A program made the translations under genes and the position numbers. Of a stretch of 64,000 nt of DNA, positions 1-64,000 are shown piece after piece. The stretch is taken from NCBI GenBank assembly GCA_022813865.1, contig JALDZX010000018.1:124001-188000 (forward strand), in the 5' to 3' direction. Within the stretch, counting starts at the first letter, position 1. Every line of letters begins with the position of its first letter. Below the pieces are notes generated by a model that saw only the letters and a program-made list of their open reading frames with translations, did no database searches and was not told where the DNA came from. The DNA comes from Xylographa opegraphella. Lineage: Eukaryota.

Positions 1-2240
1 AGGAGCTGGGAGAACGCGTATCCTCGTAACGCACCATATAGACTTGGTAATCGCCGAAGCGTCTTACATCGTTACAATCGACCGAAGTGGAAATGTCCGG
101 GGTACAAGCGCCGTAGCCTACTCAGATTCGAGCTCCGGTACACTAACTCCAGCGGACCATATCAAGGACGAAGCGAAAATCGAAAAATCAGATAGCGAAG
201 TAATAAAGCAAGAAGAACGAGTGGCAGCCAAATTTGTTGAGGACGAGCACCGGGAACAAGGTCGTGTGTCGTTGAAAGTATACGGCGTCTACATCTCAGC
301 CTCCGGTGGGTACATAGCCTGGATCTTCATCCTGTTGAGCTTCTTGCTTGTCAGTGCCACCATCCTTGGCCGTTCATACTGGGTCGAGTTATGGTCAAGA
401 GTGACGGATCAGACTGAGACCAGCTCTTCCCAGCAAGTGAAGTTCTATTCCAACTTGTCGGACAAACCATCCACACGCAATCTTCGGAAAGATGATACAG
501 TTTTCTATCTCCTTGTATATCTCGGTATATCGCTCCTTACGGTAATACTCACGGCTGTCAAGGTTGGTACGACAATGTTTGCTTCCTTGCGAGCGTCCAA
601 GGTTCTATTCCGCAATTTGACCAATTCTATTCTTCGAGCCAACGTTCGCTGGCTTGATACTACCCCGATGGGCCGTATCCTTAATCGCTTCGTAGGAGAT
701 TTTGAAAAGGTCGACGATGAAATATCTCGCTCAATTAGTGAGTTGTCGTTCTTCCGCTTCTGATCGAAGATATTCTGGACAACGTCATGCTAATCACACG
801 TTCGTGATAGGTTTTGGTTCTTCATATACGTTTCAGCTTATCGGAATTGTCGTTGCCAGTCTATTCGTCTCGGCATGGGCTTTAATTCCTGCCATCGTAC
901 TCCTTATTTTATGTCTTCTGATCGCGCGGACGTACATCAAGGGCGCACGCGACATAAAGCGACTGGAGTCGAATTCCAAATCGCCGGTTCTAGAGCATTA
1001 TACCTCCTCTCTTCTTGGATTGGCGACTATCCGCAGCTTTGGAAAGAAAGAGGATTATGTCCAGCAGATGTATACCATGCTTGACCAGGAAGCACGAACC
1101 TCATGGCATGAGTCCCTCGCAATTGGCTGGATGGAATTTCGTCAGGGCTTTCTTGGAATACTCTTTGCTGTGATTGTTGCGTGCAGTGTCATCGCACTGC
1201 CGGGAATCGGAGCGCCTCTTGCGGGATTTGCTCTCGGCTTTGCGCTTGAATATGCTATGGTCGTTGTAGAACTGATCATTAAATACGCTGAGCTGGAGCT
1301 CGAGATGAATGCAATCGAACGAATCACGGAGTACATCGAGATGCCAATCGAGGATCAAAATGGAGATGAGGTTTCAGCTGCCTGGCCCACACAGGGTTGC
1401 ATCGAGGTACAAGGCTTGGAAGTGGGATACGCCAGTGATTTACCGGCTGTCCTCAAGAATGTGACTTTCACCGTCGCGTCACGAGAACGCGTGGGTATCG
1501 TCGGGCGGACTGGAAGTGGCAAATCGTCACTCACTCTGGCCATTTTCCGCATGCTGGAAGCGCGACGGGGCAAAATCAAGATCGACGATGTTGACATCGC
1601 AACTATAACGCGTCACGCCTTACGCAGTCGTCTTGCCATTATTCCGCAAGATCCAGTCCTATTCTCCGGTACCCTCCGATCCAACATCGACCATTTCCAC
1701 GAATACAGCGACGAAGCCGTTTTCGATGCCCTGCGCAGAATGCAGCTTCTCGATGACGGCGACGTAGGGGCAATAACAACGGCAGCCGAGGAGGAGCCTG
1801 ACGCAACCGACGCAAACGACGCACACGACGCAAACGACGCATCGGCAACAACCATGAACGTCTTCCTCAACTTGGACTATGAAATATCCCGTGGCGGGCT
1901 CAATCTCTCTCAAGGGCAGAGACAGCTCATCTGTCTCGCTCGTGCGCTAATCTCCCGGCCAAAAATCCTCGTACTTGACGAAGCGACGAGCAGTGTCGAC
2001 ATGGCTACCGACAGCAAAATCCAACGAAGCATCCGCGAAGACTTTGCCGGGTGCACTCTGCTGGTCATTGCGCATCGGTTGAGCACCATCTCAGACTTTG
2101 ATAAGGTGCTGGTGCTGGGAGAGGGACGTGTCCTGGAGTTTGGACCCCCGAAGGAGCTGTGGGAAAGCGAAGGGCCGTTTTGCGAAATGATCCGCCATAG
2201 TGGGGAGAAAGATAGCATAGAAAGTTCGTTCCGGGGATAG
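1..2240 (+). CDS. ABCC/MRP-type ABC transporter, 3' part (5' end lies outside the window)
   Basis: Frame from base 2 reads RTRILVTH (end of NBD1), then TMD2 (DTTPMGRILNRF) and NBD2 with Walker A GRTGSGKS, signature LSQGQRQL, Walker B ILVLDEATS and IAHRL. Predicted intron 738-810 (GTGAGT..GCTAAT..TAG) joins ORFs 44-763 and 702-2240. Confidence 0.95.
1800..1841 (+). repeat. 9-bp in-frame tandem repeat (GACGCAnnC) encoding DATDANDAHDANDA in an NBD2 insertion
   Basis: gacgcaacc gacgcaaac gacgcacac gacgcaaac gacgca read directly. Confidence 0.85.
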
Positions 2241-2967
2241 ATCCGACGTCGCTTGATCATGTAACCATATAGAGAAAGATATATAGCGTTCAGGCACATA
2301 GAGTATATTACCTTACGGTTGATCTCGCCTTCAGGAGGACCGCGCTGAGTTTGGAATGGAGGAGACTGTCGTCGACGATGTGATTGGCTCTCATTTCCGC
2401 CACGTGGCTGAGGCTCAAATCTCGTGCTGAACGTTATTGAGGTCATCTGTCAGACTCGCCAAAAACGGAACTTGCACACAGGCATCCAGGTGGCTGAACT
2501 ACAAATACCTCACTGTGGTAATAACGCAGTTTCGATCCGATGGTTAAGAGCTACGGAATAAGTTAGTCTGATCGCAGAATACGGCTAGGTCCCGGACTAA
2601 CTTAGGACCTACCCAGAAACGCGGGTTCCTCCCGTTATCCTACCGAGAAAACCCGGCCGAGGGCCACAACGTGTGCCTCCGTGCCTCGGCAGCGATTTGT
2701 GCATAGTGACAGCCGGACTGAAGTTCAGGTGTGGGCACACCGAAACCAATAGTAGTAAGCCATGACCGGTCATGCATACTATTCTTGACACATCCGACAC
2801 ATCCTCACCATGCGAATTGTCCCCAGGGGACTCTCAGTGGGCTTGCAAGCCGATTCCGAGTGACCCCAAAGTGTCTGCCTAACTATCAGCCTCTACTATA
2901 GTTCTTTCTTTTCCAAATCTGGGGTTTGCGACTCACATAATTTCTCTACCTGCTGTAGCTTAGAACG

Positions 2968-3636
2968 ATGAGTTGGCAAGATAGTATTGTGAGCGCGTTT
3001 GCGCCCTTGGCGAATATCGCCTCCTACCATTTGCTTCTCTACAGCATGCTGCTTGGGACGGAGGTGTATCAGGTGAGTCCTCCAGGTCAGCGACGCTGAA
3101 TCTGATACTTACTGCTTTGGCGACATGCACAGAGCTTTGTCATGACCAAAGTCTGCTATAATGCTTTACCCATGTCTGCTTTCACCACGCTGCAGAAACG
3201 CGTTTTCCCAGTTTATTTCAGAATCCAGTCCGCCCTCGTCCTTCTGACGGCTGTCACGTTCCCGCCATATGGTCCATTGTCGCTGGTCTTCTCCACGGGT
3301 GACGCGCTCACCATCGGATTCACGGGTGCTATGGCGTTACTGAATCTGACGATATATGGGCCCAGGACCCAACGGGCAATGATCGAGAGGACCCATCAAC
3401 GTAAGGAATACACATCCCCCGAGTCTTGAAACCGGTTGTTAACGACCCTCACCACAGAAACCCGCGAGGGAAGAAGTCATGATGATCCAGGAGAGCCCAG
3501 TGGGGAGATGGTCAAGAAGAGGAAGAATTTCTCGCACAACCATGCCATGAGCATTCACTTGAATCTCTTGGCCATGGGGACTACCGTATGGTACGGCCTC
3601 CGGTTAGCTTCGAGGCTTCAGCCTGCATTGTCCTGA
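2968..3636 (+). CDS. DUF4149/TMEM205-like small membrane protein (XanD-like)
   Basis: Spliced product MSWQDSIV..YHLLLYSMLLGTEVYQ|SFVMTKVCYNALP..FTTLQKRVFPVYF..NLTIYGPRT..FSHNHAMSIHLNL carries the typical DUF4149 motifs. Predicted introns 3073-3132 and 3401-3457. Confidence 0.85.
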
Positions 3637-4608
3637 GATAGCCACTGTGCGCAGCATGTTTTTAAGCAAAGAAGCGGCCTCTGTCGTGAAGAACGCCGTG
3701 CAATTTATGTGAAGATTCGTATCGACAGTCCACGTCAGGTCTACCGCTCTGCAGCAACAAGATCACTGTTGGTATATGTGAATACAGTGTTGGCATTTTC
3801 CGATATCAATGCTGTGATCACGAGGCACATTGATGGTGCCAGTCATGCACCGCTCGACGGCTACTACATTGATCTCGAGAGACTATCACAGCATGGATAA
3901 CGGAAGTCAAGGTGAGCTCTGTATTGGAAGCAGGTGGGAAGGCCACGAGCATAAGTCTGAACTGTCCTCTTGACCGCAAAGCCTGTTCCGAAGACAGCGT
4001 TTGTCGTATGTATCATTCATAGCATATATATAGCCACTAGTCAGCTGTGCCAGAGTGGAAATTTGGCTTAAATATACATATTTTATCCCAATACCGTTCA
4101 CTCTACGCGGTGTCCTCTTCTGATATTGGTTAGATGCAGCTACAGTATGAATCTAGAGATTCTCTCGTCCGGAGTACGATGGGTGACAAGGACGAGTACT
4201 GTCATCAACCCTTGAAACGCAAACAACGTCTATGGCGCTTTCGCTTGTAATGAGGGCTTAAATACCCAGACTTGGTTAGACTACATTAGCCAAGCTTACT
4301 CCGTTATCGAGAAATTCATCAGCTTAGCTTACTATCCACCTTGACAATCATCGTCACGTACTGCCAGCCTCTCGCAATGAGCCCAGGTAAGGGCTGCGAA
4401 ATTACGCAATCGAGTCCTGTAATGACTAATCTATGCAAATGCCGTTGTTCGATGTCCATCTCACATGCCCTTGCTGATTGTACAGATAAGGTTTATTCTG
4501 TAGCTTTCTTCCTTCGTCTCGTTTCTTTGATTTCGCTATCGACACTTGCTTGTCCACCGCGCTCTTTTCTCTGTGTACTCTGAAGTGTTGCTACTCTCAT
4601 CAGTCATT

Positions 4609-6297
4609 ATGTCGGTTCTCCTTTACCTTGTAGGGGTGTTCGTCGTGATTGCGGTGCTTCTATGGAGCCACATTCGTATGCCAGGAAATATGCCCAAGAA
4701 TATACCCACAGTTCCGATTTACATCAGTTTGATGGGTCTCTGGTCGGATATGGGTCAGGTGGACATCTACAACAAGTGGCTCCGCGAACCGCTCGAGAAG
4801 TACGGCGCTGTTCGAATTTGGTTCGCGGGCCGTTGGAACGTGCTAGTCACTCGGCCAGAATACATTACAGATATGTTCCGAAATGAAGATTTGTACGCGA
4901 AGGCGGGTAGTCAAAAGAAGATTCCATGGAGCGTAATAGCATCGCTGGTTGGAGACAATATCATCAATTCGCATGGCGAGACGTGGAAGAACTACACGGC
5001 CATAATGAAGCCGGGGCTTCAGAAGACGCAATTCGATTCGAAACCCATACTTGCCCAATCTCGAAAGTTTGTTAATGTTCTATTGAAAGCGCAAGAAGAC
5101 GTCGGGCATAATAGCGGGGTTTTGGTGAATCCTATAATCCAGCGGTTTGCTATATCTGCGATGGGTCAGAGCTTCCTCGATATCGATTTCAAGGTACATC
5201 AATCCCACAAAATGCGACTGCAGAATACTAAATTCAGTATAGTGCTTGGAAGATCCCAATACACGTATCAACGAGTTGCAGAACATCATTAAACGCACGA
5301 TATTCAAGCCCCTCTATTTCAATTTCCCAATCTTGGACAAATACCCATATATCTTTACATCTCGTCGACGCGCGTTCGCGATCATGCATGAGTTCGAAAA
5401 CCTCCTTGACGAACTCGTTCGAACTCGACCGAACAAGCTGAATCGGAAGGAGCCTCTTGCCCCCCAGGACGAACTCGTCGTTCACATGTTAGAGCGAGCG
5501 CTGGAGGAGGGCAAGATCACCAAGGAAGCATACCTTGCGAACCTTAAGATTACTTTCTTGACTGCACACGAAAATACCCAACAGCTGATGAACTCGATGT
5601 TTTGGCAATTTGGGCATGATCTGGTACGTTTAAGGAGAAGCTTGGGAGTCTCCTCAAGATATACTGACGTAAAGTCTATTAGACATTTCAAGAAAAGCTC
5701 CGCGCCGAAGTACTCGCTACAGGTGTTACTGAACCTACTCCCGAAGTTCTAAACAAGCTTCCATATTTGACAGCCGTTATCTGCGAGCTACTCCGAGTAT
5801 ACCCCCCGGTATCCCAGCTTATTAACAGGGTTACTCTGGAGCCAGCCAATCTCGGTGGCAATATCAGTATTCCCAAAGGGACCTGGGTAGGCTGGAATGC
5901 ACCCGGTGTTCACTCCGATCCAGCTGCGTGGGGACCAACAGCACGGGAGTTCATTCCGGAGAGATGGGGCGACAAGCCAGAAGATATCATGGCCAAGTAC
6001 CGCAAAGAGACTGTTAGGGGTAGATTCATCGCATTCAACAGTCATTCGAGGAAGTGCCTGGGACAAGGATATGCGCTTCTGGAACTCAAGATGTGCCTCT
6101 TTGAGCTCGTCAGGCGTGTGAAGTGGACGATTGACCCAGGATACAAGATGAAGCTGACCTCGGTAAGTGAAAATAGAACGACCGTCTTGTGCGACTGTTA
6201 CTAACAACTGATGTAGGGTGGTATCCTTGCGCCTCTGGGTGTGAAGGTCCGCTTCGAGGAGCTTGACACGGGTAGGATTTCGGAGAAGACGCTATGA
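4609..6297 (+). CDS. Cytochrome P450, CYP56/Dit2-like (XanG-like oxidative coupling P450)
   Basis: N-terminal TM anchor; YAKAGSQKKIPWSVIASLVGDNIINSHG resembles Dit2/CYP56; I-helix TAHENT, ELLR, PERW and heme motif FNSHSRKCLG. Predicted introns 5194-5242, 5624-5682, 6163-6216. Confidence 0.9.
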
Positions 6298-6963
6298 GTG
6301 GCCAGAGGGTCGATGTTGTATAGCAGCAGAGTAGTGATATAGATGGTCAAGGTATACATTGCATAATGTGGTATGAAGCGCGAGTGAGCCTAAGCATATT
6401 TCATACTGGAATCCTTGGATATACTTTGCGATCTGTTCGTCAGCCATAACAAAGAACAATACAAGTGAAAGCTACAGGTCGCTGCTGACTACTTTGCCCA
6501 CACAAATTTAAATTAATTCTAACACGGGTACTTGATATTCCCTTAAGACTCGAGAAGCAGTGCAAGATCGCAGAGCATTGCACTCATAGTTATGGAGGCC
6601 TCCATCCAGTACATCAACGAGGTACTCACAAATAGTGCGAATAGGGCAAAATTAACGCAAGATCAGGGGGCATACCCGCGTAACGTTTAGCGACAACTCA
6701 CCCAATCTTCCGCTTGATCCCCCCAGTGGCTTAGTAACCCCTAAGGCTGACCGCACTACGATAGTTAGTGTAACCTTGCGTCAGCTCAGCGGACTCAGCG
6801 CTCCCTGGATTGCTTCCGGTGCCGAGACAAAGACACCTCCGTGTGAATCACCGTGGTTGTTTCGATGCGCTAGCGTTGTCCGTTCCTTAATTATGCGCTT
6901 CGTACTTCTCTTGGGCTACTCTAGGATCTGAGATTCCAGCAAGAGTCCCTCGTTGAAGCTAAC

Positions 6964-9006
6964 ATGGCACCGAACTACTCCTACCAGAAGGTCGACGACG
7001 CCGAAAGCGATGGGGACTTCCAGAATCCCGCAGCGAGGCCCAAGTCTCGAGGAAAGAGCGGAGAGTTCTCACTTGGGCAATCTGTTCAGGTCGGGTGGCT
7101 GAAGCGACCATCGGTCAGTCTCGCTCGAGCGGTGGATTTCGTTCAGCTGGATAGTTATGCTGATTTCGACTAGGTATTCTGGCTCTTGCCCGCGTTCTTA
7201 CTCTTCAACCTGGCCATGGGCATGACGGCAATGCCCCGGATGAATGTCTTGATATCGTTGATATGCCGTAACGTGCTTTCGAATGGGATGCCTGCAGGCC
7301 ACGAGGCTGCGGCGGGAGGGCCGATGGGGAACTCTATGGGTCAAAACTCCCGCCGTCATATGGGAATGGGTGGAGGAGGTGGGCACGCAGGCAATTCTAC
7401 CGGACCGCTCAACTACTCGCCGGAAGCTGTGGTCATTGGGGATTACAACCCACAGTGCTCGTTCAAAGAGGTCGAATCGGCCACTGCGATGCTTACCTTG
7501 TACGGGAATCTCATTGCTGGAATCCTAGGGGCAATATTCACTCCGGTCTGGGGAATGTTGAGCGACAGATACGGCCGTGTGAGACCACTCGCTGCCGCAT
7601 CTTCGATATTCCTTGGCGGAGAGATCATCAGTGTTCTTATTGCTGCTCTTCCTGACGCTTTCCCTCTCAATTGGATCTACTTTGCGTTCATATTGGAAGG
7701 ATTTAGGTATAGCGCCTGAGATACGAAGCAAGCATAGGACTGACATGAATGCCAGCGGATCGTTCCTTGTTATTATGGCTTTGGCTTCGTCGTATGCTGT
7801 GGACTGCACACAAGATAATGAGCGGAATGTCGCTATTGGTTAGTTTTGAGTGAAGTCCAGTGAAAGCCGTTCTAACTTTCCACAGGCTATTTCCATGGAA
7901 GCATGTTCCTCGGTATGGCTGCGGGACCAATATTTGGTGGCTATCTTGGCATGAGTGGTGGTGAGAGTAGACCCATGCTTATCTTCTATACGGCTCTGGT
8001 ATGTTTCTGGTTCTCTAGTGCTTTCATAAACTATATAGCTAAACTCCTGAAGGTCATAAGGGGCTTTGGAATCGCCTTTCTACTTTTCTTTGTACCTGAA
8101 AGCCTATCTCGTTCCGAAGCCCGTCCAGAATCGGCGATCTCAGAACTCAAACAACTCTTCGCGGCGGCCAAGAGTCAAAGCTGGGCAGAGAGAATCAGAA
8201 GTGCAAATCCGCTCCACCTACTCCGCATTCTTGCACCATCCAGAGCGACTGCTGGCAGCAGCGTCCAGAGAAATCTGATCACGCTGACTAGTATCAACAC
8301 GATTATATTTGGAAGCGTGATGGGTGCAATGAATGTTTTGATGCTGTACTCGGAGGTTTGTGTGATACACTGTGATAATAGACTTCTGCTCACAGTATAA
8401 CAGTTCGAGTTCGGGTGGGGCAACAAAGAGAGCGGTATCTTTCTCTCGGCTGTCAATTTCTCCCGGACAATTGCCACTGTCGGCGTACTTCCTCTCGCCA
8501 TCTACCTTTACCGCCGATGGCTATCCCGTACCGACCAGGCATCCACAGAGCACGGTTTCGATCGCCTCGACCTCTTCCTCATCCGTACCTCTGTCTTGTC
8601 GGACGTCATCGGCTTTGTCGGATATGCCATGGCGCCTAGCGGCACGCTTTTCATTCTTTCTGGCATTATCGCCTCACTTGGCGCAATCGGTCTTGCGACT
8701 TCAGAAGCTAGCATGACGAAGCTGGTAGACAGCTCACAGATCGGCGAACTTCTCGGCGCTCTAGGGTTCCTACAAGCGGTAGCAAGAATTATCGCACCTA
8801 CCATTGCGTCTCTGACCTACTCGTGGACCGTGGCTTCGATACCACAGCTTGTTTTTATGGGCATTGCGGTTTGCTTCGTTGTTGCGTTCGTGGTGTCATT
8901 CTTTGCACGCCCGGATACCTCGAATGGTATATTTGCGAAGGAAGAGACCGAGGATGGCGAACCGATGATTCCGCTACCAGCACGAAAGGCATGCGCCCGT
9001 TGCTGA
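6964..9006 (+). CDS. MFS transporter (SLC46/tetracycline-efflux-like), multi-exon
   Basis: MFS motif A WGMLSDRYGR, many hydrophobic segments, C-terminal GELLGALGFLQAVARIIAP. First predicted intron 7114-7173, with several more short introns. Confidence 0.85.
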
Positions 9007-10746
9007 AGTTGAACTGTTACGAATAAGTTGTGAAGTGTGGCAATGTGGATATCACGCGTGCTAGATGGGAGCTCGTTGTACTGAGTCTTGGTGGCGTTAA
9101 GATGCATTACCTAGGCGTTGTCCTGCTGGCTGGAGCTTCAAAGCTTAAACAGGCTAAGCTGTTAGAAACGAAGAATGAATATGTCTCTTGGCCATAGAGG
9201 TCCTCGACATTGTAGTTAAGGCTGGTTTCCATTTCGCTCCTACCTATAGAAGTCTCTGTATGATCATAGCGCAGTTCCTCAAGACGTGATTATCGAATAT
9301 TTAGACGGCAATTCAGAGGCTGCCTGCTGTGCCTGTAATACAATCGACTCACGGATCAAGCTCTGTCAGAAGGTGCAGGGTTCGCGCTCACCATATATAC
9401 TACATGGGCAAGTTCCACTCGGAGCTGTCATCTGAGGATCACCAGTTTCCTTCTTCCACTCCCAGCTACTATCTTGGAAGTATTGCTACATGGATCAGAT
9501 TCATCACTTTGTATCGTCCGCTTCGCTCCGGATCTTGCACTTTTCTCGGAGCTTGCACACATTATAGCAGCCTGTCTAGACTATTTATACTACCAACATT
9601 AATGAGCGAACCTCGGCGGTTGAGCTGGGCGGCAACATCAACGAGAATGAGATTGTCGATGTTCAACTCCTCTTTTCCGCTCACTGGTTTACTATAGAAC
9701 ACTGTAGGCAACATTGATTCTGTTCAGCAAATTTTTTTTGGCGGCCGGGACAGTAAATCTGCACCCAGTAAGGTAAACATTGGTCATGTTAAGGTCCGCA
9801 GATGTGCTGTGAAGCTTTGCGTATGCATAGGCTCCAACGCTTTGAGAGCCTATGTTTAGTACACTACTCCGTAGGTATGCATCGGCAATCTCAACGCGGA
9901 ATGTTATTTTCCGTACCTTCAACCTTGTTGATTCACGATCAGAGTATGGTACATGCATGTAGCATGCGTCGGATGCGCGATGGGCGCAGGACTCTGCTGA
10001 CTCTGTACAGAGAGAGTACTACAGAGATCTCTCTGGCAGCTGCACACCGTACGATCTCTGTATTGCTACATTGTTGCGTACCAAGTTATACCACATTGGG
10101 GCTAGAACTTCCCCCCTCCGTAACGCGGAACTTCGTAATTTACCTTAGATCGTGACGTATTCAAGTTCGTGGGGGCGGACACCAGACTTGCTGTTAATCA
10201 TACTGGAAACATCCCGATGTGCTGCTAGATACGGAGCACCATTGCGGTGTAGGTAACCTGTCGTCCAGGTATTCTGTCTTATCACAAGTTTACACATTGA
10301 GACTGTCTATTGGATCGACTTCTGCCCGAGACACACTAATATGGCACGAACTTCAGCTCGGCATCTGGCTCAAGCATGACTGTGCTGATGGCTTGGATTT
10401 TGAAGGAGCTGCGCTGACATACCTTACATTAGTATGACTTCCAAGGGGAAGGCCCGCGTTCCGGGATTAGTCTGCCAGAGTGTCCAATCATGCCGAGCCG
10501 GGTACGGGTACCAACGTGAGCAAGCCGGTACCGTGTCAAAGCATTCCTGCCATTAGTCTACGTGAAGAGCTTTAAGCCGGGATGTGGATACCTTGTACTT
10601 GTAATAGATTCTGTAGAAGGATCAACGAAGGAAGGTAAGAAAACCGAGGTCTCATTCCCAGGTGTTCTTCTTTGTTGCCGTGATATACTACTCGTCCCCT
10701 GGCATTCCAGTATCTTGAGGACTTCGTCTCACATTCCGCCATCACC

Positions 10747-12597
10747 ATGTCCTCCAGAAGCAGCATCAATGCGCCCGCTAACATGGATAACACTCAGACC
10801 GAGAAAGGCGATATAGACTCGCCAGAAGTAAGCTCATCCCTGATCGCTTAGCGGCTATATCTCAGATCTTCATATTGATGTTTAGAATAGGTGATCCACA
10901 AAACCGAGCGAACCATTCGAGGTATCAAGTGGGTCGTCGTTGTCGCCGCTGTCTTTTCTTCCGTGTTCCTCTTCGCGCTTGACAACTCCATCGTTGCGGA
11001 TGTCCAGCCCAAGATTATCGAAGCGTTCCCGGGGAGTATCGACAAGCTACCATGGATCTCGGTGGCTTTTGCGCTCGGAGCAGCTTCCACGACACTCGTC
11101 TGGTAAGATAATCCCGTGATCCTGTTGCAGGCTTGTATTAGCCTAATAGCTCCTACACTTGGAACTGGGAAAGCCCCCAGTGATATCGGACTATCTCCTG
11201 ACTCTTACAGGGCCACATTGTTCACAACTTTCGATGCAAAATACAATTATCTTATTGCCGTCTTTCTGTTCGAGGTCGGGTCTGCTATTTGCGGCGCAGC
11301 AAATACGATCAATGTCCTCATTTTTGGCAGAGTACTCGCTGGACTGGGCGGCGCTGGTGCATACGTGGGAGTTCTGACGCTCCTGACCGCCCTCACTGAA
11401 GCACAAGAGCGACCGCTCTACATCGCATCCACTGGCCTAATTTGGGGCTTTGGAAGCGTACTGGGCCCTATTATCGGAGGCGGTTTCGCCGATTCCTCCG
11501 CTACCTGGAGATGGTGCTTCTATATCAATTTGGTCGTAGCCGGGGTTTTTTGTCCAGTATACTTCCTCTACTTGCCTAGGGTCGATCCCCAACCTCATAG
11601 GAGCATGAACGAGCGTTTCCATGAACTCGACTACGCCGGTATCTTCCTTGTCATCGCAGCTTTCGCCCTTGGAATTACAGGACTCTCGTTCGGTGGATCT
11701 CTCTTCGCATGGAACTCAGCCACGATCATCGCACCACTCGTCATATCCTTCATCCTCATCGTGATGTTTGGAGTACAACAGACCCTGAGTCTATTCACCA
11801 CCCCTGACCGACGCTTATTCCCTGTACATTTCTTGAAATCACGCACGATGCTTCTAATGTTTATCGAGAGTGCTGCCAGTGGAGCTGGAATCTTCATTCC
11901 GGTCTACTTCATTCCGTTGTTCTATCAGTTTGCCGAAGGTACCACAGCTCTGTCAGCAGCAGTTCGACTTCTACCTTTCCTGTGTCTGCTGGTCTTCTTT
12001 TCTCTCCTTAACGGAGCGATCTTGAGCAAGGACGGACACTACGCACCGTGGTACATTGGGGCAACTGCTCTTATCGTCATCGGATCCTCCCTGATGTACA
12101 CCGTGAACGAGAATACCAGCACTGCTGCAATATATGGCTACTCTTCGATTATCGGTATTGGTGCGGGCTGCACCTTCCAAGCCGGTTTCATTGTAGCTCA
12201 AGCTGCTGCTCCTCGGTCGGAGATGTCTCTGGGTAAGCTATGGACACCACGGTTTCGATAGTCTAGCTAATGAATTCCAGCGGTTGCATACATCAATCTG
12301 GCCCAGATCGGTGGTCTCGTTATCGTTCTGACACTCGCAAACACCATCTTTCTCAATCTCGCTCAAGAGAACATTGCAACCGTTCTCCCTGCAGCAGACT
12401 CGGCCACTATCAAACTGGCACTTTCTGGCACAGGCTCAGACTTTCTGAAAACTTTGAGCCCCGCAATTCAGGCGCAGGTTCTTCATGCTATCGTCAACGC
12501 CATCAGCAAGACATACATCCTTGCCATTGCTGGCGGAGCATTGGGCTTGGTGTGCGCTTTCGCTATGAAGTGGGAACGCCTTATCCTGGAGATGTAA
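10747..12597 (+). CDS. MFS 14-TM drug:H+ antiporter (DHA2, secondary-metabolite efflux type)
   Basis: FLFALDNSIVADVQP, LFEVGSAICGAA, GPIIGGGFADSSATWRWCFYIN. Predicted first intron 10828-10890, with further introns near 11.1 and 12.25 kb; stop TAA 12595-12597. Confidence 0.9.
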
Positions 12598-13756
12598 TCA
12601 TGCGCGGTGGACAAGGTGAGAGGGAGATATTAGATACGATAGCGGACTGCATAGTATGGGCAAGCATCGGACGGTCTAGATTGCATGTTTGGAGTTTATC
12701 AATTGAGGGCTGGCCATGGTTCGGATAGTCTCATCAATGCTGACCTCTTGAAGAGTTCACGTATTGAAATATAGACATACTATCCACGGTCTTACGATTT
12801 GTGGTTACCACTATCAATTTGCAATGAGTTCCGTGATGCCGCGGCACAGTACTAGGAGCCGGCCCACCGACTGTTGGCCCCTTAATTAAGGCCAAAGTAG
12901 GGGCGGTTTACGGAGTAGAAATCCCTGGAATGGGCCGATCACCTAAGCTTCAAGGGGCCTCATGGGCTAAGGCGTCGGGACCATCACCAAATCACCCAGC
13001 TAATGCCCATTGAGTAGGTCCGTAAATCTAGGTCCACTGAGACACTGTATTCGAGGCGATTCCCAGGAGCCGTCACTTATCGTAAATCCATCCTGTCCGT
13101 ATCTACCTTACCGAGCTTACTTAGGGTTGGTACTCGCTAAGGTAGTGGAATTTTACTAAGCCATTGATCCAACGGAAGCGCATTTCTCGGAGAGTCCGAC
13201 ACCCTCACTGTGGATACAAGACGACTGCACTGGCTGACGAACCCTGACCTGCCGCGAGGGCTTGTGTTATTGATGATGCACACATTGACTAGCCTGATAT
13301 CGGCCCTCACGAGCTGTGTCTCGCCAGCGCGCAGAGTCTTCAGGATGAAGCAGATCCTTGACTTCTGCTGTTAACGCAATCAGCCAGTGACTCGCTTTGA
13401 GCGTTGAGCATGGCTGCGCGCGCTCACTCACCGCCGGCTTCTCCCAGTCATCTCACCGAATAAACGCCAATGTAGTCTGTTGTAGCCTTGTGGCGTCTGT
13501 GGTTTCGGAACTCGGGCGATGTGTGTCGATGCAGAGGTCAGCTTACTCATAACGACAGTAATTCAGCTCATGCGGCTGGTAACGACCGCCATGCATCCAG
13601 ACCTGAGTATTGTGCAATTCATTGCAGGTAAGCTGCGATGCCCTAGTTCTATCCCATGCCTCGTTACTTCGTCCTCGAAAATTGTTCGTGGTCTTGTCAT
13701 TTCCGATTTCAAAGTGTTTGAATTTAGCCTTGATCCATTATTAGACACTCATTGCC

Positions 13757-15302
13757 ATGGTCGTGATACAGGAAGACAAGGAGGTTATCGAGAGACATGA
13801 CGTTCTCATTGTGGGCGGAGGTCCCGTCGGCTTGTTCATGGGACTCTCACTCGCCCAAAAGGGGATTGAAGTTTTGGTTCTAGAGGCCGAAGCTGACATC
13901 GTCCCAAGTCCAAGAGCTCTGATGTGAGTGTAAGAGTGTGCATACGTAGTTGGACGTCGATAGAACCTGTTGTGCTAACTGTGCTACTTCCCTAGGTATT
14001 TTCCCATTGTACTCAATGAGTTTGAGAAAGTTGGCATATTAGACGACGTTGTCAAGGCCGGCTACAAGAACCAAGAAGGTTTATGCTTTAGAACACCAGC
14101 GGGTGGCTCAGACAAAGTGCTGGCCAAAATACCACCGGGTAAAGCCAAAGGTCCCATAGATTATGGTGTGCAACTGGGCCAAAGCACAATTGCAGAGATT
14201 CTACGAAATCATGCCAAACAATGCTCAAAATTCTCCATACAATATAACACTCGGTTCGTCAGTCTTCGCGAAGAAGATGATAGTGTCAACCTCGAAGCTG
14301 CTACGACCTCTGGTGAAACTAAATACTTTTCCGCGAAGTTCATCCTGGGTTGCGATGGAGGATCCTCTAATGTCAGGAAGGCCCTCGATATCCCTCTCGA
14401 AGGCTACACATGGGACGACTGGCGCTTTCTTGCTATCAATATCAAATACGACTTCACAAAGTATGGATATCCGGCTGCAAACCACGTATTAGATCCTGAG
14501 GACTGGGCGGTCATCGTTCGTGCTGGCAATGAGAAGGAAGGTCTCTGGCGGATTGCAACTGGAATTCGGCCTGATATCCCGGTTGAAGACATAGAGAAAC
14601 ATCTTCCTGCGAAGCTGGAGCGCCTTCTACCGGGTCCGCGACCCCTGAAATACGAGGTCGTTGCTTGCAATCCATACTGGGCACATGAACGTGTAGCGCC
14701 CACCTACACTTCTGGGAGGGTTGCGCTGGTCGGTGATGCTGCCCACGTACGTTTCTGAGTCTGTCAAGCATGGTCAGATTACGTTCTAACCAGATTCGGG
14801 CTTTCTAGCTGAACAACCCGCTTACGGCACTCGGTCTCACCACCGGTCTTGTCGATGCCGCTGTGATGTCTCGCTTATTACCAGAGGCCGATACCTTTGG
14901 AGGAGCCAAGCCGTGGCGTGGCCTCCTCGAGAAATACTCTTCGATGCGGCGCAAGGACTATGTGAATAACGTGCAGAAGTTTGCACTGGCCGGGAAACTA
15001 CGGCTGCACTCGACGGATCGGAAAGTTGTGGCGGAGAAGGAAGACTTCTTCAACATGCTGAACAAGAACCCTGGCTTCGGCATGTTCGTTGCGTCCACGA
15101 TGACGGACACTCTGCCCGACAACCTCTTTCCGTCGCCGTGGTACGTTTTCTCCTCTCGTGAAGTTGGAAATGAGCTAGCTACCAGTGACTGACTCTGTTT
15201 CGCTCCAGGGAGGTGCTGGTCAGCTTTCTCAGCAAGACTGTGTTCGTTCTACGGACGATTGTGTCGATTATCTACTGGAAGATCAATGCGTCGGTCACTT
15301 AG
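13757..15302 (+). CDS. FAD-dependent aromatic monooxygenase (group A, FAD_binding_3)
   Basis: DVLIVGGGPVG Rossmann motif, GCDGGSS (DG motif), GRVALVGDAAH|LNNPLTALGLTTGLVDA (GD motif). Predicted introns 13924-13995, 14747-14808, 15141-15208. Confidence 0.9.
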
Positions 15303-15329
15303 ATGCACTGGGGTCACTTTGATGGCTTG

Positions 15330-15405
15330 GATGTACTGGAGGGTCGAGGATGAACTGGTGGGTCTTAGATGGACCGGTGGGTCTTAGATGAATTGGTGGG
15401 TCATA
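15330..15405. repeat. 19-bp imperfect tandem repeat x4 (GATGnACTGGTGGGTCTTA-like) just downstream of the monooxygenase stop
   Basis: gatgtactggagggtcgag / gatgaactggtgggtctta / gatggaccggtgggtctta / gatgaattggtgggtcata; a degenerate copy at 15302-15320. Confidence 0.85.
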
Positions 15406-18011
15406 GAGGTACAGCGATCATGGCTGGAGTGTATATAGTTCTGCGCTTGCGTGGTTGGATTAGATAATTTCGTGGCTTATATAGCATCCTAAAACTCTAC
15501 ACCTACCCATCAAGTCTTCCTCCGAACACAGTGTCTTGGAACCTGGGCCTCGACCCCCGACAGAACTCCCTAGAGCAAGTCCAGCCGTCCAGTGACAAAA
15601 GTTCTAGACGACAATGGAAAAGCATGCGTCCTTTCATCACCGCCCTAGTCCCCTTTGTAGTCACAATTATTCCCCTATCGCTTTCAACAGAACTGATTCC
15701 ACCCCTCAAAACTTCCCGCTTTCGAGGGCGGCGAAAAGCTTGCCAAGCATTTCCGCTTGTTCTACCAACATAGGTATGTCCCGAAGTGCACGGCGAAAGT
15801 CGACGCACCATCTGCCGGGACGACGTCGGCAGGATCGTGCATATATCTCCGACCAGGCGCCGGGACACCAGAATGCAGAATGCTGCCGATCAGCACGTTC
15901 TGCACCCTTCCCCCGTTCCCCCTCTGGGTACCGGCCGGAGGATTAATTCCGCCAGGGGAGAGAGCGCCAGGTTCTGCAGCTGCGTTTTCGAGGGGACGCT
16001 GCTCCGGAAATGAGCCAGGAGGCAGGAGGTGGTGTGCCAGTGTGCAGATGGCGATGATGCATGATGATGGGATTTCGATCGCGCGCGAGCAAGAGCCATT
16101 GGTCGTTTCTCTCCCCTTCCACCAGCACACCTGGCCCCCCTTGCAGGTTTGGGCGGGCGGGCAGGCGGGTCGTCGTCGTTGAACGGGATATCTCCGTCCC
16201 CACAATGCGTTCCATGATTCTTTTTCTGCTTGGTGTCGCGGGTTACATCCACGTTGGGTTGGCCTGTTCGACGGGTTACATCCACGCTCGTTAGCGCGCA
16301 CGCAACGGAGACCTTCGTTCTTCGGCGCGCCTTTGGGGTTTCGAACCTTAGTGCGGCCTGGGCGTCACATCGCTTGATACTTGTTAGCTCGATGGCCAAG
16401 TCACCCCGGCCGGCGGCGGGTGCCAGAACATGCGTTCGAGCACCGGACGAACTTGGCCGCCCGCTCACTCGGCAGGGACTGGAGTAGCGATGGGATCGCT
16501 CTCCCTACTGGCCCACCGCGAGCCAAGGCGAGCATGAGCGTCCGAACACCTTGCTCTCCGTCCCGCAGCTCCCCCGGTCTTTCCACGCTCCCGTCCCCGC
16601 ACAAAGGGACTCGAAAAGTGGACTCGTTGCGTGATTGGCGTGGTGTACGCTTCGGAAACACTCCATTGGCGGGGGGGGGGGAATGCTCACAGGGTCCGTC
16701 CCGCCCGAGGGGCGGGGGACTCCAACATTCGCCGGGGGCCCGTGAAGCAGCGCCTCGCTGAGGGGCTTCATGATGGCCACCGAATCGCATCCGGTTCTGT
16801 CAACCGCGGTCGTCATGCGAATCCCGCGTCCGCGCCTTTGCACGAATTGCGTGCGTGGAGGTGCAGTAGATCTCCCATAGTAGGTAGGTCGGTAGGTAAG
16901 CAAGTACCTTACCGTAGGTAGGTACCGTACCTAGGTACATACGTACGTAGGTGCGTTTCTTGGCTACCTTACCTAACCTTGAGCACCTTTGGCTAACTAT
17001 AGTAGCTGTAACGGCAGGGATTGCGCGTAATCACCCCTAGCTACCTAGGTACCTTGTGTAAGACTAAGGTAGCTAGTCTTACCTGCCGTAGCCAAGCTTC
17101 GGGGCGCTTAAGGCTGCAACGTCTCCCAGCACCCCAGCCCCTGTCAGTAGTAGCGTCGAACTCAGTCCGGCCCTGCAAATCTGCCACCTCGTGCCGACCC
17201 GGCCTGCTGAACTGCTCCCCACTCCTACGCGAGAAGGGAGGAGAGTTATTAGGTGAAGTTTTTCGCTTGCCGGGCCGTCTTCGAGGTTTAGCGAGCGAGA
17301 AAGTCGTGCAGGGGTCCGCAGTATGCACCAGTGTAGGAGCCGCGCTCCGGGATCGTCGAGCCAATGCCTGTCGCTCCAGAAAGGACCTTTGACGAACATG
17401 CCAAGCAAGTGAAAAAGAAGAAAAGGGGGGGGGCCAGGGGCAGAGCGCGAGCGATGGTGATGATAGCGTGGGCCAGGAGAGCGAGAGGATGAGTGAGATC
17501 TATTTGGGCGGGCTGACCGGGGGTGGGTTCACTGTGCAGGCCGCCGATGAGATCAGCTACTTTGTGCATACACTCTGCAGCCCGTGGGCATGCACGGTAG
17601 GCCACACGATTCTGGTTCCGAGGCTTTGGGCCGAAGCATTACGTGTACCGCTTGCCGGATGACATGAGATGGCGCAATGGTGTGGAGTGCGTCCTGCGTG
17701 CGATGTCCGTCGGCCGAAACGGAGAACGCTTTCTAAGCGGTGCACAGTCAGGCATGGAGTCTACCCGGATTATTGATCGAAGGAAAGAGCAGGCCGGGCG
17801 TGGTGCATGGCTACGGAAATAGGTCAAGTCGCAGAAGTGAAGCAGACGTAACAGGCCAAGACTTTTGATTGGCTAAATCTTTTGAATGGGGAACTCTAAA
17901 ATGCCTGCCCCTCTACCCTTCTCCGATATCAGCTGCTTGGATAGATCTGTGATGCGCCACCGAACACATGAAATTCGTAAAATCAAAGTCTAGTATCGCT
18001 AGCGACGGGTG

Positions 18012-19123
18012 CTATCGTCCATGACCGTCGGACGAGGCGGCGGGACTCCTTTGTGGCTTCGCCATCTCCGCCGGTATGCTCATCACCGGTACAGGCATCC
18101 AAACGTAGTGCATCTGCTGCATCATCGGAGCCTGCGGGCTCCTGCAGCAGCAGTTGCTCCCGTGCTCGCCCGGGCTGTGTGGACCTGACTCCATTCCGTT
18201 ACCTTGCCTCATGTCAGCTGGAGCTTCGAGTCTGAGGAGGGCAGGAAAGGCATACTAGATAGTGTAAAGGGACTCATAGGTATGATAGGGCCGCCCATCT
18301 GGAATGGATGCGGGTACCCAAAGGTTGGGTATGGCGTAGGTTCGGTAGGCAATTGGTACGGGGCACTGCCACTCGCGAAGAATTTGTGGTCGGTCCTCTC
18401 GGTTCCTGGTGTAGACGGAGAAGGCCCTCGCTCTGAGGTATACGAGCCTGGTCCGGAGTGAAAGTGAGGTGAGGACACTTCGGTGGAGGGAATGGTTGAA
18501 GGTGCAGTTCCGAGCTCGGGGAACGGTAGTGTGGAGTTGGACTCGGCAATTGCCGCATCGGAGAGAGCAGGAGCAGAGAATGTGGTATCTATCTGATGGT
18601 TGTTCGAAGGTGTGCCCATGTCGTTCATATGCGAGCAGCGGCAGCCCGATTCGAGCTCCGTTTCGGGCATATTCAGGAAATCTGGTAGATTCCTCCATGG
18701 ATCTGAGAAATCTGTGATATCACATTGCTCCGTCTGAACCATGGGTCTGACCTCCTTCGGGGGCTCAGGTCGAGTGATGTCGGCGGTCGTTTGACGTTTG
18801 GTCCTACTCTTGAAGGTTGGAGATTTGTCGGTATCGGATACACGCCCTTCCGCAGCTGCGGATGCATCGACAAGAGCTTCGAGCTTCTCGAGTCGGTCCC
18901 GAATCTTGTTCCCTAGCTTTACGTTAGTCAAGGCGGTTCGAATGATGGACGAACTCGAAAGGATTCTCTTACGGTAATTTCGTTGGGAGATCCTGTTCTG
19001 CAGCCGTCGCTTCTCCACTAAGTCTGCCACTTGTGACAGCTCTTCGGTCAAGTCTTGGTGGGCTTTCGGATCGGTGGATACAGTTCGAGCACGTTTTGTG
19101 AGCGACTGTTTGGAGGAACTCAT
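18012..19123 (-). CDS. bZIP transcription factor (XanC-like cluster regulator)
   Basis: Basic region EKRRLQNRISQRNYR followed, after predicted intron 18913-18972, by NKIRDRLEKLEALVD. A second predicted intron 18203-18255 (GTATGC..GCTGAC..AAG) joins ORF 18012-18212 in frame. Confidence 0.85.
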
Positions 19124-21115
19124 GGCAAGATAGGCAGCAAATATGACGAATGGTGGTACAGGGAAGTCTTCTGAGACAGAAATAGGGTCATAGAAGGTGT
19201 TACACAGAAGGATAAGGAACGTCCGGGCTTCACGGCGTTCTTTACTACTTTAGCCTCCATGAATATTCCACTGCCACGAGCTCGCACAGCTGCGCCGTGA
19301 TCCTACAGCATGGATGGAGATGGAGCACGGTAAGCCTTGGCCAGATGTGCACCGACAAGGCAGCCGTCATATGGCGTTGATCTTAGTAAGACCAAGTCCG
19401 GGACGTTGCACGAGAGCTGCATCAGACAACCCAAAACGACCCTCGAACGGAAGTTCCCCACAGCCGCAGTCTAGACAAGTGTCATCCACCACTGTTTCCT
19501 GCGCGCTACACGCCTAGGTAAGATCCTCGGCCGCCGCCACATTATGGCCTCTTTTTAGACTCCATCATTCATTGGGTCTCGACAAAGGCCGCGGCCCTCT
19601 GATGCCCAGCGTCCGATCGATGGCTGAAGGGAGGGTAACGGGATCACGGTTGAACGGAGGTCGGAGTCTCCGTTCGTCCAAGCTCGCTCTATAGGACAGT
19701 CTACCGGACCCAGCTAGCTTTTTCGTAGCCGTGGGAACTTGTCGCAGCGGAGGAAGTTGCACGATGCTGTAGGGAGTGATCTACGCAGAGGGTGAAACGC
19801 CACGGACGCTTTGCGCGGAGCGCCACGCTAGCAGAGTAATACTCGTCACCGCCCTTCGCTGTGATGCAGGCGCTCCGTAACCAATGAAGCTGTCTCAGCT
19901 TTCGTTCGGACGAAAGAGGTTCCAAGGAGCACTATGCAACCACACCTCCCACGCCCGCTTGGTCCAGCGGTGAACGCGAGCCAGCGCGTGTGGAGCGTCA
20001 CACCAGCCTGCATGATACGGATGACGGACTGCATGACAAGCTCCGAGAGCCTACCTTACGGAGTACCATGTTCTGCATCCCACGTTACACCACAACCCAA
20101 CGTCGCTGCCACCGCGTGCGTATCTGCAGGTCCTGGTTCGATTGGAAATTTCCCGGATGAGGGACGGCGATGTGAGACCCAGCGAGCTGCAACATGCGAG
20201 GGGCGACCTGCAGCCTGGATGCCCGGGCGGAAGGATTGGATGGCGAGCTCCGGTATTCTAGAAGACTTTGGTATCTGTCCTTCACGGTCTAGCGCGACGG
20301 TCTCGGGACGTTCACCTTTGCTTCCGTGAGCCAGTGGCAGCATAGAGGGCGAGTATCGTGGACACGGTACTGGCGTGCCGAATGAAAGAATATTGTCTTC
20401 CCAATTATCGAGGTTCCACCACTGAGCGTTGCTGTTGAATGTTCTGTTCAGAAGGGTCAAGGATACTACGGAGTGGCGAGTTACCTTTGTACTTATATTT
20501 TGCGTTCACGATACTTCCTTCAGTGTAACAGTCGTGGTACCGCATTTCGATCACCGAGATCCACGACGGTATGTCCTGACATCTTAGGATAAGCGTCTGC
20601 AGATGTCCTCAAACTACAGCGGGTGGTTCCATGCCTTGTTCGACTACTGCAAGGGCCTATTCAGCTTACAAGAGGCTCGATAACTACGTTGAATGAGGGC
20701 AATGCCGATTCGCTGACTAAAATGGCTTCTCCTGTCAGCTCCAGGAAAGGCTGAGGAAACCATCATACACATCTCATGTCACATAAGCTAATCGCTTGGG
20801 GACCGATCGCATGCAAGTTAGGATTCTTTCAGCGGAAGATGTACAGTAAGGGCGGAAAACATGGCTGCCCGTTGCCCATACTGAAGACGTTATTGGTCTA
20901 TTCTTAGACCTTTTTCAGCTGATTATCAGCGTCTGGTTTTAGACTAATAGCATGATATATCACGAGCTCAGAAAGGCTCTTTTTCTAGTCTCAGTCTATT
21001 GCATTCATTGACTCAGGGTCTCTCTATATAACTGCTTTGGCACCGTTTCATCGTACTTTTGTACGTTCCCTTCATACCCCAGTCCTAAGACATTTACATT
21101 TCTATTATCTTCATC

Positions 21116-23486
21116 ATGCTGGCAGCAACTTTAACTCAGTTCCAACAGCCGGCGGTATCGTCCCCATCTGTTGTACCGCAAGAGGATTTCCACTACCCGA
21201 GTACCAACGGTGATGGGACTATCACCACAGCCGTTGATCAGGAGCGCTTCTTGGCCCTGGAAAAGCGTGTGGAGACATTATTTCTTCAGATTCAACAATC
21301 AAGCATCACTTCGACTCTTACACCAACCGGAAAAGCAATGAAAAGCCGCAAATCGAAATCAAATTTTTTGGGCACAGGTCCTTTAAATCTGCCAATTACG
21401 CCTGAGATCAGTTTACCAACGACGCCAGCAATTCAACCGGATGATCAGCAGGAGATCTTCCCTGATATTCCAGACACACCATCCGCCAAACTATCGCTAC
21501 AAATTCTAGCTATTATCCAGCGATATGGGCAAAACACCGATGATGGTTGGGTTGGGAAGCAAAAATTCCTCCCTTTTGTTGAGGAGTACGTGAAGGACCG
21601 AAAGCCGGTTGAAATGGTCTTGCCGGCCTTCCCGTTCAAATCACCCAACCGGAAAGACAAGGTACTCGGCAACATGCCTGATCTGGGTGAAGAGCTAGCT
21701 TTGATGCACTTGAATGGTCTGTGTGAAAGCATCACAAAGATCTATGCCCCTGGAGCACATGTGACCATCACGTCTGATGGACTCGTATATAATGGTAAGT
21801 TCGAATCAAGGAGGCAAGGTTGGAGTCACATAATATTGACGTTCGATAATAGATCTAATGATGATCCCCGACTCGGAAGTCTGGGACTACTCCACTGCCG
21901 TCCGAGAGATCATCATGGCCAAAGAACTGAAGCACATCAAGACATTCCGCATCGTCGACCTGCTCGACTTTCACGATACTCAGAACCTCACCAGGGAGGA
22001 ATATCTTGTCCACGCCGGCTGTTATCGGCGGGAACTTATTGCCAAGTTCAGCCCAAAGAACTTTGATAGTCGGCAATCGGTCCGTGAAGACAAGGACACA
22101 TGCCTGACATATCGTGGCTACATCAAGTTCCTTACCAAGGATCTAAAATATAGTCGTCTAGGGGACGAGTTCGGTAACGAGAAAAAGAAATATAAGGATG
22201 CAATCGAGAAGCTGGCATACGACATGATATTTCGTGGCAAGGTGAGAATACTATTTCGGAGACTATTCTCCACCTAAAGTGCTAATCATCGGTCCTACAG
22301 ATCTTTGCCGCTGCCGTCAACGCCAAATGTGGAAAGTTCGTACGCTTGTCGATCCATCCGTCCGTTGGGCAGACGAAACTATCTGTTCCGTTGATTCCTC
22401 CGCCAAAGGGAACCCCTCTCATGACACCATGGCATTCATCGGTTCTTGTTGGTCTCGACGGCTCTTTCCGGACTATTCATGCTGATGAAGGACGGGAGCT
22501 ATATGATGTTGTCATGCGTGATGGAAAGCCATATCATTTCAGAGAGAAGTCAGACCTATGGAATTTTGGCAACACAAAGGTCACTTTCGAGCACTTGTAT
22601 CCATGCGGACTGATCATCCGTCCCGCCGACCCAACTACCAAGCCTTCGCTCAGTGAGGTCAACATGAAAAAAGTGCGAGGACTGGCAGAGCATCAATCTC
22701 CCGTTGTTCTCCGTGGTTTCGCTGATACCACTGACCGAGAGCTCTTCATCAGCAAGGCCTATGAGCTAGGTACGGTCCTGCCATGGACGTTCGGTATCTT
22801 GCAGGAGGTCAAGGATCATGGGAAGACCCATAAGCTACACAACAATGTTGTTAGCAATGAAGCGATGCCTATGCACTACGACGGCATGTTCAAATTCGTT
22901 CCCGAGCTAGACGCGGACGGCAATCCCAAGGTTGATGCCGACGGAAAGGAGATCAAGGTTCAAAAGCCACCCAGGTAAGCACCAATAATGTTTCTACTAC
23001 AAAGAATCACTTCTAACGAACTTCAGGTTCCAATATTTCACTTCCATCGCCACAGCCCCCAAAGGCACGGGATACACTCTCTTCGCTGCCTCGCGTCTCT
23101 TCTTCCAATACCTTCCTCACCCATACACCGTGGAACGCCTCGAGAAGATCACCTGGGCCATGGACAACAATGGCTTCTGGGACGCCAAACTCAAGAATCT
23201 TCCCCTCGTCGTCCGTCATCCAATCCGCAACACCCCTTGCATCCGCTGGCACGAACCGTGGGATGCGACCAAGACTAAGTTCTCTACTTGTGATATCACG
23301 ATCGAAAACGATGACCAGGAAATTACGCAGGTCGTCGACTCGTTGTTATACGACCCTCGTATCTGCCTACGATTCACCTGGGACCAGGGCGACATCCTCG
23401 TCTCGGACAATGTGTTGATGGAGCACACCAGAACGGAGTTTACCGGCGAGTGTGATCGGGAACTGTGGCGCATCCATTTTGACTAG
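21116..23486 (+). CDS. Isocyanide synthase (Dit1/PvcA domain) fused to a TauD-like Fe(II)/2OG dioxygenase (XanB-like)
   Basis: ICS motifs LPAFPFKSPN, KVLGNMPDLGEELAL, SDGLVYND, YRGYIKFL, RLSIH, TPWH. Dioxygenase part has PVVLRGF, HYDG (HxD), a distal H in DNVLMEHTR, and RELWRIH. Predicted introns 21795-21852, 22242-22300, 22975-23026. Confidence 0.95.
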
Positions 23487-24796
23487 TCTACCCAAGGCAC
23501 GGGGTGTGGAGCATTTGCCTAAATTGAACAACAGTGAATATTGTGGGCGTTAGCATATTGAACTTTCAACTTTTCTTATCAAAATTGTATTTTTGGTAAG
23601 CCGAGATCAACCAAAAGGTGACTCGCTATCCATCACGCGTGAGACTGGTGTGTCTATGTGGATGTGGTAGACTAGTCTGTATGTATTGCAAGAATTGCCA
23701 TGGGCGGAGCCAAAAGTCACAAGAAGGGTAAGAACCCCGGAGTAGCATTAGGTACTAAATATAACAAGACCTGTTCGACCAATGAATCCCCTATGGCATC
23801 TCAGCTCGTTGGACATGGCGCTCACTCGCTCGTAAAGCTAAGCTGAGGTTGCACGCGCCATAAGCTCATGATGGCCTCAGCAAGGTAACTCGACGAGGCA
23901 CAGCTGCTCCATTAAGTATCGGAGCGGTTTGCTGTGGTCCCTCGGTCGGACGAGTAAATCCAGGAGAGACCATGCAGCGAAGCTACGGCACGGGTCGCTT
24001 TTGGGTGACGCGATCCGCGGCAGAGAGATGTGCTAATCCACAACCGATGGGATGTCGTTGAAAGAAGGAACGGGGTCTAGCACAAGCGTGTCGGGCTGAG
24101 ATACACTAGGTACGGCCCGGGGACTAGCGCTGAGAAGGTTTGCGCAATTTGTACTCCAATCAGCTACCGGCCGGCCCTGCCTTGGAGCCCTGCAAGTCGC
24201 TCAGGGCTGCCGCACGACGGAAGCCCGGACTCCGATTGCTTGCCGTTCCGAGATTTCGCGCCTGTTTTAACCGCGGCGAGAAATGTCATCTAAAGTGAAT
24301 AGGTTCCCGCTCTGTTCGACGGTGCAGATGCCGTGGGAGGACTTATGTTTTCAGAATATATACCTATTGTATATCGAGCGTGTGTGGTGCGATTATGTAT
24401 TTATTACTAGCACAAGACCCATCTGCTGGAAAGCAAGTTCGGGGTACTTTCTGTATCTTAAACCGGATTAATATAGGAGTTCCAGCGTTGTATATGTAAT
24501 GTTGAAATATACTTTAGAACACAGAGGGTGATCAACGTCCCTCAGCACTTGAATTATATTCACAAGAACCCCGCCGAAATGCTGGTTGACCGACCATGAA
24601 TACTATTAACCAACACTTCGGAGATTCAACTAGAATTGAGGATTAGTCAGCATAATTCGGTCCCGAGAGGCTGTGCATAGTGAGAGGCCCGGAGATGGCA
24701 ATCATCTACTTTGACTTCCGATTTGCGCTTTCATCTCCCACACTGTCTCCGCTTCGGTAGCATCGTATTGTCGCGGCCTCCCGGTCAGTGCTCAAT

Positions 24797-27508
24797 ATGG
24801 AAATGAACCAGCAGGCTCAGCCAGAGACGACAAAGCGGTTACGGATCGCGCAAGCCTGCCAGTACTGCCGGAGCCTGAAAACGCGATGTCTTCCGAGCGA
24901 TCAAGAGGGGAAATGCCAGAGGTAGGGTTGCGATTTCATAATTGCCGCCCAGCGAGACGTCTGTAACATCGCGTACTTGGGGTTCCATATTATATTGACT
25001 TTCCTGCATGGTTATTGTGGGAAGTGTGCCGTTTCGTGTATAGCTGGACATTCTGTATCTCTTGCCTGAGGATCGCATGTTGCCGTTAATATTGTTGCCA
25101 CCTGGCTATTTCATTTCTTTCTGACGACGTGACTAACATCAAGCAAGGTGTTTATCATCGAAAAGAGAATGTATCAGGACGGAGAGCCAGCCGAGGCCGA
25201 AGAAGGCGCGTACCTCCAACTCGTGAGCTACCTCCCACTCAACCGCCCTCGGCGTACTGAACGCTACTCATTCTACCGGTACGCAGACGGGTTGCCCAAA
25301 TGGAGAAGAAGCTCGATGGTCTAGTTGCTCTTTTTTCTCATCCAGAAGCGCCCAAAACACCATCTGTGACCAGAGATGCAGTGCCGAGTGGAATGTCACC
25401 CGCCTACTCCCTTGCAACCCCGGACCAGCGTAGCTTACCTGTACAAGCTAAGGATGATTGGCCCCGTGTTAGTCATCATGGCCATGAGGACGTGGACATG
25501 ACAGTACACGATATGCATGATGGCCATGAGATTCCACACCGCTCTGAGGCCCTGCACAGAAATTTCTCAACTCCGGCACGATCTAATTCACTCATGAAAT
25601 CCGACTTCCAGCGGGAGCCAAGCATATATGAAGAGCGCTCAAGCCATCACTCGCACTTGGATCCTGTACACTCAAAGTATGGCCACCCGAGCCACGGGCA
25701 TTCAGATGCCAACACGAGTCCCGTACAGGATGATTCAACACCTCAAGCTTCTGTTGAGATTGAGGGAACCGCGTTTGCGGCCTTTCCGAACGAACTTATG
25801 GACTGTGATAGAGCTGAGCTTCTATTAAACGAATTCAGAGAGATGACACCCTTCTTCCCATTTGTACCTTTGTCTGCCACCATCACAGCTTTGAGCATGA
25901 GCTCGCGAAGGCCTCTTCTATTACTTGCAATTTTGATGACAACGTCTTTTGGTGACCGACAGCTGCAAGTCATTTTGGAAGAACAATACCGGCAGGAACT
26001 TTCTAAGAAGGTATTCATGAAGGGCCAGAAGAGTTTGGATCATCTGCAAAGTATTCTGGTTTATCTTGCTTGGTAAATTGGTTTTGACATTCTTCCATTC
26101 GACCGTGGATAATCTTACATCCGACAGGTATCATTTCCACTTCAAGCCTCAAGTTCAGCAGATATATCCATTGCTACACTTGGCGATCGGTATAGCAGTC
26201 GATCTTGGATATCACCAGCAGCCGAAGAAGCCGGTGGTCGACTACCCAGTCCAGACGGAGGGTATCCCAATAGTGCCTAGCCAGTCGCGAGAAGCCCAAA
26301 GAGCATTTCTCGGATGCTACTACTTGTCAACAGCGTAATACAATTCTTTCAGGATTAGATATCCTTCGGGCCACGGTATATCTGCTGACGCTCCTCCCTA
26401 GATTCGCTGTTGCACTCAGTCGACCAAACTTTGTAAAATACACCGTCTACATGACCGAATGCTGCACCCGACTGAGAGATGACCCAGAGTTCCCTTCCGA
26501 TAAGATGATTCCGCACATGATCAGTCTACATCATATTGGCGATCAGATCAATGATGCATTCCGTTCTGAAGACGGCGATATATCCCCAGCGATCCAGCCC
26601 TTGGTGCAGATACATCTCAGTCTGCTGCAGTCGCAGCTCAATGACTGGAAAAGCCAAGCGCAGTTAGAACCAAACCAACATGGTACGTTGTCCCTAATCA
26701 TGAGTATCGCCATCAACTAATTTCATCCACAGAGAATACCGCCTTCCACTTCATTAATATGGAGCTCAACAGCGTCGCGCTCCGTATGCCCGTCCCACAC
26801 CCGCCTCCCAACTCCTCCCTCCCTCCGTCCTCCACCAACCACTCTATCCTCCTCGCTTGCCTTGAATCCGGCAAAAGCTACCTGGACGCCCTTCTCGCGC
26901 CACCCGCCTCCTCGTACCGACATTTCGCCTTCACTGAATGGACACGTCTACCCTACGTCCTCGTCATCGTCTCCAAGCTCTCCTTCCCGCACCCCACGCA
27001 CTCTGCCTCGCACTGGGACCCCCGCCTTGCGCACGACCGGCTACGGCTCGACCTGTACCTCGAATCGCTCTGCTACCGTATGCAAGCCATCACCACGTAC
27101 GCCGGTCCCGCCCAGCCAATCGCCGACTTCTTTGCCAGCATGAAGTTGATCCTCGAGCGCACGCGCCGCTGGTACGAGCGTAAGGCGAAGGCGAAGCCTG
27201 GCGCACGCGATCCGATTGCTGAATACTCGCCCCTCGAAGTCATCCGCGATCCGCACGAAGTACCCGAGGGCAGTACGCTGTGTTCGAGAGGCCATGTCAT
27301 CAGACAACCACAGGATGGCGATCCGTCGTGTCCGTGCGCAGCGGCAACGGAGGACAAGACGCCTGCATCTGTGATTCCGGCCGTGTATTCTACCGACCAG
27401 ATTGGGTTTGAGGACGATGGCTGGTTGGAGAACCTCGATGATGCGTTTTGGAATATTGACCCGACGCTGTTTCCCGAGATGGGAGATATAGGTGGTTTGT
27501 CTACATAG
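24797..27508 (+). CDS. Zn(II)2Cys6 transcription factor
   Basis: Spliced N-terminus ACQYCRSLKTRCLPSDQEGKCQR|CLSSKREC (intron 24922-25147; second intron 25223-25286), RVAQMEKKLDGL coiled coil, middle-homology-type region (FFPFV, KSLDHLQSILVYLAWYHF, AQRAFLGCYYL). Confidence 0.9.
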
Positions 27509-28414
27509 CTGGGGGCACTGGGGTCGATTGGGAGTCTCTTGTAGGTGAGGGAGTAGGGCGTGAAAATAAAGATGTTTGGGAGAAGCTATACATAGCGAGG
27601 AGTCTGTGATAGGGAGCTTGCATAACATGTACGATGAACGGATTGCGAAGGACTGCTAGTCGCCGAGCATATAGACGCTTGCTTGTACAAAGCCACCGTC
27701 AATTAGAGGGCATGGTGTGTATTCGGTGATACCGAAGTCTTCACACACTCTACTCGTACTGTTTGTGCACTCTGGCAGAGAGATGTGAACCCAAACAACA
27801 TATGACACAGATTACAGGAGATCGTCTACATGATTGATTTGCATGGCAAGGTGTTCACCAGGAAATAGGAATATGATACATGTTTGATTCATCCCCCGAC
27901 GCAATGGAGGAAAGATCTCCCGTCATGGATGATGCAGCTCGTGCGAAGTACCGAAGTACCTAAGTTTAATGCTGCTTACGGTGTTGCTCCTGAGGTACGC
28001 ATTATTCCAGGCTATTGGTAGTTTTGGTGATCGCTAAACTTGGATGAAAGCGCATTCAAAGAAAGGCAACACCACGCTAAGCCCTAAGATAAATATCGGC
28101 AGATTATCTCACCACAGTCATTCTTAGCGCCTTTCTGCTTGCTGACGTTCTACTCCAAACACCCAGCCCCGTCTCCAGCTACGCGACTACACAATGATTA
28201 CAGTCAGCCCATGGCCGCGACTGGTCAAGGACCGCTATGCCGCCATGGCCGTACACGTCGGTGTCGCTACATCGTGCTTCGAGCTTACTTTTCTCACAGC
28301 GCTGCAATTCCACCTTCCACATCGATAAAAAAGCCCAAGTGCCTTCCTCGGTCCTACAAGAGCAGCATCAATTTTCCTGCTTTCGCAGCATATCGGTCCC
28401 GTAACTGAACAGCC

Positions 28415-29533
28415 ATGGCTACACAGAAGGCCATCGTCCTCGGGCAGATCGGCGCGCCGCTCACCCTGACCGAGCGGCCGATCCCCACCCCCGGCGATGG
28501 CGAGGTCCTGATCAAAGTGACTGTCTGCGGGCGTGAGTCTCCCCCCTCGTACGTAGCCGAGTTGCAGCACCGCTGACCCCCGCCCCCGCCAGTGAACCCG
28601 TACGAGCACTACGCGCGCGACTGGGGCCTCTACGTGGACAAGAGCCGCATGCCGGTGGTGCTGGGCAACGACATCGCGGGCGTGGTCGAGCAGCTGGGCC
28701 CGAACATCGAGCACGGGCTGCAGGTGGGCGACCACGTGTTCGGGCAGTCGAACTACCTCAAGAACACAAACGAGCAGGCCGGCCTGCAGCAGTACTGCGT
28801 GCTGGACGCGTACACGACCAACAAGGTCCCCGCCGGCTTCAGCGACGACGACGGCGCCTCGCTGTGCTGCAACATCATCGCGCCCTTCTGGTCCATCTTC
28901 GGCGCCCACGGCCTCGACCTGCCCTTCCCCTTCCCGCCCGGCCCCCACGACGCCCGCCAGCCGCGCGACTACAGCGCCGACACCATCCTCATCATCGGCG
29001 CCGGCGGCAACTGCGGCCGCAACGCGGTGCAGCTCTGCAAGCTGGCCGGCTTCGGCACCATCGTCGCCACGGCCGCGGCTGCCAAGGCGGACGAGATCAA
29101 GAGCTACGGCGCCACGCACGTCGTGGACCGGCACGCGCCGGACGCGGAGCAGCAGATCCGCGCCCTCGTCGGCGACGACCTGCTGTACGCCTTCGACGCC
29201 GTCAACCTCGACCACTCGCTCGGCGTGCGCTGCCTGTCCGACTCGAAGCGCGGCACCCTCGCCTGCATCCTGCCGGGCCAGGTCGACGCCGAGCTGTTCG
29301 CTCACAAGACGGCCGGCTACGACGAGAAGTTCACCCAGGGCCAGATCCACAACCAGCCCGCGCTCGCGGCCGTCTTCGCCACCTGCCTGCCCATGTGGCT
29401 CGAGCAGCGCAAGATCCGCGCCGTGCCGTGGGGGGTGTTGGACGGCTTGGATCCGGCCAAGGTGAATGCCGTGCTGGATGGGTACCGGGATGGGAAGCCG
29501 CCGCCGAAGCAGGTGCATGTGCATGTTTCGTGA
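28415..29533 (+). CDS. Medium-chain dehydrogenase/reductase (GroES-like, enoyl-reductase/zeta-crystallin type)
   Basis: PIPTPGDGEVLIKVTVCG|LNP, PVVLGNDIAGVVEQLG, Rossmann ILIIGAGGNCG, YGATHVVDR; predicted intron 28533-28592. Confidence 0.9.
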
Positions 29534-29767
29534 GCGGGAGGAAGGGCAAAGCGGTCGGGGCTGTTGGAGGTTCGATAGATGAGATTTGCGTAGCAATAGA
29601 AAAGTTTCTGTGCCGGTATGAATGTTTGTTCTATGGCATCGTCTTGTTTGGATAATTGGCCCGGGTGTACGCCCAGTGATGCTTATATTCATCTATAATG
29701 CTAGTCGGATGTAATTCGTCTACCATCCAAATCCGCCATGCACCTGCCAACTCTCACAATGACCCGT

Positions 29768-31540
29768 CTAAACACTCATCCCCGGTCCCTTCACCTCATC
29801 CGAGCCGAGGGGTGGCTTTCCTCCAGCAGGTGGACCTCCCGCTCCCGGTGGACCTCTCATGCCCGGCCCCCTCGGTGGCCCAGGCTTCCCCTCCTTCTCC
29901 TCATACTTCCTTCGCATCTCCTTCCCCCTGATCATCAAGAACCCGATACTGGCCACGCAGCACAGCTCCACTAGCGCCAAGCCCGTAAAGCACCAGCCGA
30001 TGCCCATCTTCGCGATCAGCGGCTCCACCACCACGGCCGCGACGGCGGCTGCCGGGTTCCGGAAGAGGGACGCCAGCGCGACGAGGGTGGCGGGGGTCTT
30101 GTGGAAGGATTCGGTGAGGTAGGAGGTTGTGGTGATGAAGACCCAGGTCATGCCGAAGGCAGCTAGGGAAATTGTTAGTGGGCACGGGCAAGACAGCGGG
30201 ACGGGGGAAGCTGACCGATAGTGGCGGCGATGATGACGCCCGCGGCGGAGACGTGGAAGTTGTTAAACCAGCCGTACATGAGGATACCACTGAGGGAGAC
30301 AAGAATCCCTGGGATCTGGAGGTGCAGTCGTCGCTCGGGGTGGACGGGTGTGTCTGGGTTGCGCTTTGTGAAGAGCCCTCGATGCCAGTCTGATACACGG
30401 CCGCTGATGAGCGACCCTGCCACGAGGCCAAGACCAGGAGCCATGTAAGAGACACCGACCTCGGTGCTGGTGAAGCCGTAGATGTCCTCCAGGAAGCGGG
30501 GAAATGTCACTGCCATGGCGTAGTAGGCCGAGAAGAGGATGGCGCTGTTCATGGAGACTATGACGATGGGTGGATAGTATAGGAGTTTAAAGAGAGAAAT
30601 GAGTGTTGGTGGAGGCGGTTTGGGGAATTTCTTGGGGTCGACAACTGGCTTTTGCCGCCAAACGGGGCGGGTGACCCAGTTCTTGGTTGCATAGATCTCG
30701 CCGGTACCGACTATAGAGCGGAGGGTCTCCGGTAGACAGAAGGTAAGGACGACGTAGGCTGCTGCACAAGCAATGGCTGAAGAAATTCAACTTTGGAAGT
30801 CACTAAAGCAGTGATCCGGACATACCTAGGAACCCAAATGTCCATCGCCAGCTCGTTGAGCCAGTGATGGCACCTCCAATCAGGGGTCCCAGCACAGGTC
30901 CCAGCTGGGGACCAAGGAGAACAATAGACATCTGGGATGCTCTGCGCTTGGGTTCTGTTATATCGGCTACTGTCCCAGCTCCCAAGGACAATACGCTGGC
31001 TGCTCCAAAGCCTTGAACTATCCTTAATATGAACAAAGCAGCAAGATTTGCTGGCAGTGCTGCTAACAAGATATTCGCCGCGATGAATATCAGAAGCGAG
31101 ATCATGTACAGAGGTTTTCGGCCGCCATAATCAGCAAGAGAAGCCCAGAACAACGGCTAGGTCAAATGTCAGTGCTCGATCGATATTTGCTCTTTCTTTA
31201 CTCGGATACGTACTGCTACAGCCAAGACGCCCATAAACACAGAGACAGTCGCATTTATAGCAGTTGCCGATGTATTGAATTGATCCTGTAGGACTGGCAG
31301 AGCTGGCAGGTAGATATTTCCTGCCAATGGTCCAAAAAAGCCTGCTGCTGTCACAATCAGGATAATGAACCGTTGTCGTCCGGGGGTGAATGCGGTATAT
31401 TGCGGCTTCACCACTGGTTTGGCTAACTCAGGCAGTGCTGTGGTCGAGTCGTTCTTCGACGTCGAAGCGCTCTTCTCAGGATCCGCATCGGCGAGTGTTT
31501 TCGGCGTCGGCAGAGGCGCCGAACCCTGAGTTGCAGACAT
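29768..31540 (-). CDS. MFS DHA1 transporter resembling yeast dityrosine transporter Dtr1
   Basis: GFFGPLAGNIYLPALP..INATVSVFM..PLFWASLADYGGRKPLYMISL..NILLAALPANLAALFILRI..SVLSLGAGTVAD closely matches my recollection of Dtr1; LPETLRS and PERRL DHA1 motifs; multi-exon. Confidence 0.85.
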
Positions 31541-32418
31541 GACAGCAGCGAACTGATCGACTCATAGAAGACGTGAAAGAACAAAACGCAGAGAAGCACA
31601 GGAGGCAGGTGAATGAGGAAAAAGCGTGAAGATCTAGGTCTTCAACGATTGCCAAGCCAATTTTCTCAGAGACCGGCATGTTATTCGTTGCCGGGATCTT
31701 ACAAGGGTATTGTGCGCACGTTTGAGAGCATAAGCTCAGACATAGCAATGACACATAAGGCGAAATGGGCCTACTAAGACATACTAACTCGACATACACA
31801 ATTCGTTGTCCCAGTTTGGAAGCGTGTAACCGCACGGTCAACAGTCAGCTGAGTACGCAGTGCCATAGGCAACTCAGATTTATGCAGGCTGCATTAGCAA
31901 CATCGAGTCTTCCGTCACGAAATCGCTTGAATGATTTCAAGCCATAAGATTCTCGCTGCAGTATCTTTGTGCAATACAATTGCTGTCCCCGCCGACGTGC
32001 AAATGAAGCAGAAGGAATTGCAGGAAGGCTGGAAGGAGATCGAGGCTCGAAGTACTACTAACCGCTTTAGGAATATCCTACCCTGTCATGGCACATTGCA
32101 CCTTCTCCATCAATGAACTTCTGTTCTACACAAATCATGGCATCATGCTGTGAAACCGAATATACGATCCGAAAGCCTTCGATCGTCGATGGTCTGAAGC
32201 TTATCATAGAGAACTCTTAATTGAACACAGAACAAACCATAGAACACGATGCATACTTGACTAAACTGTGCTACATAAGTCGCATTTCTATCGTTGCGAG
32301 ACATAGCATACAATCATTTCGTAGCAAGCAACCACGGAACCGAGCAGATACCCGCCCTTGTAGCACCCCTTGTAGCACCACGCAATTCCACTGCCGCCTT
32401 CTCCTCCTCGATAGCAAG

Positions 32419-33590
32419 CTACGCATTGTACCCGTCACGAAGTGTGCCATACTCAATATAGGAGGGGTGACTGACCAGGAGGTCGTCCGACCAGATCACC
32501 TCGTTCAGCCAATGTAGCAAGACTTTGAGATCTTCGTCGTCGTCCACGGATTCTATGGCCGATTGGAGGGTCAAATCCGCCTGTCCTCCCAATACTTTCA
32601 GCCTTTTCTCAACATCTGCAACCGTAGCGCAGCAGGACATCCATGCCGTCTCGAAATTGCCGAGTCGGTGAACTAATCCCAGATATTGGTAATATTCACA
32701 CACTGCTTCGTAATGCTGTGCTTTAAAGGAGGCGACTATGAAGGCAAGCGCAAATTGTGTGTAAACCGTGTCAATGGTAAGACCTGTGTCGATCTCATTC
32801 GCCAGGCGATTATTGTGCTTCAGCAAGACAAGATAATGTAGTATTCGGTACCGGAGCATATTATCTCGATCGCAGCCTCAAAGCGTCCTGACTCAAACTC
32901 AGCCTTGACTTCTTCAAGGAGCACGCTAGCCACTCCCTTTACGTCCTTGACCGTCCATGGTACTTCCAGACGCCTCTTGAGATCGAGCATATACTGCTCT
33001 TCGAGATTGCCTTCGATGCTCACGTGCTGGAATCCCGTCACATAGGTGAAAGCCTTTATTAGATATCCAGCACATTTCGGACGCTGCCCACCAACTCTCA
33101 GACACAATGAGAGATCTTGAAAGCAATTTTCGTCCTGACACAAAATTAGCCATAACCATCGAACGATGTCTAGGCTCTCCGGCAAGTCAAGCACAGTGTA
33201 GATTTTATCGTCTTTCCAACGAGGACACTCAAGGCGGATACTCAATGTTGGTGGAGTCGTTGCGCTGATACCTCTTTGCGATGAAAGGCGCATATAGTCG
33301 AAGGACAGTAGGCGGACGATCGTCTCTGGTATCTCAACATGGATCCATGTATTCTCGTAGAGCCAAATTTCGATGGCTTCATCGTGTATCTGCTTGCAAG
33401 CCTGTAGGATGGCAAACTCCCTTTTGCAAGTTATGGGTACACTATACGAGTCACGTTGGTCTTGAAAATGGTGCATTGTCAGGAGAATGAACCGGTACAC
33501 TTGCATCCTCAGTTCTGTAGGGAGGTCGAAGAACCGGAAATATGTCGCATTGTTCTGATCCAGTGATGTGGCGGACAAGCTGACGTCCAT
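32419..33590 (-). pseudogene. F-box-like domain protein, paralog 1; apparent frameshift near 32840
   Basis: N-terminal YFRFFDLPTELRMQVYRFIL..AILQACKQIHDEA..YEN. The C-terminus continues in another frame (ORF 32419-32859) with no evident intron; a sequencing error is not excluded. Confidence 0.65.
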
Positions 33591-36002
33591 CGTACACTCT
33601 GGTACGGCTCCTGTTCGTCTTTCCTCCTTTTCGAAAAAGCTTATGAATGCAATGTGTGGATTTCAGGATGAACGTAATGGAACTAGAAGCCTGAAATGTC
33701 TCAATAGATATTTCAGATGTAGCTGGCTGAGCATACCAAGGGGGAATGATCGTATGGACGTATGGTTATTGTGAGAAAATGGCTGCCATACTTCAGATGT
33801 TTCTTGCGTCAGACTTGTATGAGTAATGTAACATAGCACGAATCATACACTCTGGGCCACTATAGTGTTAATCCAGATTTCGACCGTGATACAGAAGTGT
33901 TTCACGAGAACCGTGGGCAGTATCTCAATATCGATATACGGCAGAACTGTAATGTTGAACACCTGAGAATGAACCACAAGAATAGAATAACAAAGTAGTC
34001 CAGAGAAGGTAGGAAGCATTAATTCAAAAAACTATGAATCATGTGATTGGCATGATAACACAGCATCCCAACCACAAGACAAGCACTTTATATTTTGTCG
34101 TCAATTAAGTTGTTGACGACGTCGCGCACCGAGGATCCAACTGCGGCATTATACAATCACCTATTGCAGAAGCTGCAGATACATTCAGACACCGGAATTT
34201 CAGCAAAGATACTGGGTCAGTCTTTCATACGATATACAGAGACATTATCATAGATAGAGGACCCGTGGGTACTAGTGGGAAAAGACAATCGAATGACCAT
34301 AAATGAATGAACGACGGAGGTAAGTTTTTCAGAAGCAGGTAAGGTGCTTTTTGAGAAATGATGCTGGTAAAGGAGCAGCCACGATATGGACGAGTGCATA
34401 GAGCGTGTGAAAAATTCCGTGGTCCGTACCAAAGAGAGCAGACTGGGGGTATTTGCTGTCGGTCCAGGTATGGCGAAGATACATATTCGAAGCACAGCTG
34501 ACATTCCTTGTCACTTAGTTGGAGACATGGAAAATAAGATGTTTCCAGCAACGAAAGCGCAATTTCCATCTGCATCAGCATTGTACGATATGCATGTAAG
34601 CCAAGACAGCACGGAAACGATAGCCAGGGTATGCGAACCACGCCAGACTTTGATCAAATTATACACTTTTCGACGCCAGTCGTGGCATAGATACAGGTCC
34701 TCCAGGGACATGTTGGGTTTCCCATGGATTCGGATCCGGGATTGCTGTTCATGCCCTCCGCCTGGGGTACTGTCCAAGCCTGGTAGGACCGAGAACGGAC
34801 TATAGTCCATGTAAAGCAGGGAGAGCTGTCATAACCGAACCAGGTTGGAGTCGAGAGCACACGGTTCGAAGGATCAGAAACGTTGGGGGTTGGTCGCCAT
34901 AAGTCTTGATGGACTGAGATAAAATGAGCAACTGAAGCGCTGCTGGTTCCGCGAATGACGGGTATCGCACATCGGCCATCCTATATTGGCAGCCAGACGT
35001 TATATGACAAAAGATTCATATTCAATCCAATATTCACAACGCTCTGCGATCCTCGTATCATATCCGATCAGGACAATCAATGGCAAACAGCCAGTTCGAG
35101 GGTAGAACGGTGGATAATGGCTTTCAGCGCAAGCCGGTTTTCTAGCCGCACGAATTCAGACCCGACTGGGACGATCTGTATCATTCGTCACGCAACCTCT
35201 GCGGCCTTCATTGCGGTCAAGATCCATGACATGATGGCTTCGGTGGAGGCCGAACCCTTTTACTGTCTCTTGCACATGCTTCGTGCGTCGTCGTCGACGC
35301 GCCCAGACCTTGGCAGGCTTGGCAGGCTGAGGTGTATCTTAGGCGAGCCCGGAACGGAAAAAGTCTCCGGCTAACTAACCTCAACTTACCAGGGTTGCTT
35401 TCTCCGCCAATGATGTCACTCGCCTACTCGCTTCTGCTCCGCCCCCGCAATATCGTCAACGGACGCGTACTTCAGAGTCATATTTACCTTAAACCATTGG
35501 ATCGTGTAGTTAAAGCCTCCAATACGTGCTCTGGATGACTATGGCCCTCGTCGTCTCATGGACGAGGCAAGCAGATTCCAAAGACGAGCCCAACGTAACG
35601 CCCAGTAGCGTCGAGGACGCTTCTGCTCTCTGGTAGGTACCTGATGAAGGCCAAGCACGATCAGCATTGGCAACGAAGATGCAAGGCCAGTCGGCGATGG
35701 CAAGAGGGGCTATCACGCCTCTTTCGCCCATGTTGACTGGTCTTGGCGTTCTCGACCTGTGTCTTGGCGAAGGACATCTGCAGAAAAGTGGTGTGAGATG
35801 TATATAAAGTGGAACCACCCAAAATGTATCTTGAGAGGTCGTCCAGAGTTATCAGATCCCCCGTTCAATTTGACAGAAGATCCCATCAATACTTTCTGTG
35901 CAATTACATTCTTGGATACCTGCATTATCTTTCTCCATCCTCGATCACGTTGTACATTTCCAGGTATTCGACCGCGTCTCGCTACGAAGCGCAATTATCA
36001 CC

Positions 36003-39000
36003 ATGGGCAAACCACCCCGCGAGGAGCAGAGCTTCCCAAGGCATCCTTTCCTCTTGTCGGTCGACGAAGTCATCTCACACTTGAACACCAAGATAGAGTC
36101 CGGCTTGACTAACTCACAAGCTAAGCAATACGCTCAAAAATATGGTGAGAACATATTGGATGGAAAGGGTGGAAACAAATGGTATTCCATCCTCCTCAAG
36201 CAGGTCTCAAATGCCATGATTCTAGTCTTGGTACTCGCCATGGCTCTCTCATATGGCGTCACTGATTACGTCGAAGGGGGCGTCATCACGGCCGTTATTG
36301 TACTCAACGTGGCCATTGGGTTCTACCAAGAATTCCAGGCTGAGAAGAAGATGGATGCTCTCAAATCGTTATCCTCTCCGTCTGCAGCCGTCATTCGGGA
36401 CGGAGAAGAGATGACAATTCCATCGGGTGAAGTAGTCCCTGGCGATATAGTCTCCGTCAAGACTGGGGACACTATTCCGGCTGATTTGCGGTTGTTCGAA
36501 GTTATGAATTTGGAATGTGATGAAGCCATTCTGACTGGTGAAGCGCTACCGGTCGCCAAAAAAGTCAGTTTCGAACCAGTGCATGGCAATAAAGAAGACT
36601 GTGGTCTTGGCGACCGTCTGAATATAGCATACTCATCCACGACTGTCACGAAAGGCCGTGGACAGGGTGTTGTTGTCTTCACAGGAATGTCCACAGCCAT
36701 CGGTGGTATTGCAGCATCTATGCAAGGCACGAAGCGGAAAGAAAACCGATCAATGTCACGGAAGAAGCATGGAACCATGCAACCGGTGAAAGGGGGTGCT
36801 TTGCGCTCCTGGGACGGTATCGGCAAGTTCCTTGGCCTCACGGAAGGGACACCGTTACAAATAAAGCTCAGTAAGCTTGCCTATGTCCTTTTCGGCTGTG
36901 CTCTCCTGCTTGCCATCATCGTCTTTGGCGTGAATCGCTTCAACGTCACCAACGAAGTCGCCATCTACGCCATATCGACTGGAATCGCCATCATCCCCGA
37001 GAGTCTTATCGCAGTGCTTACAATCACGATGGTCGTTGGCATGACTCAAATGAGAAAGCGTAAGGTGGTGGTTCGACAACTTTCCGCACTCGAAGCTCTG
37101 GGTGGCGTCACTCATATCTGTTCCGACAAGACAGGCACTCTTACGCAAGGTAAAATGGTCACAAGGAAAGCTTGGATCCCAGGTGCAGGCATATACAGCA
37201 TCGAGGGCTCGAATAATGCAGCCGACCCTACCGAGGGCACTATCACGCTCGGCCCCGCACCGGATTCGAAGAAGGCCGCTGATGCTGAGAAGGAAGCACT
37301 TGCAGCAGGATTGGACCGTAAGCGCAGTGTTGCGGGTGTCTCATTCGAAGTCCCCGACAAGAAGACAGACAAGGGCGACGGTAAACACCAGAAATTAGAG
37401 GCAGTTCAGGGTGATGCCGTCACGCCCGAGCTTCAAGCTTTTGTTGAGTCTGCTGCTCTTTGCAATCTTGCGACAGTTCGTAAAGTCGAAGAAAATGGTC
37501 AGCCAAAATGGAAGACTACAGGTGACCCGACAGAGATTGCACTTCAAGTATTTGCGCATCGATTTTCTCGGGGAAAGAATACCCTTGAAGGCGAACATGG
37601 TTGGAAGCAAATGATGGAATTCCCATTCGACAGTTCTATCAAGCGCATGTCAGTCGTTTACAGGAAACCCGAAATCTCTCAATCCATCATTTTTACCAAA
37701 GGCGCTGTTGAACGTATAATCGACCTTTGCACTACTGTTGGCGTGGGTGATCAAGAAGAAGAGATAACCGCTGCTCGGAAGGAAAGCATCGAGGAGCAGA
37801 TGTCGCTTCTTGCTGAGCAAGGTCTTCGCGTCCTCGCTATCGCTCGCAAGTTTACTGACCAAGATATCCACGAGCATTCATCAATTGACCGCTCAGATGT
37901 CGAGAAAGACCTATGCCTTCTCGGCCTCGCTGGCCTCTACGATCCGCCCCGTCTCGAATCAAAGACGGCTGTTCAGAACTGCACCACTGCTGGGATCAAA
38001 GTTTGCATGTTGACAGGCGACCATCCCTCCACCGCCACCGCCATTGCCAAGGAAGTCGGAATCATTCCGAAGAACATGGGCGTTTTGGCTAAAGATGTCG
38101 CTGATGCGATGGTCAAAACAGCCACCGAATTTGACAAGCTCACAGATGCTGAAGTCGACGCTCTTCCTACATTGCCGTTTGTAATTGCTCGGTGTGCCCC
38201 GGAGACAAAGGTTAGTTGCCACTCAGGAGAGCGATATATATGGATTACTGACCCGAAGTTCTTAGGTCCGCATGATTGAAGCGCTTCACCGACGCAAAAG
38301 GTTCGTTGCCATGACTGGCGATGGCGTCAACGACTCGCCATCGTTGAAGATGGCTGATATCGGCATCGCAATGGGTCTCAATGGTTCAGATGTGGCAAAG
38401 TCCGCATCTGATATCGTACTAACGGATGACCATTTTGCATCGATCGTGAACGCCGTTGAAGAAGGTCGCAGGATGTTTGACAATATCCAGAAGTTCGTCC
38501 TGCATTTGCTCGCAAGTAATGTGGGCGAAGTCATCCTTCTGATCTGCGGTCTTGGCTTCCAGGACTCTTTGGGATTTTCCGTATTTCCCCTCAGTCCGCT
38601 ACAAATTCTTTGGATCAATATGCTCACTTCATCGTTCCCTGCTTTTGGCCTAGGTCGTGAGCAAGCAGCTAGCGACATCATGAAGCGTCCACCTCACGAT
38701 CACCGCAAGGGCGTATTCACTTGGGAACTTGTCACGGATATGTTCGTTTACGGCGTCATTGAAGGGACCTGCTGCCTAATGACATTTGTTTTCATCATCT
38801 ATGGTCCTGGGCAGAATGGTCTCGGTGACGACTGCAACAGAGGCTACAACCCCAGTTGCGACATCGTGTTCAAAGCTCGAGCCTCCGTCTTCGCAGAGCT
38901 GACATGGTGCATCCTCATCTCAGCTTGGGAGTTGAAATCCATCCGCCGCAGCATGTTTGCCCTCGACCCAATGAATACAACTCGAAAATTCCCCTTCTTT

Positions 39001-39390
39001 CACGACGTTTACCAGAACAAGTTCCTCTTCTGGTCCGTTGTCCTCTGCGCACTCAGCGTCTTCCCCGCGGTTTACATCCCCGGTCTGAACCGGGATGTCT
39101 TCAAGCATACCGGTATCAGCTGGGAGTGGTCACCTACATTAATTGGTGTTATTGTGTTCGTCATCGGAATGGAGACGTGGAAATTCATGAAGCGAAGGAT
39201 CGGGTGGTTCCTCGAAGACGAAGCCAGCGATTATGATAAGAGGGCCAACAATACCCCGAGCTTGATGCAGGGCTTCTTCACTATTGCTAGAACATTCACG
39301 AGGACGAAGAGCCAGACCAAGAGCGAGAGTGAGGCTACGCTTACTCAGGGGGAGTCGAGGGGGATGAGCAGGGTTAAGGAGGAGGTATGA
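36003..39390 (+). CDS. ENA1: P-type IID Na+/K+-efflux ATPase (ENA family)
   Basis: LTGEA actuator motif, IIPESL, ICSDKTGTLTQGKM phosphorylation site, FDSSIKRMS, KGAVER, MLTGD, AMTGDGVNDSPSLK; predicted intron 38211-38265. Confidence 0.93.
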
Positions 39391-39943
39391 TAGTATGCTT
39401 ACGCAGTGCGATATTGATAAGCTTCATGCAAAGTTGTGGTGCCTCGTTGAACGATTCTCGACACTGTACAATACGGCCGTGGGTATGTCTGGCGTCGGGA
39501 ATAAACGCTTCTGGGTTCAGGGCGTGAGTGGTTGAACGATATAAAACATCGGTTAATTTTTAGCCTGGCTTGGGAAGTATCAAACCAGGCAATAATACGC
39601 GGCTAGGGTCCCAGGACTCGAGGGAGGAGCTTGAGTCGCCACTGTAGCACTGAAATGCAAATAGAGATAAAGAATAATAATAAAAGCTATTCAAATTGTG
39701 TTTTTGACATGGTAATTATCAGTCACTGCCGGCATGTTAAGACCGCTAACCCAATGGAATGATATTCACGGTTACACAATCGTGGATAAACGTTTTTTAC
39801 AGTTGCGTAGACACGGTATCAAAGGTTTCGAAACTACGTGAAATACTTCATGCACTCGACAAACACAAACCGTAAAAGGATTCTTTTATGTCTGCCAGGA
39901 AAGTTGCAGCTAACAGTATGATGACTACTAATCTTCATCGACC

Positions 39944-41163
39944 ATGATGAGGCCCTTTCCTGAGCATGGAGGCGGAGAACAACCCCGTAAATTCGAAACT
40001 CTGCCCCAAGAGATCCGTTATGAAATCTACCGCTACCTGCTCAGGACTTCCTATACTCTAGTCGACAAACCTCGCAGGCAGCGTTATGAGATGCATCCAG
40101 CCATACTCCGAGTGAACAGGGCAATCTCCACAGAAGCGAAGCTAGTCATGGAGGAGAACGATTTTGTGGTTGTCCGGCTGGACAACAATGTGGGTCATGT
40201 ACATCCTTACCTTGCTACATGGTTCAAGTATGTACCTAGATTTGAACGTTTGCCTGCTCGAGCGCGCACTCAGCAAGCGCTGTCAGTCAGCATCCTACAT
40301 GCTAAGGAATGTTCTGTTGGCATAACAAGCATCCTCTCCGATCCGGAAATTCTCGAACCGCTGCTGCAATTTCTCTGGCGCTCACGTCCGACAAGTCCGC
40401 TCATTATGAGATTACATTTGGGCACGAAAACAAGCAGACGAGCGATGGCGCTCCTGCAACCATTTTTGAAGATGCATAATCATAGGACGATCAGTATCAG
40501 CGGCACAGTCGATGAAAAGCATGCCCAGGGTATAATTGACCAAATCGTAGCGTCTCCAGCCCCTGGGTTTGTGATCGGCGTTATGAACGACTATACAAAC
40601 CAAGCTGAGGAATGCTACGTACAAGGATTTTACCGTCTCGCCGATCGCAAATGGAAACATATCATTAAGTACTGCGAGTATGTGCTCCACAATACAGGCT
40701 TCGGCCCCACAGAGTGGAAGACACTTGAATACGAAGTACAACCTACCTCATTCACGGTGACGAAAGCCCGCCTAGGTATAATCAAAGCCTACCTCCGCTT
40801 TGGAGACTACTCAGCCGCTTTAGCAAAATGCCATCATGCTTTCATAGGGGTCCTGTACATCGGTTTGCAGAGGATCCGTTCTTACTATGTGCCTGGATAG
40901 CGTATGTCCTAGGCGACGAGCACGCTGGTTCATGGATTTTTGAGATACACGAAGCTGTCACCAGTCCACTACACAGGGATTATTTTGAGCCTGCTAAGGA
41001 GGTCTATCGAGAGGCCCTTGCTGAAGTCTTCGCGATCGCTAATGCATATGGGGCCATGTCTTCGCAGACTTTTGAGAAGTATATGACGCTGCTAGAGCGG
41101 AACGATGGCTTTGGAGAGAATAGCAATGTGACACCCAGGATGATTGGGGATGTCGTGCAATGA
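39944..41163 (+). pseudogene. F-box-like domain protein, paralog 2; apparent 1-bp frameshift near 40880
   Basis: KFETLPQEIRYEIYRYLL..HPAILRVNRAISTEA..ENDF. The C-terminal helical part (FLLCAWIAY..) lies in a shifted frame (ORF 40828-41163); a sequencing error is not excluded. Confidence 0.65.
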
Positions 41164-41887
41164 GTGGAGAGCTCGTGGAGTACTTGCAGGTGCAAATTTG
41201 GCTACTTCGAGATTAACTTCGCTCAGCTTGGCCGGCTGTCTTATGATTGGAGAAGGTGGGTTACATTGGCTTTGAGATTGACGACCATCTAATGGATACA
41301 TGTACTGGCCCGCTGGTAAATTCAAGACTACATGTTTTTGTGAGCCAAGAAATCGAGTAAGTCAAATCATGGGGATCTTCAAGCCATTCGTGTTTCAATC
41401 AACTCAAGCTCTTGATACACAATTGATAATATAAATTTGAGTGTCTGGTTCAAAGCGGAAGGGGCTCATCGAACGATTGGTCCTGCCGAATCAGACGAAC
41501 TTATTAAGGCCGAGGACTGTCCTGCTTTCCGTCATTATCCTGTTTGCTATTTCGAGGTATCGGACTCGGACCCATTCAAAAAGTATGCCATTTATATCAT
41601 TTACTTAGCAGGTAAATTTATTATGTGATGTCTCGAACCCTCTTCCTCAGAATCCGACCTACTCTCTACTAATACGATGGACTTTCTCTACAAAGGAAAC
41701 TCTGCATTCGAACCATCTACCTTACTATTCCACAGAATATCTACTTGATTTGTCATTCAATCGTGCCTTCTCCTGCGAAGCGTGCTCGACAGTTATTTTG
41801 CGCTCAAGGTAAGTCTTCGGAGCTGACTCTGGATTGTGCTGAGCGTGCAAAGATCAAGTCCGGATCAGCGAAGGAAACCCCAACCGC

Positions 41888-42484
41888 ATGGCGACCGAGA
41901 TGACTGGTATGAATGCAGCAAGCCTCGAAACGACTTCAGTCACCATCACCGCCGCCGAAGAAATCTCCACCACAGATGCCAGACCACCCACCACATTCAT
42001 CTCCCTCCCTTAAGAGATGCGTGATCAGATCTGGCGTCAACTACTCTCCACGCCCTGTATATACGAAGCGACCGCAACAACGCAAAGACACACACTCCAT
42101 CCCACAATCCCACGACTCCGTCGCTAGACACAGAGAGAGGGTAAGAAGATCACTTACGGCCGCGGAAAGAACCTATTCGTTATTTTCCAGTTCCAAGGCC
42201 CTTCGCCTTTATACACTTTACGTTGTTCAAAAGTCGAATCCTGGATCCATTCGATCGTAAGTTGGGTGTCATCGTTTGATATCGTTCGCAGGTTCGCGTG
42301 GGCGTGGAGCACGGAGGAGATTTGGGGTCACACCAGGTGTTTGGTCGGACCGGTCGATGCCTGGCTTACACGCCTTCTGGGCCACTGCTGGAGACTTTCG
42401 GATGCGCTGGAGCAGGAGGAGCGGAGCGTTGGGGAATGGGGGCTCGTGAACGAGACGAAAGACGAGGATGAGCCCGAGTGTTGA
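41888..42484 (+). pseudogene. F-box-like paralog pseudogene with two in-frame stops and a large internal deletion
   Basis: One frame from ATG 41888 reads ..TTFISLP*EMRDQIWRQLL..HTLHPTIPRLRR*TQREG..NLFVIFQFQG..VSSFDI..LLGHCWRL..; stops at 42011 (TAA) and 42125 (TAG). It matches the N- and C-terminal motifs of the neighbouring paralogs. Confidence 0.8.
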
Positions 42485-43221
42485 AGAGGGACGATGAAGA
42501 GGGACGAAATGCCGGGGTAAGTCGACGACGGAGAGGTGATATACCTTGCATATTATGAGACCACTCGCCATGATGATTCTAATGGTAACCATAAAACGCA
42601 GAGGGCGGTGCGAAGGAACCGCCGGATTGCAACTATTCCTTCACATCCAGCAGGCCGTATGGAATATTGAGCGAACTGCTTTTCTCAGCTCTTGATTGTA
42701 TCTAATCGAGCCCTGACATGCGGTCCATCATCCATGTGCTTCAATACTACGAGATATACCTATTACTGCAGCTCCAATGGCTTCGCCCTGCCCCGTGCAA
42801 AACTCGCAAGCGAGTGTTTTAGGTTTGGCCTGGCCTTTCGGTTCTTGACTTTGTCATTTTAGGTGTTGAGATACGCTAGAGCGGTGGTCGTGGTTCGAGC
42901 TCCAATCCAGTCCGCTGTGTGGGCTATATATGAATGCGTTGTTGGACTCATTTTCCGTTCTTCCTTTCTGTCTTATCACACTGCTGCTCTTCCTGGTGTT
43001 CGCATGATAGTTTCGGTGGATATCTACTCAAACACTCTTCCGCGGCTCTTTTTGACGCTTTATATTGTGCACTGCCGCCTGCAAACCTGCTTCATTTTAG
43101 TTCGTGTTCTAGATCGTCCATTCCGACCCCGTTGTAAGTAATTATTTCTTTTGGAAACCGATGTCCATGAGCCATATGAAAGCTGCTAGCTGACTGAAGT
43201 AGCTAGTGTTCGACAGTAAAG

Positions 43222-44694
43222 ATGGCTGAAGGATTCCTCGACCTCCCGACGGAGGTTCGCGACGTCGTGTACCGTTTCCTGCTCCTATCTTCCCGGTGCT
43301 TCAATGCCGACACCGCCGGACGCACATACGTGATGTGTCCTGCGATCCTTCGGGCCAACAGAGTCACATATTTCGAAGCGACCAGGGTTCTCTACCAGGA
43401 GAATGACTTCGTCCATGTGAATCTTTGGGGCCAAGCTGGAACCCGGCTCAGAGGATGGTCGAAAAGGATCGCAGGGCTTGATTTCCAGCTATCCGTAGAG
43501 GCTTGTTGTCCAGCATTGACAGTCAACGTTGGTCTTGGTAATCTGCCCATGGAGAACTCTGCGGTAACCTCGACCTTCTTAATCTTCCCGGAAAGTTTGG
43601 AGGCGTTGGTCGAACGCTTCTACGATTATACCATTGACGGCGGGGACATCGACGAGATCGACCTTATTGAACCGCTAGCGGTCTCGTTAGAGCTTCGTTC
43701 GAAGATCCTGTCAAAACGTCGAACGATGCAGGAAGATTTACTGATGCCATTCCGGAGGCTGACGGGCTTCGCCGACGTTGAGATTCTCGGCTGTGTCAAT
43801 GAGGAACTTCGAGACACTATGCAACACCGATTGACTCACCTCCCAAGTCCAGAATCGTTTGCCGAAAGTCTGGAGCATCTCTTCCAACGTGGCAAGGAAG
43901 CCTATGAGCGAGGACGCTGGAACGAAGCCCGGGACAACTGGCTATCAATGCTGAAGTACTATGAATACATAGACGCCATCACTGATTCAGTGTTCCCTTT
44001 GGACAGTTCGAACGAATCCCTGCTTGAGGCCTTCGTGGAGCTTCGGCCGATGACCTACTGGGCGAAGCTGGGAGTCCTCCGGGTGGGTCTTCGTCTCGAA
44101 GACCACTCAACCGTGCTGCGCGACCTGTGGGAATGCGAGTTCGAAGATGAAGAAGGCATGAGCGCGCTCATGACGGCGCAGTTCCATCTCGGAATGGTAA
44201 TGGCCTACCACGCCGATGGCTTCGTCAAGCTGGGCCGGGAGGCTTTCAAGGACGCGCAGGATATCATTGCCGTCGAAGCGTACCGGTACACGGGCCAAGT
44301 GGTGGCCATCATGAACACGGTCTCTTACGCCTACAAGTGGCATGAAGATCCGACGTCCCAGTTCCTCTGCGCGTGGGAGCATTGCTGGGAGTTGTTAAAC
44401 GAGGAAGAAGTTTCGGAGGACGAGGCCGACGCTGGTAGTGCGGACGGCGAGGAAGACGCTGGCGGTGTGGAGATGGCCGATGTGCACTACGAGGTCGACG
44501 ACTTCGATGGAGCAGGCACAGCGGACGATGGAGACATTGAGTGGCAGACGATGGTGGACGAGTCCTCAAATCCCCTTTCCGAGGCGACTACGCGATACGA
44601 CGAGTATGACTTAGGCGCGCGGATGAATGCAAATGTGGAAGCGCATACTGTACACGCGCGGGAAGTAGACGAACAGAGCTTTGTGGATTGGTAG
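43222..44694 (+). CDS. F-box-like domain protein with TPR-like helical region and acidic tail
   Basis: GFLDLPTEVRDVVYRFLL, PAILRANR, LLMPFRRLTGF, GKEAYERGRWNEARDNW, WEHCWELL; uninterrupted 490-aa ORF. Confidence 0.8.
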   Translation: MAEGFLDLPTEVRDVVYRFLLLSSRCFNADTAGRTYVMCPAILRANRVTYFEATRVLYQENDFVHVNLWGQAGTRLRGWSKRIAGLDFQLSVEACCPALTVNVGLGNLPMENSAVTSTFLIFPESLEALVERFYDYTIDGGDIDEIDLIEPLAVSLELRSKILSKRRTMQEDLLMPFRRLTGFADVEILGCVNEELRDTMQHRLTHLPSPESFAESLEHLFQRGKEAYERGRWNEARDNWLSMLKYYEYIDAITDSVFPLDSSNESLLEAFVELRPMTYWAKLGVLRVGLRLEDHSTVLRDLWECEFEDEEGMSALMTAQFHLGMVMAYHADGFVKLGREAFKDAQDIIAVEAYRYTGQVVAIMNTVSYAYKWHEDPTSQFLCAWEHCWELLNEEEVSEDEADAGSADGEEDAGGVEMADVHYEVDDFDGAGTADDGDIEWQTMVDESSNPLSEATTRYDEYDLGARMNANVEAHTVHAREVDEQSFVDW

Positions 44695-45296
44695 TTCGGA
44701 TAGCCGAGAACGATACCTTACCGAACTGTTCTCTGCCCTAGACTGTTTAGATAATTTACCAAACCGATCACATACCTCGTCCATTGACACCACGCCGAGA
44801 CGGCGGAGTAGAGTATAAGCTAGGCAACGTATTTGTCGACGATGTCTCGGTGCTACCGGCCGGCGAGGACCGGTGTGTTTCGAGTCCAGGCTTGATGGAT
44901 GGACCTTTTGTCGGTTTGACTATGGATGGTTTCGGCTTTCACCTCGGCCGCAAAGAGATGCAGCGACGATTTTGCATCCACGATACTATGGTATAAGGCA
45001 TGTTGTTGAGTTCAGACTGGCATGTCAGATGTGACGAGCGTCACCGCGGAGCAAACAGTCATTTCAGTTTGGACGTCCGTTGACACCATGTTGGAGGTTC
45101 GAATTCAAATCCCACGGTGTCAATCCGTCTTATATATGAGACCTCGTGTGTCTTCTTGCTTTTCTCCTCTCAACTTCTCTTCATCCATCTCCTCGCTTAG
45201 ACATCTTCTCATCCCACCACTCGGCCACTTCGTTTGACTCCACCCCTTTACGCTTCACCTGCCCCGAGTCAGCCCAGCATGCTTCGCCGCTTTGAG

Positions 45297-46848
45297 ATGC
45301 CGTCGTCGCGGAATGAAGGACACGAAGCGTCGTCGAGGAAGAATGGCAAGGTGAGCCGACTCCAGCCCCTCTCCGGAAAGCAAACCACGGCCCATGGGGG
45401 CCCCATCGACTCTCGTCGCAGCGCCGACGACAGCAACGACCGCTCGCTAACTTGCCGCATAGGAAAGCCGCCCCGCCCCCTCCACACTGGGCGCCTTCGG
45501 AAAACTCCCCCGCGAAATCCGCGACCGGATATACGCCCACCTGCTCGTGTCGCGCTACACCTTCGACGCCGACGCCTCCCCCCAAGCCAGCTACCACGCC
45601 GAGCTCGCCATCCTGCGCGCGAACCGACAGATAGGCGCCGAAGCGACGCAGGCCCTTTACAAGGCGAACCGGTTCGTCATCCTCAACCTGCAGGGCGACG
45701 CGGAGCGCAACTTCGCCTGGTCCATCCACGGCACGGGCCTACAGCGCGCGCCGGCCTTCGACGTCGCGGACGCGCTGCTGACGGCCAACATCAGCCCCGT
45801 CGGCGCGGCCGCGGGCGAGCGCGACACGCGCCGCTTCATCGTGCTGTTCCCCGAGAGCGTCGACACGGTGCTGGAGGCGGTGTGGGACTTCATCATCGGC
45901 GCGTGGGAGGTCGGCCGTATCGAGCCCGTCGCCAAACTGCGCATCGAGCTCGTCCTGCACCCCGTCCTGCTCGCGCGCCGCGACGCCCTGCAGAAGGAGC
46001 TGCTGCGGCCCTTCGAGCGCCTCGTGGGCTTCGGCGGCGTGGACGTCCACGGCTGCGCCGACGAGGCTTTCCGCCACACCGTGATCCACCGCATGGAGCA
46101 CCTGCCTGCGCCGGAGTCCTTTACCCAGAATATGCAGGCCCACCTGGAATTGGGCCGCGCGGCCTACGAAGCGAAGCGGTACAACGAGGCGCGCGACCAC
46201 TGGGCGCGCGCGGAGAAGTACCACGGCAGCACGGTGGCGATCGCGCAGGCGCGCGCGCGGACCGCGGCGGAGGAGGAGGGCCCCGCGGCGGAGGTCCTGC
46301 TGGCGGCGGTGGCCGGCAGCTCGCGGCAGCTGCAGCGGGCGCGGGTGGGGGTCATGAAGGCCGGGCTGCGGCAGCGGAGCTACGTGCGCGTGCTGCGGGA
46401 GTTCTACGGGTGGGCGATGGAGGAGGAGGAGGAGATGCGGCCGCTGCTGCGGGCGCAGGTGCTGCTCATCGCGGCCATGGCCTTCCACCGCAGCGCCGTC
46501 TTCGATCTCGGCCGCAAGCTGCTGCAGCAGGCGCAGAACGTCGTCATCCTCGACGCCGTGCAGCATATGGATCACGTCCTGGCGATCGCGCACGACATCG
46601 CCTGGGCGGAGCAGTGGCATTATACCGCGCCGGGCTATTCCTTCTTCGCGGCGTGGGAGAGCTGTTGGGGCTTGGTCGAGGCGGAGGAGCGGGTGGCGAC
46701 GGAAGCGGGCGGGTCGGCTGAGGGGGAGGGGGAGGAGGGGGGGGAGGGGCCGGAGGGCGAGCTGTATTGGGGGACGACGGAGGAGGAGGAGGAGGAGGAG
46801 GAGGATGGTGCGCAGGGCGCGGTGGAGGAGGATGACGGTTCCTGGTGA
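45297..46848 (+). CDS. F-box-like domain protein, GC-rich paralog of 43222-44694
   Basis: Predicted intron 45351-45462 gives AFGKLPREIRDRIYAHLL; AILRANR, LFPES, LLRPFERLVGF, HLPAPESF, GRAAYEAKRYNEARDHW, WESCWGLV, acidic tail. The start could also be 45279. Confidence 0.8.
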
Positions 46849-47237
46849 GAGGGATCGCAAGACCTGCAGAGCACGGAGGCAGTTAATGGGGACTTCAAAG
46901 TGTATAATCGTTGTAACGAGATCTTGCCTGGCTTCCCTTTGTGGGTTCGCGCGTACGTGCTGAGAGCGAATGTATCATGATATTGGAGATTTCACTTCCC
47001 AGCCAACGGCGCACATGAGGAAATGAAGGACGGGGATGCGTTTGAATCCAGTGAAAGGACCTGCCACACTAACTTACAACGACGAAGCACTCTAACCTCC
47101 CTTGCGCCTCTCTCTCCTTGAAGGGTATCCAATGGCAGCGAAAGAGAAACGACGTCTAGAATGCCAACGGACGTACATCGCCAGTATATCCTGCTCTCGA
47201 GGCGAATGCGACCATGCACACACACGCACTGGCCCTT

Positions 47238-49074
47238 TCACGTGCCTGACTCCAGCAGCCCACACTTCGTACACTCCAATCTCTTCTCTCGCCCATTCAC
47301 CATCCTTGCCTTGAAATTCTCCCCACCGCACCGTCGACACCGGACGTCATCCTCCCCGCCCTCTTCTCTATCCACACTGTCAGAGCTCAGCTCGCTGCTT
47401 AAGACACTCGCTCTGGTCCCTATGCTCGATCCCCCGGTGCTGCCAGATCTCTCAACACCATTTCGGAGGTCAGGTGCCAGCAGTCCGTTGGCGATCTCGG
47501 TATTGATGTACTGCCGGGTCCCACAATTTTCGCCGGAGGCACGATGATCGATATCTGTTGTGTGCATCCGTTGCACACTGTTACTAGCTTGTTCGGCGTA
47601 CGTCGCTTTGTTCCAGAACATATGGGATTGCGTGCCCTGCAGCATTAGAGGGTCGCTGTCCCGGTTTCCAGTATGGACGGGGCGCGTGGGGATGTTGGAG
47701 GAGTCAAGGGAGGATTTGTGTAGGCTGGGCGTGTTGGACGCTGTGGAGATGGAGATAGGGAGCGTAGCAGTAGACGTGGTGGTGGGGTAGTTAGGATTGC
47801 TTGGGGACGCGTTGCTAGTAGATTTCTGAGGTGAGATGCTGCGGAATGCCTTTCGGTAAGGCGAGTTCATGGCAACCTGTTCGTGACTGCCATTGCTGCG
47901 CTCGATCGACTGGCGCCAGGAGATGATTCGATCGGACGATGGGTGGGTGAGAGAGTCGCGGCGTGAATTGCTATTGCGAGTCGCGATGGAGGATGTGCGA
48001 TTGAGCATTTTCTTCGAAATGGTGGACGAGGTCTCCCAGTTGTCGGTCCGGAGGCGTTTTTTGTAAGCACAGTCTTGGCGGAAGACTTTGATGGAACCCA
48101 TGTAGTCTGCGGTGACGATAATATTGCCTTCTGTATGGGCCGAGCGCGCTATAAAAGCAGGAGTTTCCTCTGCTTTGGTATTCCTCGGTGTCATGTCTGC
48201 CGTCACCGGAGTCTGGGGAACACTGCCATCAGGGTTATAACCATTGTCGGTGGCCGGTCTTGACGAATGAGACTCGGTGCGATCGAGTAAAGTGACGGGT
48301 GGAGGGTTGCAGAGCTCAAATAGAGGGTCCCCGGAGCATTGGAGAAGTTGGCGAGTGCTTGTAGGCGCCATGATAGCGCTTGTCACAATTGCAGAATGAG
48401 CCTCGAACATGTCCACCGGCCGTTTATCCTTGTCCTTTTCAGGTGGTCCGGTAGACCATATATACACCTTCTTGTCTTCACTCCCACATATCACATATCT
48501 AGCATCTTCGCTGAAAGAAGCTCGTATCTGACTGGTTGAATTTTCGTTCCCTTTCAGCTTGAGTTCCAACCCTTTGTCTCTGAGGTTGTAAACACGGACA
48601 CGAGAGTCGTTGGTAGTCACGACCAGTTTAACTTCGCCGTTCGGGTCGTTCGAAGGGTAGCTTATTGCTTGTATACCTGTGACTTTGCTGCCTTTGGCAT
48701 TACGCCCGTGAGCCGATCTGACATGCATCTGAGTCTGAAACTTCAATCCCTCAGTCTCATAGAAGTTACAGATGCCTGACAAGCAGCCTGCGATAGCTGT
48801 CTTACCATCTGGTGAGAATGCCACCGCTGTGATAATGTCTGTTAATTGAGTCCAAAACGCGACACTTTTGTCAGGTATGCTCCACAGTCGGAGTTTGGAA
48901 TCAAGAGACCCGGCGAGGAAGAAACGATCGTCGCGAGGGTGGAATTGGATTGAAGTGACGAAATCGGTATGTTTGAAACAACAAAGACATTCCTTTCGAC
49001 TCACATGCCAGAGCCGTACAGTCTTGTCCATGGACGAGGAGAGTAGAAAATTGTTCTATTTAGGTCAGTAACGA

Positions 49075-49117
<43 letters not shown>

Positions 49118-50425
49118 CAGAGACTGGAGCTGACCTTGCTCCAGCTTAAGTCTAGCACACTCGCGGTATGGCCGTCGTACTCGTGGGTCGGTATTGTCTT
49201 AAATACCGGAGCACTTAGTCTCGATCGAGCTCCGTCTTTGGTATTTAGGTCTTCTTCTCTTTCGAGGCTCAGGCGATCCTCTTCACTCGCGATTACCCCC
49301 CAGATCCGCACGATATGATCGTGCCCTCCGGCGGCCAAAAACTTTCCATCCTTCGAGAACTCCATCGCCCAGATAGCTTTGCCATTCTTCGTCTTTTCTG
49401 CGGGACTGGTCGGACCTCCCTTGACAGACCTGCCGCCCGCCTGCGCGATCTCTTTTCCGGTCCGCCCCCTTAGTTGCTGGGCGAGAAAAACACGATTGAA
49501 GTCTTTTTCCTTCTTTCCCCTCGAGCGTACTCTGATATACTTCGGCGGCGCAGGAAATCGTGGAATAAATCCAATGGGCTGCAAGAAGACATCGGCATCG
49601 GTTCCCTCCGTTCTCTTGTCGCCCTGATCGGACTCGTCATCAAGCATGTCGATTGAGGATTCTTTCTTCTTCGAACCAATGAAGCGACTAAGGAAGGATA
49701 CGCCTTTTCTGCATGCATCATTAGCTTGACACACTTTCTGCGCAACCACCAACGGTCAAAGCGAAGATAAGGTTTCCAAGAGGCGACAAGATTCGAGATC
49801 CAAGAGGAAGGAAAACTTCTCACTTTCTTTCTTTGCCTGTAGAACCAAAAGTATCCACACGTGCGACGTTGGCGTCCGCGGGTGATCGAGCGGACGCCGT
49901 TGCTGCGGCTTTATCCAAAGCTTCTGGATCTCCATCACCTGGTGCCGCGCCCCCTATCTTTTGGGATGACATGTCGCGGAGCGTACGGTCGAGAATGTGC
50001 TTGATGATAATGCGATGTAAGTTGTCTGGCATGGTTTCAGAAGGCCAACGTTCACATACCTGGGAGAGTGGATCGATGGTAGCTTGCGAGTCCTGCCTTC
50101 CTTCGGAGCCGCTCGTCGGGCCTGGAAAGTTTCCATTGCTTGATAGAGTGCGAATGAGCTTTGTTGGGAAGCTCAGGCCGTTCGATGCTGGTCTTGCTTC
50201 ACGGAGGCAGTTAGCGACCGTTATTGCACTTGCAGCCACGTGGAGCCGCTCTCAGGTACATCGACAGTGGTTATGCTCACATTCGGTGACGACGTTGATG
50301 CTGAACCTTCCCTCTTTTCCTGCACTTCCTCCTTCCGGCAAGTTCAGTTCCTGACTCAGTGACCCCGATGAAGGATTACCTGCAGGTGACTGCACGGTAA
50401 TCAGAGGAGGCGATCGCTCTCCCAT
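47238..50425 (-). CDS. WD40-repeat protein, WDR44/Laf1(YMR102C)-like
   Basis: AIWAMEFSKDGKFLAAGG, GHTASVLDLSWSK|NNFLLSSSMDKTVRLWH, HTDFVTSIQFHPRDDRFFLAGSLD; multi-exon, 5' exons less certain. Confidence 0.85.
49081..49116. repeat. (TA)n microsatellite in an intron of the WD40 gene
   Basis: About 18 consecutive TA units. Confidence 0.95.
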
Positions 50426-52948
50426 GATCAAAGTTCAGTCTTCTCAGGGTGACATCAGATGCACAAGGACTGGTCCAGAGCCATGCCAGGTCATGGAAGC
50501 TACCCTTGCGCATCTACAGCGAAGCGGATGCGCGCGGAGATACTCGGTAGGTCAGATGGAGTCGTCGCGAGTGTCCTTGTCCAATTTCGAAAAGTAATAC
50601 AAGCTCTCAGAGTGGATGTGGGAAGCACGCGACTACGAGAACGTGCAGAACGATGCAACATGAGGATTCGTTGATCCGTTGTGTTTCAGGAGCTGCAGGA
50701 TTATATTATTACTAAACATTTGCCTTTTCCCCACACTTCAACGTTTAGGTGAAAAGCATGCTTCTACTCGTTACCGTCCACAGCATATATGCATTCACAG
50801 TTAGGTAGTTTCCACCTCAACGTCGGTCGATGCGTGGCGGGCTCGGCGGGTAACACAGAAATCGGCATTCCGCAATGTGAATCTAGAGACATCGTTCGGG
50901 GAGGGGAGATCCCCGTCTACAGAGCGCAGAGAGTGTTCTATTGCTATATATTGTTCATGTAACGTCTACTGAGACCGCATTCCTCAAATCGTGAGTGGCC
51001 GTATGAAATGCGTGGACTTGAGTCTGAACTCCAAGGCAACAGGAAGGTGTATCTGGAGCGACTGCTTGCGTATCCTCGAATCAGTAATCAACGCCGTAGC
51101 CGACCGCCCACGTATTCGTGATCATAAGCTGCAATCCTGGTCGCAGCATGACCGTACCTCTGTAGACGCACTCGATATGGAATTCACTTCATTGCTGCAT
51201 CCCGAAGCTGGTTTCGACAGCCGTATCCTATGCGGTCGAGAACCAATTACGTGCGAGCACAGGGAAACCAGGATTTGCGAAATTGATAATGCACCTCCAT
51301 GTACGCCTCGCCCTCGGTGGCTGCAACCGACCGCAGAGCCGGCGCGTTCGTCGCAGGCTCACGGGCCAGGGAGGGCAGGCGAGCAGACGAGCAGACGAGC
51401 AGGCGGTAGAGTTCGCTCTCGCGCCCAAAGGTCAATTGGAGCCTGGAGGTGCATGGTCTGGATGGTGTTGCGTTTCAGCGGAAGATGCTCACCGCTGATT
51501 GCACTACACATCCAATCAACGCAGATGGAGCATCCATGCGATCGATACCTGTCTCCTCAACCGTACGCGAGCATGGTGAGGCTGAAGGTGCATTCATTCT
51601 CTGGCCCCGACTCGCCAGCATACCCAGGATTTGGTCCCCGGTCTTATCAAATCATTATTCACGACAATACTCGATCAAATCGCGAAACACGCAGCGAGCA
51701 TCAACGGAGAGCCTGCTGCCTGCAAGTCGCCGCCTTCGCTAAACGCTCTCAGATACGTGCGTAATCACGTAAGCATACAGAGTAAGGTAGCTAAGGTACT
51801 GTGTATGTGGACGACCGTTGGCGAAGTTCCCCAAGCCCGGACCAGGGATGATGCAGCGCAGGATCGCCCGCCCAGCGGATCGGTACGCAGTCCTCAGCTT
51901 CCCTTTCCCCCTCCCGCCAATAATGCTCTCACCACGCACAGGACGAAAGCGTGATCGCCCATCGGTTTCATCTATGTAGCTGGCGCATGATGCAGCTGCA
52001 GACGCACTCACTGCCAGGGCTGCCAGGCCTGTGATCGGGGCAGGAAGTCGAAGTTGTTGCTGGATTCGGGAGTTGGATGAAGCGCATCCGGTCGAGTGGG
52101 TTTTGTGTACGGAGGTCGAAGAGAAGAAGATTACTATTACTGGAATGACAAATAAAGCCTGAGAGGAAAATGCGGCCTGCTCGTATCGGATGAGTAGTGA
52201 CGTCGTGACATGATACCGTGGTAATTAAGGTAAGCTAAAGTAAGCTAGGGTAAGGTAAACCACGACCAGTCAAGTAAGTCCAGCCTAATAAGCGTGAGCC
52301 ACTCCGCGACGAGACGCCGCTAGCCAGGGGCGGAGACTTTATTCTCCTCGGCCATTCTGCCTTGATGGCGGGGTGCTTGAAAAAAAGCACGGAGGCATCT
52401 GACTGGTCGGACGCGAATCCGGTATTCGACCATAGCGAGAGCTACCACCTTCAAAGTGTCATCGGATCATGCCGACGCTGTGCCCCATGTTCTTGATCGC
52501 CAACTCGGTCCTCCTGTTCCATGCCCCTGGTGTTCGAACGCTGCGTACGGAGTGTGCAGTGCATCTGATTGTTTCTGACAAACTTAAAGCTTGCTTTTTT
52601 TTCGATCGGCGCCGTCGGCGCTCCCCGCATTTTTCCCACAGAAAGTCCCGTGGGAAGACCTCTGCTTAGCCTCAGCGGAACGTCACGGGCAGGGGTCGCA
52701 GGACTCGAGGTCCGCCTCCCCAGCAGGGCTGGCATGCACCCCATTCGTCCTCGCTCGCTGGGTTCTCCGCATTTCCCGCTCCCTGGGCCCAGGCCTGGCC
52801 GCCGCCTATGCCTAATTCCGAACCGTACATGAGCCCGACATGTCAACCGGGTCGTCCCCCATCCTTTTAACTAGCACCGTTGTCCCACATCACTTTGCTC
52901 GTGCGACCGAAAACAACATGCTGCTGGCCGTCCTCACGATTGGTGGCA

Positions 52949-53728
52949 ATGATCTTCGAATGGCATCGTGCGAGATCCGTCCTACGTCAAGCACCCTTCC
53001 CCTTTCCATCCACCGCTGAATCCTGCTCTCCGGCCACATTCGACTTCGCCACGCATTACGACCACGTCCCGAAGCGGACCCCGAAGCGTTATCGATCGCA
53101 AGGCGACGTGGATGGCGAAGGCTCCGGCACCTTGCAGAAGAAGAAACGAAGGCTGCGACTGGATCTGATCACGTCCCGATTGAGTCGCCCGTTCGCGACA
53201 CCCACCACACACATCGTCGGCCGCAGAACATCCAAGTTCGCCATCGGGGCTCGGCAGAAAGTGTGGGGTCGAGATCTGCTTCGGAAAGCCGCCATCATGA
53301 ACGGGATCCGGATCATGAACGCATCGGCAAGCACCACACAAAAGGCATACCTAAGCAACGCCAATCCCATCACCCGATACCATCAAGCATACCACACCGA
53401 AATCGACACCGTGAACGAGAGGAACAATCGACAACTACCCTCGACACTGCACAGAACCCTGAATTTGCATACCCCACAGGCTCCCTCACCTTTGAGCCTT
53501 TCGGATAATGACGAATATGACGACCCAGACGGTATATACGATGACCAGGACTGGGAGGACGCGGATAGCGATGCGGAGAATACAGAATCGCTGAACAGCG
53601 ATTTCAACATGCGGGAGACGGGAGATATGGTCAATGAGGATTGCGAATTCGTTAGCCCCCTGGATTACACAGATTTGGACCAGTACCCCGAGTTACCTTC
53701 CTCGTCCAATATTGTCGATCTTGGGTGA
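52949..53728 (+). CDS. Uncharacterised fungal protein with a basic NLS-like motif and acidic tail
   Basis: Long ORF with KKKRRLRLDLITSRLSRPFATPTTHIVGR..LLRKAAIMN and an acidic C-terminus; function unknown. Confidence 0.6.
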   Translation: MIFEWHRARSVLRQAPFPFPSTAESCSPATFDFATHYDHVPKRTPKRYRSQGDVDGEGSGTLQKKKRRLRLDLITSRLSRPFATPTTHIVGRRTSKFAIGARQKVWGRDLLRKAAIMNGIRIMNASASTTQKAYLSNANPITRYHQAYHTEIDTVNERNNRQLPSTLHRTLNLHTPQAPSPLSLSDNDEYDDPDGIYDDQDWEDADSDAENTESLNSDFNMRETGDMVNEDCEFVSPLDYTDLDQYPELPSSSNIVDLG

Positions 53729-53982
53729 TGGAGGAAACCGGGGCGTATTAAGGTGTTGGTCGCTTACGCTGATACACGAACTGCCCAACCATGCAACGGG
53801 TTTCGGTCCAGAGCTGGTATTTTGCTTCTGCTGGGTATGCATATATGGGCGCATATACGTGACGGTATGTTCACGAGCAAAAGGGGGCGCGCTTTGGATC
53901 TCTTGGGAAGGATATGCTTGGGTGGCAGAGGACCGCCATGGCATAAAATACCATCATCTTCATTCAGCCACGGGCCAGCAAA

Positions 53983-54629
53983 TTAGGACTGGGAGAGAGC
54001 CTTGTTCGCACGATCTGCAGCAATCTCACACATTGCCTGATCCGTTGTCAGCTGAACTCTTTTCTGGTCGACTTGGAACACGAACCTTTATAGCCTCAAA
54101 TCGTTCGCTGTTTATATCTCCACGACCGATTCGTTCAGTCATATCTTTCATGATAGCCGCTCGTGATCTCCCGTTGACGAAGACACTTCGGGTAATCAAT
54201 AAGCTGTGAAACCTCACGGGCGCCTCAGAGTACTCACACGTATCTAAGCCCCGGAAACGTCGTTTCGTATTCTTCATTCAGTCTTGCCAAATCCTTGCTT
54301 TCGTCATCCTCCCCCGTGTTGAGCTGAGCCTGTTCCGCCCTGCTTTGGGAGCTATCGACTTTCTTGTCTCCAAGCCTCGGATGAGCGGCCAAAATGGACT
54401 CCAACCATTCCTTATCGCTTGTAGAAGTAGATTCGGCCAAATCGGTAAGCTGTACTCCAATGGAAGCGATCATATCGTCGTATGAAGGAAACGATCGTTC
54501 TTGAAGCAGCGCGACGGAGAGCGTGTGCAGTTGTAGGCATGGTTCGAAGAGCAGGTCAAGTACCGCAGCACGCTCCGAGCTCGTGAGACCTGGCAGACTT
54601 GATATCGGGGGCAACTCGGCGGACCCCAT
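53983..54629 (-). CDS. OHCU decarboxylase-like protein (purine catabolism)
   Basis: LDLLFEP, ILAAHPRLG, SRAEQ, LARLNEEYETTFPGLRYV|VFVNGRSR..|AMCEIAADRA; two predicted introns. Confidence 0.9.
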
Positions 54630-55135
54630 GATCCAGGGTTTCGCGGGCTTGATTGACTGCGACAAATAAAGACTTTTGGGTCACCTCTGGCTCAACTGTC
54701 TTGTTTCTGCAGGCTGGCGGTACATAAGAGATGAAGAAAGAACGTTGATATATTCTGCAGCAAGCTAAAACACCTATCTGCGCTGATAAGCTTTCTGGTT
54801 CCTTGCATGAACCCCTTCGAGCCCCCTAGTCCACATTCGACCTTTCAAGGCGGCGCGTGTAGCATGTGCCGAAGAATCCTGAATAAGGAGTCGGTACTCA
54901 GTAGCCGTAGAATTATACTTAAAACATTGTGGGGTCTCATGTGTCGAGGCCGTATTTATCGGAGTGGACCTGTTCGACTTTCAGGTGGTGGCTCCAGCGT
55001 GTGGTTGGATGCTGTTTTCGGCGATCACCCCCTGAACGTACATTGATCTGGCCGAGCCGGTAGCAATCGTCCGATAGCGATGCTGTGATCTTCGTGCTTC
55101 TATCTTAATTCTCTCCACCATCTCGCACTGGGGTC

Positions 55136-58100
55136 ATGTCACTCAATGGACTTGACGCCCCAAAGGTCACTGAGGCCTACGCGGCGGCAGTGAAGGAAAG
55201 TGGAGGATGGTGAGAAACTGCGCGTGTTACCATGAATTCTACTTATTCCTGCAACTACCAGGTTCCTACTCAAATACGTTACAAGGGACGAAATTGACCT
55301 ACTGAGAGCAGGCACTGGAGGCGTGCTCGAGCTTAGACATGCGGTGACCGAGTATGAAGAAAAATCACCGCTTTATGGACTTCTTCACCATGGTCGAGAA
55401 CAGGTGTTGTTGAAATACTTGCCGGAAGGAACTTCACGCCTGCTTCAAGGTACCTGATTATGCTTTTGAAGAAAGACACTTGCACTAACTGTCTTCTTCG
55501 CAGCACGTCTTGCGGTCCATTTACAGGCAATAGTCGAGAAATTTCCTCATCACACTCTTCTCTCTTTTGCCAACCCTACCGAATTGAACGAAACCACACT
55601 TTCTAGCTCCAGATCACAAGTAAAAATTTCTTCGTCGGTCAAATCCTCGGATAGTTCTCTCCGTACAAGGCGGCTTGCGGAAATAGCAGAAGAGACAGCG
55701 GAAGCGCCCGATCGTGATTCAAACACAGATCAGAGCACTGTCAAAGCGAAAAGTCAAGACGCTGCGGATACTTCCTCCGCTCATAACAACGAGTTCAGCA
55801 GAGATTTGGACTACGCTGGTAGAGGCCCAAATTCAAGGCAACTTCCGGAATTATCAACAGAGCACCGAAGGCCTCGCAAATCATCTGCATCAAGCCGGAA
55901 CTTAGACAAATCTTTACCTGCCCCTCCTGTTGACGCTATTCAGGGCGTTCACTTGACCTCGCAACCTATCCCTGACAACGCTTGGGATGGAAGGCCGGAT
56001 TTTGACAGACGTCAGTCCTCGCAATCTGCAAGGCCATCAGCACAAGATCTCTATGAAGAATATCTCTATGCTCCAAAGATTAAGCTAGCACCTCGTCCAT
56101 CACTTGATTCTAGCAGAGCACAGAGTTCCGGGTCAATAACGCGACCATACGGACCGCGCCCAGTCTCCACTTTGCCGGCAGGAATACATTTACCCTCACG
56201 ACAAGCTGTCTCAGGAAGAACACAGTCCCAAAGAGCGTTCACAAAGCCGAGGTTTCTGGATAACGCACCAATGCCTCGTCCATTGCCGACCATGCCAAGA
56301 AGGCCTGCTACCGCAGTCGAGCGACCGACATCAAAAGCTGGCAGCATCGGAAGTGTTTCAACATTCGCGTATATTTCCGAACCGAAAGCTACGACCACAA
56401 CACCCGAGAAACAAAGATTGATGAAAGCATTGCAATTGCGGAAGAAGCAAATGGAGCAGAAGAATACTGACAAGGTTCTGCCTGAACCTCCAACCAAGAC
56501 CTCAGCCAACAACCACACACTAGAGCTAGCAGGGCATGAAGACAATCTTGGGGAACTGGCGACGATTCCTCGCTCAGAGGAGGAGATTCATATCTTCCGT
56601 GTTGGTGTGGACGATCTGCGTGATGTAATGAATATAGACTCCGTTGCATTACCTGTATCTGTCCCGGAATCTTCCTTGGGTTCCTCTACCAAAGCATCTT
56701 CATTAGCCGACGCAGAGGACCAAAGAACCTCGAAGATGCTCCTCTCTAGTAGTGACGTTGCCAATAGAACAATAGATAACAGCAACGAGGGAGGTGAGAA
56801 AGTTGACGAGAACACGGAGGACGTTATAACATTGAAAGCAGAAAATACGACCGAGGTTCAGAGTCAAGGAACGGAAGCAGACCATGAAGTGGCTAAGCTG
56901 ACGAACGAGTTGTCATGTTCTGGGGAACATTTGGCAACAGTCCCGCTGGTGACTTCCGTTCCATCTTTCCCAGCAGAATCGCTCCTTCCCAATGAAGTAC
57001 CATTGCCACTTGCGAACGAAGCTGAACTGAACTTTTTGGAGTCATCTCCAGCTTCCACAATTCATGCACCAGTTAAAGCTGAGACTTCTCCGCAGCACGA
57101 CAATTCTGGATCTCCTGCCTTGACCATATCTGAAGACCAAGCCTGCAAGGCAGAAGTGGAGCACGACGAGACAAAGACTCGGCCTTCCACAGCCGATTCA
57201 ATCGACTTCAGCAACATGCAACGAAGGGCAAAGCGACGGGGACTCGTCGATCCCCTAAAGATAATCTCAAGTGCTGAGCAGTCCGACGAGAATTTCTTAT
57301 CTGATGATTCGTTTATGGACGAGCTTCAGAGAGCGACTGTTCAGCAAGCTAAACCTATTTCCGTCTCCAGGTCTCCTGTCACTCCGGTCTTCCCTATGTC
57401 GCCGAAGTCTGCGGGTACTGGTCGATCTTATGATACGCTGAATCTTACTCGTACGACCTCCAACTCGATTGACAGCGGTACGCCACAGAAGAAGATATTT
57501 CTCAATTCAGGTAACAATTCTTCAATGGCGGACCAGTCATCAGAGTTTCTTAGTCCAACACGAGCAGTCTCCAATCCACTTGACAACGAGCTCGCTTACA
57601 TACAGCGGCAGTTATCGCCCACTTCTTCCAAATCCGTAAAACGGCGATCAATCTCTCTATCGCCAACATCTCGGGACCCATCGGACCATACAACTGCGAT
57701 ACTACCTAAGAAATCAGGCGTATCGTCACTGATATCTCAAAGGATTAAAGCGCTTGAGAAGTCCTCTACTTCTGGATCTCAAGCTGCATCGTCACCAGTT
57801 GTGACGCCCGATCTAGTCACCAAACATAAAGGTTCTTTTAGTACACCGGGTACAGTCTTGAGTCCCTCCGATGTTATGACTGATGGAAACAAGTGGAGAG
57901 CTCGAAAGCATGTGGCATACCCAACGCCATCGCCATCCCCTCATACGAATCCAGTAAGCCGAAAATTTGGCCTAAAACCTTCAGGGTCTGAAACAGCCCA
58001 GGCGAAAAGTCAGCCAGAATCCGTTTCCGTCACAGCAACCATCGTCCGAGATGCACAAAATCAGAAGCCCGAGATCCCGTTGGATCCATCAGAACCAGCA

Positions 58101-59087
58101 AATACGAATCTTCACCAGAGCCCCCTCGTGGTTCAAGAGCACGCAACACGACCAACAAAAGCGTCCCGGAAGTCTACCAAGTCAAAACCTGGTAGCGATC
58201 ACTCAGATGCGTCCGCTGAACCCGCAGGTAAGCGTGAGAACTTGAGCTCGACACGGCGTGATTCGACTACTAGCAGACAGTCGAATTCCAGTCGCAAAGA
58301 TAGCGTTGATCTTCCACGCTCCCAAAGTCAAACTTCTGTGGAAACGGTGGATGAGATGAAAGCGGAAAAAAAGGAATCTAGGAAGACTAGACTCTTCAAG
58401 CGAATGTCCGCTATATCATCGTCGTCTCGTCGAAGTATTGCACAGGCATTAGGTCCTTCAATGAAAGAAGAGCCGATTGTTGAGCGGCAAGAGCCGGAAG
58501 CGACGCCTTTGCCTATGAGTGTGGACTTTGGTGATCTCAACATCCAATTCCCGGATACCTTGGTACGCCCATTTTACTTTAATGTGGGCGCCTTTACTTA
58601 CCCAGCTTCTAGCTTTGGAAACGCAGGCACGTAGCCGTTGATAGCCAAGGCTTTCTCGTTTTATCCCCTTCCAAGGTCGACACTGTACGTTTGTCTACTA
58701 CCCGTACCTTACTTTTGTTTGTCTGTCGCGGGATTATATCTCTAACTACGTTCACTCTCTAGAGCTCGAGATTTTCATCCAAACGTTACCATCTTTCTGA
58801 ATTTCGAGCTCCCTATATCCCGGACCAGGATAGGCAGGAGCTTCCTAATAGTAAGTTGTTGGCATATTCTAATCACGACACAACATGCTCACAGAACTAT
58901 AGGCGTGGTCCTTGATTTCAACGATAGCAGCACGTTGCAGTGCGCCTGCGAGAATCCTGCGAGCCAAGCTCAAGTCTTTAGAGGTGCGATCGCTAGTGAC
59001 ACCTACCCTAACAATTCAAAGCTGACATATATCGCTGTTCCAGCTCTCCGGGACGCATACACGATACGCAATCAAGTATCAGGATAA
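55136..59087 (+). CDS. Large protein with an N-terminal ADF-H/cofilin-like domain, a disordered Ser/Pro-rich middle and a C-terminal PH-like region
   Basis: Exons read MSLNGLDAPKVTEAY..GGW|FLLKYVTRDE..SPLYGLL..LLKYLPEGTSRLLQ, then the 1016-aa ORF, then short exons NIQFPDTL|LWKRR..PDQDRQELPN|SVVLDFNDSSTLQCACE. Confidence 0.75.
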
Positions 59088-60130
59088 TGACACTACACCG
59101 TCTCTTCACCTCGCCACGCCGACAGTTGTATGATGGATATGGATGGGTAGTGAACTCGCGCACTTCTCTCCCATCCCTCCTCGCCATCGCAGTCGCAACG
59201 TATAATCCTTTTCACGAATGTATGGATGCATGATAATACCCAGTCCTGTCCCGACAGTAATCTTGTTTTTCTTTTCTCAATCCCAATCTTCAACCGGTTC
59301 GGAGAAGGGGGGTTTCGAACAGTGTACCAGCTTCATGAGACCGCAGCGGTCATGGGTTCCACAAAACTTGGATTTTTTCTCCTCGTAAATAGTTTGTATT
59401 TGGTTAGATGTATACAGTCTGGTTTTTCCAAAAAAAAAAAAAAAAAACCACTGCGGTCTCGCTGGACTGGTTGTCCTGTCTCACATCATATGGTCGTTTG
59501 GCAGCCGTGGTCAGGGTTTGAAGTTCGTGATTCGAGATGTGTGCGCTGCTGAGAACTGCACTACGCTTTCTACTGCCTACCTTACTGCCTGAATGGATGG
59601 GAGACCGGACGACGGAGACGGTTGGACGCTTCTGGGGGGGACTCCAGCGAATACTATCTTGACCCCGGTCTTCCCGTCCAGGCTCTGATCCGTGGGACTC
59701 GAAGAACGTCTGACCACGGTACCGGAGCTAAGGTATCTCATGTAGACCATGTAGGCCTGCAGTCTCGGTTCCATATACGGCCGCCCTCTTCCCACTCCTA
59801 AACCCCAATTCCGCCTTGAATCCTTCGCCGCTTCTTATCGCGTACATGGTAGCCATGTGTTTCCTTCCGCTGGTCCTACCGCCGCAACGTACTCGGAGAC
59901 CATTAAACGACGAGAAAGTAAGAACCAGGAAGATGGAAAAATACGCAAGAATCAGGCAGGTTATCAAGCGTAAGATGTAAAATTATATTTAGTACGAGTG
60001 AAACAGAACCGGTGCCTCTAAGGCTTTTGAATACGGATTAAGCACACCAGCTACGATCCAAGGTAGCCCGCAAGGCCCCTGCAGTCATGCATCGAAGACG
60101 TTACCTTGCCGGCTGGGCGGGGATGGGAAC

Positions 60131-60168
60131 CTTCAGGATCCGTATGTGAACTTCAGGATCCGTATGTG
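60131..60168. repeat. Tandem duplication of CTTCAGGATCCGTATGTG (20-bp period)
   Basis: Identical 18-mers at 60131 and 60151. Confidence 0.85.
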
Positions 60169-60442
60169 CAGGACCGCTGACCCGCTCCTTCCTCCTTGAT
60201 GAACCAGCCTTGGCGTGAGTGCAGCGATCTGGCATGCCGGAATCAGACTCCCTCCGAGCACTGCTCATCGTCAGCAGAGGTATAACTCGGAGGACACCAC
60301 CAGCGTCCGTAAACCTCCCGGCAGAACGGCATCTTCATCCGTCGCGAGCTCTTGACCACAACAGTAATGCAGTCACGAGCTCATCGCGGTCGGCCGGATG
60401 AATCCACTGGTGTCGTCCAGTTTTTGCTTCCAGAGCCCATCT

Positions 60443-61655
60443 TCAAGGAGGCTTGACTCCGGTCCCTTCTTCAGGCAGCCAAAACACAACCTCTCGATCC
60501 GCCGTTGCAACCATGTTGTAGCGCGGATTCCACTCCACAACGCCCACACGGCTCTTGCACGGCAGGCTACACAGCGGTGCGAGAGTCTTTGTTTCCTCGT
60601 CCACTTGACCTTGGACGTCCCACACCGCAGCATCCCTGTCTCCTCCACTTCCCCCGACTACATACCGCCCGTCTGCTGAGAAGCAAACGTCGCCCTGACC
60701 TGCGGCGGTCCCTACTGCTGACGACGATGGTGGCCATGGCGTAGCCCGGAGACTTGAAGGGTTCAGCGGAAGGTACTGTGGCGGGCGGACGAGGAGTGCT
60801 TTCAGCTCTCCGCTAAATGCGTCCAAAAGCAAATGCCCGAGAGTGTTGTTCGTACCCACGATCAAACTCTTGCCGTCGTTCGAGAACTCGAGTTTGGTCC
60901 AGTCTTTAGGAGCGCCTGCGCCGGCAGCGAGAGGGGAAGCCATAATGGCAGGAAGAGAGTCGAGGGCACGAAGGTCGAAAGTCGCAAAAGGTGGCTTATC
61001 ATAATTGCGTAGGTCATAGAGTAGGATGGACGACGTAGAGGGTGAGGCGATAGCGATAACCGTAGCAGAAGGGTCATAAGTTGCGAGAGTGGGCGTCGCA
61101 AGATTGAGCTTTCCCTGAGGTGACGGCGACGAGAGACTCCATAGGCGGACTGTGTTATCTAGCGAACCCGAGATGAATGTGTCCGAGGCTGGACAGAGAG
61201 CGAGCGACGTGACAGGCGCCGTATGGCCTTTGAAATACCGTAGGAATTGGTTATCGTGGGTGGATAGGTATCGTATGGTATCGTCCGTCTTGGTCGACGC
61301 GTAGATAATCGATTGTGAGTGGTGGGTGAAGCGCGCCAAGTGAGCGCCATACTTTTTCGAAAAGAGAGACTTCAAAGCACGTCCTTCTTTTGCATTATAG
61401 AGTTGTAGAGATTCGTCGCTGCACGCGGCCAATAGAAATTCACCCGAGTCGTCGAAGGATAGCGAGGTGGCATAAGTAGTCGGGGCGGAGAGCTTGAAGA
61501 GCTTGAAGCTGGAGCTTTAGTATACATCCTATGGCGAGGTCATAGAGTAAGCTTACCTTGGTCGGGCGCAAGTTTCCTATCGCATCAGAGGTCTTCTGCG
61601 TGGCCTGTGGACCACCTGGGGGTGGAGGCGGAGGTACGACTATCGGTCCTGCCAT
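60443..61655 (-). CDS. SWD2: WD40 COMPASS/CPF subunit Swd2 (WDR82)
   Basis: SLSFDDSGE, LFSKKYGAHLARFTH, IIYASTKTDDTIRYLSTHDNQFLRYFKGH, LYDLRNYDKPPFATF, LEFSNDGK; one predicted intron near 61520-61556. Confidence 0.9.
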
Positions 61656-62240
61656 TGTCCTAGAACGGCAAATACAACAAGGTGGTAGAAGAGATTGCAG
61701 TCTTCATCGAGGTTGGCAGAAGGTATCAGTGGGGCTTGGACTTCACTGCATTGTCCATGGGTCCAGGTTACCGTACCTTACGATTCAGTAAGCTTTCGGC
61801 CGTTTGCGATGCTGAACTTCAACGCTAGTGAGAGCGGTTAGGGCTAATGCAGATGCCTCGCTAAGGTAAACTGACTGAGCAATTCCTTGCCTTACCTAAG
61901 GTAGGTAGTTTTATTAGGTACTGAAAGAGCCTGACTGTTAGAAAACTATAGTCATTACTACTGAGATCCTCTGGGTACTTCCACAGAACCATGTTCAGCA
62001 CTTATCGAATTGACTGATGTGTACCTTAGCTTGGGGGTCTTGATCACGTGTAATATCGCATTCTAAACTACTAATAGTGCTGGGCCATCCATAAATAGAA
62101 AAGGAAACAGGATCTACATCCACGCAGCTCCTGCAGTTTCAGAAGACTAGGAAGCTGCAGTTCTCGGGTTCCATAGTTTACCAAAATGTAGTCCCTCACG
62201 AAAGTAGTTTCAGTCGTCGAGCTGATTGGTCGCCTCTGGT

Positions 62241-63243
62241 CTATTCTTCCGCTACTTCCTGTTTCATCTCTGATGTCTCGGTTGCAATGTTAAAGAGTGC
62301 TTCGTTCTCTTGCTGTGCCTTGATGAACGCCTCTTTGAAGAGGTTTGCGTCTGTGGGCAAGTCAGCTATCCCGTTACATAATCTGGTTAGGTCATAGAGG
62401 AACTCACTCTCACTGTTTGCAAATCGAATAGCAAGAGTACAAGGCTCCGGCTCGCGCTCGCTGACGTCTGCGGCTGCATTCCATACCCAGCTTCGGTCAC
62501 TGCCCACGTTTGGCGAGAGCTTCATGTCGGGGACGACTATTCCCATGTTAGCACTGCTTGCTTTTAAGTTTTAGTCCGTCAACTTACCATAGTGATTCGC
62601 GCAGACCTTTAATGTCTTATCCCGTCTCATGACCAGCCTCGTTTTCCCGTTGTCTCGATGCTTCAACAGCCTCACATCTCCAGTGCCACGCTCTTTCCAC
62701 TCTCTCGATTCGCGGTCGAATTTGAAGAGCTTCGCTCGCATTTTGAAGGTCTGCTCCTCCTGCTCCTCGTTGGTCCTGGTCTCAACTTTCTCCGTCAGAT
62801 GCACCACAGGCTCGAAGTGAGCATCAGGAGCATCTGCCTCTGGATCCTGTAAAAATTATTAGTCCCTAACGCCTATGTAGAGTTCTTAACAAGACTAGAG
62901 CCTGAGTTACCTCATCGTCCTCCGCATCTTTTTTAGCCTTCGAGGATCCTGAGGGCTCGTTGGTATCCTCTTCTGCCTGTTCTTTCTTTTCTTTCTTTGC
63001 TCCACCGCCAAACATGGAAAACACATTATCCTTCATGTTAGCAGCAGTAGACGCTGCGGTCGCCGCAGCATTACTGGCCATCCCGGTGTACGTTGCGGGG
63101 TGGTTGGTTGCACTTTCAGAGTATTCGTCCCCCTTCGGGTTTGTTACGAGTTCGGTCTCTTGCTGGGCAAGCTTGGGCTCGCTGGAAGCAACTTGCTCAG
63201 CGGAGGGGTCTAACTTAGATTCTGTGTTGGAGGACATGGTCAT
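62241..63243 (-). CDS. YRB1: Ran-binding protein 1 (RanBP1/Yrb1)
   Basis: [69 protein letters not shown]; three predicted introns. Confidence 0.95.
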
Positions 63244-63626
63244 GATGCTGGCAGTAGGAAAGGGTTGAAATCCCTATGCTGGCTGGTTTGTTCTTTGCTT
63301 GCAGTGGAACGAAGCTTGGGCTCATTGGGCAACCGGTGAATCACTAGCGCCAAAAACGGTTATCCTCATTCACCACAATCTCGTCGTGTGTGAAGGATAC
63401 ATGAAAATCGTGGAGCATCATCTTGTAGAACTAATATGTCTAAATTATTCTGCTACCAGCGCTCAACGAGCAGTGAATCATGTCCATCGAGTACACATCC
63501 TAACCTTGACACCCCAGGTTCAACCAGCCTACTGTATAACCATTGACCGCCGCGCCTAACCCTACAACAACACCGCATATAGTCATCATATCCCAGGGAG
63601 ATAGCTCGATAATTTCCCTTCGTACT

Positions 63627-64000
63627 TTACCTGTTGCCTCCTTTCATTGCTCTCGCGTGTCGACGCTTTTTACATTTCTCGTGACGAAGTTTTTTCTCTT
63701 GTTTCGCCGGCGGTCCACCACGTACTTTCCACCACATCCGCAGCGCCTTTTTCTGAGTTTCGCGGAGATGCTTTTCGCGGTAGTCTTGTACCTCATGGGC
63801 AAGCGCCATAACATTGAGACCCGTGGCTGCTTCAGCCAACATCTGAGCTTGTTGTGTGAACAGCGATGACATTCTTCGAGTGTAGTCATAGACATCTTTG
63901 CGTAGGTTTTTTTGTTGCTTTGCAAGTCGAGATGAGACCCTAACACCGTGCTGTTGGAGGTGTTGAGCCATAGTTCGGGAGAGCTCCTTCGATTGTGCAA
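63627..64000 (-). CDS. Possible C-terminal fragment of an unknown basic protein running in from beyond the window
   Basis: Frame is open from the window edge to 63627; no recognised motif. Confidence 0.3.
   Translation of the reverse strand, partial: AQSKELSRTMAQHLQQHGVRVSSRLAKQQKNLRKDVYDYTRRMSSLFTQQAQMLAEAATGLNVMALAHEVQDYREKHLRETQKKALRMWWKVRGGPPAKQEKKLRHEKCKKRRHARAMKGGNR

Follow-up and report, generated by a model that had tools for sequence, protein, structure and literature searches.

A probable xan-family isocyanide synthase gene cluster with additional tailoring, regulatory and transport genes in the lichen-forming fungus Xylographa opegraphella

Gene content of the locus

The first 31.6 kb of the window (the whole 64,000-nucleotide stretch of Xylographa opegraphella DNA analysed here) quite probably represents an intact xan-family biosynthetic gene cluster of a lichen-forming fungus, whose core and accessory genes are described here together with a proposed pathway. 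Its counterpart in moulds is responsible for xanthocillin, a copper-binding isocyanide. The cluster is made up of an isocyanide synthase (ICS) fused to a TauD dioxygenase, a XanG-type P450, a DUF4149 gene, a XanC-type bZIP factor, a PnpA-like FAD monooxygenase, a LovC-like MDR reductase, a Zn2Cys6 factor, three MFS transporters and one ABC transporter. This is the complement that had been read from the sequence in the original prediction, including its four transporters and the CYP56/Dit2-like character of the P450. The P450 and DUF4149 genes were recovered by Pfam and the bZIP by direct reading of its basic region. The features are as follows.

1-2240, + strand: ABC transporter, 5' end cut by the window start (Pfam ABC_membrane and ABC_tran at 2-2237)
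2986-3621, + strand: DUF4149 membrane protein, XanD-like (Pfam DUF4149 at 3106-3426, E 4e-20)
4609-6297, + strand: cytochrome P450 of the XanG/Dit2 orthogroup, 508 aa (Pfam p450, three ORFs in 4531-6201)
7174-9006, + strand: MFS transporter 1, exon structure uncertain (weak MFS_1, E 1e-5 and 8e-7)
10800-12728, + strand: MFS transporter 2, TRI12/MFS_1 type, 5' end approximate (MFS_1 at 11107-12258, E 2e-27)
13757-15302, + strand: class A FAD-dependent monooxygenase, PnpA/HspB-like, 447 aa (Pfam FAD_binding_3 at 13745-14755)
15303-18208, no strand: no recognisable gene; GC-rich stretch (0.54-0.61) of about 3 kb between monooxygenase and bZIP
18209-19123, - strand: XanC-type bZIP factor, 284 aa, divergent from the ICS gene (basic region read directly)
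19124-21115, no strand: promoter common to bZIP and ICS (one AGTCAGC at 20712, 404 bp before the ICS ATG)
21116-23486, + strand: ICS fused to an Fe(II)/2OG dioxygenase, XanB-like, 733 aa (Pfam DIT1_PvcA and TauD)
24797-27508, + strand: Zn2Cys6 transcription factor, several introns, model approximate (CX2CX6CX8CX2CX6C read directly across an intron)
28415-29533, + strand: MDR-family reductase, LovC/AzaJ-like (Pfam ADH_N and ADH_zinc_N at 28577-29530)
29768-31561, - strand: MFS transporter 3, about four exons, start approximate (MFS_1 at 30178-31156, E 2e-24 and 1e-10)

Pfam scans covered 106 stop-to-stop ORFs of at least 90 aa in 1-33.8 kb, followed by 140 and 115 further ORFs. Within 1-31.6 kb they returned no PKS, NRPS, ribosomal or other housekeeping domain, as had been anticipated. 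The same scans of the locus found neither xanA (isocyanide hydratase) nor a methyltransferase domain (xanE), and also no SnoaL_2 or Methyltransf_2, although these last two are present in published ICS clusters. The stretch at 15303-18208 contains no Pfam match in ORFs of at least 35 aa, no codon-position signal, no repeats and no match to related loci.

The four xan-type genes

Splicing at GT-AG sites joins four ICS exons (21116-21794, 21853-22241, 22301-22974 and 23027-23486) into one frame that opens with the ATG at 21116 and ends with the stop codon at 23484-23486, which reproduces exactly the extent first proposed for the ICS-TauD fusion. On the plus strand, Pfam matches at 21089-23483 comprise DIT1_PvcA across three ORFs plus TauD. 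The ICS domain matches the structures of PvcA (3e59) and of an L-Tyr/L-Trp isonitrile synthase (9dhm), and the dioxygenase domain those of PIsnB (7tcl) and PvcB (3eat). The iron triad HxD...H, invariant in 25 of 25 aligned homologues, is kept, and the enzyme displays Lys at the position of PIsnB K107 and His at that of N188. In PMC9467999, residues at these two positions are tied to vinyl-isonitrile formation, PvcB having Leu and Cys instead; the presence of both PIsnB-type marker residues therefore predicts a vinyl isocyanide. The ICS is 90% identical to that of X. vitiligo over 710 aligned columns (exon 3, 89-95% to two Xylographa species) and 52-54% identical to named XanB. In a tree of 49 rows it is one of 17 that form a clade (SH-aLRT 100) made up of lichen fungi, Geoglossum and Dothideomycetes, beside a 27-row clade (97) holding all named XanB; the two are not resolved as sisters but form an open fork with Caeruleum heppii.

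The P450 (exons 4609-5193, 5243-5623, 5683-6162 and 6217-6294, plus stop) is 94% identical to its X. trunciseda counterpart over 485 columns, and its C-terminal exon shows 95% identity to that species and 58-64% to named xanG. The heme loop, FNSHSRKCLG, is of the XanG type, named XanG proteins having the pattern FN[AS]H.RKCLG in common. Orthology to XanG had been set beforehand as a point on which the prediction could fail; in a tree of 32 rows the protein joins all named XanG in a clade of 23 rows (99) that excludes eight other Dit2-like P450s.

The DUF4149 gene has three exons (about 2986-3084, 3106-3426 and about 3493-3621), of which tblastx finds the two flanking ones conserved. In 7 of 73 loci, among them the Penicillium xan loci L001 and L002 (46-52% identity), it has a DUF4149 match adjoining ICS, which upholds its proposed orthology to XanD. 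Locus L001, whose ICS is 97% identical to that of Penicillium arizonense, has its genes in the order ICS-bZIP-DUF4149-P450, with 46% identity between its DUF4149 and the one studied here. As to function, published papers place XanD within the A. fumigatus xan cluster, but without XanC regulation and without a contribution to product formation, so that of the claim made for XanD the membership stands and the role in product formation does not. The bZIP ORF gave no Pfam match, even at E 0.05. Once a 60-nt intron (18913-18972) is removed, its basic region reads KRRLQNRISQRNYRNKIRDRLEKLEALV. This region and the intron position are the same as in the bZIP of L002, and the protein is 58% identical to the bZIP adjoining ICS in L006.

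The homology of these four proteins to XanB, XanG, XanC and XanD supports the assignment of the locus as a xan-type ICS cluster. Judged from sequence, chance co-occurrence would not be a serious option, because all four match at the level of orthologues and not only of families.

Accessory genes

The spliced monooxygenase (exons 13757-13923, 13996-14746, 14809-15140 and 15209-15302) is identical at 447 of 447 positions to X. opegraphella MMC26_003331, and its nearest structures are PnpA (1.5e-40) and HspB. Both of those enzymes replace the para substituent of a phenol with OH. At least four other taxa have an orthologue close to ICS or P450. By locus tag, an adjacency which presumes that tags run along the contig, the monooxygenase is 7092 against ICS 7090 in Geoglossum simile, 07121 against P450 07115 in Endocarpon and 10048 against ICS 10053 in Fusarium musae. 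ICS and P450 are themselves close in Usnochroma (4259/4258), Variospora (328/327), Pseudocyphellaria (6476/6483), Caeruleum (818/811), Cudoniella (2448/2450) and A. lentulus (1157/1161). In Plenodomus and Phaeosphaeriaceae the monooxygenase orthologue is on a contig of the same size as the ICS or P450 contig; in the Usnochroma and Variospora assemblies the homologue and ICS are on different contigs. By sequence, the monooxygenase keeps company with both ICS and P450 across several classes of fungi.

For the MDR reductase, the nearest structure is LovC (5e-17) and the atlas cluster is 'Dehydrogenase azaJ' (score 0.98). Its GC3 is 0.97 against about 0.55 in neighbouring genes, and on this ground it could have a separate history. 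The Zn2Cys6 factor yields half a Pfam match only (E 0.04), and segments homologous to it adjoin ICS in 6 of 73 loci (tblastx). MFS transporter 2 (intron 12233-12306) has counterparts adjoining ICS in L002, L007, L008 and L014, and also in L024 and L025; the exon junctions of MFS transporter 1 are poorly supported. The ABC transporter, a candidate cluster member, has a likely intron at 738-810 and matches, at only 31%, the ABC portion of an A. hancockii model that fuses ABC and P450.

Co-conservation of the different accessory set, another point laid down in advance, held in part: for the monooxygenase by sequence, and for the Zn2Cys6 factor and one MFS by recurrence in metagenome ICS loci, while the MDR reductase recurs at family level only, that is, by Pfam family names in published tables and not by sequence comparison.

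Promoter sites and regulation

The motif AGTCAGC, the first seven bases of the published AfXanC site (a shortening chosen after the k-mer table had been inspected), occurs in six of nine cluster promoter regions: those of the P450, MFS transporter 1 (at 6484), bZIP/ICS, the Zn2Cys6 gene (AGTCAGC(A) at 24645, 152 bp upstream), the MDR gene (213 bp upstream) and MFS transporter 3 (at 31843). Only three canonical 7-mers reach this coverage. Across the window neither the 7-mer (14 sites, 10.2 expected) nor the full 8-base site (four, 2.6 expected) is enriched; six of the 14 AGTCAGC sites fall in 15% of the window (binomial p 0.012). Activation of the cluster is probably the work of the bZIP, acting at AGTCAGC-type sites, jointly with the Zn2Cys6 factor. 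The xan bZIP of Penicillium expansum, PeXanC, fails to activate that species' xan genes, and a common bZIP is therefore no proof of regulation.

Proposed pathway and alternatives

In the proposed pathway, the ICS domain would convert L-tyrosine to tyrosine isonitrile, from which the fused dioxygenase, with both PIsnB-type marker residues, would remove CO2 to give 4-(2-isocyanovinyl)phenol. The P450 would join two of these units into a xanthocillin-type diisocyanide, the monooxygenase would oxidise the phenol ring and, in the least certain step, reduction of a quinone or C=C bond may fall to the LovC-like reductase, with MFS and ABC pumps exporting the product. Since xanA and a methyltransferase domain were not found, the end products should stay free, unmethylated isocyanides. 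The tyrosine isocyanide dimer first proposed, with chemistry unlike that of xanthocillin X, is a putative product.

It is unlikely that the working unit consists of ICS, P450, bZIP and DUF4149 only, making plain xanthocillin X or a monomer among unrelated neighbours. Such a unit would fit the lack of every accessory gene from Eurotiales xan clusters, the deviant codon make-up of the MDR gene, the empty 3 kb parting monooxygenase from bZIP, and the absence of monooxygenase and MDR from all 11 metagenome loci of at least 8 kb with a close ICS, which amount to eight different loci with no more than 10 kb of flank apiece. Against it, MFS transporters 1 and 2 and the monooxygenase lie, by coordinates, between P450 and ICS and not outside them, the MDR, Zn2Cys6, MFS1 and MFS3 promoters carry the AGTCAGC core, the distance of monooxygenase orthologues from ICS or P450 is two to six locus tags in Geoglossum, Endocarpon and Fusarium musae, and published ICS-TauD cluster predictions contain FAD_binding_3, ADH_zinc_N, Zn_clus and MFS genes.

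We find it less probable still that an intact cluster lies silent, or that its regulator has taken on another role as in P. expansum, such that no isocyanide is made in the lichen. The PeXanC result lends this some weight, as does the literature searched, in which none of the papers listed was on an isocyanide from a lichen-forming fungus. The gene models tested (ICS 733 aa, P450 508 aa, monooxygenase 447 aa, bZIP 284 aa) are nevertheless all open and full length, the catalytic residues are kept, and the similarity of ICS to X. vitiligo and of P450 to X. trunciseda fits purifying selection, as gauged by identity rather than dN/dS. Least credible to us is a product other than a xanthocillin-type dimer, with P450 and monooxygenase acting on the monomer (giving, for example, a hydroxylated vinyl isocyanide, or a hydroquinone via ipso-hydroxylation) or the P450 making a Dit2-like dityrosine-type biaryl. 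PnpA and HspB as nearest solved relatives of the monooxygenase, and the place of the P450 within the wider Dit2 family, are consistent with this idea; the P450 nonetheless groups with, and has its heme loop in common with, XanG, the proposed dimerase, and a dityrosine-type product is at odds with the carboxylate loss that the dioxygenase residues predict.

Comparison with known clusters

Eurotiales xan clusters are without the monooxygenase, MDR reductase, Zn2Cys6 factor or transporters, whereas the X. opegraphella locus has them. Comparable predicted sets appear in Table S4 of Nickles et al.: 1507_Endocarpon (FAD_binding_3, MFS, p450, ICS-TauD), 218_Endocarpon (ICS-TauD, p450, MFS, ADH_zinc_N, SnoaL_2, Methyltransf_2, MFS) and 1164_Plenodomus (p450, MFS, ICS-TauD, DUF4149, MFS, ADH_N/ADH_zinc_N and others, with Zn_clus last). 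The suggestion that cluster finders may overlook loci of this type no longer holds: a mining pipeline dedicated to ICS has been available since 2023, similarly composed clusters from Endocarpon and Plenodomus are already listed in its supplement, and lichen BGC surveys now tally isocyanide clusters. The locus thus adds to a branch of the xan family already catalogued by computer, whose extra tailoring genes recur in other fungi.

Gene content and borders of the cluster

The window was analysed by Pfam scans of stop-to-stop ORFs of at least 90 aa (106 ORFs in 1–33.8 kb and 93 ORFs in 34.2–64 kb), with additional scans of 140 and 115 more ORFs, mainly shorter, from the gaps. Every cluster part named in the original prediction was found, either by Pfam or, for both regulators, by direct reading. 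Gene models are exact for the isocyanide synthase (ICS), P450, monooxygenase and bZIP genes and approximate for MFS1, MFS2, MFS3, the Zn2Cys6 factor, the MDR reductase and the ABC transporter.

1–2240: ABC transporter, its left end cut at the window start
2986–3621 (+): XanD-like DUF4149 gene; Pfam match at 3106–3426, E 4e-20
4609–6297 (+): XanG-type P450; p450 matches in three ORFs at 4531–6201
7174–9006 (+): transporter MFS1; Pfam match at 7.2–9.0 kb
10800–12728 (+): transporter MFS2; Pfam match at 11.1–12.7 kb
13757–15302 (+): PnpA/HspB-like class A FAD monooxygenase; FAD_binding_3 at 13.7–15.3 kb
18209–19123 (-): XanC-type bZIP factor
21116–23486 (+): ICS-TauD gene; DIT1_PvcA and TauD at 21089–23483
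24797–27508 (+): Zn2Cys6 factor (ZnTF)
28415–29533 (+): LovC/AzaJ-like MDR reductase; ADH_N and ADH_zinc_N at 28577–29530
29768–31561 (-): transporter MFS3; Pfam match at 29.8–31.6 kb, minus strand

The ICS-TauD gene lies exactly where it had been placed: removal of three GT-AG introns from 21116–23486 leaves an open frame of 733 aa. No housekeeping, PKS or NRPS domain was detected by the Pfam scans within 1–31.6 kb, in agreement with what had been claimed for the cluster genes. Across the window the same scans gave no match to AMP-binding, PP-binding or condensation domains, which sets the locus apart from crm-type ICS-NRPS-like fusions.

We infer a right border at about 31.6 kb from the switch to 2EXR-family genes and a P2-type cation-transporting ATPase beyond it. 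The ATPase (35874–39387, plus strand; E1-E2_ATPase, Cation_ATPase_N and Cation_ATPase_C) begins 4 kb past the last cluster gene and, having no heavy-metal domain, is not a copper pump. Three ORFs with weak 2EXR/DUF7730 matches, below the Pfam cut-offs (32823–33662, minus; 39932–40897, plus; 45463–46845, plus), may represent a small local fungal-specific gene family just outside the cluster. An uninterrupted 1054-aa ORF at 55470–58631 (plus strand) matches no Pfam family at E 1e-3.

Four stretches between the cluster genes (9.3–10.2, 15.3–18.2, 19.3–21.1 and 23.5–24.7 kb) gave no Pfam match. Coding signal is absent from 15.3–18.2 kb and from the ORFs at 9.3–10.2 and 19.9–20.5 kb, repeats are absent from 15.2–18.2, 19.25–21.1 and 23.5–24.8 kb, and alignment of the four stretches to related loci gave no conservation except one 21-aa tblastx match at 19943–20005. 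The 3 kb between the monooxygenase and bZIP genes (15303–18208) has a GC content of 0.54–0.61 and many ORFs of 100–200 aa in every frame. It shows no Pfam match, codon-position signal, repeat, RIP signature or match in related loci, and may be either the remnant of a gene or an extended regulatory spacer.

The ICS-TauD backbone and its P450

The backbone gene carries DIT1_PvcA and TauD in a single frame, the two-domain XanB-type architecture of the xan family. Of 2693 candidate proteins, 267 were matched at E ≤1e-10; among the best 120 of these 267, identity over exon 3 is 95% to X. vitiligo and 89% to X. bjoerkii, and named XanB proteins of Penicillium and Aspergillus among the matches listed share 52–54% over the same exon. 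A 49-row tree places the window ICS in a 17-row clade (SH-aLRT 100) of sequences from Xylographa, Pseudocyphellaria, Teloschistales, Geoglossum and Dothideomycetes. Fusarium and Leotiomycete sequences fall together with all named XanB in a 27-row clade (SH-aLRT 97). The smaller clade lies beside the XanB clade as a possible sister, with Caeruleum heppii unresolved at the fork of this tree, which was built by a quick method with a midpoint root and with four long branches flagged.

The P450 search matched 86 proteins. Over the C-terminal exon the window P450 is 95% identical to X. trunciseda and 58–64% identical to named XanG, with 48–51% identity to a second Dit2-like P450 group. Its heme loop reads FNSHSRKCLG, in which His replaces the Gly usual in P450s; FNAHSRKCLG is the commonest heme loop (33 of the 86 matches, named XanG included), and that of the second group is FNAWTRSCIG. 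In a 32-row tree the window P450 joins all named XanG in a 23-row clade (SH-aLRT 99), and 8 other sequences form a separate clade. Identity, heme loop and clade thus support XanG orthology for the gene that had been described as CYP56/Dit2-like. The taxa in its nearest 8-row subclade (SH-aLRT 100) are almost those of the ICS clade, so ICS and P450 seem to have moved as a pair.

XanC- and XanD-type genes and promoter motifs

The bZIP ORF has no Pfam bZIP match even at E 0.05. With its 60-nt intron removed it reads KRRLQNRISQRNYRNKIRDRLEKLEALV and the product is 284 aa long. Comparison with XanC and XanD was made against metagenome loci, of which 73 were obtained from one scan with a 25-sequence ICS alignment. 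In one of these (L001) the ICS is 97% identical to that of Penicillium arizonense and the gene order is ICS-bZIP-DUF4149-P450, the same as the published P. expansum order xanB-C-D-G. The bZIP of a Penicillium xan locus (L002) reads RRRLQNRLSQRNHRK, then an intron, then KIRDRIAKLQERV; the window gene shares both its basic region and the place of its intron, which identifies the bZIP factor that had been claimed as an in-cluster XanC-type regulator. At a third locus (L006), whose ICS belongs to the window's own clade, the bZIP is 58% identical and is divergent from the ICS, as in the window. A DUF4149 gene stands beside the ICS in 7 of the 73 loci, Penicillium xan loci included, with 46–65% identity to the window copy (46% for L001 and 52% for L002), and its designation as XanD-like holds on this homology. 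The Zn2Cys6 motif of the second regulator is interrupted by an intron and, read across it, is CX2CX6CX8CX2CX6C; the body of this protein gave no Pfam Fungal_trans match even at E 0.05.

The published AfXanC site, AGTCAGCA, is not enriched in the window (4 occurrences against 2.6 expected). Its first seven bases, AGTCAGC, were found in six of nine promoter regions (those of P450, MFS1, bZIP/ICS, ZnTF, MDR and MFS3) by a blind k-mer count over 9.7 kb; only two other 7-mers reached that coverage. The DUF4149 promoter has no AGTCAGC, and the A. fumigatus xanD promoter is likewise reported to have no AfXanC site. Six of the 14 AGTCAGC sites in the window fall in promoter regions, which make up 15% of it (binomial p 0.012, with the 7-base cut chosen post hoc), and since the cut was made after the k-mer table had been seen we treat the pattern as suggestive only. 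The best coverage reached by a de novo k-mer search of the nine promoters was also 6/9, no higher than in shuffled promoters; only the previously known motif carries weight. The copper-responsive elements TTTGCKCR and TGTGCTCA are not enriched (6 against 9.9 expected and 0 against 2.5, respectively).

Variable xan genes

A xanA homologue was sought by tblastn with public protein models that carry DJ-1 (P0081, P0084 and P0176), which matched ICS or P450 parts only; DJ-1_PfpI had no match in any Pfam scan. The isocyanide hydratase XanA is also missing from some accepted xan-like clusters, for example that of A. nidulans. No methyltransferase domain was found by Pfam in 1–33.8 kb, and so no sign of XanE or XanF; the xan cluster of P. 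expansum lacks both as well. As neither a hydratase nor a methyltransferase domain was found, the products should not include formamides and methyl ethers like those of A. fumigatus. The locus has the four core features of the xan family without the variable ones.

Several public models, the three above together with P0082 and P0200, look like fusions in which neighbouring cluster genes have apparently been merged. They join DJ-1 to ICS-TauD in A. fumigatus and Emarellia (936–1022 aa), P450 to DJ-1 in Penicillium hispanicum (731 aa) and an ABC transporter to P450 in A. hancockii (1855 aa). Probably the annotation ran on from one gene into the next, and the models are useful as evidence of gene adjacency. 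The ABC part of the A. hancockii model was rejected as evidence of co-conservation, being 25–31% identical to the window ABC transporter.

Conservation of the accessory genes

Membership of the accessory genes was judged from their company in other genomes. The spliced monooxygenase is identical (447/447) to Xylographa opegraphella MMC26_003331, and its search matched 20 proteins, for which proximity to ICS or P450 was judged by locus tag or by contigs of equal size. Locus tags place it near the ICS in Geoglossum simile (7092 against 7090) and Fusarium musae (10048 against 10053) and near the P450 in Endocarpon pusillum (07121 against 07115); in Plenodomus tracheiphilus and Phaeosphaeriaceae PMI808 it and the ICS/P450 are on contigs of equal size. 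The homologue and the ICS are on different contigs in the fragmented Usnochroma and Variospora assemblies. ICS and P450 are seven tags apart in Pseudocyphellaria (6476/6483) and Caeruleum (818/811), which resembles the spacing in the window.

Of the 73 metagenome loci, 29 are at least 8 kb long, and 11 of these, representing 8 distinct loci, have an ICS that shares 53% identity or more with the query. Within the 11, tblastn at E 1e-5 found DUF4149 in 6, P450 in 4 (with 2 more weak), and bZIP, Zn2Cys6 factor and an MFS2-like gene in 4 each; tblastx adds two loci for the bZIP and two for the Zn2Cys6 factor. The monooxygenase and the MDR were found in none of these 11 loci. Co-occurrence of the MDR with ICS elsewhere is a match of family names only, and the ABC transporter, MFS1 and MFS3 gained no support from other genomes. 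Published ICS cluster predictions in other fungi speak for including the accessory genes; the SnoaL_2 and O-methyltransferase genes of those predictions, not found in the window, speak against it. The locus points to the PnpA-like monooxygenase as the conserved additional step by which the branch outside the Eurotiales departs from classical xanthocillin biosynthesis.

The MDR gene has a GC3 of 0.97 and the weak DUF7730-family ORF at 45463–46845 one of 0.93, against about 0.42–0.65 in the other genes checked. Both sit within local GC-rich patches (0.60–0.62), and the nearest Atlas clusters of the MDR are ascomycete, giving no sign of a non-fungal origin. On a Dothideomycete-like metagenome contig (L012), whose ICS is 83% identical to the Plenodomus ICS, an NRPS-like reductase (AMP-binding, PP-binding, NAD_binding_4; 9479–12115, plus strand) lies 5 kb downstream of the ICS and a Zn2Cys6 homologue.

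Proposed chemistry and significance

Sequence matches tie the ICS domain to PvcA and to an L-Tyr/L-Trp isonitrile synthase, and the dioxygenase domain to PIsnB and PvcB. The iron ligands of the dioxygenase are present, and are invariant in 25 of 25 aligned homologues. According to section 12 of PMC9467999, makers of vinyl isonitriles have Lys/Arg at the position of PIsnB K107 and Asn/His at that of N188, and makers of isocyanoacrylates have Leu and Cys there; single mutations left the product type unchanged, so the rule serves as a forecast only. By phmmer alignment the window enzyme has Lys (HYDGMFK) and His (IRWHEP) at the two positions, and these PIsnB-type residues predict, as a forecast, that it would yield a vinyl isonitrile. 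A coumarin route like that to paerucumarin was weighed and discarded because the dioxygenase carries residues of the decarboxylating type.

In the pathway we propose, tyrosine would give tyrosine isonitrile, from which 4-(2-isocyanovinyl)phenol would form, and the XanG-type P450 would dimerise this phenol; XanG is the proposed dimerase in the A. fumigatus xan work. The class A flavin monooxygenase, which has the motifs GGGPVG, GCDGG and GDAAH and PnpA (1.5e-40) and HspB as its nearest structures, may oxidise the ring, either by adding a hydroxyl ortho to the phenol or by replacing the para substituent. PnpA and HspB displace para substituents, and ring-hydroxylated xanthocillins (Y1 and Y2) exist. 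Any role for the LovC/AzaJ-like MDR in the pathway would be a guess.

The locus belongs to a branch of the xan family outside the Eurotiales with a different tailoring set. The study of Nickles et al. (2023) has already published this branch as computer predictions, and the cluster type is already in that computational atlas. Its genome table contains five Lecanoromycete genomes and no Xylographa, and no mention of lichens was seen in its main text (PMC10153163). Lichen BGC surveys have only counted isocyanide clusters, and a search of the literature outside subscription journals listed no paper on an isocyanide of a lichen fungus or on a xan-like lichen cluster. It is possible, though we lean against it, that the locus represents a widespread, chemically untouched sister branch of xan (in Lecanoromycetes, Verrucariales, Geoglossomycetes, Dothideomycetes and Fusarium), which combines ICS-TauD, XanG, XanC and XanD with a monooxygenase of PnpA/HspB type and, in many cases, a LovC-like reductase, and which makes a new class of ring-oxidised (catechol/quinone type) tyrosine diisocyanides. 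If so, no isocyanide would have been described from a lichen fungus before this product, which might bind copper within the symbiosis. Fungal isocyanides are copper binders and antimicrobials, and only three fungal ICS clusters (xan, crm and dit) have known chemistry (Nickles et al., 2023, PMC10153163). The locus supplies a complete gene set suited to heterologous expression.

Comparison with known systems

Among the closest known systems is the xanA-G cluster of A. fumigatus (Lim et al., 2018, PMC5974471), together with its counterparts in Penicillium (Wang et al., 2021, PMC8406171). Both have ICS-TauD, a XanG-type P450, a bZIP and a DUF4149 gene, and the type of heme loop, the bZIP basic region and its intron position are the same. 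The core of the AfXanC site is present in most cluster promoters, a pattern that is suggestive only, and, as for xanD, is lacking from that of DUF4149. The window differs in having no isocyanide hydratase (xanA) or methyltransferase domain (xanE), in a bZIP that is divergent from the ICS where theirs is convergent, and in a P450 and ICS that are 15 kb apart and separated by the PnpA-like monooxygenase and two MFS genes. It adds a Zn2Cys6 factor, a LovC-like MDR, one further MFS and an ABC transporter. Its ICS and P450 fall in a clade of lichen fungi, Geoglossum and Dothideomycetes that is separate from the one with the Eurotiales sequences, and its host is a lichen-forming Lecanoromycete.

The DIT1/DIT2 system of S. 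cerevisiae likewise pairs an ICS-family enzyme acting on tyrosine with a CYP56/Dit2-family P450, which couples two tyrosine-derived units to give the bisformyl dityrosine of the spore wall. However, Dit1 is a single-domain protein without TauD, encoded in a two-gene unit, and the product is a formamide dityrosine and not a vinyl isocyanide; the window ICS carries TauD and its P450 is 15 kb away, unlike the two-gene core of dit. The bacterial isnAB and pvcABCD pathways, to rhabduscin-type vinyl isonitriles and to paerucumarin, also use an ICS and an Fe/2OG enzyme on tyrosine, and the window dioxygenase shares the Lys and His markers of PIsnB. The pvc pathway also adds a flavin-dependent ring hydroxylase, PvcC/D. 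In bacteria, however, ICS and dioxygenase are separate genes and the pathways have no P450, PvcB keeps the carboxylate and has Leu and Cys at the marker positions, and the Pvc hydroxylase belongs to another, two-component flavin family.

Also close are computer predictions without chemistry, given in the supplement of Nickles et al. (2023, PMC10153163). Table S4 lists FAD_binding_3, MFS, p450 and ICS-TauD for 1507_Endocarpon_pusillum, and the same study predicts ICS-TauD, p450, MFS, ADH_zinc_N, SnoaL_2, Methyltransf_2 and MFS for 218_Endocarpon_pusillum; p450, MFS, ICS-TauD, DUF4149, MFS, ADH_N/ADH_zinc_N, SnoaL_2, Methyltransf_2, MFS, PhyH, an FMO-like gene and Zn_clus for 1164_Plenodomus_tracheiphilus; and p450, MFS and ICS-TauD for 1183_Delitschia. 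The supplement's second Endocarpon ICS cluster, 219_Endocarpon_pusillum, has a single-domain ICS together with p450, DJ-1_PfpI and a Ctr copper transporter; as listed it belongs to another ICS family and, in a lichen-forming fungus, is linked directly to copper. As listed, the Endocarpon 218 and Plenodomus predictions hold SnoaL_2 and an O-methyltransferase, and the latter also PhyH and the FMO-like gene, none of which was found in the window. No bZIP domain is listed for the Endocarpon and Plenodomus clusters, and Pfam misses the window bZIP too. Set against the window exons, the Endocarpon P450 is 81% and its monooxygenase 78% identical; for Plenodomus, identity to the window is 68% in the ICS and 69% in the monooxygenase.

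Follow-up and report, generated by a model that had tools for sequence, protein, structure and literature searches.

A probable xan-like isocyanide gene cluster with a linked Dtr1-subfamily transporter in Xylographa opegraphella

The window analysed here is a stretch of 64,000 nucleotides of Xylographa opegraphella contig JALDZX010000018.1, and its left half carries a cytochrome P450 gene, an isocyanide synthase (ICS) gene and an MFS gene that together span positions 4609..31540 (Table 1). A preliminary description had listed these three as a Dit2-family P450, a Dit1-family ICS and a transporter, and our gene models and Pfam matches bear this inventory out. The same span further contains several items that were unmentioned there, namely a TauD domain fused to the ICS, two more MFS genes, an FAD monooxygenase gene, a bZIP gene, a gene at 25.2-27.5 kb and an MDR/ADH gene. 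An ABC transporter gene lies at the cluster edge. The two matches of MFSa to Pfam MFS_1, each on a separate coding piece, were weak and under the gathering score, and Pfam returned no family for the bZIP gene, the 25.2-27.5 kb gene or the GC-rich stretch at 15.5-17.6 kb. The MDR/ADH gene is GC-rich as well (GC of 0.62 at 28-30 kb). Relatives of the 25.2-27.5 kb gene were found by tblastn directly downstream of ICS genes in other loci (L007/L008 and L011/L015), indicating a conserved gene.

Table 1. Cluster features in the window (position 1 is the first nucleotide of the window)
Feature	Position	Strand	Basis and remarks
P450, XanG-type	4609..6297	+	Pfam p450; gene model against homologues
MFSa, second MFS	7174..9006	+	ORF list; at least 3 coding pieces; start not defined
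MFSb, third MFS, DHA2/TRI12-like	10850..12728	+	Pfam MFS_1, Sugar_tr, TRI12
FAD-dependent monooxygenase	13979..15192	+	Pfam FAD_binding_3; 5' end not defined
XanC-like bZIP, one intron	18209..19123	-	Divergent from ICS; conserved basic region
ICS, XanB-type, TauD-fused	21116..23486	+	Pfam DIT1_PvcA and TauD
Conserved gene just 3' of ICS	25261..27508	+	Pfam none; 5' end not defined
MDR-type zinc alcohol dehydrogenase/quinone reductase-like	28577..29533	+	Pfam ADH_N, ADH_zinc_N
DHA1 MFS, Dtr1/CexA-like subfamily, clade A	29768..31540	-	Pfam MFS_1; trees; ICS linkage
AGTCAGC site	31843..31849	+	303 bp upstream of clade-A MFS start codon

The ICS gene consists of four exons (21116-21794, 21853-22241, 22301-22974 and 23027-23486) encoding 733 aa, and the model is identical to the annotated X. 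opegraphella protein P0262 at 733/733 residues. Two exons matched DIT1_PvcA (PF05141), at 114.5 and 59.3 bits, TauD was detected at the C-terminus, and the HxD...H iron-binding residues, which are invariant columns of alignment A1, are readable in the model. The protein is 52-54% identical to proteins named isocyanide synthase xanB, and the close relatives listed all carry PF02668 together with PF05141, some of them under the name xanB. In the ICS tree the window protein belongs to a 19-row clade (support 99) of lichen fungi, Dothideomycetes and Geoglossum, which stands beside the clade of XanB-named proteins from Aspergillus, Penicillium and Fusarium. By its sequence, the product is a XanB-type ICS fused to a TauD-family Fe/2-oxoglutarate dioxygenase. 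The fused TauD sets it apart from the stand-alone type of the dit clade, with Dit1 entering this comparison by its description rather than by alignment, and parts of Nickles et al. (PMC10153163) describe Dit1-type ICS enzymes as a deeply separate clade.

The P450 gene encodes 508 aa on four exons (4609-5193, 5243-5623, 5683-6162 and 6217-6297); because the small fourth exon exists, the gene ends at 6297 and not at 6204. Its relatives are scarce, with 45 representatives among 1.84 billion at E<=1e-30. Ten of these were looked up and eight carried a name; the named relatives are Fusarium P450s, a protein of A. oleicola (hypothetical protein), 'xanG' of A. tanneri, 'Dit2' of A. indologenus, Coccidioides Dit2 and two Lachancea proteins. 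The nearest full-length representative, Fusarium musae J7337_010050, is encoded three genes from the ICS J7337_010053, and homologous P450 genes likewise adjoin XanB-like ICS genes in L004, L001 and L019/L020. A quick tree of 30 of the 150 representatives listed placed the window P450 in a 15-row clade with the xanG-named protein (support 97), separate from a 9-row clade of the Coccidioides Dit2 and Lachancea proteins (98), the two clades jointly making up a 25-row family (99). A protein-cluster search with the C-terminal exon returned generic 'cytochrome P450' clusters only. We accordingly designate the predicted enzyme a XanG-type P450, a sister clade of Dit2 proper.

The MFS gene at the right end of the span runs from an ATG at 31540 to a stop codon at 29770-29768 in four exons (31540-31214, 31156-30826, 30776-30216 and 30162-29768) separated by three GT..AG introns of 57, 49 and 53 nt, and its 537-aa product matches the annotated X. 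opegraphella protein P0259 at 537/537 residues. Exons 2 and 3 match Pfam MFS_1 at 86 and 39.5 bits, all MFS relatives carry a precomputed PF07690 entry, and a hydropathy scan revealed about 12 hydrophobic segments, with TM4 falling under the threshold used. At residue 195 stands GPVLGPLIGG, which we take to be antiporter motif C of drug:H+ antiporters (G-x-x-x-G-P-x-x-G-G). All four N-terminal motifs that had been quoted as marks of Dtr1 are present (GPLAGNIYLPALP at residue 70, INATVSVFM at 95, FWASLADYGGRK at 112 and SLGAGTV at 166). However, they or near variants of them occur in all four MFS clades, citrate exporter-named proteins included, and are therefore not diagnostic of Dtr1. These clades are A, with the window protein; B, with the Coccidioides dit-linked transporter; C, with yeast Dtr1-named proteins; and D, with citrate exporters. 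Clades A and D are each separate (100/100), and A is tight. A careful tree joined A with C (UFBoot 84, SH-aLRT 60), an AU test did not reject the alternative of A with B (p = 0.377), and a quick LG+G4 tree of 119 rows showed A with B at a support of 22. Among the 120 MFS matches listed, 16 carried a dityrosine or DTR1 name (in one case 'dityrosine transporter A Q resistance') and none a plain Qdr or Aqr name. Judged by these comparisons, the window MFS is a member of the DHA1 subfamily common to the Dtr1-named yeast and Coccidioides dit-linked transporters.

It is very improbable that the locus is a true dit cluster, in which, as in yeast and Coccidioides, bisformyl-dityrosine for the ascospore wall is produced and exported by orthologues of DIT1, DIT2 and DTR1. 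Such a reading could draw on the family-level homology of all three genes, on the automatic name 'Dityrosine transporter 1' among the MFS matches listed and on the weak union of clade A with the yeast clade, and MFS-containing dit clusters do occur in Pezizomycotina according to parts of PMC10153163 and PMC12077801. It is opposed by the TauD-fused ICS that groups with XanB-named proteins and by a P450 that falls outside the clade of Coccidioides Dit2 and Lachancea, as well as by the XanC-like bZIP gene and motif described below. Moreover, the Coccidioides MFS EAS35168, which adjoins Dit2 EAS35169, falls in clade B, whereas the window MFS is in clade A. The claim that homologues of DIT1, DIT2 and DTR1 meet in this locus is thus right at the level of families, whereas orthology with the yeast gene is not supported for any of the three. 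The transporter has a clade of its own, and its partners here are a XanB-type ICS and a XanG-type P450 instead of Dit1 and Dit2 proper.

Clade-A MFS genes were found near the matching ICS gene in eight genomes from three fungal classes. Linkage was measured by consecutive accession numbers, with MFS and ICS on the same contig; the distance is 2 in Plenodomus tracheiphilus, Delitschia confertaspora and Usnochroma carphineum, 3 in X. vitiligo, X. opegraphella and X. trunciseda, 4 in X. soralifera and 10 in Geoglossum simile. This measure is valid because a distance of 3 corresponds to two intervening genes in the window sequence. We considered chance as the source of the small accession gaps and rejected it, given that MFS and ICS share contigs and that the window fits the 3-apart spacing. 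The topologies of the MFS and ICS trees are compatible, with Xylographa followed by Teloschistales and then by Geoglossum and Pleosporales. A Dtr1-like MFS was found in 0/73 metagenomic ICS loci at E<=1e-8. The loci without it include close relatives with 10 kb of sequence downstream of the ICS (L012, L008 and L019/L020; upstream flanks 2-3 kb), so that not every member of the ICS clade shows the linkage. Eight more species have a clade-A MFS and no same-species ICS among the best 120 of 265 ICS matches; these are Lignoscripta, Pyrenodesmia, Gyalolechia sp. 2, Lecanora helva, Xanthocarpia, Endocarpon, Variospora cf. flavescens and Botryosphaeria.

The bZIP gene and the intergenic sequences provide a second line of evidence. 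The bZIP basic region EKRRLQNRISQRNYRK and the next helix are conserved beside ICS genes in six loci (L012, L003, L004, L001, L011 and L015), which suggests a XanC-like regulator, XanC being known here from its published description and not by sequence. In a blind 7-mer scan of eight intergenic regions, AGTCAGC alone of 5801 7-mers was present in 7/8, at 4039, 6484 (upstream of MFSa), 9996, 20712, 24645, 28202 and 31843. Not one of 3000 shuffles attained 6 regions, and only 1 of 5000 random draws of the same size from outside the cluster reached 7. The word also occurs upstream of the ICS in L012 (3 sites), L007/L008 and L019. It is not enriched window-wide (14 found versus 10.2 expected), and four occurrences, at 40.2-45.3 kb, fall outside the cluster. 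TGACTCA, an AP-1-like word, is likewise unenriched in the window and, if anything, depleted (5 versus 11 expected), and the P450, ICS and MFS promoters have no 9- or 10-mers in common. After the scan, and not before it, AGTCAGC was recognised as the core of AGTCAGCA, which parts of PMC8406171 give as the site of AfXanC, itself a bZIP protein. The full 8-mer is present in only 3/8 intergenic regions and is unenriched in the window (4 found versus 2.6 expected).

On the basis of its linkage in eight genomes and the shared promoter motif, the clade-A MFS very probably belongs to the ICS cluster, and the cluster therefore extends to about 31.5-31.9 kb, in line with the limit of 31.5 kb put forward in the preliminary description. 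It is distinctly unlikely that this MFS is a bystander that merely neighbours the ICS, whether as a DHA1 efflux pump of general function or as a CexA-like exporter of organic acids. Aspergillus exporters of the latter type, known here by the name 'Citrate exporter 1', belong to the same DHA1 subfamily, are about 47-50% identical to the window MFS and have the motifs GPLAGNIYLPALP and SxGAGTV; furthermore, the ICS genes of L012, L008 and L019 have no MFS next to them, and some MFS is present in about 60% of ICS clusters according to parts of PMC10153163, so that an MFS neighbour is common. Yet the citrate exporters form their own clade D and showed no ICS linkage here, whereas tight clade A keeps its linkage across three classes, the MFS and ICS of 7 genomes being separated by 1-3 genes, and the MFS promoter holds the cluster-wide AGTCAGC word.

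Because the ICS-TauD fusion is XanB-like, the P450 is XanG-type and the adjoining bZIP appears XanC-like, the locus is best read as xan-type. Taken together, we propose, with a probability of roughly 0.6, that it is a xan-like cluster and not a dit spore-wall cluster, and that its MFS is a co-inherited member most likely exporting the dimeric product. Beyond the genes, clades, linkage and motif observed, we infer the chemistry as well as the direction and substrate of transport as follows. The ICS-TauD fusion would turn tyrosine into a vinyl isocyanide, two units of which would be joined by the P450 through oxidative coupling to give a xanthocillin-like dimer. The bZIP protein would drive the cluster via the AGTCAGC sites, and the DHA1 MFS would export the dimer by proton antiport.

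The clade-A MFS is the best candidate for exporting the cluster product. Against this main reading stand the distance of 15 kb between P450 and ICS, the lack of xanA- and xanE-like genes in the window described below, the ICS loci in which no Dtr1-like MFS was found, the window-wide figures for the motif and its 8-mer, and the other transporters, as MFSa, MFSb or the ABC transporter at the edge could each be the exporter. A related and unlikely alternative leaves the clade-A MFS in the cluster but assigns export to one of these other transporters, the MFS serving in re-import of a metal-isocyanide complex, compartmentation of intermediates or self-resistance. The cluster and its border indeed contain three MFS genes and an ABC gene, and relatives of MFSb (30-63% identity) recur 1.5-9 kb from ICS genes in L003, L010, L011/L015 and L023/L025, the ICS match in L023/L025 spanning the DIT1_PvcA part only. 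In addition, xan-derived isocyanides bind copper and alter cellular copper, as stated in parts of 10.1101/2020.07.23.217810. However, the clade-A MFS alone was found to co-travel with the ICS clade in three classes, it has the antiporter-type motif, and those subfamily relatives whose names state a role are exporters by annotation (dityrosine transporter, citrate exporter), all of which argues against this alternative.

The xan cluster of Aspergillus fumigatus and Penicillium, as portrayed in parts of Lim et al. 2018 (PMC5974471) and Wang et al. 2021 (PMC8406171), shares with the window a fused ICS-dioxygenase, a P450 resembling Dit2 and a bZIP gene within the cluster, and the core of the XanC site is present in the window promoters. 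In contrast, the cluster described here has three MFS genes, one of them of the Dtr1 subfamily, whereas the A. fumigatus cluster is stated in parts of PMC5974471 to be without a predicted transporter. The window also has an extra FAD monooxygenase and MDR reductase, and its ICS belongs to the separate clade described above. A tblastn search of the window, queried with the L001 DJ-1/PfpI ORF and the L004 methyltransferase ORFs, found neither a xanA-like DJ-1/PfpI gene nor a xanE-like O-methyltransferase gene (best E = 0.059).

With dit clusters the window shares a DIT1_PvcA ICS, a Dit2/XanG-family P450 and a linked Dtr1-like DHA1 MFS, and also the logic of dimerising a tyrosine-derived unit and then exporting it. 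It differs in the type of ICS, in the sister clade of its P450 and in an MFS of clade A as against clade B in Coccidioides and clade C in yeast, and its expected product would be an isocyanide dimer rather than bisformyl-dityrosine. The 'Dityrosine transporter 1' labels on lichen-fungus proteins are consequently no evidence for a dityrosine spore wall. Lim et al. 2018 had already connected spore-wall dityrosine with isocyanides (parts of PMC5974471), DIT2-DIT1-DTR1 clusters are on record in Pichia stipitis (PMC2784038), Coccidioides (PMC12077801) and Penicillium Starships (PMC12256816), and the dit superfamily has been described (PMC10153163), as far as the parts of these sources at hand go. 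What is new is the presence of a Dtr1-family transporter in clusters of the xan type. It carries the known analogy of Dit1 with XanB and of Dit2 with XanG on to the transport step, and the co-inheritance of the clade-A MFS with one XanB-type clade yields a concrete exporter candidate, with a testable regulator and motif, in a class of natural-product loci that has only recently been recognised.

A broader idea, which we offer tentatively and regard as rather unlikely, is that an ICS, a Dit2/XanG-family P450 and a Dtr1-subfamily MFS constitute an old functional module in parallel lineages, each with its own transporter clade. The Dtr1 subfamily would then be specialised for tyrosine-derived dimers, and clade A would be the xanthocillin-type exporter missing in A. 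fumigatus. The lineages concerned are yeast dit, the dit clusters of Onygenales and Dothideomycetes, and the xan-type clade of lichen fungi, Dothideomycetes and Geoglossum. If the module is real, the isocyanide of a lichen fungus could, once exported, bind copper or act against microbes outside the cell as part of the symbiosis. The bacterial systems IsnA/IsnB and PvcA/PvcB, known here by their description in parts of PMC5974471, likewise use an ICS and then an Fe/2-oxoglutarate dioxygenase on tyrosine and belong to the same Pfam families as the window ICS, whereas in the window the two enzymes are fused and clustered with P450, bZIP and MFS genes.

In this locus, a XanB-type isocyanide synthase (ICS)-TauD gene and a XanG-type P450 gene are accompanied by a co-inherited DHA1 transporter gene (MFS) and a XanC-like bZIP gene, and a sequence word is shared among promoters of the locus. 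Our models of the MFS and ICS genes are identical to the annotated Xylographa opegraphella proteins P0259 (537/537 residues) and P0262 (733/733 residues), respectively. The predicted ICS-TauD protein retains its HxD...H residues, the heme cysteine is present in the P450, and the MFS is followed on its far side by 2EXR/DUF7730-like genes and by a P-type cation ATPase.

Features of the locus and positions of the word AGTCAGC
Feature	Position	Strand	Details	AGTCAGC
ABC transporter gene, C-terminal half	1-2240		ABC_membrane + ABC_tran; 2.4 kb before P450	
P450	4609-6297	+	four exons	at 4039, 570 bp upstream of ATG
MFSa (second MFS)	7174-9006			upstream
MFSb (DHA2/TRI12-like MFS)	~10.85-12.7 kb			upstream
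FAD monooxygenase	13979-15192			
bZIP-like gene	18209-19123	-	divergent from ICS	
ICS	21116-23486	+	Pfam DIT1_PvcA, then TauD-family dioxygenase domain	at 20712, 404 bp upstream of ATG
Conserved gene without Pfam family	25261-27508			upstream
MDR-type dehydrogenase (MDR/ADH)	28577-29533			upstream
MFS (DHA1)	29768-31540	-	ATG 31540, stop 29768-29770; three GT..AG introns (57, 49, 53 nt)	at 31843, 303 bp upstream of ATG
P-type cation ATPase	35874-39387		Cation_ATPase_N + Cation_ATPase_C type; 4 kb past MFS	

GC content is 0.56-0.59 at 15500-20000, between the FAD monooxygenase and the bZIP gene, versus ~0.50 in the surroundings, and numerous overlapping ORFs of 110-200 aa, on both strands and with no Pfam matches, occur at 15.5-17.6 kb. 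The MDR/ADH region (28200-29700) has a GC content of 0.62 and an unbroken main coding ORF; a 485-aa antisense ORF (28235-29692) that overlaps it is probably an artefact of GC content, and the contrast in base composition between this region and its neighbours could reflect a different origin. A second GC-rich block at 45200-47000 (GC ~0.60-0.62) also contains long overlapping ORFs on both strands, with a weak DUF7730 match as the sole Pfam result.

Using the exon spanning both domains of the ICS, we found 265 related proteins, and nearly all of the best 120 combine PF05141 with PF02668; among the matches listed, proteins named 'isocyanide synthase xanB' share 52-54% identity with the ICS. A tree of 32 sequences picked from the best 120 of these 265 matches placed the window ICS in a 19-row clade (support 99) of lichen-forming fungi, Dothideomycetes and Geoglossum, adjoining a clade of XanB-named Aspergillus/Penicillium proteins and Fusarium relatives. 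Among 1.84 billion proteins, the C-terminal exon of the P450 matched no more than 45 cluster representatives at E<=1e-30. Eight of the ten looked up had a name: Fusarium musae J7337_010050, Fusarium sp. DS 682, Aspergillus oleicola (hypothetical protein), A. tanneri 'xanG', A. indologenus 'Dit2', Coccidioides 'Dit2' and two Lachancea proteins. The F. musae P450 lies three genes from the ICS J7337_010053. When the window model was analyzed with 30 full-length representatives, a 25-row Dit2/XanG family (support 99) split in two, with Coccidioides Dit2 and Lachancea in a 9-row clade (98) and the window P450, the Fusarium P450 and the xanG-named protein in a 15-row clade (97). P450 homologues of 45-62% identity also adjoin XanB-like ICS genes on the metagenomic contigs L004, L001 and L019/L020. 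A DJ-1/PfpI gene in L001 and a methyltransferase-like gene in L004 match the published xan cluster, whereas both are absent from the window. Taken together, the two trees and the ICS-TauD domain pair indicate, at the level of sequence, that the ICS and P450 are xan-type and not dit-type. The preliminary description had placed them in the Dit1 and Dit2 families, and homology at the family level holds. XanB and XanG were already identified as Dit1 and Dit2 homologues by Lim et al. 2018 (PMC5974471), who also liken xanthocillin to dityrosine.

Relatives of the MFS, sought first with its exon 3 and next with the complete protein of X. soralifera (120 matches listed), fall in two sharply separate tiers. 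The first, at 58-93% identity, contains Xylographa, Lignoscripta, Pyrenodesmia, Gyalolechia, Lecanora, Xanthocarpia, Usnochroma, Variospora, Endocarpon, Plenodomus, Delitschia, Botryosphaeria and Geoglossum; all others lie at ~50% identity and below. Of the 120 listed matches, 16 bear a dityrosine-transporter or DTR1 name, six are called 'Citrate exporter 1' and no match is named simply Qdr or Aqr, though one of the 16 reads 'dityrosine transporter A Q resistance'. A quick LG tree of 119 rows, from which three matches shorter than 400 aa were dropped, and a second, careful tree of 45 rows revealed four clades, each with 100% bootstrap in the latter. Clade A is the tight 58-93% identity set, clade B comprises Coccidioides, Dothideomycetes and Aspergillus section Nidulantes, clade C the Saccharomycotina, including Dtr1-named proteins of Candida, Scheffersomyces and Cyberlindnera, and clade D the proteins named citrate exporter, with Colletotrichum and others. 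The real dit-linked transporter is a member of clade B. The MFS accession is adjacent to that of Dit2 in three Coccidioides assemblies (EAS35168/EAS35169, EER24341/EER24340 and QVM10780/QVM10781), and experimental deletion of the Coccidioides DIT1/DIT2/DTR1 cluster is described as giving thinner arthroconidial walls (PMC12077801). Among these four clades, clade A joins clade C at 84/60 (UFBoot/SH-aLRT) in the 45-row tree; grouping of A with B is not rejected (AU p = 0.377) and appears in the quick LG tree with support 22. The four peptide motifs that the preliminary description gave for Dtr1 were all confirmed in the MFS model. Since they are found in all four clades, exact or with one or two changes, they mark the subfamily and not Dtr1. 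Beyond its final hydrophobic segment, the MFS carries a Pro/Gly-rich low-complexity tail of ~45 residues (29768-29920).

As a measure of the distance between clade-A MFS and ICS genes, we used the gap between their consecutive GenBank accession numbers where both lay on contigs of the same length. Linkage was counted in eight genomes, which represent five lineages and three classes; a clade-A MFS also occurs in eight species outside this count. A distance of 3 corresponds to two genes in between, as seen in the window, and the shapes of the MFS and ICS trees are compatible.

Accession distance between clade-A MFS and ICS
Species	MFS	ICS	Distance
Plenodomus tracheiphilus	KAF2848075	KAF2848073	2
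Delitschia confertaspora	KAF2201236	KAF2201234	2
Usnochroma carphineum	KAI4123481	KAI4123483	2
X. vitiligo	MCJ1317816	MCJ1317819	3
X. opegraphella	MCJ1284005	MCJ1284002	3
X. trunciseda	MCJ1402736	MCJ1402733	3
X. soralifera	MCJ1380009	MCJ1380005	4
Geoglossum simile	KAI9765798	KAI9765808	10

Evidence against universal linkage comes from the metagenomic ICS loci, as a Dtr1-like MFS was detected in the flanks of 0/73 at E<=1e-8. Those without one include the close relatives L012, L008 and L019/L020 (10 kb downstream of the ICS, with upstream flanks of only 2-3 kb) and the XanB-like loci L001, L003, L004, L010 and L011/L015; consistent with the latter, the A. fumigatus xan cluster as presented in PMC5974471 contains no transporter. 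In the metagenome-assembled genome of Usnochroma carphineum, the MFS and ICS (P0033 and P0127) each occur twice under parallel tags (004257/004259 and 005245/005247), which suggests that either a contig or the cluster is duplicated in the assembly.

Linked DIT2-DIT1-DTR1 genes have been described in Pichia stipitis (PMC2784038), Coccidioides (PMC12077801) and Penicillium Starships (PMC12256816). Nickles et al. (PMC10153163) trace the dit superfamily through the Ascomycota, where clan 3 and Onygenales have an MFS, and report that ~60% of ICS clusters hold an MFS. Our searches of the literature on isocyanide synthases and xanthocillin clusters turned up no statement that xan-type clusters possess their own Dtr1-subfamily transporter clade; the supplements of Nickles et al. 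may list this cluster family. The locus supplies a clear, testable exporter candidate for a xan-type cluster.

By the published xan pathway, tyrosine would be converted to a vinyl isocyanide, two units of which the P450 would join into a xanthocillin-like dimer, and the FAD monooxygenase and MDR reductase may modify this dimer; the locus lacks xanA- or xanE-type enzymes for formylation or methylation. Our best guess is that the MFS exports the dimer, because the predicted protein has ~12 hydrophobic segments and the motif GPVLGPLIGG, which we take to be the drug:H+ antiporter motif C, and because subfamily relatives with a named role, among the matches listed, are annotated as exporters. MFSa, MFSb and the ABC transporter are rival candidates for this step, and the MFS might act in import or self-protection. 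DHA2/TRI12-like MFS genes akin to MFSb (30-63% identity over segments) lie 1.5-9 kb from the ICS in the metagenomic fungal contigs L003, L010, L011/L015 and L023/L025, the ICS match in L023/L025 covering the DIT1_PvcA part only, and such genes may represent another kind of transporter that is repeatedly found with ICS genes.

The bZIP-like gene encodes the basic region EKRRLQNRISQRNYRK, which, with the following helix, is kept beside ICS genes in L012 (52% over 122 residues), L003, L004, L001 and L011/L015. The regulator encoded within xan clusters, XanC, is reported to be a bZIP protein whose binding site is 5'-AGTCAGCA-3' (PMC8406171). This published 8-mer shows no enrichment in the window (4 observed vs 2.6 expected). 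All 7-mers were then counted blind across the eight intergenic regions from 3.8 to 32.4 kb. AGTCAGC ranked first and was alone among 5801 observed 7-mers in occurring in seven of the eight; it equals the first seven bases of the XanC site, to which it was matched only after the scan. It reached at least six regions in 0/3000 shuffles of the eight intergenic regions, and seven in 1/5000 draws of equal size taken from the window outside the cluster. AGTCAGC also precedes the ICS in L012 (three sites), L007/L008 and L019, and is not enriched across the whole window (14 observed vs 10.2 expected). Four sites at 40285-45273, outside the cluster and near 2EXR/DUF7730-like and other ORFs, include one at 43189 that precedes the ORF 43207-44691 by 18 bp; this group could be fortuitous or mark another region targeted by the same regulator.
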